A stretch of DNA of 64,000 bases from positions 7,395 to 71,394 of the forward strand of contig NMRA01000178.1 of assembly GCA_002633005.1 (NCBI GenBank), written 5' to 3'. Positions 1 through 64,000 of the stretch are shown one piece after another. Position 1 is the first letter of the stretch. Every line of letters begins with the position of its first letter. Both the position numbers and the translations under genes were made by a program. The notes beneath the pieces were generated by a model that saw only the letters and a list, made by a program, of their open reading frames with translations, had not been told where the DNA came from and did not search any database. Source of the stretch: Phoronis australis (taxonomy: Eukaryota; Animalia; Phoronida).

Positions 1-1692
1 TTCCGTGCTCTCATTTGTTGAGACCAGGTTGTACAAGTTGGTTTTGTCAAGGTGTGTCATCTAATGTGTTGAACACTATCTCAAGGAATAACAGCTGACA
101 GTTTTTGTAAATGTAAAAATGACTTCTCATCGAATAAACAAGCTGAGTTCATTCAGAAATTACTGATCCATTTACAACATGAAAACTCTATTCAGATGCC
201 GATCAATTCAAACATAACGGTGCTTTGATGTTAGCATAGTTTTGTAATGCACTCATGTTCGGTGATGCAGTTAAGCTTTTCCCTAAAATTAACAATGACA
301 AAAACTATATTATGTGAATATACAGTAGATTTTAAGGTGTGATGAATTGTTGACGAAGGTCACAATTGCATTTTCTTAACAATTATCAGGTAAGCATTAC
401 AAATCTGCTCAAAAGATGAACACCATCCATTCAGGATAGGGCTCTAGCAATTATAAGAGACTCTCACGTAAATGTGTAGTATTACAAAGTTATGGAAAAT
501 TTGATTTTGATGCAAGGATAATTACATGTACAGAAAAGGGTCAAGTCTTCAAGACATAATAAATTACCGTAGAGTATGTTTCAATGGTTTTTATGCAGAT
601 TCACGATGTTTTTAAAACGTCTACAAACGGATCATATGACTTTAATCACGAGAGTACACGTACACCGTATGCAGACCTAGTTTCTCACTAAGCAAGATTT
701 TTGAGAACTTAGCAAAATCAAGCGAACGGAGTCCAGTGTTTCTCGAGTACATGCTTTTTAAGCTTATTCTGGGAGTTACTGAAATGATTGGTCGACGAGG
801 TTGCTGTGTTAGTCGAATAAGGGACTGAACGAAGTGGCTTTTCACCGCGAGTGCAACCTATTTTCTTGTGGTCTGCGAAACAACCTGGATTAAACCATTT
901 TAATTTACGTGACCTATGAAAGTTACGTCACCATCTAGATATGTGACGTTTTGTTTAGGAACCTACTGAGGATCTTTGTTAATTGGGCAGTTGAATGGAA
1001 ATAATTTGCATACACTGTATGACCCAGTTCAAGGGTGACGCAAGAGGTCATTTAGAAGAGGATTGTCTGTTGTAGATTTTTGAGTGACGTTATTTAACTT
1101 CAGATTTCTGGAATTTGGGACAGTGGATATTTGTGAAGGCCACGCGAGTAGAATAGAGGATGTTTTCTTTTTTATAATTGGGTATGTTTGCTGTAACAAT
1201 TGCAATGGTAGCACATTCAAAATTTATTGAAAACCTTGCTTGTAAAACTGTATCGCAAAGCCATGTAATGCATGGCGATATCTCGCAAAGTTTTGCCTCA
1301 TCTTGCGTTTTCGCGATGCAGTTGCAGTCTCACGGACTATCCACAGTCTGCACGCTCTCTTCGTCTTCCCTCTTCTAACCATGTCTGGACTATTAGCAGG
1401 AAATCGGAGGCTGTGAAGGCAAACATTCCAAGTATTAAAATTGAAAATGTGTGACGTGGACGGCGCGAGCATGAGGGTTGGGGTGAGGTGGGAGCGTGCA
1501 AAGAGTGGGGGGGGCAGAATGCCTACCGGAGACAATAACAGGTATCGACGGGTGAGTGAAACTGGTGAAGTCTGACTAGGGGCCGAAAGTGACGAAGGAG
1601 ATGTTGGACACCCCATCCTCATTCATACCAATCCAAACTCTCGGTGTATTTTAAGTGATCCGTTATTAAACTGTCTTAACTGTTTTGCACAG

Positions 1693-1897
1693 GGCAGGTA
1701 AACTCGAGAAGATGACCACTCCTTTGGAACTTCTCAACCTACTAGAGAGAGAGGGGAAAATTGGAGTCGGGAATTACAGCCATCTGATCGACATGCTGGA
1801 GGAACACAGACTGCTTGCTTTGAAGAAAAAGGTCGAAGAGCAGGCACAACTTGGGTATGATAGGTATTTCATATGGTCCAACAAAAAATGTAAATAA
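1693..1897 (+). CDS. DED gene copy A, second coding exon (C-terminal part of a death effector domain). First coding exon is not in the window; 3' end rearranged, possibly a pseudogene
   Basis: Acceptor tgttttgcacAG ends at 1692. Translation (x)AGKLEKMTTPLELLNLLEREGKIGVGNYSHLIDMLEEHRLLALKKKVEEQAQL fits DED helices 3-6. Paralogous to the exons at 11180, 37422 and 62214. From about 1859 the sequence becomes the tail of the linker exon (compare 20049 and 38274). Confidence 0.7.
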
Positions 1898-1975
1898 TGT
1901 TTCAGACACTCTACCACAAAAAAACCATTACAGATGGAAATTCAGCAAGTGACTCGGTCACAGCTTGCTTCTATG

Positions 1976-3046
1976 CATAGGCGGATTTAGGGGGGCCCAG
2001 GGGGCCCGGACCCCCCCTTTGGCTGCCGGAAAAAATAGAACAGCAAGAGCGTAGGGAAATGTTGAGTTAATTAATTAACCCAGGTAATTAACATTATATG
2101 GCGGAAACAAGGTTTTAATGTGACCAGTTTTAGTGTGTTTGGGGGGGGCTCAGATCCAATTTCAAGTGTCAAATTCGGAACACGGCTCAATCGTAACAAA
2201 ACTATGTCTAAGTATAGGCTCTCCCGCGATATCCTAAGTGACCGGCAGTGGCGCTGCGCACTACGACTCCGTTTCCGTCGTCTGCTTCACTGTGCAATGA
2301 AGAAAATTACTTCATTTTTTTAAAGAAAATGGAATCTGAGTGACAATGAAAAAACAGAAACTGCTGGTAAAATGTGAATTTTAATCGAAGCCTCAGTGAA
2401 TCACTCAGAAACTCATAATTATCTCTTTGTCAAACCTTAACTTNNNNNNNNNNNNNNNNNNNNNNNNNNNNNNNNNNNNNNNNNNNNNNNNNNNNNNNNN
2501 NNNNNNNNNNNNNNNNNNNNNNNNNNNNNNNNNNNNNNNNNNNNNNNNNNNNNNNNNNNNNNNNNNNNNNNNNNNNNNNNNNNNNNNNNNNNNNNNNNNN
2601 NNNNNNNNNNNNNNNNNNNNNNNNNNNNNNNNNNNNNNNNNNNNNNNNNNNNNNNNNNNNNNNNNNNNNNNNNNNNNNNNNNNNNNNNNNNNNNNNNNNN
2701 NNNNNNNNNNNNNNNNNNNNNNNNNNNNNNNNNNNNNNNNNNNNNNNNNNNNNNNNNNNNNNNNNNNNNNNNNNNNNNNNNNNNNNNNNNNNNNNNNNNN
2801 NNNNNNNNNNNNNNNNNNNNNNNNNNNNNNNNNNNNNNNNNNNNNTTTGCTTTTTCTTTTTCTTTGCCTTTTTTCTTGGATAATACTTCAGGAATCAAGG
2901 AAAATGCTTGATTTTTAGAGGAAAAAACAGAAAACCCCCCTCCCTACCTTCCCCTAGTCGGTGCCATGCGAATCTAATCGTGCTTTGCACAAATGTTTTC
3001 AGACAACATGTTGGGCCCCCCTTGTGATATCCTAGATCCGCCACTG
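1976..3046 (-). mobile_element. Non-autonomous TIR DNA transposon (hAT-like termini) with 5-bp TSD; spans an assembly gap
   Basis: Ends CATAGGCGGATTTAGG and CCTAGATCCGCCACTG, flanked by ctatg at 1971-1975 and 3047-3051. The empty site is seen in unit C (gattctatgaagtgcc, about 38371). Same family as 30607-34469 in the opposite orientation. Confidence 0.8.
2444..2844. other. Assembly gap (N run)
   Basis: Run of n. Further gaps at about 13076-13403 and 47268-47795. Confidence 0.99.
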
Positions 3047-3239
3047 CTATGAAGTGCCAAAGGGTCCTTAAGCACGTACCTTTCTGCACGTAGAAATGTG
3101 CTTAATCTACGCATACTTTTAATCAGTTCATTTAGTCCAATCACGCCCGTGTTCTCATATTAATTGATTAAGAGCAGAACGATGATCGCATCGTTCAACA
3201 ACTAAAAGTACACGTACATGTAAATTAAAAATACGTCTA

Positions 3240-3352
3240 GGTTAAGCAAAATCACGCGTAAATTAAGCAAACATACTAGTAGATTTAGCAAAAGTACACA
3301 CAGATTAAGCAAAAGTACAGTAGATTAAGCAACAATACGCATATATTAAGCA
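3240..3352 (+). repeat. Degenerate ~21-bp tandem repeat (GATTAAGCAAAAGTACACxxA-like) in the intron before the ALF-like exon
   Basis: About 5-6 ttaagcaa-phased units; paralogous array at 38576-38712. Confidence 0.7.
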
Positions 3353-3703
3353 CATTTCTACGCTAAAAAGGCACTCGTTTAAAAATCCTCTTACGCTTCG
3401 TATGCTTCCATTGGTACACCACGGAGCGGCGCAGTCGCTTGAGCAAATCTTGCTTGACTGTACTTGTGATTGTTGCCGGCAACTAAAGACGACATAAACT
3501 ATGTTACTAAAACTTGTAGTTTAGAGCGAGTGCTTGTTCTTACTGGATAACGTGCACATATCTCTGATAAATCTTAAGACTTTTACAAACCAAGGCTTAT
3601 AAAAAACATCCGATCACCAACTTACCACACAGGTTGATTTGGAAAGTCTTCCTTAATTGCAACAATTATTTTCTAATAGAAAGATACTTGCAAATACGTC
3701 GCC

Positions 3704-3802
3704 CACACACGCACACACACACGCACACACANACACACGCGCACACACGCACACACACGCGCACACAAACACACACACGCACACATACACAAACATAAAC
3801 AC
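3704..3802. repeat. (CA)n microsatellite following a short L1/Tx1 fragment (3553-3700)
   Basis: CA/CG run. Paralogous to 26668-26748; the preceding 150 bp match 26503-26665. Confidence 0.9.
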
Positions 3803-4312
3803 TTGGCTTCGCAATTACGAGTAATTTTACGAAAGTTACGTAAACACACTTGTTAGTAGGGTCTGGACTATTCAGTTATGATTGCAGAAAAAAAAACTTA
3901 GAAACGAAAATACATTTTTTCAGTAAAATACTGTAACATGACATTAACACCTAAAGATATCTTGTTGAAAAACTCCTGACATTCATTCTGATAGGCTGTC
4001 GTATCCAGCCCGGGTCACAGGTCAGTGGGTGTTCACAATTACTAGTATAATTGTCGGGTTTGTTGACTAATTTTGCCGAGAAATTGCAAGTTGTCAGAAA
4101 CCGTACCTCAAGAGTTTCGCACGATAAACAAAAAAACAAAATGAAAGTGAAGCTATAAAATTAGATTTTATTTCAAAACTGCGACACTCGATCAAACCTC
4201 AGTCGAGCAGACAGCCGGTAATTTACAGTGCAAACTTTCCCACCTAGTCTCGGGGTCGCAAGCTTCGAATAATAGCATTTATAGACCACGTGCAGGAGTT
4301 GGCATTCCAGAG

Positions 4313-6363
4313 CAGGGCCGTAGGAAACGGTGGCGGGGGAGTCATGCCCCCGGGGACAGTTGAGAAAAGAAAGACTACTAAATGCGGATAAGAGAGAAAA
4401 CTCAAGAGAACAATTTACAACTCTGTATCAGTGCATGGTTTACATTTTGAGGACCCTGGCCATGACATTGTTGTTGGGGTCTCCGCTTTTACAGCACAGG
4501 TCGTCTAAATGCAGTTGGAAACGTGCACGTAATCATTCATCCACACATTTCGAAAAATAGAGAAAATTTGTAAAGCGAAGCTTTTGCGGAGCGTATTATT
4601 TTACTGGATTTTTAAGTTCAATACGACTGCAAAACCATATTTTTCTAGAGGCCCCTCTATGGCAAAGGGTAACGGAGACGACAGTCGCTTTTTTCTCATA
4701 TTGTATTGATGACCTGACACATATCAATTTCTTCACATTTCTTGATTTTTGAAAATATAGATATTTTTACATAGAGGGCCCTCACCTCGGAAGGAGGCCA
4801 TTGATGACATTCAAGTGACCACAGTTTTTATATTTCTGTTGAAAAATTCTCAAGAGCAAGCTCACGGAGGGAGGACCCAATGTTGGAATCGATTACGTCT
4901 ATTTTCCGGTTTTTGTGAAATCGTGCAACCAACTTTCATGTTGAAGAAAGTCACTTCCTGCACCGTCGTCTGACCACACGACGGTGGAGTGAACTGTCAC
5001 TCTTTTCCACGCTTTAATGATGTTTAGATTTTCATAATTAAGGAGTCCCATTTCAGACCGGACCCTCTCTCGGTGGAGCAGTTCAGAGAAATGTCCCTTT
5101 GTCCCTCTTTAAATGTAAATCCGACACTGTCAACTATTCACGAGGGAAGTTGTGAATGAAAAATTCACCAAAAAAAACAAACACAAAACACTCATACACA
5201 GCACAGCAGTATCAAGACATTCGACCCAAACAACCAAAAAATTTGAAAAAATTCAATGGGATTGGCCGCCATCGTAAGGAATCAAAAATTTTAAAGAACG
5301 TGAAGAACGTTGTTTTTAAATTACACAAAAGGACTACTTCCAATGGTTAGTTATAAAATGATGTTACTGTTTCCCATATTATCACAAGAATAGTATCTCT
5401 TTTGAAGATGGTTATTATGAGTTGTTTGTGGAAAACACTGCTGTCGAGGTTACCATTGGGAGACCGTGTACATGTCGAACGGCTGTACCCAAATACTCGC
5501 AATAATAAACAAATTAAACAAATATTTCAGCGTTTTTTTTGAGGTCAAGTTAAATTCGCGAATCGTTTTCGATACCTCGGAAAGATCAAACTACAACTCA
5601 CTATGAATGCCCAATCTCCCATATTCCCCCGGTTAGCAGTCAAAAATCTGCGAGCATCCATGCGGAAATTGTTTACAACATTCCGTTTTGATTAACAAAT
5701 TCGTTGGTTTCTGATATACATCTTTATGTATCTACAAAAACCGACAGGTTACTGATTTTTGGCAATTAGAAGCTAATCTTTTAAGAAATGATGACGATTC
5801 TGGGAATTAAGTTGAAGCCTGAATATGGAAAAAACTATAATCCGATCCCCAAGTCCTAAAATGTTCTCACAATTCAAATGACAATAAATTTATTGCCTTA
5901 GGAACTAGATTACTGGGTTTAAGATTACAAACTGTTGACAAAAAACGCAGTTTAAGTACTTAAATAAATAAAATTAAACTTATTGGTCATCAACTTGGAA
6001 AGGTTGTCTTTGAACTTCCTAGATGTTTTTGGTTTCCATTAGTATTGCGCAATGAATTTTTGTTCTTCAAAACTGAATCGTTTGCTTGTAATTCCCGTGC
6101 ATACTACACACAGGGCATTTGCGCATCCAGCCTAAAATTAAGTGGGGCTCGAATTTTTGAGGATGTGAACCTTATAGTAACGAAAAAACCGAATACGGGG
6201 TTCGTTCAGAGCTATGAATTGCACATACGCCATATCCTGACTTTTTATTGGACTTTTGTCTCGTTTTTCTCAGATATTTTGTTTCTCTGAGGCGGACCTT
6301 TTTGCCCACTTTGCCATCGAGCCCCCCAAGCCCCGAGCCTCCCCACCCCCAGATGGTCGCATG
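4313..6363 (+). mobile_element. Dispersed ~2-kb non-coding repeat starting CAGGGCCGTAGGAA (probable non-autonomous DNA transposon), with a small CATG-ended MITE at its right end
   Basis: Homologous copies at 27260-29320 (+), 57916-59860 (+) and about 16690-18433 (-). No credible ORF. Right boundary approximate. Confidence 0.65.
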
Positions 6364-7352
6364 CACAGAGGACGTCATATGCCAGGCACACACACGTTAA
6401 AAATAAGGTGTAACCATGCAGTAGGCCTGCTTAGAATCTCATTTGACCACGGGAATTGAATTTCGCTCGGGGCCTAGACGCATTCTTACTCTCCGTGAAT
6501 CTTTGTTGGTTTGTTGGTTCACGGTTACTCCAATCCTGATGGCTGCATCCCCTCTATTTCCCCCACCTGTGGCGGACGCGGAGGGTGGGGTTCGGTACAA
6601 ATATGGTGACATCTAGAGAATGGGGGGCGTGACGATAGCAAGGGGGTAGGTTGGCGAGGTCAGATTGGTTTGTGCCCCCCAATAATGTTTTTCCTTCCTA
6701 CGGGCCTGCAGAGCTAGCAATCTATGTAATGGTACCGAATCCCATTCCTCTTGGACGTACATCGAGATGTACATGTATAGTCAATCACCCGTTCAAAACG
6801 AAAGCAAAAATCCCTGTCGGTGAGTACATGAAAACCCTGAGACGGGTGAGTTGAGAGCATACGATATCTTTTACCAGGTCGTGACGCAATTTCTTTCACA
6901 GTTGACACAAAAAGTTCAAAAGCAACGTACGAAGAGGTGGTAGACAAGGTAGAAGGCTGGACGGTATGCTACTGTTGCACGGGCGGTGGCACTCGGTTTT
7001 CCCGCACAATCCCCTTGAGTTGATAGCACGTTGATTAAGGTAGAGCCTTAGAAAAATATCCAAATTTGGAGAGATTAAGACACGAACCAATTCGTAGTTT
7101 CAGGTTGACTACACAGACTTCTCGACAAGATCATAGACTAATAACCATAACATTCAGTGACCTAATTACCTTCATTAACTTTTTGTAGTACCTAGGGAAC
7201 TACTTTTACCTTTTTTAACAATTCGGAAGAGAAACGAACTGATACCGTGTTGTTATCGTACAGGCCGCTAAAAGCGAACTCTGGCCTGTGTCTGATTGGC
7301 CTTATAGCAGAATGGGGTAGTATTCCATGACAGTGCGTACGTTATGCGAAGA

Positions 7353-7373
7353 AGTGAAAGTGAAACCGAAACT
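7353..7373 (+). promoter_or_regulatory. Tandem IRF-binding / ISRE-like element upstream of DED gene B
   Basis: AGTGAAAGTGAAACCGAAACT = GAAA-NN-GAAA-NN-GAAA. The core is identical at 30425 and 51751. Octamer ATGCAAAT lies about 30 bp downstream. Confidence 0.6.
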
Positions 7374-7845
7374 CCGCTGTGTCGTGAGAACGACACTTGC
7401 TTATGCAAATGAATTTAATTAACGTCAAAAGCATTATAAATGTTTTGGAAAATTTTCACTTCTTATGTTTCGGCGGCGGTAGTGACCGCACGCCGTCCTG
7501 ATCGCCTACAAACTGCATGATAAGAACAAGCCTTATCTCTCTCATTGTCAGGTGTAATGTAACACCTGTAGATCTGCGGTAATTGGTGCACTATGCTACA
7601 CATTCACGATTATGTTTGCCGTATGCAATACATGTAGGGATATGTCAGTGGTTATTTTCCCAAGTCGTTTCACAATCTGCCTAAGACCGATAACATTCAT
7701 CAGAACTAAGCATTCATCCACCTTGTACAGAGACTGCGTTTAGTGTACATGTACAAAGGCCAAGTTTGCACAAAGACCATAACAATCAATATCGCATTCA
7801 TTGTTTATACTACTGGGCTTTTCAGCAACCGGCGTTAGTCAGCTT

Positions 7846-7871
7846 GGGTTTTTCCCCCGCGCGGAAAACCC
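7846..7871. promoter_or_regulatory. Pair of Rel/NF-kappaB-like sites upstream of gene B
   Basis: GGGTTTTTCC (7846-7855) and CGGAAAACCC (7862-7871), next to AP-1-like TTAGTCA. Unit D has GGGTTTTCCC at 52245. Confidence 0.4.
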
Positions 7872-9541
7872 ATATGCAAGAGTCCGCTTGACCAGTCAGT
7901 CATCAGTGATTTTCACTGAAACGAATTTGAATTTCATCTTTGGAGGTAGGAGGAATCAGTTCTTCTAAACAGACTTTAGGACAGGTATAACATATATTTT
8001 GCTCAAGATTTGGGCTTCTTATGTTATACAGAACTGGTCTCAAGTTGGCCCCACTCAGATCTGAAGTGATTTCAGCTTTCTTGGCTGAATCAGTTTTAAA
8101 ATTGGAAATCTAAATTTGAGTTGGTTCGTGCCTTTCGATTTCAGCTACAGGTGAAATTCTCCACTGTTCATAGGTCATACATATAATACCAACTTCGTTA
8201 ATTGTGTTAACACTCGGATCCTTTCGGTTAGTGAGAAACGAGGTCAGTCGAGTGAGCCAGGAAAGAACTACAAAATATTTGTGATATGATTTAAGTCTCG
8301 CAGGATTGCGAATATGCCCTCCTATGGTCGTGCTGTATATGCCTGTCAGCTGTAATACGCGTGTGTGAATTTTCTGTCGACTGGGGGCTGATCATGCGGA
8401 TACAACATTGGAAAGTATGTATCTCTCGAGTATAGATGATGAACTATATGGTTTTGATTTGTAATAGAGTCTGCACTTTAGTAGATAATGAAGCAGTAAT
8501 GGATCTCGACAACAACTTGTTGATTTTTCACGTTCGTTTTACAAGAATTGATATCAAGTCACAGGTCGCTGGCAAATAAAACGCATTTGACTGTTTCTGT
8601 TATCGTTAGGGAAGACTATTGAACAGCAGGAAACTTTGCCCTTTTCTTCTCTAAGCCGGGTACCGAGTATTTCACCATAACATAGCGTTTTTGTTAGTTT
8701 TATAGCAATAGTGGTCCTTTATTCATTTTCTTCCTAGAAGAACAATATTTTTTTATGTTACAGTGAAACTTGAGAGATAAATATAGATTATTACATGGCG
8801 AAGTCGATATCTGTCGTAATCTAGTTTTCTCTGTAGCACATGTTTATTGAACGTGAGTGTCATTGAAAATTTGTGATTTTATAGTTTCAATGGTCCCGGT
8901 GGTCGCTAAAATATATTCGCGCATGCTCTGTCTGTAGTTTCCTATGCGCAATTTGCGCATACCGAGTGTAATTTCACTCGTAAAATTCACACGTGTCCTG
9001 CATACTGTTTCCCTTGTACCATTCATGCATGCTCTCTCTGTTATTCTCATTGTACCATTCGCGCATGCCCTTCCGTAGTCTCCCTTTCATCATTCTCTTA
9101 TGCCCTTGTAGAGTTCAGTGGCTGGCTCGCGCCTAATAAAATCTAGCCCAAACCACGAGTTCTCATTTGAAATACACGGCAACATCTCACGTAATCTCGC
9201 GAAGTCTTGCTTTTAGCAAGGTTGTAGCGGAGGTTCTACCGTTACTGCACTCTACGTTGTCTATAGTTTCTCTGTTACCGTTCGCGTATACCTTATCTAT
9301 ACACTCCATTCTCTCTATATTCCCCTGATGAAGAGTTGTATATGTGCGGAAGCTTTTACCATTTTTATTTGTACATTCATACTCAAGGTCCATTCTATAC
9401 GATATTTTAGTTGAACATGGATATGTTAAAAACTATTCATTTATACGAACATCTTGTGTAAAACAATGCAACAACTGCTGTGTTAAATGACTCAATGAAA
9501 AGTACTTGATCCCTTTGTACAGGATCTTTCACCAAGTGACC

Positions 9542-11363
9542 ATGAGCAGGGAAGAACAGCATCGCTTTCTTTTTCTGACAGTAAGCCAGAACGTGGGCAA
9601 GAGAGAGTTCAATGAAATGAAAAACTACTGCAAGACATGGATTCCGTAAGTTAATTTATTTTTTTCTCGAGGCCCTGTTCTGCGCATGAGCTAAATTACT
9701 GCTACTCATTGAAACCTTTAAAAGAAGCTGTTTGATCTTATTCAGCGACGACATCCTATTCTCGTTCTGTTTTACACTTTTTTCGACTGATAAGAACAGC
9801 AGCACTGTAAAGGGATAGTGAATCTGACTTCTTGTTGGTTAGCAGAAAGAATGGGTGCTAGGAGGGACATTCCCATTGGTTGGAAGTTAACATTTGAGGG
9901 CATGTCCAAATGTTTCTTGGTTGAGAGGTACCGGACATTCCGAAGCATTGTACGTATCGGACTTGTGAATGACAGAGTGTTAATTGGTCACCCATAAAGA
10001 TGGCCGATGTCCTCAAATCAGTGTACAAGAGACCAGTGTGTACAGTGTAGTCCGTTCGCTAATAGCTACCGAAAAAAATCTGTATTCTCGACAATCGCTC
10101 CTAATCACAAGAGTACATGTAAGCAGACCTAGCTTCTCACTAGAAAAGCAAGATCTCGGAGAACTTTGCAAAATCACGCGAGCGGAGTCGAGTGTTTCTC
10201 GAGTATATGCTTTAATAAGCTTATTCTGGGAGACACTGAAGCGATTGGTCGACGAGATTGCAGTGTTCGGTCGAACAAGGGATTGAACGAGGTGACTATG
10301 TGAAAGCTTTTCGCCGCTAGTGCAACCTACTTTCTTGTGGTCTACGAAACAATCTGGATTACACCATTTTAAATTTACGTGCCCTGTGAACATTACGTCA
10401 CCGTGTAGATGTGTGACGTTTTGCTATGAACCTTCTGAGGGTCTTTGTTAATTGGGCAGTTGGATGAAAATAATTTGCATACATTGTATGACCTAAGTAA
10501 AGGGTGACACACGAGGTCATTTAGGAACGAATTGTCTGTTATAAATTTTTGAGTGACGCTATTTAACTACAGATTTCTGGAATTTGGAACTGAATGTTTG
10601 TGAAGGCTACGCCAGTAGAATAGATGGTGGTTTTTCATAGTCCAGTATGTTTGTTGTAACAGTTGCGAGGGTAGCACATTCAAAATTTCTTTGAAAACCT
10701 TGTTTTGTAAAATTGTAGAGCAAAGCCATGTAATGCATGGCGATATCTCGCAAAGTGTTGCGTGACATTACGTTTTCGGGGTGCTCTTGCCTCAACAGAA
10801 TGCACGCCTGGTTCCAGCCTGACGGGCTAACCACGGTCTGCTTTCTCTCTTGGTCGTCCTTCCGCTAACCATATCTGGTCGTTTAGTAGAAAAGAGGCCG
10901 TGACGGCAAACATAAGTATCACAATTGGTGTTTGACATTGATGGTGTGGGCATGGGGGTGGGTGAGGTGAGAGCGTGCAAAGAGTGAGGGTGGCAAGAAT
11001 GCTCACCGGGGGGGCAGTATCGATGGTATCGATGGGCCAGTGAAACTGGTGAAGACCGAGGAGGGGCCGTAATTGACGGGGGAAGATGCTGGACATCCCA
11101 ATCTGAATTCGTGCCAATCCAATATCTCTTTGTATTTTTAAGTGGTCCGTTACTTACCTGTCTTAACTTTGTTGTACAGGGTTGCTATACTCGAGGACAT
11201 AAATACTACTGGAGAACTTCTCAACCGATTAGAGACACAAGCTAAAATTGGAATCGGGAATTACGGCTTTCTGCTCACACTGCTGGAGATGAACGGATTG
11301 CATGAATTGAGGGCACAGGTTGAAGAGCTGGCAAAACTTGTGGCTAATGCGGACAACCGGTGA
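9542..11363 (+). CDS. DED gene copy B: 95-aa DED-only protein, join(9542..9645,11180..11363)
   Basis: MSREEQHRFLFLTVSQNVGKREFNEMKNYCKTWIP|VAILEDINTTGELLNRLETQAKIGIGNYGFLLTLLEMNGLHELRAQVEELAKLVANADNR*. Phase-2 intron GTAAGT...gttgtacAG; 288 nt in frame. Hydrophobic pattern matches FADD/caspase-8-type DEDs. An acceptor at 9522 implies an upstream non-coding exon. Confidence 0.8.
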
Positions 11364-12277
11364 ACCCGCAGTTGTTTCAAAAATCTCACCGACACTCAAC
11401 TGTGATACGGTCGACCCATCCTTGTTTTCTGCAGGGTAGTTTGATTGTCGTCAAAATAAGCTTTTAATATAAACTGCAGTGTAAACTACTTCATAGATAA
11501 TGGTGCGTCTACTTTGCAACAATGAGACCTACAAGTCTAAGTGATGTTTGACTTTACTTTTTGTCACGGAATGGTGTATATATTTAAACACGTACAAGTC
11601 TTAGACGTGTGGCACTCCACACGTACACGCTAATTAATCAACATAAGTGCGTTACGTTGAGCGTTTTTACATTTTGGTACACTCACAAATTGTTTCATCA
11701 AATAAGCGATATTTTGAATAAATAACACGTGACTCAGTGTGTAGGCCGGTAGAAAGCCAAAAATTATGGGGGAGCACAAACGAACTCCACTTCTCCAAAG
11801 TAACCCCCTTCTTATCGTCACTACCTGCGCCCCCAACCCCCCTCCCCCTTCTCCGGATGCCAACATATTTTTACAGAACACCAACGTCGGCCAAAGGTGG
11901 GGGGAGGGGCAACCATCAGGATTTGAGTAACCGTGAACCGACAAAGTTTCACGGAGAGTAAGAATGGGCCTAACGTCAGCGCACTGGCAGTAGCTGGGTG
12001 CTGCCTCAGATAACTGTAGATGAGATCTAACAGTGGTAAAATACGAAATTCGATGAACTAAGCTGGTTGATGGTCAGCTCAGCTATAAGTCACTTGAGAC
12101 AGACAGTTTAGCTCGTACCTATCCATCTGTGCCGGATCTAAGGTAAAGACTCTTTATGATCCAGTTTCAGGAAAAGTTCATTTTATTACGGTTATTCTTT
12201 GAAGGATATTTTTTTGAAAAGGTGAGGTCCGGAAGTCCCTAGTTAAGAGCCTGTGGGGCTGTTTCAAAATCCCTTAA

Positions 12278-15200
12278 AGTCCTGGTCTCACACGTTGTTA
12301 ACCCTTACTACATGGTTAGAGGATGTTATAAGGATCCAAGAAGTACTTACCTCATAACTAATACACGATCCGTACTCGAAAAACGTTTAAATGAACGCGT
12401 CACTAACGATTCGCACCCGAAGAACCACCGCCATTTTGAACTTACCGCGAACCGGGAAGTACAATTCATTCAGGAACCCAGGCCGAGAAAACGCCGACAG
12501 TGTGAATGGACGAGTGCCTGTTACCAGCCTGCAAATGGGGATAAAATAATCGACAGCGCGCCTTAATTTTAATAAAATCAAAATACGGACAATTTTATCG
12601 AATTTACTGAAGAAATGTGGCGAATCAGTAAATTTTGACAGAAATTATTTTGCCGGACTCGGGACCGCAGCCTATCGGACCCGGTGCGGATCGAGACCAG
12701 ACACTGGCAAACGGTAAAGGCATGCGGTTGCAAGCTGTTTTGTCGAAGTAAAATGTTCAAATCGTAAATGTCATATACATTCAAAGGTAGTTCCAGACAC
12801 TTGCATAAAGGTACGGGCTGGTTAGTCCTGTGTCACACGACCGCGGCAGCCCTCAGCTAGCCTCAGTGCTAGCTACCAGTATGAAGACTAACTACAGATT
12901 GTTAGTAGGCCTATACAGCTTTGCGTCAAGGCTACACTTAGGCCTACGTGGTCGCTGGCCACAGCGCTCGCTCAAACGAGGTTTATTTAGAACTTCGGTA
13001 CTTCTGGCGAACTGTGCAAAGTTGTTGGCTTTCAACAGAGATTTTCCCAGACTTTGTATGAGCGCACCAAGCCTANNNNNNNNNNNNNNNNNNNNNNNNN
13101 NNNNNNNNNNNNNNNNNNNNNNNNNNNNNNNNNNNNNNNNNNNNNNNNNNNNNNNNNNNNNNNNNNNNNNNNNNNNNNNNNNNNNNNNNNNNNNNNNNNN
13201 NNNNNNNNNNNNNNNNNNNNNNNNNNNNNNNNNNNNNNNNNNNNNNNNNNNNNNNNNNNNNNNNNNNNNNNNNNNNNNNNNNNNNNNNNNNNNNNNNNNN
13301 NNNNNNNNNNNNNNNNNNNNNNNNNNNNNNNNNNNNNNNNNNNNNNNNNNNNNNNNNNNNNNNNNNNNNNNNNNNNNNNNNNNNNNNNNNNNNNNNNNNN
13401 NNNAAATAAAATCTGCGTGCACCTCCCTCAGTCTGGTGTTGCATAAACCTTCGAAGCCTTATCTTTCCTAGATCCCATTAACTGTCTTCGTGAGTGGTGA
13501 ATTGGCGATGGAATTTCCAAAACAATCTCAAAACTCTGAATTCAAGGACCTGAAATCGTAAACATGGCGGATTTCAGTTGTGCTTCAACTTTTACGCCTG
13601 TCGTAGGTGAAACTTCGAGTTTGAGCAAGCAACCCATATTTCAAATTCAATAATTCTAATCCAAATTTCAACTAATTGAGAATGTTAAAGTTAGTATTTT
13701 AATGATTATTTGTAACTTTATTCCACTGACGGCTCATTTTAGCCCTTAACTTAGAATTTTATTACATAAACTGGCGTATCTTGTTTCTCATCTTGACATC
13801 AAGCACTTTTTTTGATTGAAGCACAACACACACTCGGCCAGGAAACGCAGTCCGTGCAAGTATTACAATGCGCGTGGCGGACGAGTTAACTCAATGGTTT
13901 TGGCCAAAAGTAAAACCTTCCTAAGAAATCACAGTACACAAAAAAACTTCGCATATCAATACAGTATCAGGATAATTTATATTTGACACAAATATGTGAG
14001 TAATTACATTTATTTGGCAATAAAGTGCTCTCTTCTTCTCATGATCACGTAGTCGATGGATTGACGGCGAAAGCCGCGCGAAATTAGACTTTCGGATTTA
14101 GCTCGGGAGCGTCTGTCAAAACTATTTTAGTTTAGTGTAAAATGGGACATTCACAGTAAAATAATTCGAATATATCTTATATTTTGCACCAAAAAACACG
14201 AAAATTGAACAAAGTTCCTTTTTTGTAGCAACGTTTGTCAAAATGTGTCAACGTTAAATCTTCACAAATTACGAAGTAACAGGTTGAACACGCCTTCCAG
14301 TTCAGCAAAAGTCGCCATGTTGTCGGTGCAGCCAGAAATGATACGAAGTCCAACGGGAATTGTGAGCACATTTATCACAACTGCGAGGCTGAAATTTGGT
14401 GAACACTGTTGAATCGTGCAGAATAGTAAATAAAGATATGTCTCACTAAATTTCACCGTAAATTGTTGGCGAAAACAATTTACACAAAGTTTTAAACTCG
14501 TAACTTATCCCGCTGTCCTCCAATATGGCCGACGCGATCCAAAAAAAGTGACCCAAATTTCACCACAAAAATTACAATAACTTTACACCGCTTGCCCCAA
14601 TTTTGATACTTTTTCGATTTTTACTGAGTAGAATGCACTATCTTTCCGAGGATAGCAAAGTACTTCTTCAAAACGAGAAAAAAAATCAAATCGAAAAAAA
14701 ATTGGTTCGACTCATATTGGTTCCTAGGTTCGACCGCCCTACGCAAGGAACTAAACACCAATGCTATTTTAACATAAAGGAGGCACATGCCAATGAAGAT
14801 TCCGTAATCCATACAGGTGTTATGTAAACAATATTAAGACACATCAGTAAGCTGAACCCACATAGCGTGATATCTCATTCGATGCCCGTGAGAAGAATTG
14901 AACAGTTACCACGCGGGGGAAAACATTGTAAGACCAGAGAAACTCACACTACTCGAGGCACTCAAAGAATAGCCGTACTTAAAAATTAATACACCAATGC
15001 TTATTGAAAATTCAAGGGTTGTTAAATGAATAAGGTAGTCCGGACAATTAGGGGAGTCATTTTAAAACAACAAAATTATATCATAGGCTCGCTTATAGGT
15101 ATATAAATAGAAACTTAGTTGAAAAGCACAACATATAAATTCAATCTTGGGAAACCAGTTAGTTCTGTTGCAAGTGAATACAAAACACATAGTTATTTGA

Positions 15201-16110
15201 GGACGTAAGAAGGAAAGTCAGGTGATAATGATTGACCTAAAGATATGTACAGAGGAAATATGACCAAATAGTAACGGACAAAAGAAGGTGAAAAATAAGA
15301 GTTTGATTACTCAAATTCGCTGAAGAAAACAAAAAAGATCTATTAAAGATCTCTCTCTATGGATAACTTAGCTGTAACACGTTTTAGAATTGATAACAGG
15401 CTACGAGTTACCACTATAGGCCACCCAGTAATGACTGATCAACTCATGTGTTCGGTGTTGTCTTCTGAGTTGAAGTTAACTTTCTCACAGATTGAAACAC
15501 CAGTTTTCACAGGGATTATTTCAACTTGAAACTCATTTTAAACTAAATTATGGTGACAGACAGTGATCAACGTGATTTTTGCACGGGCAAGATAAACAGT
15601 AATAACTATTTAATGTTTACTTTTTCAAAACCAGAAAAAAATCAAATCGAAAAAAAATAGTTCGACTCATATTGGTTCCTAGGTTCGACCGCCCTACGCA
15701 AGGAACTAAACACCAATACTATTTTAACATAAGTAAGCGTAACATTCCAAAAAAATTCAACGACCACTAACTACAAACTATAAGTACACTACATATGCAA
15801 ACGAATCACAAGATATTACTAATAAAACAAAATAATGAAGACTTTTCGAGCAAGCGATAGCACACTCAGTTACAAGGAAAAATGGCGGCTTTCAGGACAA
15901 GTTCCTGAACTGATTAGCCGGAAATGTGGGTACGGAAAATAACCGAATACAACGGCTAATTATACGCTCACAGAGAAGGGTTAAATACTGTTAAAAATCG
16001 CTTTTGGCATGAAAGGGAAAAGAATATAAAGAAAGAGTGTCGAAAATAAGATTTTATTTAGTAAGTATTTTCGGATACTGGAACCACATGAGCATATTGA
16101 GACCAGGACT
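12278..16110. mobile_element. TTAA-flanked TIR element (Kolobok-like), non-autonomous or composite; spans a gap
   Basis: ttaa|AGTCCTGGTCTCA ... TGAGACCAGGACT|ttaa is a perfect 13-bp TIR. Internal ~100-bp direct repeat at 14677-14775 and 15634-15731. Confidence 0.65.
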
Positions 16111-16689
16111 TTAAACACGGCCAGTAGTCCAGTTTCTGGTGGTTGGGGAAATGATACAGAGTTTGCCTCAAAATGTACACACTTCCACGCCTGGAATTCA
16201 AAGTCAATTTCAGTGGATCACTGAGATTCTGCGCGGGCTTGCTGCATGGTTACACCTTATTTTGAACGTGGGTTCGTCAGTCATGACGTGCTCTGTCCTT
16301 GCAATGTGGACGGGAATGGCAACTAAACGATTCAGCTTTGAAGAATAAAATTCCATTACGAACTACCCCAGGAAACTAAAAATATCAAAGAAGTGCAAAT
16401 ACAATATTTCCAAGTTAATGAGGAATGTGTATAATTTGATTTATTTAAAGAATCAAACTTCTTTTCCTAACCACGGTTTCTGAATTTATACCACTAATTT
16501 AGATCCTAGGTCAATAAACAATTTATTGCCATTTGAATCGCAAGGGCATTTTGGGACACTTTGTAGAGCTGTCCGACATTCATCAATATCCTTGAGATTT
16601 ATTTCAGATAGACAAAAATTGCTTAGTGAACTTATGCTAACTAGCGATCTGATGATAGCTAGACTTTTTCCAATGTCAGCCTGCAGCTA

Positions 16690-18433
16690 ATTTCACTGAA
16701 GCACCGTCATTTCTTACAAGATTAGCTTCTAATTGTCAAAATAATCATATATCAATCAGTCGATTTTCGTAGATACATAAACATGTAAATCAGAAACCAA
16801 CAATCGAGTCCAGGAGCATTACGTTTACCTTGAATTAATGACTTAATCATTTGTGTTCTCCTGTTTGTGGGCAAACGACAAATATTGTACCTAAGTCAAA
16901 ACGCAGTGCTTTTATTTGAATTGTGAGTGTAATTTTGGGAACTGTCCGAATTTCGTCATTGTCCTTTAGAGTTATTTTAGACAAGCAAAATCATCTAAGT
17001 GTATTGTACTATTTGGGGATCGGATTACCAAGATTTACAACTTCAGGCTGCAACAAATTTCACAAAACTTCATTCAATTCTTACAAGATTAGTTGCTAAT
17101 TGTCAAAAAATCATCTATGAATCTGTTGATTTTCGTAGATATATGAACATGTAAATCAGAAAGGAACAAACCTTGTTTATCGAAACGGAATGTCGAAAGC
17201 ACATGGGAAATGGGGAATTCGCACTAAGGCGTCTTTTTGCTCACTTCAGAGGTACCTATAACGACTCAAGACTTAAACTTGAACTCCAAAAACGAAGCTG
17301 AAATCTTTGTTTATGGTTAGGAGAACTTTGAGTACCATGTTCCTTCATAAATCGTAGCCTCGACAGTCTTTTCAACATATGCGAATTCCTTATAAACAAT
17401 TCCTAGTAACGATCTTCAAAACAAGTACTATTCTGTGATACTATGGGGAAAAGTAACATTATTTCATAACAAACCACTGGAAGTAGTCATTTTGTGTAAT
17501 TCACAAATAGTGGTCTTCACGTTCTTCTAAACTCCATGACGGTCAATCCTATTGTATTTTTCACATTTTGGTGATGAATTTGGAATCTCAACTTCCCTCG
17601 TAAATACTTGGCAGTGCCATATTTACATTATAGGGGGACGAAGGGAAGAGAGGGACCGTCTGAAATGGGTCACCTTAAGATGAAGGGCTAAACGTCTTTA
17701 AGCTCCGAAAAAAGTTACTGTAGTTCATTCTATCATGGTATGACCCTTCAAGAAGTGACATTTCTCAACATGAAAACCGGTTGTACGTTTTCACAAAAAA
17801 TGAAAATAGAGGTAATCGATTCTAACATTGGGACTTCTCTCCGTAAGCAGCCCCTTCAGAATTTGTCAAGGAAAACACGAAAATGGTGGAAACTTGAATG
17901 TCATCAATGGGCCCCTAAACATGAAAAGCTCTATATTAGTTTTCTAAAATCACGAATGAGCAGAGTTTATGCTATCTGTAAGGTCATCAATTTTTCTCAC
18001 CTGATATACAATTTCGAGAAAAAACTAAAAAAATACAACGACTGTTGTCTCCGTCATCCCTTGTCAGAAAAAGGTCTTCTGGAAAAATAGTTTTGCAGCA
18101 AAATTGTCTTATTGAATGTAAAAATCAAGTGAATTAGTATACTTTTCAAAAGTTTCGCTTTCAAAATTTTCTCGATTTTTCGAAATACGTGAATGAATGA
18201 TTAAGTGTACGTTTTCAGGTGTGTTTAGACGACCTATGCTGCAAAGACGAGACCTAAAAATATCCTGGCCAGGGCCCTCAAAGGGTAAACCATGCACTCA
18301 TACTGAGTTGTGCAATCTTTCTTTTCTCGACTGTCCCCGGCCCCACGCCTATGTCAGTTGTCACCCTGACGCCTGCAAATTTTTGGGGGGCACGTGTCCC
18401 CCCTCCCCCCGGCTACCGCTTCCTACAGCCATG
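16690..18433 (-). mobile_element. Inverted, diverged copy of the CAGGGCCGTAGGAA repeat family
   Basis: Ends cgcttcctacagccatg. The reverse complement aligns with 4313-5900 and 57916-59860. Left boundary approximate. Confidence 0.6.
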
Positions 18434-19977
18434 GTGTGTAGTTGGCGTGTTTGTATCTCAAGGTGCAAATGATGATAGGCTGTAAAACAAACTAGGTCAC
18501 TACCCGCTTTAAATTGTCTCAAAATATTCCTTACCCTGGTGTCGAATGATTTCGGGGCTATGAGGCAACTGACAATTCGCTAATTACTGAGATCATGCTT
18601 GTCGCATAAAATGACCCGCCGTGACAAGCCAACTTAACAAGCCATATCTCAAACAATATAACGAACGGTAAGTTCTCCCCAAGTCCAAGAATAATCTTTA
18701 ATCCGAATAAGAAAACAAATTAAGACCAGGTGTCCCAAATCCATATTTTTATTACGAAAACCGGGTTTGTAGCCGTCTTATTTAATCAGCCAACTTGTCG
18801 TGTGCGAACAGTTTATTCGTATGTTCTCACGTACGAACACAACCCTCTAGAGTTCTGAATGAAACAAACGATTCGTGACTACAGACAATTCAAACCACTA
18901 GTGCAGTGCATTGCTTCAATTTTCAGAATGCAAAGGCAAACGAGTAAAAGAAGTTGCAAACACCCAAAGTAAGTAATCTGAGTCCACCACATGAGGAAAT
19001 TTCTAAGCTTGCGTAACTGCATGATAAGTTTATGCAGATGCAAAACAAATGGTCACTTGTGGCTCCCTTGATTGGTTGGTTTCTTTACAGCACGTCAGGT
19101 GAGAACTTTTAAAAAGCTCTCAAGTCAACCGCTCATTCACGGTCCACTGAGCTGTATGCTCCTCTAGTTTGAAACACAAATTGGTGACTGGTAAGAAATC
19201 AAACTAATAGAGATCTAAAAAAGCTCGTCAACTTTTTGTGCTTTATTCCTCTAGTGTGAATGACAATTTTTAAACTGGTATAAAAAAAATCTTACGCCAG
19301 TAAAGCCACAAACTGATAGGGATCCTTTTAAACTCAAACTTGGTAATTTCTCGTGTAAATGTCTAAACAAGCTCCTCAGCTTTCTGTGCCGTAATGAACA
19401 CCTGGTGTTGAGATTAGGAAGAATGTCTAATGAGAGAATGGAAATTGCAGGATTGGCTTCACAGCCGAGACGCGATTTCTGATACAAGATAAACCGGCAG
19501 CAATTTGTAACTTGCAATATCGTAACGCATAGAGTATGCTTAGAATGTGCGAGAACCAATGATTGCACAGTACTGAACGATGTTCCAAAGAAAGACTTTG
19601 TTACCTTCGAGTAACGTAGCCTGGCAAACGCTTTTATATTATAAATAGCGGTAGTAGTCAGCTTGACTCGTCTCATCGAAATTTCCTTGTTCAGCTAACC
19701 AGCTTAAAAATGAAGGTTTTACAAAATGACAAGCTTTCTACCAACTGCCACGTCTGCTTGCGGTTTCCTTATCACACCATGCGGTCTCAGTACATTTTGA
19801 AGATAAATCTGGTGCTTTTATCAAAAGTTATCTAATGAATATTTAAACGTTTTAAAACATGAAATCCCTAAGCTTGCTGTCCTAATTTCTCAGATATATG
19901 ACATAAGAATTCTAGTTCATGTATTTATCTCGAAACGGGCAATAAGTAGCCTTCTGACCTCTTGGTATGTTCTACAG

Positions 19978-20079
19978 GATGTTCCCCCATCGCCTCTACG
20001 TACGCCACCTGTAGACAGGGTTGAGAAGCTCACTGACGTCACCATTGCGATAGGTATTTCATCTGGTCCAACAGAAAAG
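19978..20079 (+). pseudogene. Linker exon of unit B (Pro-rich), 1 nt longer than the unit C exon
   Basis: Acceptor tctacAG and donor AAG|GTAAGT are intact. Phase-0 reading gives DVPPSPLRTPPVDRVEKLTDVTIAIGISSGPTEK. Length 102 nt versus 101 nt at 38204-38304. Confidence 0.65.
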
Positions 20080-20340
20080 GTAAGTGATGTTTCAGACACT
20101 CTAGTCGAAACACATAATGACAATTGACATTTAAGATGTGGCGTAATAGTTCTCCGAGCCAGGCTGCGTAAATTTTAAATTTGAAGGTAAATGCTGTGGG
20201 GATCATTTGTGTCATATTGTCTTTGATTTTACTTTATTTCTGTTTCTGTTGTGAAAGGATGTTATTATATCCGAAAATTTCAGTTGATCCATTCTTGTTG
20301 TTTTATTTACCTATTTATATTCTACATATACATGTATTAA

Positions 20341-22005
20341 AGGAGCATGCCACCCAAAAAACAACCTAATTTGTATCAATTTAGATCGAGTAGTTCTACT
20401 CCATAACGACACGTACGGTTGTGTTACCTGACACCTGACGGCAGACGGAGGTGTTGAAATTATCCAATGACGTCATCGGTTTCACACGCAGTCTGTTCAG
20501 CAGTTCGCAACAGGGTTATTGGTGTCAGCTTATCGCTTGAAGTCATCGTTTAACACCAATAAAACATCAAACTTTGATGTAAAACCCTTGAAAATACACC
20601 GAGTTCTTATAAAAACGTGTTGTTTTATTTCGCTCTTACGGATTTATTGGTATTTGGACACACTGTAGCCTACAAAGTTCGGCAGGCCAATAACTGAATA
20701 AGGTCCGTAGCAGGAGTTTGAGGTCTGTTCGGAGATAATTTCGAAGTATTTTCCGTGAGATACAGACACGAGAACCTATATCTGTGTTGCTTAGACTTGT
20801 GATTTTTGAGTTCTAAACACAAAACGCTTGTTATCCTGACCAGTGGCTCGGAGCCCGATCAGGCCCGTCGCGGCCGGCCGGATTGACTCCGCCGTTATCC
20901 CGGCAGTGGCTCGGAAACTGATCAGACACCACGAACATAAACCAGCCAAAGTTCAATGGAAACTAAATTTCCAGTCAAAAAATACTATACTAGTGAGCCA
21001 AAGTAATGTGCACGGTGATTATGTTGGTGAATTAGCCACGAAACTGCAAATCTACTTACTCGTCGGGGGCCGCGAATTCAGGTTCCGCTTTGACCACAGC
21101 ACCGTCAGGGCAGAAGTTGTACATTGACAATCATTATTTGAGTAATGTAAATGTAAATAAAGATTCCCCTAACACCTGGCCGTGGGACGGAAATCGAGTT
21201 GTTTCACAACAGTTTCTGCCAGCAAACACTAAATTAGCATGAACTCACACGGCCTCGGTGTCCCGTCAATTAGTTTTAGTGCACCTAAAGCCGGTAACGC
21301 ATAGATTTATTCTTGCTGGCTTGTAAAATCATTTGCACTCACGAACACTCCAAAGGCATTACAAGTTGCATCTAATGAGACAGATTTTGTTTGAATTGGT
21401 TAGGGTGAGAATAATTCAGTTGAAACAGAACGCTCAGTTACGAACATGGCAACTCACAATCCCGACTTAGGACGAGCTATAGCTCGATCAGTCCCGACTT
21501 CGCAGGTGGATAGTTAAGTTTTACAACTATCAATTCGAACAGGAGTACAGTGATGAAGAAATACTAGAGAGGCGCCGTGAACAAGCTCAGACAACGGAAA
21601 GTATGGAGTTACTTGGTAAGCCGGCATTCGTCAGGCACTGTCGACGTCTGCAGGCCACAGACACGGAGATGTTTCACGGCCTCATACTTGCTATTTACAG
21701 CGTACATTTCATTCTTCACTACCATGAGCCACTTCCTAAGCACATTGGACTCTCGAAGAAGTAAAAAAACGATATACCCGCTTTCCTCGCAGCTGCTTAG
21801 TTCGTACAAGCGGGAACGATATACCGCAACTTAGCGGCATTCACTCTGCACATGAATCACTGACGTCGCTAGCGTCGTTTCTCACCTTCCTCACAGGTTA
21901 ACGCGACACCTCTTGGCAAGGTAAGGTCGACTGTATGCGAGGCGATGAGGATATAGACTGATTAAGACGGCAAAAAAGACTAATTAAATCGGGTGGCATT
22001 CTCCT
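20341..22005 (-). mobile_element. Kolobok-like DNA transposon derivative with decayed THAP zinc-finger coding relic
   Basis: ttaa|AGGAGCATGCCACCC ... GGGTGGCATTCTCCT|ttaa. The right flank matches the empty site ttaagcacatt at about 38704. Minus-strand relic VPACTN...GISF...LRKWL...HLRVCGL near 21610-21840. Confidence 0.75.
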
Positions 22006-22283
22006 TTAAGCACATTGATAAGCTAAAAAGACACTCGTTTAAGAATCCTTTGGCGCTTCGTATACTTCCACTGGTACATGACGGAGCGCCGCAATCGCTT
22101 GAGTAAATCTTGTTTGGCTGTACTTGTGATTCTTGCCGGCAACTAAAGACGGCATAAACTATGTTACTAGCGAGTGCTTTTTCTTACTGGATAACGTCAT
22201 TAAAATCCCAGTTCAAGTTGGACGACAGTCAAAAATTACATATAAAATGAGAAGGTCGCTGAACTAGTTCTCTTTGTTCACAG

Positions 22284-22525
22284 TTAACCATCAGCCCAAG
22301 CCTAACCACGGAAACCAAATGGTGTGTGACGTTCAAGTTACCAACAGGATAAGAAAGTTTCAATTAGTTTGGGATGGTTTGGCGATATGCTCTGGTGTCA
22401 CCGCTCAGGCAAAGGGTTATAAAAGTAAAGGCGGCGCCGTGGAACACGCGATGCGCGAGATAACCCCTAAACTACTTGGGTCAGGGGTCAGAGTTCAGTA
22501 CGGAGACAAGTGGTGGACCACTTAA
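22284..22525 (+). pseudogene. ALF-like (anti-lipopolysaccharide factor / Anti-LPS-SCYG-like) domain exon of unit B; 1-nt deletion near its 5' end relative to unit C, so status uncertain
   Basis: Acceptor tttgttcacAG. MVCDVQVTNRIRKFQLVWDGLAICSGVTAQAKGYKSKGGAVEHAMREITPKLLGSGVRVQYGDKWWTT* is open from 22319. There are 35 nt from acceptor to ATG versus 36 nt in unit C. Confidence 0.7.
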
Positions 22526-23093
22526 GGACACTGTTTGGCAACAGATGACGATTTTAGCACAGGTGCGGGTGCACATTCTTCTACTGACAAATTATAGTGG
22601 ACGAAGGAAGGGAGGTTCGTGACACACATTCTTGGTCGGAGTACTTGTCACTTTTTAAAGTGTACTCGATAAAACTTATGTCGTATGCAAGTTCAATGTA
22701 CATTACAAGGCATAGGTTTGGCATTAGAAGTTTCGTCGCTGTGCCCTACGTGTTTTGTTAACAGTTGTTCAGTTCACGATTCGTGTTCGCCAAAGTCAAC
22801 CATTTCGTAGTATAAGTACAACCCCGGATCACATTCACTTTGACTCAAATTTAGTGCTCTGAGGTTTTATCAATTTTCAAATCGGAAGGTATATGCTGTA
22901 CGAATCATTTTGTATCGTGACTGTATGATTTCTTGCCACCATTAACTATTTTAATGGTCAATTGTGTTGCCTTTTACTGCAACAAAAGATTCCAGAATGT
23001 TGAAATTTGATTACGTCTTCCTCAATCGTGGAGGTTGGTCTTTGCTGCCTCTCTAACTTTATCAAATTTAAAGGGGTTTCAAATAAGACGATA

Positions 23094-23127
<34 letters not shown>

Positions 23128-23826
23128 TTTTTTAATATAAATACGCCCGACTAACCCCTTTCACAATCACATAAGCGTACAATTCAAATTGCACTATGAA
23201 ACAAATGACATTTATACTCTCTCTGACCTCCTCTGATTTGCTTTCAACAAAGTTTAGCAATACTTCTCTATTCCGCAAGACTACCAGAGCGCATGCAATT
23301 TACAAAACTGCAGTTTTGCTGTTTTATTCCAAACTAACATTTGATTGCCCTCGCAAATTTGCATACACTGGACAAAAAATGAAATGAGCTTCGTCCTTTA
23401 AAGCATGTTCTACCCACAAAATACGCTTCTTTCTTTGCCAAAGCGTTACAGACACCCAGTTGGTAGTTAATGTTCCTCCTCTAATTTGCTTGAACAACAT
23501 TTAGTAATACTACATGTACCTAGCTCCGTAATACTACCAGAGCGTATGCAATTTATGAAACTTTAGTTTCGTTGGTTTACTCCAAACTTATTATTTGATT
23601 GCTCTAGCAAATTTTCATACATTGGACAAAAAATGAAATAAACTTAAGTTCGTCCTTTAAGGCATGTTCTTTACAAAAAATACACCCCTTTCTTTGACAA
23701 TTGTGGCGAGACGGATTCTTGACCGTTACCGTGAGTCACAATTCATGTTTTGATGTCTATTGTGATGTCTACTTGAAGCTATTTGTTGGTTAATCATTGA
23801 TTTGCAAATGTCCATGCGGGTTCTCT

Positions 23827-24260
23827 GTACCCGGTTGCATGAAACAGTCCCAAATAGGGACTCAGCTAAGGTCCCTAAACCTCTTTCGTATTTGTTTCGT
23901 TCTTTAGTCACAGGTGTAATATTTTTTCTATAATTTAATCTTTATTATGAGGTCTTCTTTGACTAATGACATTTTTAATAATATAACTAATAACTGAGCC
24001 CTCAATTCAATCAAAACAGTTAGGGACTTACTCCTTAAATTGGGTGCGTTGCGTGAAAAGATCCCTACTTATTTTCAATAATATTTAGAATTCAATCTAG
24101 ATTTCACTCTTGATTTGTATCAAAGCCAAAAATTGGCATAGTAATGATACACAAACAGCATAAGATAGGACAATCAGTGTTTTCACAAGCCCGCAAATAC
24201 GCAGTAGATTTAGGGACCTTGGTTGGGTCCCATTTGGGACTGTTTCATGCCACCGGGCAC
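23827..24260. mobile_element. MITE with ~35-bp TIRs (PIF/Harbinger-like)
   Basis: GTACCCGGTTGCATGAAACAGTCCCAAAT ... ATTTGGGACTGTTTCATGCCACCGGGCAC. Other copies at 49823-50264 and 50954-51220. Confidence 0.8.
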
Positions 24261-24419
24261 TGGAAACCTCGTGGTTTGAGTCAGTCTGTTATCGCAGTTT
24301 TTGAAGTGTGGTTGTATCGTTGGTATAAGCCCAATACAAAATTGAATTGCAGCCGCTGGTCTTCTTATTTATTTCTGAAATTCGAACCCGTGACATATGG
24401 CTCCCCAACATGGACTCAA

Positions 24420-25640
24420 ACCCTGAACCCTCAGAAGTGTTTTGAAAGTTTAAAGCAAGTTTTGACTTCATCTCCAATATTAGGTCATGCAGATTGCAGT
24501 TTACCCTTTGAGCTGCGTATGGATGCTAGCGTGTCTGATTTAGGGTCAGTATTTTACCCGGACACAGGATGTAAGATATGCTATAGACTATGCCGCAAGA
24601 GGTCTCAACAAATCTGAACAGAACTATGTCCCGTCCAATTCGAGTTTCTCGCTCTGAAATGGAGTGTGACTGAGAAATTGATTATTTGTACGGCATTGAT
24701 TTCCAAGTTATAACTGACAATAATCCTTTGTCGTACATACTTACGAGTGCGTTTCTGGATGACACAGGCCGTAGGTGGCTCTCACGTCTGTCATGTTTCA
24801 TTTTTAGCATTGAGTATCGCAGGGGTTGTGATAACCAAACTGCTGATGGAATGAGCCGCATTCCACAGAATATTAGAATAGCGAACTGGTTGCCAACAAG
24901 CAGATAACGTAGTTAAACGTGTGGTAGAAATACTACAGAATAACATCAATGATATCCCCAATGAATCACTTGATGTTACGCGTTTGTTAAGGGAACGTCA
25001 AAGATTAGTAATTTCTGATGGCAGTTTATACAGGAATTACATTGATAATGGGGTTCGGGTATTGGACAACTAGTTCTTCCTATGGAGGCCCGTAGTGAAG
25101 TCATACATGCGTTGCATGACGAGTTTGGTAATCTAAGTCGTGAGCGTACTTTTAGTGTGGTGCGAAGTAGGTTTTACTGGCCTTGTACGTGTATGTGGAC
25201 TGATATTGAGCAACACGTGAGAAATTGTGAACGTTGTTTGCGACGGAAACACCATCTAAAGAAAGCTCCCTTAGTAAGCATAACCACCACCCAACCTTGG
25301 GAAATGGTCTGTATCGATTATCTGTCTATTGAACCATCAGCACGTTACAAGAGCGTTCTTAGTAATAACTGGCCATTTTACCAAATTTGCCATTGCGGTT
25401 CCCACCACTAACCATCTGGCTAAGAAAACAGCTAAAGCTTTGTTTGACCATCTTATTATTTCCTATGGTGTGCCTCAGAGGATCCGTTGGGATCAGGGTC
25501 GTACTTTCGAATCCAAGTTGATTCATGAGCTTTGTGAGATACTGGGTTATGATAAATCCCATACCACTCTGCACCATGCTCATGGTACTGGATTATGTGA
25601 ACGCTTTAACCATACATTGTGAACGCGTTAGGTACAGCAA
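24420..25640 (+). mobile_element. Ty3/Gypsy LTR-retrotransposon pol relic (RNase H and integrase), frameshifted
   Basis: RNase H region: FESLKQVLTSSPILG...PFELRMDAS and FQVITDNNPL...RWL...FSIEYRRG..N..ADGMSR. Integrase Zn finger: LHDEFG...RFYWP...VRNCERC. Integrase core: PWEMVCIDY, YGVPQRIRWDQGRTFES, GLCERFNHTL. No LTRs seen. Confidence 0.92.
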
Positions 25641-25829
25641 TTAGTAGGGTCTGAACTTCTCAGTTATGATTGCAGAAAACAACACATAGAAACAATTATA
25701 TTTTTCCGAAAATATTGTAACATGATTTTAACACCCAAAGATAATCTTTTTTGTACCTTTCCCGAAACTAATTATCATTTATAAGCAAATACAAAAACAA
25801 ACAAACAAACAAGTACATTCATTTACGTA

Positions 25830-26660
25830 TGAACACCTCAGGGGAGACCATTCTCGTATCTCGTATAAAGTAAACAACTGCTGCATGTACTGTTTCGCTA
25901 GAAATAGCAAAATGTTACATAGAAAATCACGTGTCTCAAAAAGTCCAATAATAACACGTTCGTAAGAGAGACAGTTGGGAAGCTGAATGAGACACTTTTG
26001 ATGTAGTTTTCTGAATTCCTTCTAAAAATCTTGTACAGAGCGACATTCTCAAAAAAGGTGTGACATCGCCTCTGGGGCTGAATGGAATATAAATTAGAAT
26101 CCTGAACTTGGATCTTGACAAAAATATTATTTTGCAATAATCCTATGTAATACTCTATATTGGAACCATCTAACATTGAGATCTGATCCTTTGTATTTTC
26201 GTAAGACAATGTGTACATTTTTTCCAATCTAAACTATCTCCTAACTCTATTCACTCATTTACACTCAGACTTAGAAGGATTCTTAATGTTAAATAGAACA
26301 AATATGTCTACAATCCTTCACATCTTACCGTAGGTGAGCAATTGCTAAAGGCATGTAAGGAGAATAGAAATTAACACTTAATTTAATTTGAAATTTTGAA
26401 ACTTTTTTAGAATAGCAACAACATCATTATATCCCACGAAGTTGGTTTTTACATCAAACACATTTGCTATATGGTCTAAACTAACGAAATCGCCATCAGA
26501 GGTACACATATCTCTGATAAATCTTAAGACTTTTACAAACCAAGACTTATAAAAAACACTTCTGTCTCCGATCACCAACTTACCACAAAGGTTGATTTAG
26601 AAAGTCTCCCTTACTTGAAAACAATTATTTTCTAATAGAAAGACGCCATACTTGCAAATA
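25830..26660 (-). mobile_element. L1/Tx1-clade non-LTR retrotransposon, decayed C-terminal part of ORF2
   Basis: VIGDRSVFYKSWF...FIRDM...GDFVSL and a decayed zf-RVT-like tail (EKMYTLSYENTKD, KIQVQDSNL). Stops and frameshifts present. Confidence 0.65.
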
Positions 26661-26667
26661 CGTCGCC

Positions 26668-26673
26668 CACACA

Positions 26674-26715
<42 letters not shown>

Positions 26716-26748
26716 CAAACACACACACACACACACAAACATATACAC
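26668..26748. repeat. (CA)n microsatellite
   Basis: CA run at the start of duplication unit C. Confidence 0.95.
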
Positions 26749-27259
26749 TTAGCTTCGCAATTACGATTAATTTTACGAAAGTTACGTAAACATACCTGTT
26801 AGTAGGGTCTGGACTATTCAGTTATGTTCACACAAAAACACTCAGAGACGAAAATACCTTTTTTCAGTAAAATACTGTAACATAACTTTATCTTGTTGAA
26901 AAACTCCTGACGTGCAGCCTGATAGGCTGTCGTAAGAGGGTTGAAATGACATCCAGCCCGGGTCACAGGTCAGTGGGTGTACAGACTTACTAGTATAATT
27001 GTCGGGTTTGTTGACTAATTTCGCCGAGAAATTGCTGGTTGTCAGAAACCGTACCTCAAGAGTTTCGCACGATAAACAACAAAAAAAATGAAAATGAAGC
27101 TATAAAATTAGATTTTATTTTAAAACTACGACACTCGATCAAACCTCAGTCGAGCAGACAGCTGGTAATTTACAGTGCAAACTTTCCCACCTAGTCTCGG
27201 GGTCGCAAGCTTCGAATAATAGCATTTATAGACCACGTGCGGGAGTTGGCATTCCAGAG

Positions 27260-29320
27260 CAGGGCCAGAGGAAACGGGGGGCCGGGGAGGCACGGCCCCC
27301 CAAAATAAAAAAATTCAGGGCGTCAGGGTTAAACCGTGGCAACCGACGCGTGGGGCGGGGACAGTTGAGAAAAGAAAGACTGCTAAATGCGGATAAGAGA
27401 GAAAACTCAAGAGAACATTTTACAACTCTGTATCAGTGCATGGTTTACATTTTGAGGACCCTGGCCATGACATGGTTGTTGGGGTCTCCGCTTTCACAGC
27501 ACAGGTCGTCTAAATGCAGTTGGAAACGTGCACGTAATCATTCATACACACATTTCGAAAATTCGAGAAAATTTGTAAAGCGAAGCTTTTGCGGAGCGTA
27601 TTATTTTACTGGATTTTTAAATTCAATACGACTGCAAAACCATATTTTTCCAGAGGCCCCTCTATGGCAAAGGATAACGGAGACGACAGTCGCTTTTTTC
27701 TCGAATGGTATATCACTTGAGAAAAGTTGATGACCTGACACATATCAATTTCTTCACATTTCTTGATTTTTGAAAATAAAGATATTTGTACATAGAGGGC
27801 CCCCACGTCGGAAGGAGGCCATTGATGACATTCAAGTGATCACAGTTTTTATATTTCTGTTGAAAAATTCTCGAGGGTAAGCTCACGGAGAGAGGACCCA
27901 ATGTTGGATTCGATTACATCTATTTTCCTGTTTTTTGTGAAATCGTGCAACCAACAATCATGGTGAAGAAGGTCACTTCCTGCACCGTCGTCTGACCACA
28001 CGACGGTGGAATGAACTGTCACTCTTTTCCAAGCTTAATGATGTTTAGATTTTCATAATGAAGGTGTCCCATTTCAGACGGGACCCTCTCTCGGTGGAGC
28101 AGTTCGGAGAAATGTCCCTTTGTCCCTCTATACATGTAAATCCGACACTGTCAACTATTCACGAGGGAAGTTGTGAATGAAAAATTCACTAAAAAAACAA
28201 ACACAAAACACTCATACACAGCACAGCAGTATCAAGACATTGGACCCAAAGAACCAAAAAAATTGAAAAAATACAATAGGATTGGCCGCCATCGTAAGGG
28301 AGTCAAAAATCTTAAAGAACGTGAAAAACGTTGTTTTTAAATTACACAAAAGGACTACTTCCAATGATTAGTTATAAAATAATGTTACTGTTTCCCATAT
28401 TATCACAATTATAGTGTCTCTTTTGAAGATGGTTACTAAGAGTTGTTTGTAAGGAATTCCCACATGTGGAAAACACTGCTGTCGAGGCTAACATTGGGGA
28501 GACCGTGTACATGTCGAACGACTGTACCCAAATACTCGCAATAATAAACAAATTAAACAAATATTGCAGCGTTTTTTTTTTTTGAGGTCAAGTTAAATTC
28601 GTCAACCTTTATCGATACCTCGGAAAGAGCAAAACTACACCTCACTATGAATGCCCAATCTCCCATATTCCCCCGGTTACCCGTCAAAAGTCTGTCAACA
28701 TCCATGCAGAAACTGTTTACAACATTCCGTTTTGATTAACAAATTCGTTGGTTTCTGATATACATCTTTATGAATCTACCAAAAACCGACAGGTTAATAG
28801 GTGATTTTTGGCAACTAGAAGCTAATCTTTTAAGAAATGATGACGATTCTGGGAATTAAGTTGAAGCCTGAATACGGAAAAAACTGTAATCCGATCCCCA
28901 AGTCCTAAAATGTTCTCACAATTCAAATGACAATAAATTGTTTGTTGCCTTAGGAACTAGATTACTGGGTTTAAGATTACAAACTGTTGACAAAAAACGA
29001 AGTTTAGGTACTTAAATAAATAAAATTAAACTTATTGGTCATCAATTTGGAAAGGTTGTCTTTGAACTTCCTAGATGTTTTTTTTTCCATTAGTATTGCG
29101 GAATGAATTTTTGTTCTTCAAAACTGAATTGTTTGCTTGCATTTCCCGCGCATACTACACACAGGGCATTCGCGCATCCAGCCTAAAATTAAGGGGGGGC
29201 TCGAATTTTTGAGGATGTGGACCTTATAGTAACGAAAAAACAAATACGGGGTTCGTTCAGGGCTATGAATTGTACATAGCCCGTAACCTGCCTTTTTAGT
29301 GGACTTTTGTCTCGTTTTTA
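27260..29320 (+). mobile_element. Paralogous copy of the 4313-6363 repeat, carried in the segmental duplication
   Basis: Near-colinear with 4313-6270 and shares the left flank ggcattccagag. Confidence 0.7.
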
Positions 29321-30424
29321 TCGNAAGTGTGTACATTTTTGTGACACACTCTGTATCATTTTCTCCAGCAACCTGAAAGTGGACTACCGCCTGTGTTTCA
29401 TCAAGAGATTCTGAAACGGCCACAAAGGCACTCATACCAAGCACCTCGGGACCTCACCTTTCCAAAATTTACTTCAGTATAAAATGAAGTTATTATAAAA
29501 TGAAGTTTTCCCGAAAATGGATCATAATAAAAGGAACCTTGATCTTCGACCCACCTATAGTTACTTCAGGCAGCTCCCAGCTACCCGTCAGTGCGCTCGG
29601 GGCATAGACGCATTCTTACTCTCCGTGAATCTGTGTTGGTTTTTTGGTTCACGGTTACTCCAATCCTGATGGCTGCATCCCCTCTATTTCCCCCACCTGT
29701 GGCGGACGCGGAGGGTGGGGTTTGGTACAAATATTGTGACATCCAGAGAATGGGGGGCGTGACGATGACAACTTATTAAAGGGGGTCGGTTGGCGTAGTC
29801 AGATTGGTTTGTGCCCCCCAATAATTTTTTCCTTCCTGCGGGTCTGCAGAGCTAGCGGTCTATGCAAAGGTACCGAATCCCATTCCTCCTGGACGTACAT
29901 CATGCCATCGAGATGTATAGTCACTCACCCGTTCAAAACGAAAGCAAAAAAAAATCCGTCGGTGGGTACATGAAAACCCTGAGACGGGTGAGTTGAGAGC
30001 AAGGTAGAAGGCTGGACGGTATGCTACTGTTGCACGGGCGGTGGCACTCGGTTTTCCCGCACAATCCCCTCGAGTTCGTAGCACGTGAATTAAGGTAGAA
30101 CCTTAGAAAAATATCCAAATTTGGCGAAATTAGGACACGAACCAATTCGTAGTTTCAGGTTGACTACACAGACTTCTCGATAAGATCATAGACTAATAAC
30201 CATAACATTCAGTGAACTAATTACCTTCATTAACCTTTTGTAGTACCTAGGGAACTACCTTTACCTTTTTTTAACAATTCGGAAGAGAAACGAACTGATA
30301 CCGTGATGTTATCGTACAGGCCGATAAAAGCAAACTCTGGCCTGTTTCTGATTTGGCCTCACTATAGCCAGCGAAATAGCAGAATGGGGTAGTATTCCAT
30401 GACAGTGCGTACGTTATGCGAAGA

Positions 30425-30445
30425 AGTGAAAGTGAAACCGAAACT
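30425..30445 (+). promoter_or_regulatory. Tandem IRF/ISRE-like element upstream of gene C
   Basis: AGTGAAAGTGAAACCGAAACT, identical to 7353-7373. Confidence 0.6.
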
Positions 30446-30606
30446 CCGCTGTGTCGTGAGAACGACACTTGCTTATGCAAATGAATTTAATTAACGCCAA
30501 AAGCATTAGAACTGTTTCGGCGGCGGTAGTGACCGCACGTACTGTTCCCCTACAAACTGCATGATAAGAACAATTATTATCTCTCTCATTCTCAGGTGTG
30601 ATGTAA

Positions 30607-33600
30607 CAGTGGCGGATCTAGGATATCACAAGGGGGCCAACATTTTGTCTGAAAGCATTTGCGCAAAGCACGATTAGATGCGCATAGCACCGAATAGGGG
30701 GAAGTCGGGAGGGGGGCAAAGGAAAATTTTTCTGTTTTACCCTCTAAAAATCAAGCATTTTCCTTGATTCCTGAAGTACTATCCAAGAAAAAAGGCAAAA
30801 AAAAGAAAAGAAAAATGGAAAACGTGGCAAACATGAAAAACTGCAAGTACTACAGACTCGAGCTCACGACCTGACGGATAAAACCCGCGTGCTTACCACT
30901 GCAACACCACGATTTCACTCATACTTTGATAATTAAAGACCTACTTGTTTATGGTCCACAGCGTTTGCGCGCGAAATCTACTTCTTTTTGTAATGCTTAT
31001 TACACTTTTATATTTTGTCCAATCAGTTTGTAACAAATTTGTTGTATTTAAAATAGTCTTCAATTGCCCAAAAGGCCAAATCTGTTTTTTGTGTGTTGGC
31101 ATTAATGACGCGATTGCTTTGGAAATCGTCTTAAGTTAAGGTTTGACAAAGAGAGAATTATGAGTTTCTGAGTGATTCACTCAGGCTTCGATTGAAATTC
31201 ACATCTTCCCAGCAGCTTCTGTTTTTTCATCGTCACTCAGATTCCATTTTCTTTAAAAAATGAAGTAATGAGGCTATTCGGAAAATTTACTTTAACAAGA
31301 GGGGGCGCGTGTACTAGTGGTAATAGATTAACAGCCTCGATTTCGCGAGCCCTTTAAATACATGGTGAAATGGCTTGTAGGCGTGCCAGCTGAATCTGAG
31401 ATTGCGTAAAAAGGGTGCTTCTATGAGATAAAGTAAGCACGACTTTATACAAAGGTAAGATTTGTGATTATTTTAACGATTATTCCATCTTTATTCTACT
31501 GATGCCTGTTAACTGCGATACTCGCCGATGTCGACTTCGCGGCAGTCTCCAGTCGGGTTAATCTTTGTTTGTTGTGATGCGTGTTACTATACTTGACGTA
31601 GCACTCGGGATGTTTGCGTACATCAAAGCAGTATTATTGTTTGGAATGATTTCTAACAGGTTTATCAGTGACAGTTACATCAGTGAATGCTGAATGTTTA
31701 ACTCGATATTGGTTTGTCAGATTACAATCCAAGCCCAATGCCATGGCAAAGGGTAGGTAAATATCCATTACACTATTTGTTTACTCCCTACCCTATGTCT
31801 TCCGGATATTTATTACACGTTGAAATGAAAATCTATCATGTCTGTTTTCACGTGACCTTTGGTTTTTAGGTTTGAGGGCTTGTACCGTGCAGAGGAGATA
31901 TGCATCGCTTCTGCATCGACCCTGAATGGACAAAAATTGGTTTTAAGCAGTTGACTGCAGCTAATCAGCAAGATCTTCTCATCCAGTGCAGATCTGTTGT
32001 TAAAGCCTACATTCTTCATTGGAGACAACGAACAAGCTTTGTTACTCCTTTCTGTTCCCACAGCATTTTCACACAACATTAGTGCTGCATGGCACAATGT
32101 ACATGTCAGTGGCCCTGATGAAATGTGAATCGCAGAACGAAGTTACCATAAGACAACGTGTGTTTGTGTATGAAGAGGAACTATATCTGACTGCTACACA
32201 AGTCAGCCTCGTTGGTGAGGATGGCCTTTCATAGGCAATAAGTCGTGTGTGGACAATAGCTTATTTCCTTTCATGGAAGAAGCATGTTGGATTGAAGCTA
32301 AAGAAGACATAGTGACACTCTGGTCTATATCAGGGTCAGATTTTGGGAACAAAACGAGTCAAGTGATATGCTGTTGTGTTTACCTTCAAGGATCTAATTG
32401 AGGCTGAATGAGGTTACCTGGAGGAAAGCCACGTGTCGAAACTGGACCTTTTTTACAAGCGCTTCTATAGGCTATTGAAACTAGATCTCTGTGAAATGAA
32501 AACCAAAAGCATCTGGTATAAATACCTGTCCTTTCTCACTGAGTGACATTAACTTTTCCTTTCAGAAGAAAGGCTTTATACTAATGGTATAAACTTTTCA
32601 GTTTGGTTCACATTATGGTTAAATGACATTCAGTGACTGCATCGATTGTCTTATTGTCAGTAGAAAGCCCGTTCACTTTGATGATCGAATAAATTTTTCA
32701 TCAACAGGCAAGTTTGTCACAGTATTTCCTCAGTTTTAAAGCTCCACACAGTGCAGTTGTGCTTATTCTTTGTAAAGCTGAAATGATTAGCGATTACGCT
32801 TGCGAATTGTCGTTTTCCTGTTGACCTCTAGAAATGTGCAGCGATCAAAATGAAGTATTCCGTTTGTTTGCATTTGATTTGTTTGTGTGTGTAATTGTTT
32901 TTAGAGCTTTCTTAGGAAGGCCTTTAAACAATTTTAAGTTTTGTGTTAGCTTGTCCACAACAAAAGTTCCACTTGCAAGAAAAGTATATAAAGAAACAAC
33001 ATTGTTAAAAACAATTGTAATTTTCCCACGCAATGGAGTCCATAATCAGGCATATCAAGGGCTAAATTTCTGAATTAGGTTCAATTCTCTCAGGTTAATG
33101 CTGAAGGATTGCTTTACACTTTGTCCAAAGGTAAAATAGACGGTCAGGCGGCTGGTTTCAGTCGTTTTCTCTCACCTGTAACAGAATAGTCAGAGAAATA
33201 TTAACAAATTATAAAAGAAAACACAAGACAAATTAGTAAGGCAGAACATACTTGACGTTTCGTCTTCATGTTTATATGTAGAAACTAATAATCTTTGTAC
33301 CCAAGTCTTATTTAAGATCTGAATTAAACTAATATGTAAAACAGGCTTAAAGTGATTTTATAATGTGTATTTTTCACGACACCTAAAATGTGCATCTGAC
33401 CTCAACAAGTAAAATTCATTCTAGGTGTCAATTTTTATTCCAATGCAATGTTATGACGTTTACTGAATAGCTTATTCATGTTAACTCAGTAACTAATCTG
33501 ATAGTCCTGGGGGTGGAGTCCGCCATAAGATAAGGAAACTCACTCGTCTAGAGAATTTTATTGGACATAGCATAGCTTTGAAGAGAAACTGCTGTGAAAA

Positions 33601-34469
33601 AGTCACCCTTGACTTCTGAGCGTCACGTACCATACACCTCTTATATTGGGCGCATTCCCACCCCTGTAGGACAATATGTGAATAATATATCTGCTGCTAG
33701 CCTAACCGGCATCCGTGTCCTGGGTGAGTTTTCGAAAAGAAACACTTAGTTCCATTCAATAAACCCGTTATTCAGTGGGGGTAACTGGTGGGGATAACAT
33801 CACCGAACGATGTCGATAGAAACTTGATTGCTAAAAACTTACCAAGTTACGTTATGTAGTCTCCCAAAGGGGCTTCGGCATCCACACACTTTTTGTCAGT
33901 TGGTTGATCGCAATGCTCCACGAATGGTGTTTTGGTAATTTGTGACCACCTGTCGAAGACTTGCACCAGGGAAAATAGCAATAATGAGGCTTTACGCGAC
34001 GACGTATTTTGATAATAATCCGTCTTTTTACCAGCTGTTTACATGCAGACAGCGACGCATGCGCAATTCAATAACAACTAGTACAGCAGCGACACCGCGA
34101 GGAGAATTCTCCGAATACCCCCCATTTTCTTCATTGCACAGTGAAGCAGACGACGGAAACAGAGTCGCAGTACGGAGCGCCACTGCCGTTCGCCTGGGAT
34201 ATCGCGGGAGAGTCTATACTTAGCTATAATTTCGTTACGATTGAGCCGTGTTCCGAATTTGACACTTGAAATTGGAACTGAGACCCCCCCCCCCAAACAC
34301 ACTAAAAATGCACACATTTAAATCTTGTTTCCGCCGTATAATTTTAATTACTGGGTTTAATTAATAAATTCAACATTTCCCTACGCTCTTGCTGTTTTAT
34401 TTTTTGCGACAGCCAAGGAGGGGGGCTCGGGCCCCCTGCCTCCTCCCTACCCCCCTAAATTCGCCTATG
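30607..34469 (+). mobile_element. TIR DNA transposon (hAT-like termini, 5-bp TSD tgtaa) carrying a nested insertion
   Basis: tgtaa|CAGTGGCGGATCTAGG ... CCTAAATTCGCCTATG|tgtaa. Empty site gtaatgtaacacctg at about 7554. Confidence 0.85.
31270..34123. mobile_element. Nested TIR element with apparent 2-bp AT TSD (ISL2EU/Harbinger-like, tentative)
   Basis: Left end GAGGCTATTCGGAAAATT; right end reverse complement GGGGGTATTCGGAGAATT. Interrupts gaagtaattttcttcattg, which is contiguous in the copy at 2295-2313. Confidence 0.65.
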
Positions 34470-36095
34470 TGTAACACCTTTAGCTGTGCGGTAATTGGTG
34501 CTCTACGCTGCATTCACGATTATTTTGCCGTATGCAATACAAGTAGGATATGCCACTGTTTAGTTTTGTCCCGAGTCGTTTCACAATCTGTCGAACNTGG
34601 TCTCACGTTGGCCCGACTCAGAGCTGAAATGGTTTCAGCTTTTTTGGCTGAATCAGATTTAAAATTGGAAATCTAAATTTGAGTTGGTTCGTGCCTTCGA
34701 ATTTCAGCTACAGGTGAAGTTTTTCACTGTTCATGGGTCATACATAATACTAAAATAATTGTGTTAACACTCGGGTCGTTTCGGTTTGTGAGAAACGAGG
34801 TTAGTCGAGCAGCCAGGAAAGAACTACAAAAGATTTATGACACGATTTAGTAAGTCTCGTAGGACTGTGAATGTACTCCTCCTGTCGCCGTGCTGTTAAT
34901 GCTATGCCTGTCACTGCAATACGCGTATGTGAATTTTCGGTCGCCTGGGGGCTGATCACGTGGATAGAACATTGGAACGTATGCATCTCTCCAATAGCCT
35001 ATAGGTGAGGAACTAGGGGGTTTTGACCTGTAAAAATAGAGTCTACACTCTAGTGGGTGATGAAGCAGTAAAAAATTTCGACAACAACTTGCTGATTTTT
35101 CACGTTTGTTTTACAAGATTTGATATCAAGTCACAGGTCGCTGGCAAATAAAACGTATTTGATTGTTTCTGTTATTATTAGGGACGACTATTGAACTGTA
35201 GCAAACTTTGTCCTTTTCTTCTCTTAGCCGGGTACCGAGTGTTTCACCGTAACATAGCGTTGACTGGCAACAGTGGTCCTTTATTCATTTTCTTCTTCGA
35301 AATACGATATTTTTATGTGTTTCAATGAAATGAGATAAATATAGATTTTTACGTGGCGAAGTCGTTATGTGTCGTAATTTCGTTTTTTATTGAACGTTAG
35401 TGTCATTGTAAAATTGTGTTTTATAGTTTCAAGGGCCCGGTGGTCGCTAAAATATATTCGCGCATGCTCTGTCTGTAGTTTCCTATGCACAATTCGCGCA
35501 TACCGAGTCTGTAATTTCAGTTGTAAAATACTCACATGTCCTGTCCTACTGTTTCCCATGTGTCATTCATGCATGCTCTCTGTTATTCCAATTGTACCAT
35601 TCGCGCATGCCCGTCTGTAGTCCTCCTTTTTATCATTCTCTTATGCCCTGGTAGAGTTCAGTAACTGTCTCGCAGTTAGTAAAATTTAGCCAAAATCATG
35701 TGTTATTTAAAATACGCGGCAACATCTCGCGTAATCTCGTGAAGTCTTGCTTTTAGCGAAGTTGTAGCGTATTTTCTAGAGTTACTGTACTCTTTTTTTG
35801 TCTGTAGTTTCTCTTCTACTATTCGGATATGCCTTATCTATACATTCCATTCTCTCTATATTCCCCTGATGAAGAGTTGTATATATGAGAAAGAATTTGT
35901 AACTTTTATTTGTACGTTCATACTCAAGGTACATTTTATACGATATTTTAGTTGAATTTTGATACGTTAAAAACTAAGTTTAATATATAGTTATTTATAC
36001 GAACACCTTGTGTAAAACAATGCAACAACTGCTGTGTTAAATGACTCGATGAACAGTACTCGATCTCTTTGCACAGGATCTTTCACCAAGTGGAC

Positions 36096-39000
36096 ATGAA
36101 CACGGAAGAACAAAGGAGGCAGCATCGCTTGCTCTTTATGATAGTAGCCAACCACGTGCTCGATAAGCATCTTGAGAAACTGAAGAGCTACTGCATGACT
36201 TGGATTGCGTAAGTTCATTTATTTTGTTTTTTGTTCTAGGTAACATTCGAGGACATGTCCGAATGGTTCTTGGTTGAGAGATACCGAAGCATAGTACGAA
36301 TTTTGAGTAGACCAGTGTTAATTCATCACCCAACGAAGGAGTTCAATGTCCTCAAATCGGTGTACGACCGTTTGCTAATATATAATAAATCCTGCATTCT
36401 CGACAGTCGCTCCTAATCACAAGAGTACATGTACATGTATGCAGACCTAGACATAGCTTCTCACGAGAAAAACAAGATCTTGGAGTTCTTTTCAAAATCA
36501 CGAGAGTGAAGTCGCTTGTTTCTCGAGTATACTGGTTGACGAGGTTGCAGTGTTCAGTTGAATAAGGGATTGTATGAAGTGACTATGTCAAGACTTTTCA
36601 AGGGGAGGGCAACCTACGTTCTTGTGGACTACGAAACAGCCTAGATTACACTATTTTTAATTTACCTGCCATATGAAAGTTACGTCACCAACTAGATAGT
36701 GTGATGTTTTGCATTGGAACCTACTGGAGGTCTTTGTTAATTGGGCAGTTGAATGGAAATAATTTGCATACACTGTATGACCTAGGTGAAAGGTGACGCA
36801 CGAGGTCATTCAAAAGACGATTGTCTGTTGTAGATTTTTGAGTGACGTTATTTAACTTCAGATTTCTGGACTGCGAATATTTATGAAGGCTACGTGACTA
36901 GAATAGAGGGTTTTTTTATAATTGGGTGTGTTTGTTAGAACAATTGCGAGGGTAGCACATTCAAAATTTCTTTGAAAACCTTGCTCGTAAAACTGTACTG
37001 CAAAGCCATGTAATGCATTGCGATATCTCGCAAAGTGTTGCGTGATCATACGTTTTCGCGGTGCTCTAGCGTCTACAGAATGCACGCCTGGTTTCAGTCT
37101 TACGGACTATTGACGGTCTGCACACTCTCTTGGTCTTCCCTCCGCTAACCATATCTGGACGATTAGCAGAAAATGGAGGCTGGGAAGACAAACCTTCCAA
37201 GTATTGTAATTGGGGGTGGGGTGATGTAGGAGCGTGCAAACAGTGGGGTGTCGAGAATGCTCATACCAGGGTATAGACGGGAGAGTGAAATTGGTGAATA
37301 CTGAGGAGGGGCCAAAAGTGACGGGGGAGATGTTGGTCACCCCATCTTCACACGTGCCAATCCAAACTCTCGGTCTCTTTTAAGTGGTCCGTTATTAGCC
37401 TGTCTTAACTTTGTTGTACAGGCCAGCAACACTCCAGAACATTACCACCACTGAAAAACTACTCGACCAATTAGAGATGCACGGTGTTATTGGAATCGGG
37501 AATTACGTCGAGCTGATCAAAATGCTGGAGGTGCACGGACTGCTTGATTTGAAGGCAAAGGTGGAACAGCAGGCAGAACTTGTAGGTAATGAGGATCTTC
37601 ACAGAACCCACAGTCGCACCAATAGTCCGGGAGCCAGGGGCTGAACCTGGATTTGCCGGATAAAGTTTTTTCTTTACTTTTTCATGTAGCCTAGGGTTAA
37701 GTAACCATGATTTAGGGTGGTGACCGTTTGCAACTCTTGATCATTTTTTTAAATATCCAAATTAAGGTCACCATTGTGCAAAATTCTATTTCTGCTTATA
37801 ATTTCCTTACCGAGCACTGCAGCCAAATAATTTTGACGTTTTTACAGCAGACGCGATCTCTGATACAAGGTAGACTGGCAGAAGTTTGTAACATGTTATA
37901 TCGTAACGCATAGAGTGCCCTTAGAGTGTGCAAGATTCAATGATCGCAGAGTAATGAGCGATGTTCCAAAGAGAGGCTTTGTTTCCCATCGAATAACATA
38001 GCCCGGAAAACGATTTCAGGTTATAAATGCCGGTAGTAGTGGACAAGTCAGTCCTGCCTCATTGAAATTTCTTGATTAAACTCTCCAGTTTTAAAATGAA
38101 GGTTTTACAAAATGACAAGTTTTCTACCAACTTCCACGTCTGCTTGCGGTTTCCCTCGATGCCACCTATAAATAGCATTTCCACCTCTTGGTAGGTTTTA
38201 CAGGAAGTACCCCACCACCTCTAAGTACGCCACCTGTAGACAGGGTTGAGAAGCTCACTGACGTCACTGTTACGATGGGTATTTCATCTGGTCCAACAGA
38301 AAAGGTAAGTGATGTTTCAGACACTCTACCATTACAGATGGAAATCCAGTAACTGACTCGGTCACAGCTTGATTCTATGAAGTGCCAAAGGGTCCTTAAG
38401 CAAGTACCTCTCTGCGCCTAGAAATGTGCTTCATCTACGCGTACTTTTAATCAGTTCAATCACGTCCGTGCTCTGAAATTAATTGACTAAGAGCAGAACG
38501 ATGATGGGATCGTTTAACAACTAAAAGTACGCGTATATGAAGCAACAAATACCCTTTGAATTAAAAATACGCCTGGGTTAAGCAAAATCATGCCTAAATT
38601 AAGCAAAAATACTAGTAGATTTAGCAAAAGTACACGCAGATTAAGCAAAATTACTCAGAGATTAAGCAAAAGTACGCATAGATTAAGCAACAATACGCAT
38701 ATATTAAGCACATTTTTACGCGCAAAAAGGCACTCGTTTAAGAATCCTATGGCGCTTCGTATGCTTCCAATTGTACACGACGGAGCGCCGCAGTCGATTG
38801 AGCACAAACTTGTTTGACTGTACTTCTGATTCTTGCCGGCATGAATTATGTTAATAAAAATTGAAGTTTAGAGCGAGTGCTTTTTAATGGCTAACGTCAT
38901 TTAAATTCCAGTTCAGGTTGGATGACGATCAAAAATTACATATAAGATGGGAAGGTCTATGAATTAGTTATTTTTGTTCACAGTTAACCATCAGCCCAGG

Positions 39001-39226
39001 GCCTAACCACGGAAACCCAATGGTGTGCGACGTTCAAGTGAGCAACAGAATAAGAAAGTTTCAATTAGTTTGGGACGGTTTGGCGATATGCTCTGGTGTC
39101 ACCGCTCAGGCAAAGGGTTATAAAAGTAAAGGCGGCGCAGTGGAACACGCGATGCGCGAAATAACCCCTAAACTACTTGGGTCAGGGGTCAGAGTTCAGT
39201 ACGGAGACAAGTGGTGGACCACTTAA
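36096..39226 (+). CDS. Gene copy C: 206-aa DED - Pro/Thr linker - ALF-like (LPS-binding) fusion protein, join(36096..36208,37422..37585,38204..38304,38984..39226)
   Basis: Exons of 113+164+101+243 = 621 nt with phases 2/1/0, all GT-AG and no internal stop: MNTEEQRRQHRLLFMIVANHVLDKHLEKLKSYCMTWIA|PATLQNITTTEKLLDQLEMHGVIGIGNYVELIKMLEVHGLLDLKAKVEQQAELV|GSTPPPLSTPPVDRVEKLTDVTVTMGISSGPTEK|LTISPGPNHGNPMVCDVQVSNRIRKFQLVWDGLAICSGVTAQAKGYKSKGGAVEHAMREITPKLLGSGVRVQYGDKWWTT*. AATAAA at 39369. Confidence 0.8.
37422..37644 (+). CDS. DED exon of gene C, with possible read-through of the donor at 37586 to TGA at 37644 (DED-only isoform)
   Basis: The frame stays open past GTAG|GTAATG as VGNEDLHRTHSRTNSPGARG*. 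Copies B and D have matching read-through tails VANADNR* and VGNEDLR*. Confidence 0.6.
38984..39226 (+). CDS. ALF-like domain exon (terminal exon of gene C)
   Basis: CDVQVSNRIRKFQLVWDGLAIC is C-x20-C with a central IRKFQL..G pattern like the LPS-binding hairpin of shrimp and horseshoe-crab ALFs. It is followed by a strand and the helix KSKGGAVEHAMREITPKLL. Confidence 0.78.
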   Translation, partial: LTISPGPNHGNPMVCDVQVSNRIRKFQLVWDGLAICSGVTAQAKGYKSKGGAVEHAMREITPKLLGSGVRVQYGDKWWTT

Positions 39227-39368
39227 GGACACTGTTTGGCAACAGATGACGATTTTAGCACAGGTGCGGGTGCACATTCTTCTACTGGCAATTTATAGTG
39301 GACGAAGGAAAGGAGCTTCGTGACACACATTCCTGGTACAAGTACTTGTCACTTTTTAAACTGTATTC

Positions 39369-39374
39369 AATAAA
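39369..39374 (+). terminator. Polyadenylation signal candidate for gene C
   Basis: AATAAA about 140 nt after the stop. The paralogous position in unit B (22668) reads GATAAA. Confidence 0.5.
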
Positions 39375-41029
39375 ACTTACGTCGTATGCAAGTTAAATGT
39401 ACATTGACAGTGGAAGTTTTGTGGCTAGGCCCCACATGTTTTGTTAACAGTTGTTCAGTTCAAGGTTCGTGTTCGCCAAAGCAATCATTTCGTAGAATAA
39501 GCACAACCCCGGATCACGTTCACTTTGACTCAAATTTAGTGCTGCGAACCAGGCTGCGTAAATTTTAAATTGGAAGGTAAATTCTGTACGAATCATTTTG
39601 TGTTTTAACTGTATGATTTTTCACCACCATTAACTATTTTAATGGTCAATTGTGTTGCCTTTTACTTCAACAAAGATTCCAGAATGTTGAAATTTGATTA
39701 AATCTTCCTCAATCGTGGAGGTTGGTCTTTGCTGCCTCTCTAACGTTATCAAATTTAACGCAGTTTCAAATAAGACGATATATATATTTCAATATAAATA
39801 GGCCCGACTGACCCCTTTCACAATCTCATAAACTGACAATACAAATTGCAGTAGGAAACAAATGACATTTACACACGCTCTGACCTCCTCTGATTTCCTT
39901 GAACAAAATTTAGCGATACTACTCCACTCCGCAATACTACCAGAGCGCATGCAATTTACAAAACTTCAGTTTTGCTGTTTTATTCCACACTAATATTTGA
40001 TTGCCCTCGCAAATTTTCATACACTGGACAAAAAATGAAATGAGCTTCGTCCTTTAAAGCATGTTCTTCACACAAAATACTCTTCTTTCTTTGACCCAGC
40101 TGTCCACCCTTCTCAATCATGAACAGATTCGAACAACCAAACTTGGCTACCTACCTCCTAGTGATTCGTGTATTGCTGTGACCTATGCCACTAAGAACTC
40201 CTTTTGAGGATTATTGGTGGGCTGTATAGACGTCTTGACAAACTCCAAAGACATCTTTTGAAAGCGTCTTTTGAAAGGTGTCTTAGCTATTTAAACACGC
40301 TTAGAATACTTTACTTTTCAATGCCTTTGATTTGATTCAGGAGTGTTCGGCTGCTACTTCAGAGATGTCGGTTTGACTCCCAAGCTCTTGCAAAGTTCTG
40401 TCAAAAAATCATTTCTCTCCATGAATGTGCATTATGAAGTATTCAGTACAACAAATACACATACCCAGAAAGCGCCAAGAGGCATTGTTTCTGGTTTAAA
40501 TAAATACAAAGAAAACTATGTACAATTATTATACACAAATGCATGAATTTAAAAAAATGTTAAGATTACACTCACATATGATTTCGAATGTAAATAAATC
40601 ATTTTAAGACACAGTAAGTTATTTTACATGTATACAATTTAATCGACTCGCACAAAGAGATTTAATGCTAAAAATAAATGTTGTTACTATTTTGAATCGA
40701 ACCTTATTTTCATTTGGGTCGAGTTCTATACATCCATTAAAAAAATAATGTTGTTGTACATTTGAGGAACATTTGGATATTTTTTGCCATCAATTTCATT
40801 AATTGTCATAATTAATTAACATTATTCCACATTGCAGTTCACTGTCACAGGGAACGACACACCAAGCATTGTCAGTCATGAGCATGTCTGATAAAATGTT
40901 GTCCATATTTTCCATTAGGTTAAAAAATTAAAGTTCTTTAACAACATAGCATACACTTATTGTTTCTTCATCCACTCCATCATCATTTAGATCATCATTA
41001 TTGTCATTAAAAGTTGTTTTTGACTGAGA

Positions 41030-41450
41030 CACCGTGTTCACACAGTCTGGACAGCCACACAACTTAGAACATGGCATGCCTGACTCCAAACAAGAGCACA
41101 TTTTTTACTACAACTTCTTTTACACTTGCCATTAACATTTTTCATGGCATTTTCTGAGGCTAAAGGCAGAGTCATCCAATGGAGCATCATACTACCCTGC
41201 TCCAAAAGCCACCCATTAGCAACTGGAGATGGTGCACTGACATGCTGTTGCAAGGCTCTTTTGTGAATGGCACACTGGTAGTTTGCTCTTTTAGCTTGTA
41301 GCAGCAAACAATCATGTTGAGGAGGCAGATTACAGATTTCAACCTGAATATGTGGTAGTGTGCTTTGTTAACTGTTGATGACTCGCCGTACAGCTTGCAT
41401 ACAAACGGTTCAATGTCTTCCATGAGTGAGTTAACCAGGAAACACAAATT
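41030..41450 (-). mobile_element. Decayed C-terminus of an Academ(X)-like transposase (Cys-rich CXC tail)
   Basis: IEPFVCKLYG...YHIFRLK, then LLQAKRANYQCAIHKRALQQHVSAPSPVANGW...LHWMTLPLA...KCKRSCSKKC...C. This RAxYQ/PxP..GW/W/Cys-cluster tail is typical of XPG-containing Academ proteins. Frameshifted. Confidence 0.6.
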
Positions 41451-44400
41451 TTGAGCCCAACTTTAATGGCAAAGACAAAGTTAAAAAATATCTCTGCAAG
41501 ACTGCCCCCTACCCAAAAATAAAAAAGGTTTGACAATCTGAATACCGTTTCGTCTAAACAACTGAAGTAGATAACCAAAATAATCTTCACTTTAGCACAC
41601 AGTATGGTCAACAACTGAAATTTCATTTTCTCTAAGTGCTCAGAAAAATAAGCATTAAGAGAAATGAGCATCATTACTAGCATTAATTGTACTGTGCAGC
41701 TGCCTTCAAACAATTTAAAACATAGAAACATTTTATCGGCCTTGGAACAGTTGTTCAGCCTTTGAAAATAGAGGAATGGCCATGTTGGCAATAGTTTTTG
41801 TTTGAAATTGAAAAGCGTCCTCTTTACCGTAGAGCTAAAATTTCATTTGACGCTTCCTGTTTTAAATAGCACACAAGTGGAAGAGTAAAAATTTTCCTTT
41901 GACAAAATCTCCAATTCAAGAATCTTCAAAATGTGAGATACTGAAATCTGAGCAACATTTGAATTTTCAAGTTAAATAAATTGCAGAACACAGGCAATAT
42001 TTCCATTTTTATATTTCTCAAATTCCAAACACCGCTCATGATTTTACATAAAAGGATCTCAAAATAGGCTTAGAAGTTCATAAAAAGCAGTGCTGGTCAC
42101 TCACATGTAGGTAAAAACTACTGCCAGTACATTTGAGATTGAGACCACTATTACTACAAATTTAGCAAGCAAAATATTTTTTGTTCTGTGGCCTAAACTA
42201 AAGATTATCTACCATAAATGACACCTTTTCAAGTTAAGAATAGGTAGGCGTATTTACAATTGAATGTTTGGAACTTGGATAGGTTTTTAACTTAAGTTGC
42301 CCTGTGATGAAATTTGATTTGTGGCAAATGGTTCGTTGTAGTGGCAAGACATATAGGGTGTATTTCTTTGAGCACTTTTAAGTGTACATGTAACTGACAG
42401 TGGCAATCTCCTTAATGGGGCTCAACATTATTTCCATCATCAGATTGGTTTTTTTCTTTTATAAGAGCTCTTTCAATTTTTGTTACATCCGTTAAGTGTC
42501 TGTAACACTGCTTGTGATACAAGCATGCACAAATCAAGCCTAAAAATGGTGGGCTCAAGTTTTTGAGAATGTGTACATTTATTAAGATTCACGGGGTACT
42601 TCAGAGCTACGAACTGTACGTTCGTCAAATTGTGGTAGTTTCTATCTTTTTAGTGAACTTTTGTCTCATTATCTACTTTTTTGGAGTCTTTGTTTCTCTG
42701 AGGCAAACCTTTTTACCCACTTTACCAAATGGGGGAGGCTCGTTCAAGCCCTGGAGCCCAACNNNCCCCCCCCCCCAACCCCTGGGTGCGCGCATGACAA
42801 GAGCTCTGTTTTTTCACAAACACTTAAAAACTTATCAGAAATGATACTTCTCTTGCACTCAATGTTGATACGTTTGTTTGCAGTAGACTTACACCAGGTA
42901 ATATCGGAAAATTCCAGCTCAGAAATTTGAGCACAAGCTGACACATGAATGCAACAAGGGGCAGACATCTTGCCATTCTATTGTGAAGTCGCACACTCGT
43001 TGAATAATTCATGGTTTCAGCAGAGTCCTAGCTGCCCCAAAACTGTTCTTTGCGAAACACAAAACGATTCAGGAATGTGCCAAGAATTGTTTCAGTGCGA
43101 TGACAATCGTGGCCACTTGATTTGACTTTCCTTAATTCCTAACTGTTGCCTGCTGGTTTTTGAGCCTTGGCCCTTGGTAATTGCCTATTACTTGCACACC
43201 CGCATCCAAGAATTAATACTATCCAATGTGCAGTAGCAATAAACAATCTAGCTAAGCCAGCAGGATAACATCAGCTGGCTGTCCTCTGATACACAGGCGT
43301 CCTCATCTTCTGATCGTCCCCACTACACTATATATAATACCACAAGGCATCACACTCCGGACAAGAAATTCCACGGGTGCTTCACTTCAGCCGTCCACAG
43401 CAAACATAAATCTCAATAAATTTACACAAAACAGAGGTTCAACAAACCATGAAGAATTGTTCTTTCTCCCAATAGCATTTGCGGTGTCCTGCTCTACCGA
43501 GTTCGCAAGAAATTCGCGGTCAAAGCACAAAAATCTTCCCAAAAAGCCCGTCCAGAGCAACTCCTTGGTCCCACGCGCAGGGTACGGAATTATCTGATGA
43601 GTTACGGATGTACGGCAATTGCCGATTCATAACGGAAAGTCACGGCATCGAAATTGTACAGTTTTACCAATCTCAGATTGATTGGGTCACGTGATCATAC
43701 ATTTGATACCATTACCATGACTAAATCTTCAACATAAAATATAAAAAATTTACTGTTTTCTAAATTAATTAATATTTCCGTTTCATCCAATTTTCATTGT
43801 TTTCAAGTAAATCACGACAGCCCTATTTTGATCACCCGTCACGCAAAAGTGGAATATTTTAAAGCAATTCCAAACAGCTTTTTGGGGAACAGTGCATAGT
43901 ATCTAAAAATTTCGTATGAATCCGACTGCCACGTATGTCTGTTCCGAAGTTAGCCAAACTTTTCTAGAGACCAACAAAACCTTAAGTACAATGACTAAAA
44001 TACAGGTTACGGTGGTTCTTCTTTTTGTATTGATATTGCGCGTGCACCTCTGGGACTGCACAACTAGAATGACTATTGATTTTAGGAATGTATACAAAAC
44101 TGAGGCCTGTAGAGCGACGCAAGCCCCGGGCTCTATGGAATACGGCCGCGTCCAGGTCTGCTTTCCATAAGCCCATGATATTTGCCATGCTTTTGTGGCG
44201 AGAAAATTTCGTTTATCTTATCAATCAACATTCCAACTTCGCCTTCAGTGGCCGCCATTTTGTTGGGTTGCATTGGCCAGGTCTCGAGCATAACCGCGAA
44301 ACACTCGCGTTTCACTCACCCGAGTTTGCGTGGTCTGGCTTTTTGGAGAGATTCTTCGGTCAATAGATTAAAAGCACGTCTGTGTTGCGAGTTCTTTACT

Positions 44401-45206
44401 ACATTGTCAGATTCGCACGGAACAGACTACGTGTTTACTTTCCAGTGGACATGTTTTCGTCTGTAAAGTGAAAGATACTTGAATAAATTGCATAGCTGAA
44501 AAAAAAAGATTTTTGTGACTTGCAATTTTCCCATAATATTTAGTTTTGTCTGATTTTCTCATTCAGTGACTCATAAGTAAGATATCGATATTTGAATCCT
44601 TAGAGACAAGCGTGTAAAAAATGGTGAAGTTCCAAATACAGTGACATTCACTTTCAGCTATTCTCCATGTCGCAAGAGATTTCCCGGCTTGGGAAGAGTG
44701 GAAATTTCTTTTTGGCGAAGATCGAAGTCTAACATTGATATGGGTACTTAGATTTAGTATCCACTTGTGACGGGACGTTCGTAACTTTACGCTTATTGTT
44801 ATTCTTATTTAGTTGCAAATGTTCAGTTATTCTCATGCTAATGTCTTTGTTGCGTATTCAATTTGACTATCAGCTAAGTAAGAATTGATTCATTCCCTGT
44901 CCGAAAGCTGTTACTTTTAATTTAGTGCTTTTGAAATATTACGAATGGGACAGAAAGTACTTCAAAAAACTTGGTCCCCCCTCTAAATCCGCCACTGGTA
45001 TGTGCTAATTAGATATAGTTAAGGTATAGTAAAGATATAGACACTGATGTTGGCCAATAGTGAAATACATTGAATTTTAATTAAAACACGTACTGGTGAA
45101 TTTCGGATTATATAATTGTGCAAATCTCCTGCGAAAAAGGCGAAACGCCCCCTCATGGGATATATGACATAACTGTTGGCGGCAAACAGTAATTGCACAC
45201 ATATCG

Positions 45207-45281
45207 GGTCCTCAGTAACTCAGTGGTAAGAGCACTAGAACTGCAATCTAGAGACCTGTGGTTCGATTACCAGTTGGGGTT
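45207..45281 (+). repeat. tRNA-derived sequence (SINE head or tRNA pseudogene) inside imperfect inverted repeats
   Basis: A box TAACTCAGTGG, stem-loop CTAGA-ACTGCAA-TCTAG and B box GGTTCGATT. Acceptor and T stems are poor. 45013-45071 is an imperfect inverted copy of 45305-45356. Confidence 0.55.
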
Positions 45282-46013
45282 CGTGATTTTTCTGTGTTTA
45301 CTTGATATGTTCCACTACTGGCCAATCTAAGTGTTCATACATATTTCCTTAAATCCTCATACCTCTGAGCCATGACACTGTGATGGCCATATCACTTTAT
45401 CAAATAACTTAAATGGCAGTTGCACTAGAAAATTCTCTACATTTTACTAAGATAGATGACTCAACTTTCAACGCTGTAAATCCACATTCATTCCTATTTG
45501 CCGTAGAACCGTATTTAACGCTCATTGTCTCAATGAAGAAAAGTAAGTGACAATGTTGATAAAAAACAACCAGATTTTTCAACTTCAACATGTTTCGGTG
45601 TCTCATACCTCATCATCAGGACAAGTAATGAGGGCCATCTATGACCTTGACCCACGCATTCAGTAGACCTATTAAGAGGCATCATTGCAAAAAACATAAT
45701 TGAGAATGTTTGCTTCCATTTGTCAACAGTTCAGGTAACATGATCTGAGGAAAGGACAAAACTTAGATTTACCACACCACAGCAGGTTTACGTGTCCGAT
45801 GCTAAAGGTATGATTATTACTAGTTTTGCTGGATGAAAAACAAAAATAGAATTAGGCCTCTTACTGTTATAAAATAGGTGTCACGTGATAGGTCTTGTTT
45901 TATGTTACCAATCTGTTAGAGATCCTTTCAACTTAGGGATGTCGCAAAAAGAAACTGTTGACATGCTCAGGTATCGCTTTGGTTTCATTATTTGCCCTAA
46001 GCAATTCTTGCGA

Positions 46014-48858
46014 TTTTTGGTTAGGGCTATGACTCGCACATCGTAACAATTATTCAGATATTGATGGTGTGATTGGTTTCATAGGCTGACAAATATTGAT
46101 GCCACGGCAGCAATATCTTTAAAGATTCATGCAACACAAATGTGTCACTAATGGCTTAGTGGTGAAACGAAAAACTGTGCGAATGATTCTTTCTGCTGTC
46201 GATCCAGATTGTGTGACAATGCAACGCGCCAGAAGACTGTTCACGTACAGTGACAAACTTGGATCTCGAGATCCTGAGATAATTAAGTCGGGATCTCGAG
46301 ATCCTGAGATAATTAAAAACAAACGCTCGATGTCATCTTTGGGCTACCGTACTTAAACAACAAAATACTAGCGATTGGTCCATTTCAGTATTTAGAATTA
46401 TGGAGAAATGTGATTTTTTAGAAATTTTTAGGAACAAATTTAAAGTTTTCAACATGCACAATTAAGATTGTGCCTCTTGAAAACTTTAAAGCATTCAGTT
46501 TCCTGTTAGAGGAGTTAAACTGGTTCAAAACAATCACTGAGAAACCAAAACTGCGCTTTTATAGAATTGTTAAGAAAGACTTGTGTTGAAGAGTATTTAG
46601 GTCTGCCGGTGTCCCAGAGGTCCGTCATAACTCGATTGAGAGCAGATATTCTACCATTAGAGGTTAAGGTGGGGCGGTACACTTGAACTCCTGTGAATGA
46701 ACAAAATTGTCGTGTTTCTAAAAACGGAATTCTTTTATAGTGAAAAACATACTCATATTTGACCACTTTTATACGGGGTTCTGTCCTACAGTACCTCCAG
46801 TATTCCAAAATAATTTGAAAGTACTTGCAAAATTCATTCAAGACGCTTTGCAGGATAGAAGTAATTATTTGTTCGTAAACTAGTCTGAGGTTACCAGATT
46901 TCCCTTGAGTCTGTGCATTATGTTATGTTATAGTTTATTGTTATAAGGTGACAGAAAGACCATTGAGGCTGGGGGTGTGAGTAGTATTATGTATTTGAGA
47001 TCATGTGTTCACTGGCACCTTTCTGTCACTACAATAAATAAACAATATCAGTACAAGACAGCACCTTTCTGTCACTACAATAAATAAACAATATCAGTAC
47101 CAAGACAGCACCTTTCTGTCACTACAATAAATAAACAATATCAGTACAAGACAGCACCTTTCTGTCACTACAATACATAAACAATATCAGTACAAGACAG
47201 CACCTTTCTGTCACTACAATAAATAAACAATATCAGTACAAGACAGCACCTTTCTGTCACTACAATANNNNNNNNNNNNNNNNNNNNNNNNNNNNNNNNN
47301 NNNNNNNNNNNNNNNNNNNNNNNNNNNNNNNNNNNNNNNNNNNNNNNNNNNNNNNNNNNNNNNNNNNNNNNNNNNNNNNNNNNNNNNNNNNNNNNNNNNN
47401 NNNNNNNNNNNNNNNNNNNNNNNNNNNNNNNNNNNNNNNNNNNNNNNNNNNNNNNNNNNNNNNNNNNNNNNNNNNNNNNNNNNNNNNNNNNNNNNNNNNN
47501 NNNNNNNNNNNNNNNNNNNNNNNNNNNNNNNNNNNNNNNNNNNNNNNNNNNNNNNNNNNNNNNNNNNNNNNNNNNNNNNNNNNNNNNNNNNNNNNNNNNN
47601 NNNNNNNNNNNNNNNNNNNNNNNNNNNNNNNNNNNNNNNNNNNNNNNNNNNNNNNNNNNNNNNNNNNNNNNNNNNNNNNNNNNNNNNNNNNNNNNNNNNN
47701 NNNNNNNNNNNNNNNNNNNNNNNNNNNNNNNNNNNNNNNNNNNNNNNNNNNNNNNNNNNNNNNNNNNNNNNNNNNNNNNNNNNNNNNNNNNNNNNTTTTT
47801 GGTTAGGGCTATGACTCGCACATCGTAACAATTATTCAGATATTGATGGTGTGATTGGTTTCATAGGCTGACAAATATTGATGCCACGGCAGCAATATCT
47901 TTAAAGATTCATGCAACACAAATGTGTCACTAATGGCTTAGTGGTGAAACGAAAAACTGTGCGAATGATTCTTTCTGCTGTCGATCCAGATTGTGTGACA
48001 ATGCGACGCGCCAGAAGACTGTTCACGTACAGTGACAAACTTGGATCTCGAGATCCCGAGATAATTAAGTCGGGATCTCGAGATCCTGAGATAATTAAAA
48101 ACAAACGCTCGATGTCATCTTTTTGCTACCGTACTTAAACAACAAACTACTAGCGATTGGTCCATTTCAGTATTTAGAATTATGGAGAAATGTGATTTTT
48201 TAGAAATTTTTAGGAACAAATTTAAAGTTTTTCTTGAAAACTTTAAAGCATTCAGTTTCCTGTTAGAGGAGTTGAACTGGTTCAAAACAATCACTGAGAA
48301 ACCAAAACTGCGCTTTTATAGAATTGTTAAGAAAGACTGGTGTTGAAGAGTATTTAGGTCTGCCGGTGTCCCAGAGGTCTGTCATAACTCGATTGAGAGC
48401 AGATATTCTACCATTGGAGGTTAAGGTGGGGCGGAACACTTGAACTCCAGTGAATGAACAAAATTGTCGTGTTTCTAAAAACGGAATTCTTTTATAGTGA
48501 AAAATGTACTAATATCTGACCACTTTTATACGGGGTTCTGTCCTACCTCAAGTATTCCAAAATAATTTGAAAGTACTTGTAAAATTCATTCAAGACTCTT
48601 TGCAGGATAGAAGTAATTATTTGTTCGTAAACTAGTCTGAGGTTACCAGATTTCCCTCGAGTCTGTGCATTATGTTATGTTATAGTTTATTGTTATAAGG
48701 TGACAGTAAGACCATTGAGGCTGGGGGTGTGATTAGTATTATGTATTTGAGATCATGTGTTCACTGGCACCTTTCTGTCACTACAATAAATAAACAATAT
48801 CAGTACAAGACAGCACCTTTCTGTCACTACAATAAATAAACAATATCAGTACAAGACA
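46014..48858. repeat. ~1.1-kb direct duplication (46014-47267 and 47796-48858) flanking a gap
   Basis: Near-identical copies with scattered substitutions and small indels. Confidence 0.85.
47015..47267. repeat. 46-bp minisatellite GCACCTTTCTGTCACTACAATAAATAAACAATATCAGTACAAGACA
   Basis: At least 5.5 copies running into the gap; 2 copies at 48767-48858. Confidence 0.95.
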
Positions 48859-49822
48859 GAATAAAATTTCTGTGCTCACCTGATGATAATCTGACCCGAT
48901 GTTGGCCTAAGTAAGAATTAGAAGTGATTTGACCGGGTCTTAGTAGGGTACAGCGCTAGTGTTGATTAACAAAGTCAGTGGCTCGCTGGGTTTTTATAAT
49001 GTTCCCGAGCACTGAAATGTGATTCCAGAGATGTGATTTGACCATTTTTGTTCGGAAAATTATTAAGTATGAAAACAAATCAGCAAAATCATCTGACTTA
49101 ACTCTATCTCAATGTCACATGTTGAATTGAATTGTGACCAATCCAGTAGATTGTGAATACTATAAATAATCATAGATTAATTATCGTTGCTTTTTAATAT
49201 ACCCTCATTTTCACTCACCGGTAACTAATCCTGTGTTGTTGTTGTTTTCTTTTTGTTTTTTATAGGCACTTGATACCGGTGCTATGGCATTTAGCCTACG
49301 GAAACAATTTATTGTCATGAAAGATGCTACAAACAATTTATTGTCATGATAGATGCTACAAACAATTGGTTTCAAGATCTGCTTCTCACCTTGATAATAT
49401 TTTGATAGTATGGTAAGAAGAATGAATTTGTGCACTATCGTCCGATCCAAGTATAAATTTAATATTTGAAAAACCCATGCGACGTAAAGAACGACAGCAA
49501 AGAAAACGTGTGACGTTCAAATTAAATGTAGGAATAGAATCTGTCCCGAATCATAATCACAATACGCTTTGATATTCTCTGAAAATCTTTCATGGTAAAC
49601 AAAGACCGTGTCTTAGTGGTTTGAGTATACAGCAAATCACGTGCCTATGACAACTTGTATGGTCGCAACAGTGGCCTAAATCGTGAAGGACCAGTCTGTT
49701 GGTAACGTACCAGCATTACGAGGACAAGATTTTGTCGATTCTTGACATGCCGAAAAGTGACCTTGTTTACTTTGCTGGATAACCTGGCGTGTGAAAGTTA
49801 GCTAACCCAACTGTAGAGTCCG

Positions 49823-50264
49823 TTGCCCGGTTGCATGAAACAGTCCCAAATAGGGACACAACTAAGTTCCCTAAATCTACTACGTATTTTTAGACTTGTG
49901 AAATAATCGATTGCACTTTCTTGAATTGTTTTAGAGTCATTACTAAGTCAATTTTTAACTTTGATACAAGTCGAGAGTGAATTCTACGTTGAATTGTCAA
50001 TATTATCGAAAATATTTAGGGGTTTTTTCATGCAACACACACAATTTAAGGACTGAATCTATATATTTATTTTCAATGAACTCTGGGCTCAGTTTTTAGT
50101 TCAATGATTAAAAAACGTCATTAATCAAAGAGGAGCTCATAATAAAGATGAAATGATAGAAAAATATTGCATCTGCATGTGTGTCCATAAAGACACAAAT
50201 ACGCAAAAAGACTTTGGGACCTTAGTTGAGTCCCTACTTGGGACCGTTTCATGCAACCGGCCAC
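49823..50264. mobile_element. MITE, same family as 23827-24260
   Basis: TIRs GCCCGGTTGCATGAAACAGTCCCAAATAGGGAC and GTCCCTACTTGGGACCGTTTCATGCAACCGG. Confidence 0.8.
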
Positions 50265-50953
50265 GTATCACCAGAGGGCGCGATTGCTAATGGTAATAGG
50301 TCACATAGTGCCCAAAAACATTCTTCAAGGTAGAAAGTGAGTAATGGTTGGAATGAAAGTGTAACGCAACAAACATGTAACATGCAACATTCACATGAGT
50401 CATAATTGGAAAATGATATATTTATTACTGAATATTTTATAAATCCATTTGATCGGGACTTTTCCAAATCAATGTTTCATACGATTCCCTTCTAAGTGCA
50501 GAACATAGTGTAATATTTTTATCAGAATGTAACATATTATTTTTATACTGCTGATATGAGAAAAACATGTATTTACTCGCACTACTAAATAAGTTTGAGT
50601 TTTCCCCAAATCATAAAAGGAGTTAAAATACAATTTCAGTCAACAATCTCTTATGGTATCAAAAAGACAAAAGACAATCAATACACCACGGGCATTGAGC
50701 AGTCAGCTTATCTCAGTGTAAATCAACATTCCCTTGAAAAGCACCGCCTGACGCTGAGAAAAATGAACAATGTCTCCGCCAAGTGTTCGCGTTTCACAAA
50801 TAAATAATAGGTCGTAAATAATAAGACCAGCGAGTGCAGTTCAATCATGTATTGTACTATACCAGTGATACAGGCACACTTCACAAACTCCAATCAATGA
50901 GCTATACCAGGAGCTCATTGCTCCAATCAAAGACTCAAACCACGAGGTCTCCA

Positions 50954-51220
50954 GTGCCCGGTTGCATGAAACAGACCCAAAGTAGGGACTCAACTAAGTT
51001 CCTCCAAATCTTTTGCATATGTTTCTCTCTTGAGTCATAGATGTTATATTTTTCTATTTTATCTTCATTATGAGCTGCTCTTTGACTAATGACGTTTTTA
51101 AATAATATATCTAAAAACTGAGCCCTTAATTGTGTCATAATTATTAGGGACTTCGTCCTTAAATTAGATGCGTTGCATTAAAAAATACCTACTTATTTTC
51201 AATAATATTGAGAATTCAAC
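50954..51220 (+). mobile_element. Truncated MITE of the same family, at the left edge of unit D
   Basis: Left TIR and interior match 23827-24097; the right TIR is absent. Confidence 0.7.
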
Positions 51221-51310
51221 CTTTTTCCTTAGTTCCACTGGGTAAGCACACCGACTTGTCGACAAGATCCTAGACTACTAATCTCAACATTCAGTGAACT
51301 AATTACCTTG

Positions 51311-51622
51311 AGGGGCGGATCCAGGATTTTGAGTTAGGGGGGCCAGGGCACAGGGATAACCAGAATTTCGTCACATGCGCGCGCCCAGCCTAAAATGTAG
51401 GGGTGCAAAGGTCTCGAATTTTTGGGTTTGTGCCTTATTACTAAAAAATGATGACAGGGATTTGTTCAAGGCCCATGAATTGTGCATTCGCCCCCCCGAG
51501 CCCCCCTGGTTGCGTGCATATACTAGTCAGCAATTCGCACCCCGAACTTCCAAATGGTATCTGGGAGAATTTTAGGTGTGGCCATCGCCCCCTTGTCCCC
51601 CCTCTGCCAAAATCCGCCACTG
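51311..51622. mobile_element. Short hAT-like TIR element containing a nested CATG-ended MITE (about 51373-51520)
   Basis: AGGGGCGGATCCAGGATTTT ... AAAATCCGCCACTG interrupts aattaccttcattaac, which is intact at about 7164 and 30219. Confidence 0.65.
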
Positions 51623-51750
51623 TTCATTAACCTGTTGCAGTACCTAGGCAACTGTTTTCACCTTTTTGAACAATACGGAAGAAACGAACTCATACCGTGT
51701 TATTACCGTAGTGGGTAGTATTCCACGGCTGTACCTACGTTATGCGAATA

Positions 51751-51771
51751 AGCGAAAGTGAAACCGAAACT
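51751..51771 (+). promoter_or_regulatory. Tandem IRF/ISRE-like element upstream of gene D
   Basis: AGCGAAAGTGAAACCGAAACT; the triple GAAA core is unchanged while the flanks have diverged. Confidence 0.6.
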
Positions 51772-52244
51772 CCGCTGTGTCGTGAGAACGACACATGCTT
51801 GTGCAAATGAATTTCATTAACGACAAAAAACATTAGAACTGCTTTAGAAGAAATTCACTTCTTATGTTTCGGAGGCGGTAGTGACCCTACATACTGATCG
51901 CGTACAAATTGCGTGACAAGAACAATCATTCTTTCTCGTGTTTTCTCAGGTGTGATGTAACACTTGTAGATCTGCGGTAATTGTCGCACTATGCTACACA
52001 GTCACGATTATGTTTGCCGTATGCAATACATGTAGGGATATGTCAGTGGTTATTTTTTACGAGTCGTTTCACAACCTGCCAAACTATGACCAGTAACAAT
52101 TATCAGCACTAAGCTTCATCCAGCTTTTACAGAGACCACGTTTGTACAGGTATAAAGGCCACGTTTGTACAAAGACCTCAACAATCAATATTGCACTCAT
52201 TGCTGGGCTCAGCTTTTTAGTGGCCCGGGTTAGTCAGCTTCTCT

Positions 52245-52254
52245 GGGTTTTCCC
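52245..52254 (+). promoter_or_regulatory. kappaB-like site upstream of gene D
   Basis: GGGTTTTCCC at the position paralogous to 7846, with TTAGTCA just upstream. Confidence 0.4.
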
Positions 52255-53963
52255 CGCGCCATACGAAAAACGAAAAACCCATGTCCAAGAGCCCGCTTGA
52301 CTCGTCAGTCATCAGTGATTTTCAAACGAAGTTGAATTTCATCTTTGGAGGTAGGATGAATCAGGTCTTCTAAACAGACTTTACGACAAGCATAACATGT
52401 ATTTTTGGACTGCTTGTTACATAGAACTGGTCTCAAGTTGTCCAGACTCAGAGTTGAAGTGATTTCAGCTTTTTGGGCTGAATCAGTTTTGAATTTGGAA
52501 ATCTAAATTTGAGTTGGTTTGTGCCTTTTAATTTCCGCTACAGGTGACGTTCTGCTCTGTTCATGTTTCGTACATAATACTAATAACCCAATCGTGTTAT
52601 CACTCGGCGGTCGTTTACGGGTTAGTGAGAAACGAGGTCAATCGAGTAGCCAGGAAAGAACTACGAAAGATTTGTGATATGATTTAATTAATAAGTCTCA
52701 TTGGACTATGAACATGTCCTTCTATTACCGTGCTGTTAATGCTATGCTTGTCACTATAATACATGAACGTGATTTCTTGGTCGACTGAAGGCTGATCACG
52801 CTGATAAAACATTGGAACGTATGAATCTCTCGACTACAGGTGAGGAACTACACCAGAGGGGTTTGAGTTGCAATCTAATCTCGAGTAGGTGATCAAGCAG
52901 TATGGATCTCGACAACAACTTGCAGATTTTTCAATTTCGTTTTACACGAAATGATATCAAGTCACAGGTCGCGCAAAATCTACGGCTGGCAAATAAAACG
53001 TAATTGATTGTTTTTGTTATCATTACGGACGACTAGTGAGCTGAAGCAAACTTTGTCATTTTCTTCTCTAAGCCGGGTACCGAGTATTTCACCATAACAC
53101 AGCGTTTTTGTTACTTCTGAAGCAACAGTGGCCGTTCATTCATTTTCTTCTTTGAAATAGGAAATAGGATATTTTTATATGTACAATGAAACTGGAAAGG
53201 TAAGTATACATTATTACGTGGCGATGTCGTTATCTGTCGTATTCCCGTTTTCTCTGTAGCAAATGTTTATTGAACGTGAGTGTCACTGAGTGTCATTGTA
53301 AAATTGTGTTTTATAGTTTCAAGGGTCCCGGTGGTCGCTAAAATATATTCGCGCATGCTCTGTCTGTAGTTTCCTATGCACAATTCGCGCATACCGAGTG
53401 TAATTTCAGTTGTAAAATTCTCACAAGTCCTGTATAATGTTTCCCTTGTACCATTCATGCATGATCTCTCTGTTATTCTCATTGTACCATTCGCGCATGC
53501 CCTTCCGTAGTCTCCCTTGCATCATTCTCTTATGCCCTTGTAGAGTTCAGTGGCTGGCTCGCGCCTAATAAAATCTATCCAAAATCATGTGTTCTCTTTT
53601 ATAATACACGGCAACATCTCACGTAATCTCGCGAAGTCTTGCTTTAGTATGGTTGTAGCGGGGGTTCTATTGCACTTTACCTTGTCTATAGTTTAGCTTT
53701 TACCGTTCGCGTATGTCTTATCTGTACACTCCATTCTCTCTATATTCCCCTGATGAAAAGTTGCATATGTGCGGAAGCTTTGTCATTTTCATTTGTACAT
53801 TCATTCTCAAGGTCCATTTTATACGATATTTTAGTTGAATTTGGATATGTTAAAAACTGCGTTTACATATTTATTTATACGAAAACAATGCAATAACTGC
53901 TGTATTAAATGACTCAATGAACAGTACTCGATCTCTTTGTACAGGACCTTTCACCAAGTGGCC

Positions 53964-56900
53964 ATGGAAGAACAACGGAGGCAGCATCAAATGCTCTTTA
54001 TGATAGTAGCCAACCACGTGCTCAGGCTGGATCTTGAGAGACTGAAGAACTACTGCAAGACTTGGATTGCGTAAGTTAATTTATTTTCTTTTTGCTCTAG
54101 GCCCATTTCTGCGCATGAGCTGAATTGTAAACCACCTGCTGCTACTCATTGAAATCATCGACAGACGCTGGTAGATCTTATTTAGCGACCAATATCCTAG
54201 GCTTGTTCGGGTTTACACTCTTTATGACTGCTAAGAACAGCAGCACTGTCAAGGGATAGTGAATCTGACTTCTTGTTGGTTAGCAGAAAGAACTAGAAGG
54301 ATTATTGTCACGGCGTGACAATAATGGACTCTGCGCGTGCGTATTACTGGAATTGTTAAGGGAAGTTACTGACACCAACCCTTTACCAATATGAAAATTA
54401 ATTCGTTAAAATTGTAGGCTAAATTACGTTAATATTTAGATGACCTTTCCACTAATTGACCTCTTCCGGTGCATTATGATCCAAGATGAGCGAATAATTG
54501 TAAACTCAATTAAAAGTGTGGTTAATGCTAAAAATCACAGATGTTTTACTTTAAGCACTTCAGAATACAAGATGAATGAATTGGTCAAACTTTCAGAAGA
54601 AAAATGCACCTAACGACCCCATGGTTGCACCAAATGACCTGAAAATTTAGAATTCAAACTCAATCGCACTTAGTAAACAGATACGTAATTCTGAAGTCTC
54701 TAGCTCAAAATTTTAGTTTGCACTCAATGACCTTTGACCTATTTTTTTGATTGGATAGGCTTATTGTAAAGTAAAGTAGGGTATCCAATTGTCATGTTGA
54801 CTTACACCAGTGTGCTGAAATTGAAAAGAATTCCTTGAAAAACGTAAGAGATATAACATTTTGAACGTTACGTGACCTTTGCACTAATTGACCTTATCCG
54901 GTGCATTTTAAGCATCTTTAGGAGAATTATTGCAAAGACCATGGAAAATGTGTTTAACGCTGAGAATCACAGTTGTCTAACGGTTGACACATCAGAATAC
55001 TCGCTGATTGAAAAGGTCAATTTTTCAGAAGAAAAATGCCCTTAATGACCCCATGTTTGCACTAAATGACTTGAAACTTTGGAATCCGATTTGGTTTACC
55101 TGTGGCAATCAGATCTGTCAATTTGAAGTGTCTAGCTCAAAATTTCAGTTTGTACCTAATGACTTTTGACCTATTTCACCTGATTGGATGACCCGATTAC
55201 TTAGAAAAGTAATTTTTTAAATTGCCTTATTGACTTGTACCTGTGCACCGAATTTAAAAAAGATAGCTATAAAACTGAAGGAGGAGTAGCATTTTGAAAA
55301 TTATATGACCGTTGCACCAAATGACCTCTTCCGGTGCAATATGGAATATGATTATATAACCAATCAAAATTTATATACTGTCAAAAGTCATATGCTGAAC
55401 TTAAAGACCGTACCTGCACCCAATTTGGAGTTATTAAGCCTCAAAGTTGGTCGGAAGAAGAATAAGAAGAATAAGAATAAGAACTAGAAAGGTTATTGTC
55501 ACGGCACGACAATAACGGACTCTGCGCGTGCGTATTACTGAAATTATTATGGGAAGTTACTGACAGCAACCCGGTTACCAATATGAAAAGGAATTCTTTA
55601 AAATTGTAGGAGAAATTACATATTAATTGTTTGATGACCTTTCCACTAATTGACCTCTTCCGGTGCATTATGAGCCCTGATGAGGGAGTAATTGCTAACT
55701 TGATTAAAAGTGTGGTTAATGCTAAAAATCACAGATATTTTACTTTAAGCACTTCAGAATACAAGATGAATGATTTGGTCAAACTTTCAGAAGAAAAATG
55801 CACCTAATGACCCCATAGGTGCACCAAATGACCTGAAAACTTAGAATTCAAACGCAATCGCACTTAGTAAACAGATATGTTATTTTGAAGTCTCTAGCTC
55901 AAAATTTAAGTTTGCACCCAATGACCTTTGACTTAATTTTTCTGATTGGTTAGGCCTATTGCGAAGTAAAGTAGGATATTTAATTGGCATGTTGACTTAC
56001 ACCAGTCTGCAGAAATTGAAAAGAATTCCTTGAAAAATGTGAGGGATATAACATTTTGAACGTTACATGACCTTTGCACTAATTGACTTTATCCGGTGCA
56101 TTTTAAGCATCTTAAGGTGAATTATTGCAAAGACCATGGAAAATGTGTTTAACGCTGAGAATCACAGTTGTCTAACGGTTGACTCATCAGAATACTTGCT
56201 GATTGAAAAGGTCAAATTTTCAGAAGAAAAATGCACCTAATTACCCCATGTTTGCATTAAATGACCTGAAACTTTGGATTCCGATTTGATTTACATGTGA
56301 CAAACAGACCTGTCAATTTGAGTTGTCTAGCTCAAAAGTTTAGTTTGCACCTAATGACCTTTGACCTATTTCACCTGATTGGATGACCCGATTACTTAAA
56401 AAAGTAATTTTTAAATTGTCATGTTGACTTATACCTGTGCACCGAATTTGAAAAAGATAGCTTTAAAACTGAAGGAGGAGTAGCATTTTGAAAATTATAT
56501 GACCTTTGCACCAAACGACCTCTTCCGGTGCAAAATGGAATATGATTATGTAACCAATCAAAATTAATATACTGTCAAAAGTAATATGCTGAATTTAAAG
56601 ACCATACCTGCACCCAATTTGGAGTTATTAAGCCTCAAATTTGGTCGGAAGAAGAATAAGAATAAGAATAAGAATAAGAAGAACTAGATAGATTATTGTC
56701 ACGGCACGACAATAACGGACTCTGCGCGTGCGTATTACTGGAATTATTATGGGAAGTTACTGACAGCAACCAGTTTACCAATATGAAAAGGAATTCTTTA
56801 AAATTGTAGGAGAAATTACATATTAATTTTTTGATGACCTTTCCACTAATTGATCTCTTCCGGTGCATTATGAGCCCCGACTAGGGAGTAATTGTTAACT

Positions 56901-59900
56901 CGATTAAAAGTGTGGTTATTGCTAATAATCACAGATGTTTTACCTTAAGCACTTCAGAATACAAGATGAATGAAGTGGTCAAACTTTCAGAAGAAAAATG
57001 CACCTAATGACCCCATGGGTGCACCAAATGACCTGAAAATTTAGAAATCAAACTCAATCGCACTTAGTAAACAGATACGCAATTATGAAATCTCTAGCTC
57101 AAAATTTTAGTTTGCACTCAATGACCTTTGACCTATTTTTTCTGATTGGTTTGGCCTATTGTGAAGTAAAGTAGGGTATTCAATTGGCATGTTGACTTAC
57201 ACTAGTGTGCTGAAATTGAAAAGAATTCCTTGAAAAACGCAAGAGATATAACATTTTGAACGTTACATGACCTTTGCACTAATTGACCTTACCCGGTGCA
57301 TTTTAAGCATTTTTAGGTGAATTATTGCAAAGCCTATGGAAAATGTGGTTAACGCTGAGAATCACAGTTGTCTAACGGTTGACACATGCACCTAATGACC
57401 TCATGTTTGCACTAAATGACCTGAAAATTTAGATTCTGATTTGATTTACCTGTGGCAATCAGACGTGTCAATTTGAAGTGTCTAGCTCAAAATTTTAGTT
57501 TGTACCTAATGACCTTTGACCTATTTCACCTGATTGGATGACCTCTTCCGGTGCAATATGGAATATGATTATGTAACCAATCAAAATTTATATACTGTCA
57601 AAAGTCATATGCTGAAATTAAAGACCGTACCTGCACCCAATTTGGAGTTATTAAGCCTCAAAGTTCGTCGGAAGAAGAATAAGAATAAGAATAAGAAGAA
57701 TAAAATTGAAGAAAACCCAGGAACAACAGTACTCTGCGCGTGTAAGCGCAGAGTAATAAGAATAAAATTGAAGAAAACCCAGGAACAACAGTACTCTGCG
57801 CTTACATGCGCAGAGTAATAAGAATAAGAATAAGAATAAAATTGAAGAAAACCCAGGAACAACAGTACTCTGCGCTTACACGCGCAGAGTAATAAGCGCT
57901 CGAACATTCCCATTGCAGGGCCGTAGGAAGCGGAGGGGCCGGGGAGCACGCCCCCCCCCCCCTCCCCCCCAAAAAAATCAAAATTTTCTAGCGTCAGGGA
58001 TAAACCGTGGCAACCGACATAGGCGTGGGGCCGGGGACAATAGAGAAAAGAAAGACTGCGAAATACGGATAAGACAGAAAATTCTAAGAGAACATTTAAC
58101 AACAGTGCATGATTTACCTTTTGAGGACCCTGGAAAGGACATTATTAGGGTCTCCGCTTTTGCAGCACAGGTCGTCTAAACGCACTTGAAAATGTGACAT
58201 AATCATTCATACTCGTACATATAGTTCCAAAATTCGAAAAAAATTGCAAAGCGAAGCTCTTGCGGAGCGTACTAAATTCAATAAGTCAGTTTTGCGAATA
58301 CAAAACTATATTTTTCCAGAGGCCCCTCTCTGGAAGGGATAACGGAGACAACATTCGTTTTTTGTCGAAACTGTATATCATTTGAGAAAAAATGATAATC
58401 TGACAGATTACATCAATTGTTGCACATTTCCTGATTTTCGAAAAACATATTTATATTTTCATATTTAGGGGCCCCGCCCTTGAAGGAGTGCATTCTATTT
58501 TGATGATAATCAAGTGGCCACCATTTTGTGTTTTTATTGACATTCTAAAGGAGCCACACACGGAGAGATGGCCTAAAGTTGGAATCGATTACCGCCATTT
58601 TGCTGCTTTTTGTGAAATCGTGCAACCAGCTTTCATGTTGAAGGTCACTTCCTGCATCGTTTTGTGACAACACGACGGTGGAATGAACTGTCACTCGTTT
58701 TCCAATCTTAGTGATGTTAGCCTTTCCTCTTAAGGAGTCCCATTTCAGACGGCGCCCTCTCTCGGTGAAGCAGTTCCGAGGAAATGTCCCTTTGTCCCTC
58801 ATATAAATTCGACACTGCCAAGTATTCACAAGGGAATTTGAGATTCGAAATTCATCAAAAAACACAAAACATTCCTGCCCAGCACAGCAATATCAAGACA
58901 TTTGACCCAAACGACCAAAAAATGTGAACAAAATACAATAGGGTTGACCGCCATCGAAATGATGGAAATTTGAAGAACGTGAAGGCTAGTATTTGTGAAT
59001 TGCACACAAGGACTATAATAATGTTACTGTTTCCCATAGTATCACAAGAATAGTATCTCTTTTGAAGCTGGATACCATGCGTGCACCCAGCCTAAGATAT
59101 AGGGGGGCTTGAATTTTTGAGAATGTGGACCTTTTACTGAAAAAACGGGGACTAAGAGAAAAAACGGGGTACTACGGTCAGAGCTATGAATTGAGCATTC
59201 CAGCCGAATTCCTGCCTTTTTGCCTTTTTGGTTGACTTTTGTCTCGGTTTTCTCCAACTTTTTCTGTCTCTGAGGCGGACCTTTTTGCCCACTTCACCAA
59301 ATGGGGGAGGGGCTCGTGCGAACCCCTCGAGCCCCCTGGGGGGCGTGCATGGTTACTATGATTTGTTTGTAAGAAATTTCCACTTGTGGAAAACACTGCT
59401 GTCAATGCCACTTTTTCTGATGACCGCGTACTCAAAGAACTCATGCAATCATAAACAATGATTTCAGAGTTTTTGTCAGTGGAGTTCAAATTTACCTCGT
59501 GAACCGTTAAAGGTACACGTACCTCTGAAATGAGCAAAAATACACCGTAATAAGAATGCCCTATCTCCCATGTTCCCCCGGTTACCCGTCAAGAACCTGC
59601 GAGCTTACTTATAACATTTTGTTTTGATAAACAAATTTGTTGGTTTCTATTACACCTGTTTATGTATCTACGAAAATCGATAGATTCATAGACGATTTTT
59701 GACAATCAGAAGCTAATCTTCTAAGAAATGATGATATTTCAGTAAATTAAGTTGCAGCCTGAAGTTGGAAAAACTGTGTAATCATATCCCCAAATAGTAA
59801 AGTACACTTAGAAGATTGTTGCATATCTAAAACAGTATTGATGAATTTCGGACTCAAAAGCCGTAGATCGAAAGAAGTTTTAAAAGACCTTAAAGAAGAA

Positions 59901-62397
59901 TGCCACCCGATTTAATTAGTCTTTTTTACTGTCTTAATCGGTCTATATCCACATCGCCTCTCACACGGTCGACCCCATCTTGCCGAGAGGTGTCGCGTTA
60001 ACCTGTGAGGAAGGTAAGAGACGACGCAGCGACGTCAGTGGTTCGTCTGCAGAGTGAAGGCCCCTATGTTGTGATTCATCGACGGTTCCCGCTTGTCCGA
60101 ACTATGAAGCTGCGAAGAAAGCGGGTATATCATTTCTTCGACTTCCTCTAGAGCCCGAAATGCTTAGGAAGTGGCTCGCCGTAGTGAAGAATGAAAGGTG
60201 CGCTGCTAATAGCAAGTATGAAACCGTGAAACATCTCCGTGTCTGTGGCCTGCTTTTCGTCGACAATGATTTCTCTGGCGATTCCGGCTTACCAAAGAAC
60301 TATCCATACGTTCCGTTGCCTGTGCATGTTCACGGCGCCTCTCTAGTATTTTTTGATCAGTGTATTCCGGTTCGAACTGATAGCCTGTGAAACCTAACGA
60401 TCGGACGCGTGAAGTCTTCGACGGATGAGCTTTTGACTAAGTCGGGATTGGCGCCGGGAGAGTAGCCATGTAGACGTTTATTACTCCGCGTTCTGTTTCA
60501 AAATGAATTATTCTCAACCTAACCAATGCTTATATAAAACTGAAACAAAGTCTGTCTCATTAAATACAATTTGTAATGCCTTTGCAGTATTCGTGAGTCC
60601 AAATGTTGAGAAGCCAGCAATGGCCACCGCGTTACCGGCTTTTGATGCCGGCAATAAAGGTAACTGACCGGGCACCAAGGCCGTGTGAGCGCATGCTAAT
60701 TCGGTGTTTGCTGACAGAAAGCTGTTGTGAAACAATCACTCGATTTTATATGCTATGGTCGCATGTTAGGGGAATCTTTATTTAGAAATACAAATACATT
60801 AGTAAAATCATTGTTACGGTACAACCTTTGCCCTGACGGTCTGTGGAAGGGGAACCCGAGTCACTTCCTAAGCATTTCGGGCTCTCGAGGAAGTCGAAAA
60901 AACGATATACCCGCTTTTTTCGCAGCTTTATAGTTCGGACAAGCGGAAACCGATGCACCGCAATATAGCGCATTCACTCAGCAGACGAACCACTGACGTC
61001 GCTGCGTCGCTTCTCACCTTCCTTACAGGTTAACGCGACACCTCTCGGCAAGGTGAGGTCGACCGTATAAGAGGCGATGTGGATATAGAACGATTAAGAC
61101 GGTAAAAAAGACTAATTAAATCGGGTGGCATTCTCCTTTAAGTTGTCACCAAAAAAGATGGCCGATGTCCTCAAATCAGTCTACGAGAGAACGGTGTGTA
61201 GTTCGCTCGCTAATATTTACCGAAAAAAGTCTGAATTCTCGACAATTGCTCCTAATCACAGTACATGTATGCAGGCCTAGTATCTCACTAGAAAAGCACG
61301 AGCTCGGAGAAATTTGCAAAATCACGAGAGTGTTTGTCGAGTATATGCTTTTTAAGCTTATTCTTGGAGTTAATGAAGCGATTGGTCGACGAAATTGCAG
61401 AGTTCAGACGAATAAGAGATTGAATGAAGTGATTTTGTGAAGACTTTTCACCGCGAGAGCAACCTACTTCCATGTGGTCTACGAAACTACCTTGAGTACA
61501 CCATTTTTAATTTACGAGCCCTGTGAAAGTAACGTCACCATCTAGATATGTAACGTTTTGTTTTGGAACCTACTGAGGGTCTTTGTTGTTTGGGCAGTTG
61601 AATGGAAATTATTTGCATACATTGTATGACCTAGGTCAAGGGTGACGCACGAGGTCATTTAAAAGAGGACTGTCTGTTGAATATTTGTGAGTGACGTTGT
61701 TTAACTACAGATTTCTGGAATTTGGGATAGTGAATATTTTTGAAGGCTACGCCAATAGCACAGTGGGTGTTTTTTCATAATCGAGTATGTTTGTTGTAAC
61801 AATTCCGAGGGTAGAACATTCAAATTTTCCTTGAAAAACTTTTTTTTAAAACTGTATAGTAAAGCCATGTAAAGTGTTGCGTGATCTTACGTTTTCGGGG
61901 TGCTCTAGCGTCCACAGAATACAGGCCTGATTCTAACGGACTATCCAAGTATTACAATTAGAAATGTGTGACATGGACGCCTCGGGCTTGGGGGTGGGGT
62001 GAGTTGGGAGCGTGCAAAGAGTGTGCCAGGGTGTCGAAAATGCTTACCGGGGACAATAAGAGGTATCGATGGGCGAGTGAAACTGGTGAATAGTGAGGAG
62101 GGGCCAAAAGTGACGGGGGAGATGTTTGTCACCCCATCCTCATTCGTGAAAATCCACACGCTGGGTCTATTTCAACTGGTCCGTTATTAACCTTTCTTAA
62201 CTTTGTTGTACAGGCCAGCTACACTCCAGAACATAACTACTACTGAAAATCTTCTCGACCAATTAGAGACACAAGCTGTTATTGGAGTCGGGAATTACGA
62301 GAAGCTGGTCAAAATGCTGGAGGTGCACGGACTGCTTGATTTGAAGGCAAGGGTGGAACAGCAGGCAATTATTGTGGGTAATGAGGACCTTCGGTGA
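53964..62397 (+). CDS. DED gene copy D: 96-aa DED-only reading, join(53964..54070,62214..62397). May instead splice at 62377 to exons beyond the window
   Basis: MEEQRRQHQMLFMIVANHVLRLDLERLKNYCKTWIA|PATLQNITTTENLLDQLETQAVIGVGNYEKLVKMLEVHGLLDLKARVEQQAIIVGNEDLR*. The phase-2 GT-AG intron is expanded to 8.1 kb by TE insertions. Donor G|GTAATG is retained at 62378. 63248-63342 matches unit B intron 19051-19147. Confidence 0.8.
54292..57895 (-). mobile_element. Head-to-tail trimer of a ~1.2-kb non-autonomous Helitron-like element
   Basis: Units start ACTAG at 54292, 55483 and 56683 (minus-strand 3' CTAG). Each is followed by the palindrome TTATTGTCACG-G-CGTGACAATAA, perfect in unit 1. Internal TGACCTTTG sub-repeats; (AAGAAT)n at the other end. 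Absent from the paralogous intron of B. Confidence 0.65.
57916..59860 (+). mobile_element. Copy of the CAGGGCCGTAGGAA repeat family, in the gene D intron
   Basis: Aligns with 27260-28910. Different flanks indicate an independent insertion. Right boundary approximate. Confidence 0.65.
59076..59351. mobile_element. Small MITE with CATGCG(T/C)GCAC-type TIRs and near-perfect 5-bp TSD
   Basis: gatac|CATGCGTGCACCCAG ... GGGGGCGTGCATG|gttac. Empty site gatggttactaag at about 28428. Related copies at about 6117-6363, 42525-42795 and 51373-51520. Confidence 0.7.
59894..61137 (+). mobile_element. Kolobok-like element with THAP relic and ~270-bp terminal inverted repeats
   Basis: ttaa|AGAAGAATGCCACCCGATTTAATTAG ... 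CTAATTAAATCGGGTGGCATTCTCCT|ttaa. THAP-like VPACPNYEAAKKAGISFLRLPLEPEMLRKWL...HLRVCGLLF at about 60085-60260. 59894-60170 is inverted at 60860-61137. Confidence 0.78.
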
Positions 62398-64000
62398 ACC
62401 TGCAGTGGTCACTAAAAGTCTCATTGGCACTCAACTGGCATACGGTTGACCAATGATTGTTTTCTGCAGGACAGTTTGATTGTCATCGAAATAAGTTTTT
62501 ATTAAGAGTGTGGACTATTTCATATGATTTTCGCAAAACTTTGAAACTCGGATGCAATGTATCAAATTTTTGGAATAATGAGACCTACAAGTCTAAGTAA
62601 TGATTGACTTTACTTTTTGTCAAGTAATTGTGTATTTATTCAGACTGCGTGACATTGATGTCATAACCCCTTTTGGTGGATTTATTTCAAAGCGTCTGTG
62701 TAGCCAGGTCGTCGTTTCATAAAAAGTGAACAGATTATAATATTTGAAGTGACGATGTGTTCTAAATGAGTTTCTTTCAGCCATATGCCACAGGAGTATG
62801 AGCTGACTAATCAACTTGAGCGCTCTACGCTGAGCGTTTTTATATTTTGGTACAGTCGCACTTTGAAACAAGTGACCACGTGGCTCAAAATGTTTAATTA
62901 ACAATTTAAAAGTCACTGAGCGAGTACCGGTCGGTTTCGAACATAACATAAATATTCGTTTTAATAAAACGACAATGAGATTTTATGATTAATGTTCACA
63001 ATCCTTTCGTTCGCTCCACGCCTTGTTTTCGCTTATTACCAATACAAAAACTTACTCTCCTATCGACTTGTGCTTACATGTACATTGTGTATGACCAGGA
63101 ATTTCAGAAGCGATATTCAAAACTTTTTCTAAAGCAAATCGGTCTACACGTACATGCGCACCGTGCCTGTTTCAGACGACGCAAGTGTCATCACGTTTCG
63201 GAGGCGATTGCTTCAGAAATTGCCCCAGAATTTTCCTCGTGCAATGTGGTCACTTGTGATTCCCTTGATTGGCTGGCTTCTTTACAACACGTCAGGTGAG
63301 AACTTTAAAAATCTCTCGCATCAACCACTCGTTCACTGTCCACCGGTCACGCAATGGTTGACGGGTGGGTTTGTACTGACACTTTTTTACGTGTACATAT
63401 TTAGAACATGGAGACTCAAAAGTGAGAGAAGATGATAAGACAACTGCAGGTGAGTTGAATGAACAACAACAAATGACGTGCGTAGTAAGTTACTTGCAAT
63501 CTGATCTTCCTAAATGAGCTACAACACGTCGTGTGCATGCGTTGTCATCAAGCAACTGTTTTCTTAAATGTCATCACCAATCAGCCAAGCTAAAACTTCA
63601 AGTAGAACACCTAAGGATACGTTTGTTGCGCCACAGTCCTCACAGACACGAGATGAGAAAGAAATGCTGTAGAGCGCAGTGCACCTTTAAAATCGTTAAT
63701 TTAAATACACATCGATCGTTTTCACATTTCTTATGGTAGAGAGCAATTCTCATGGTAAAAAGCGTCTGATTATTTTGATACCATTATTACAATGACATAG
63801 GTCTAACAAGTACCAAAGAGGTTCAGCCAAATGATCAAATGTAAATATGAAAGGAACGGTATATAACCACTTGCCGTTATGAAACTGGTATGTAATTGTT
63901 CCTTTGTCAAATTGCTTAAGGAACATGCAGGAAGTGGTTCAGATCTCTAAAGTTCACTTCTTGGACTGAACGCTGGGTTTACGGTGGCCTCAAAGATTCA

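Follow-up and report, generated by a model that had tools for sequence, protein, structure and literature searches.

Stranded RNA reads show that unit C of a tandem gene cluster in Phoronis australis is a spliced, expressed full-length DED-ALF gene, in line with the single gene of this kind proposed by the initial annotation. The window, by which we mean the whole stretch of DNA analyzed (64,000 nt; GCA_002633005.1, contig NMRA01000178.1, positions 7,395 to 71,394, forward strand), holds its four coding exons, which the reads join into an open frame of 209 residues; features are given below in window positions on the plus strand. The three junctions were found in all three raw RNA runs (X6, X7 and X8), on the sense strand and with GT..AG borders. 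Exon 1 (36077..36208, ATG at 36096) is joined to exon 2 (37422..37585, the second DED half) by 22, 23 and 18 reads in X6, X7 and X8, respectively, exon 2 to the Pro/Thr-rich linker of exon 3 (38195..38304) by 13, 14 and 18 reads, and exon 3 to exon 4 (38984..39689) by 17, 5 and 10 reads. This last exon, recognized by Pfam and structure-profile matches, carries the ALF-like domain, the stop codon (39224-39226) and a 3' UTR that reaches at least 39689. Exons 2, 3 and 4 and the UTR are also spanned by a contig of X5, a set of contigs from one run presumed to be RNA, which agrees with the window at all but 5 of 885 letters. Reads at C carry in addition an exon 0 whose sequence is not in the window; the corresponding region, present in B and D, is replaced at C by a single N (34597..34597, no strand). 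By hydropathy scan alone, no hydrophobic leader was found in the product (maximum over 19 residues, 1.02), which starts with the DED.

The N-terminal half of C is most likely a death fold of the DED type. The Pfam family PF01335 was matched by the exon-2 halves of all four units at model positions 31–79 of 82, with E values of 7.8e-6 (A), 6.9e-4 (B), 0.0039 (D) and 0.027 (C); these matches lie below the Pfam cut-off of 35.9, the DED being scored by halves only. None of the three exon-1 halves matched PF01335, no solved DED in the PDB was matched by the exon-1 or exon-2 profiles or by exon 2 of A, and a word-indexed protein search (the longer one) with this last exon returned nothing, which is weak evidence. 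In the Atlas list, every family that has a name is a death fold, with DED first at 0.87, a result that serves as a lead only. The RxDL motif, which precedes the last helix of DEDs and is not found in all of them, is absent from the four exon-2 translations.

Exon 4 of C, as judged from its sequence, encodes an ALF-like domain. PF11630 matches it with an E value of 6.9e-4 and 20.2 bits, under the curated cut-off of 25, and is the top family in 9/9 of its HMMER relatives, 8/9 of which pass the cut-off and none of which carries a death fold. The exon-4 profile matched the structure of shrimp ALFPm3 (2job) with an E value of 1.2e-5. The ALF fold consists of three helices on a four-stranded sheet, and its lipid A site is cationic, with six basic residues and one acidic residue. 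The hairpin of C holds three K/R and two D within a domain of pI 9.6; group D ALFs, in which the lipid A site is incomplete, are described as poor LPS binders (PMC3701609). Cys15 and Cys36 form a Cys-x20-Cys arrangement, two cysteines flanking a 20-residue hairpin being given as an ALF feature (PMC6213531). Word-indexed protein searches with exon 4 (near and longer) returned nothing, which is weak evidence, and no ALF appeared in a single-sequence PDB search. An alignment-free model (pLDDT 53) gave only matches with Z≤4.1 and was set aside, and the idea that the ALF domain is circularly permuted was discarded after 96/200 shuffled tails scored equally well. A metagenome scan left two loci from 73 candidates, one (L001) rejected as a fortuitous match, lying antisense to a frame of multi-heme cytochrome type, and the other (L002) a 10-residue match.

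All six colinear duplications listed by the initial annotation were recovered by self-BLAST (query coverage of 91–100%, identity of 78–90%), with no matches to shuffled partners. Its count of four units holds for the window, which contains A, B, C and D, and falls short of the reads, which reveal a fifth transcript type that the window does not contain. The DED exons described as open are so for exon 2 in all four units and for exon 1 in B, C and D, exon 1 of A not being in the window. The ALF part is indeed lost or disconnected in A and B by different lesions, in A through a deletion with no exon 4 left and in B through four small changes. Of the proposed DED-only paralogues, B stands as a prediction, D has an intact donor and a 3' end that may lie beyond the window, and A has only half of its DED in the window.

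In unit A, a deletion has joined exon 2 (1693-1855) to the final 33 nt of exon 3 (1856-1888; tail match, 88%) in a frame that closes at 1895-1897 (1693..1897 overall). Exon 4 of A has no match anywhere in the window, and positions 1-645 match nothing else in it; with exon 1 outside the window and only half of the DED present, A could not be confirmed as an intact DED gene. Unit D has an exon 1 (53945..54070, ATG at 53964), whose D-type end was seen in 7 reads of X7, and an exon 2 (62214..62377) with an intact donor; the read-through stop would fall at 62395-62397, the same codon as in B. The start of its intron 2 (62379..63343) is colinear with three pieces of intron 2 of B (11345-11584, 11629-11687 and 19050-19147) that C lacks. 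Because the donor is intact and intron 2 keeps the order of B up to 63343, exons 3 and 4 of D may lie beyond the window, and the DED-only assignment of D could not be confirmed. An X5 contig resembling D shows 14 other letters with respect to C at exon 2, where D itself differs at 15; it ends inside a 42-nt stretch common with C and fits either form, and was rejected as evidence of a short D.

Unit B, adjacent to C, is the only unit with a reading frame for the death fold alone beside its full-length parent. A non-coding exon 0 (7909..7984, 3' end at 7984) is joined to exon 1 (9523..9645, first DED half, ATG at 9542) in an X5 contig through a GT..AG junction with 76 letters on its short side; the contig has no other letters over 127 nt at exon 1, continues by splicing at 11180, and covers exon 2 from 11180 to 11311 with one other letter, which is the only one in the 259 letters of the spliced exons 0, 1 and 2. 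At the end of exon 2 (11180..11363) the donor has changed from GT to CT (11344-11345), and read-through to a stop at 11361-11363 would give a predicted DED-only protein of 95 residues. Further downstream, the exon 3 homologue (19969..20079, 90% to exon 3 of C) has lost the acceptor of C (AG to AT at 19967-19968) and gained 1 nt, and the ALF-like exon (22284..22525, 96% to exon 4 of C; PF11630, E 6.8e-4) has lost 1 nt near its start. A candidate 3' UTR of the short transcript (11509..11733, AATAAA at 11717) is covered by an X5 contig of 228 nt with one other letter and no bridge to exon 2; since a repeat border lies nearby, the end of this contig is no proof of a poly(A) site.

An IRF-type (ISRE-like) triple-GAAA site lies upstream of B (7356..7373), C (30428..30445) and D (51754..51771), identical in all three; these are the three matches in the window, against 0.02 expected by chance. 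This common site, a sequence motif, appears to be described here for the first time. A c. 3.9-kb insertion follows the site of C.

A second feature that seems to be new concerns A and B, whose introns are less divergent than their DED exons. Exon 2 exceeds intron 1 in divergence in 4/6 unit pairs (p<0.01), and exon 1 exceeds intron 0 in 2/3. Residue identity of the DED is 39/83 between B and C, 29/53 between A and C and 64/83 between C and D. The seven DED exons contain no frameshifts, whereas the rate in introns would predict about 7 (P about 8e-4), and their dN/dS values are 0.95–1.45, with every bootstrap interval spanning 1. The initial annotation had named three outcomes that would count against it, namely untranscribed copies with neutral dN/dS, splicing to intact ALF exons and uncollapsed haplotypes; none was encountered outright, the dN/dS of about 1 on the DED exons being the part that leans that way. 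The pattern fits a diversifying immune cluster, and birth-and-death turnover is supported. The view of truncated copies as maintained decoys is not supported, given the low dN/dS of the ALF exon of B (see below), and the limited DED identity between B and C speaks against a decoy directed at C in particular; a decoy role of B is hypothetical.

We give an even chance to the reading in which C is a cytosolic, IRF-controlled microbe sensor that recruits DED partners and B a transcribed paralogue predicted to be DED-only. An IRF-family factor would drive all units through the common site, the ALF-like hairpin of C would bind a microbial surface molecule, most likely an LPS-type ligand, and clustering of C would expose its DED, which in turn would seed the assembly of a FADD- or caspase-8-like partner. 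Through the DEDs they supply, which have no ligand, truncated copies such as B would shift the threshold at this partner, and would do so not as mimics of C, given the fast divergence of the DEDs; the cluster would turn over by unequal exchange. Since B and D have in common the read-through stop and the downstream segment, both missing from C, the short form may go back to an ancestral isoform, now the fixed one in B. More tentatively, C may represent a novel class of cytosolic pattern receptors, whose sensor is an LPS-binding domain, otherwise antimicrobial and secreted, recruited to a DED death pathway; intracellular LPS would thereby be sensed independently of caspase-4/11, and long and short isoforms would be split among IRF-controlled paralogues with DEDs diversifying under selection.

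It is rather unlikely, in our judgement, that C is the sole functional gene, with A and B as young, decaying duplicates that inherited their promoter and have no regulatory role, even though several observations are as such decay would have them. The ALF exon of B has a dN/dS of 0.09 over 74 codons, with 2 nonsynonymous differences against about 12 expected if neutral along the whole branch, values indicating that this exon was under purifying selection; the truncation of B is therefore probably recent, so that its open DED frame may reflect a full-length past and the constraint on its DED may predate the truncation. B is nearly silent in X6, X7 and X8 (bin depth 0.03–0.35), A has lost exon 4 altogether and shows no exon 1 in the window, and dN/dS on the DEDs cannot be distinguished from 1. 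Decay accounts less well for a promoter site, start codon and first two introns of B that are intact and used in X5, or for four lesions that all lie 3' of the DED with none in the DED exons, a lopsided distribution in small numbers. The same selected exon, open in its core from 22295 to the stop and with a synonymous divergence (6/49 sites) like that of its flanks (10%), could also belong to a B gene that still makes an ALF product, split or re-spliced through cryptic sites or transcribed as ALF alone from the Met before the first Cys. In-frame routes exist on paper, but each requires a cryptic donor (weak GT or GC) together with a cryptic acceptor; no B-type contig of exons 3 and 4 was found in X5, where the sole one is C-type and contigs drop rare forms, nor was the 1-nt deletion of B found among exon-4 reads of X6, X7 and X8, where B is barely expressed, and we consider this product very improbable. 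Recent conversion of the whole ALF exon from C is unlikely, the synonymous divergence being equal to the flanks, and its last codons and the first 94 UTR bases (4 differences) may have been converted.

The alignment-based model of exon 4 alone (pLDDT 73) shows three core strands and one long helix, and the fold search ties ALF with double-stranded RNA-binding domains (dsRBDs). Foldseek placed the HYL1 dsRBD first (E 0.021) and ALF 2job second (E 0.04; TM 0.56, rmsd 2.3 over 58 columns), and the top VIA matches listed are dsRBDs (Z 6.8, rmsd 2.8 over 60–64 residues); 2job is not among the best 50 VIA matches listed, which excludes nothing. The C-terminal domain of C might thus sense double-stranded RNA instead of LPS, in a small IRF-induced antiviral DED adaptor, a role for which IRF-type sites are suitable. 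We hold this to be improbable. The dsRBD fold is α-β-β-β-α, and the likeness is to its β-β-β-α part, the first helix being missing from the model; a Z under 8 may mean only a common arrangement. The sequence indicates PF11630 only, with no Pfam DSRM match in exon 4 at E≤1, and of the KKxAK motif of the last dsRBD helix just one of three lysines is present. An explanation of the units by uncollapsed haplotypes or faulty assembly is largely refuted, and we lend it hardly any credence: gaps occur in the scaffold, the one at 47268-47795 lying between a 1-kb pair of 95% identity, and exon 0 of C is reduced to an N, but aligned intron sites differ by 12–17% between units and exon sites by up to 33%, against 5/885 letters for the X5 contig of C, and B-, C- and D-type transcripts co-occur in one run. 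The tandem units are real paralogues, as initially proposed.

No DED-ALF fusion was found in the literature searched. ALFs are described as secreted single-domain peptides with a signal peptide of 22–26 residues and three exons (PMC3701609, PMC6213531), and ALF-like domains as exclusive to crustaceans and chelicerates (PMC6213531). The putative domain of C resembles them in its basic character and in two Cys placed 20 residues apart around a β-hairpin, followed by a strand and a helix; it differs in lacking the first helix and the leader, in its fusion behind a DED and in its single exon 4, whereas in the three-exon ALFs the sheet and the C-terminal helices lie on separate exons. C would extend ALF-like domains beyond crustaceans and chelicerates to an intracellular fusion. 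For the detection of intracellular microbial lipids in invertebrates that have no caspase-4/11, a process still to be explained, C, with 209 residues, two domains and proven expression, is a candidate easily put to a direct test. The direct linkage of a death fold to a recognition module recalls the "direct connector" genes of amphioxus and sea urchin (DED-NACHT and others), an expanded family of shuffled domains (PMC2575513), although the C protein has neither NACHT nor LRR; in the main text of that source no ALF fusion is mentioned and "lipopolysaccharide" has 0 occurrences.

B would be a recent example of a death-fold-only gene derived from a full-length one, with its lesions still readable. 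Death-fold-only copies in a tandem locus are known from PYD-only proteins and from CARD16/17/18 beside CASP1, a locus with duplication, conversion and pseudogenisation (PMC11630849); there the death fold is another one and the parent a protease, in contrast to the candidate sensor of the present cluster. Gene conversion has held CARD16/17 close to CASP1 (PMC11630849), whereas in A and B no part of the unit has diverged more than the DED exons. A DED-only product made by a transcript that ends after the DED exons, as predicted for B, is found in c-FLIP-S and c-FLIP-R, where a SNP decides the short form (PMC3252741); c-FLIP, however, has two DEDs and a caspase-like domain, with isoforms of one gene, compared with one DED and a separate paralogue here. 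The retention of the read-through stop and its segment in B and D, their loss in C and the loss of the donor in B resemble the subfunctionalisation of splice forms that is expected after duplication (PMC4417111).

All four units lie on the + strand, and their coding layout divides the death effector domain (DED) between exons e1 and e2, followed by a Pro/Thr-rich linker exon (e3) and an exon resembling the anti-lipopolysaccharide factors (ALF; e4). In unit C these exons are joined at three GT..AG junctions, 36208->37422 (e1 to e2; 22, 23 and 18 reads in X6, X7 and X8, respectively), 37585->38195 (e2 to e3; 13, 14 and 18) and 38304->38984 (e3 to e4; 17, 5 and 10), in three stranded RNA runs of one study of which 18–19 in 100 of each were read. 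The full-length DED-ALF gene proposed by the initial annotation is thus spliced and expressed. A contig from a second study (X5, whose RNA status is a guess) covers C from e2 to the 3' UTR with 5 of 885 letters different. The product has 209 aa, with no hydrophobic leader by hydropathy. A non-coding first exon is seen in 17, 12 and 32 loose read ends, some possibly of other paralogues; its sequence is absent from the window, and its expected place is occupied by a single N at 34597.

The death-fold half is likely a DED. Exon e2 matched the Pfam model in all four units (E 7.8e-6 to 0.027, positions 31–79 of 82); because none of the three e1 exons had a Pfam match and searches with A e2, e1 and e2 profiles returned no solved DED structure, the label is likely rather than proven. 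Exon e4 matches PF11630 at E 6.9e-4, below the curated cut-off, and among 1.84 billion representatives searched in full with HMMER, nine relatives reached E<=0.001, PF11630 being the top family in all nine and a death fold appearing in none. A single one carries a name and comes from the coral Desmophyllum pertusum; six are multi-repeat proteins. The unnamed or hypothetical proteins P0001–P0006 (265–639 aa) consist of multiple ALF-like repeats that are poor in Cys, and some of these proteins begin with a hydrophobic stretch near the N-terminus. When e4 was combined with four relatives, the resulting profile matched the shrimp ALF structure 2job at E 1.2e-5. With an alignment-based e4 model (pLDDT 73), Foldseek placed ALF and dsRBDs in a tie, none at E<=0.001, and VIA listed dsRBDs first (Z 6.8); the sequence comparisons favour an ALF-like domain over a dsRBD.

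C is a real, expressed domain fusion and apparently an undescribed one: searches of mainly open-access literature for this architecture returned no DED-ALF fusion, although supplementary domain-architecture tables might list one. The passages of PMC5437397 (and its preprint) that mention both ALF and DED use them as unrelated terms, and the mention of PF11630 in PMC12220480 belongs to a rotifer gene list.

The six colinear duplications reported earlier were all recovered by self-BLAST and a direct pair test (91–100% covered, 78–90% identity with gaps), and their shuffled partners gave no match. The window has 39% G+C and is interrupted by runs of N, three of them long and four short (1–3 bases). 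Its spliceosomal introns, death fold and IRF-type sites point to an animal source, probably an invertebrate. At 91–97%, the spacers upstream of B (4351–6271) and C (27356–29322) resemble each other more closely than the genes do, a likeness that reads as exchange or duplication later than the split of the DED exons. A ~1.1-kb pair (46014–47267 and 47796–48859), 95% identical and ending in a 46-nt tandem repeat, flanks a 528-N gap and is probably a haplotype left uncollapsed where the scaffold was joined. Broken LTR-retrotransposon-type pol pieces occupy 24114–25622, with RNase H-like, integrase zinc finger and integrase core segments in separate frames. Intron 1 of D is expanded by a tandem array (54288–57700; units of ~1.2 kb, each with internal 430-nt subrepeats) and also contains, at 59889–61142, an element that encodes a THAP-domain frame (E 1e-6) and includes an inverted duplication of 290 nt. 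Many reads map to a related copy of it in intron 3 of B (20340–22010); since these run on into unlike sequence, the element is a dispersed repeat.

Unit B carries four lesions with respect to C: the e2 donor is changed from GT to CT, the e3 acceptor used by C from AG to AT, and e3 is longer and e4 shorter by one base each. In-frame routes to its ALF exist only via cryptic sites at both ends. Read-through past the lost donor gives a predicted 95-aa product. In X5 (RNA status, again, a guess), B is represented by a spliced contig of e1, e2 and the non-coding exon e0 (1 of 259 letters different) and by a separate 228-nt contig at the start of intron 2, with no bridge between them, the latter ending 11 bases past an AATAAA, near a repeat. 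B is barely expressed in X6–X8, where the bin with its e2 has a depth of 0.03–0.35 against 31–55 on C e2 (all types together) and no read carries its 1-base e4 deletion. The X5 depth over e3/e4 is explained by a single C-type contig, a weak negative for B-type forms, as contigs drop rare ones.

As for the other supposed DED-only copies, a deletion in A fuses e2 with the last 33 nt of e3 and e4 is absent in the window, confirming the loss; e1 was not found there, and an intact DED gene is not borne out. In D, e1, e2 and the e2 donor are all intact, and D-type letters occur in seven X7 reads and in X5 contigs. Its intron 2 follows that of B in three pieces in the same order up to 63343, the last lying ~820 bases upstream of B's e3 in B, with no match from there to 64000; D e3–e4 may therefore lie outside the window, and the claim stands for the DED exons and not for loss of the ALF part. 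B and D share a read-through stop codon, which C lacks together with the segment after it. An acceptor-like site ~90 bases into intron 2 is kept in both (11420–11435 in B, 62455–62470 in D) and in D could start an alternative last exon. Non-C letters at 37446 (14/45, 16/34 and 35/58 reads in X6, X7 and X8) and reads leaving C at 37531 into sequence absent from the window (17, 15 and 29) indicate that one or more additional paralogues or recombinants are expressed. Four units are present as annotated; this fifth transcript type, D-like at the start of e2 and different in the last helix, is about as abundant as C in X6–X8, and its sequence is absent from the window.

The cluster is fast-changing and immune-type. 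The seven DED exons contain no frameshift, whereas the intron-1 rate would predict ~7 (P about 8e-4), and their pairwise dN/dS is 0.95–1.45, every interval including 1. Pairs with A or B differ at 24–28% of e2 sites versus 14–17% in intron 1 (p<0.01 in four of six pairs; B-D 0.054, C-D 0.39), and two of three pairs at 31–33% of e1 versus 12–13% in the intron, C-D being equal, in pairs that are not independent and with intron identity counted in gap-free blocks, a procedure that lowers the figure. In the pairs with excess exon divergence, 16 of 80 four-fold sites are different. Two processes would each produce this pattern: diversifying selection, or conversion that keeps the introns alike while the exons escape it.

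B e4 differs from C e4 by six synonymous and two nonsynonymous changes (dN/dS 0.09); since ~12 nonsynonymous ones would be expected had B been neutral throughout, its ALF link was probably lost recently. No other result speaks as strongly against a decoy maintained over a long time. Of the DED-only set that the initial annotation envisaged as decoys or regulators, at most one copy, B, is established as DED-only, and its function is putative. The same figures, in pointing to recent truncation, suit the view that the truncated copies are simply decaying duplicates, which we regard as rather unlikely. To a sensor (C) accompanied by a young DED-only modulator we give an even chance: the C product would be cytosolic, bind a ligand and recruit a DED partner, and B might have a role beside it.

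Units B, C and D each have GAAANNGAAANNGAAA upstream, and these three occurrences, the only ones in the 64 kb, compare with 0.02 expected; all three are copies of a single element, without a difference over 18 bases inside a conserved block, and in C a ~3.9-kb insertion lies downstream. The element is a putative IRF-type site by its motif: ISRE elements contain at least two GAAA repeats and IRFs are widespread in invertebrates (PMC7819612), and amphioxus IRF1/8 bind sites of this kind (PMC10155998). Comparisons with known systems draw on PMC11630849, PMC3252741, PMC3701609, PMC6213531, PMC2575513 and PMC4417111; among them, the Cys-x20-Cys of e4 has the spacing of ALFs (PMC6213531).
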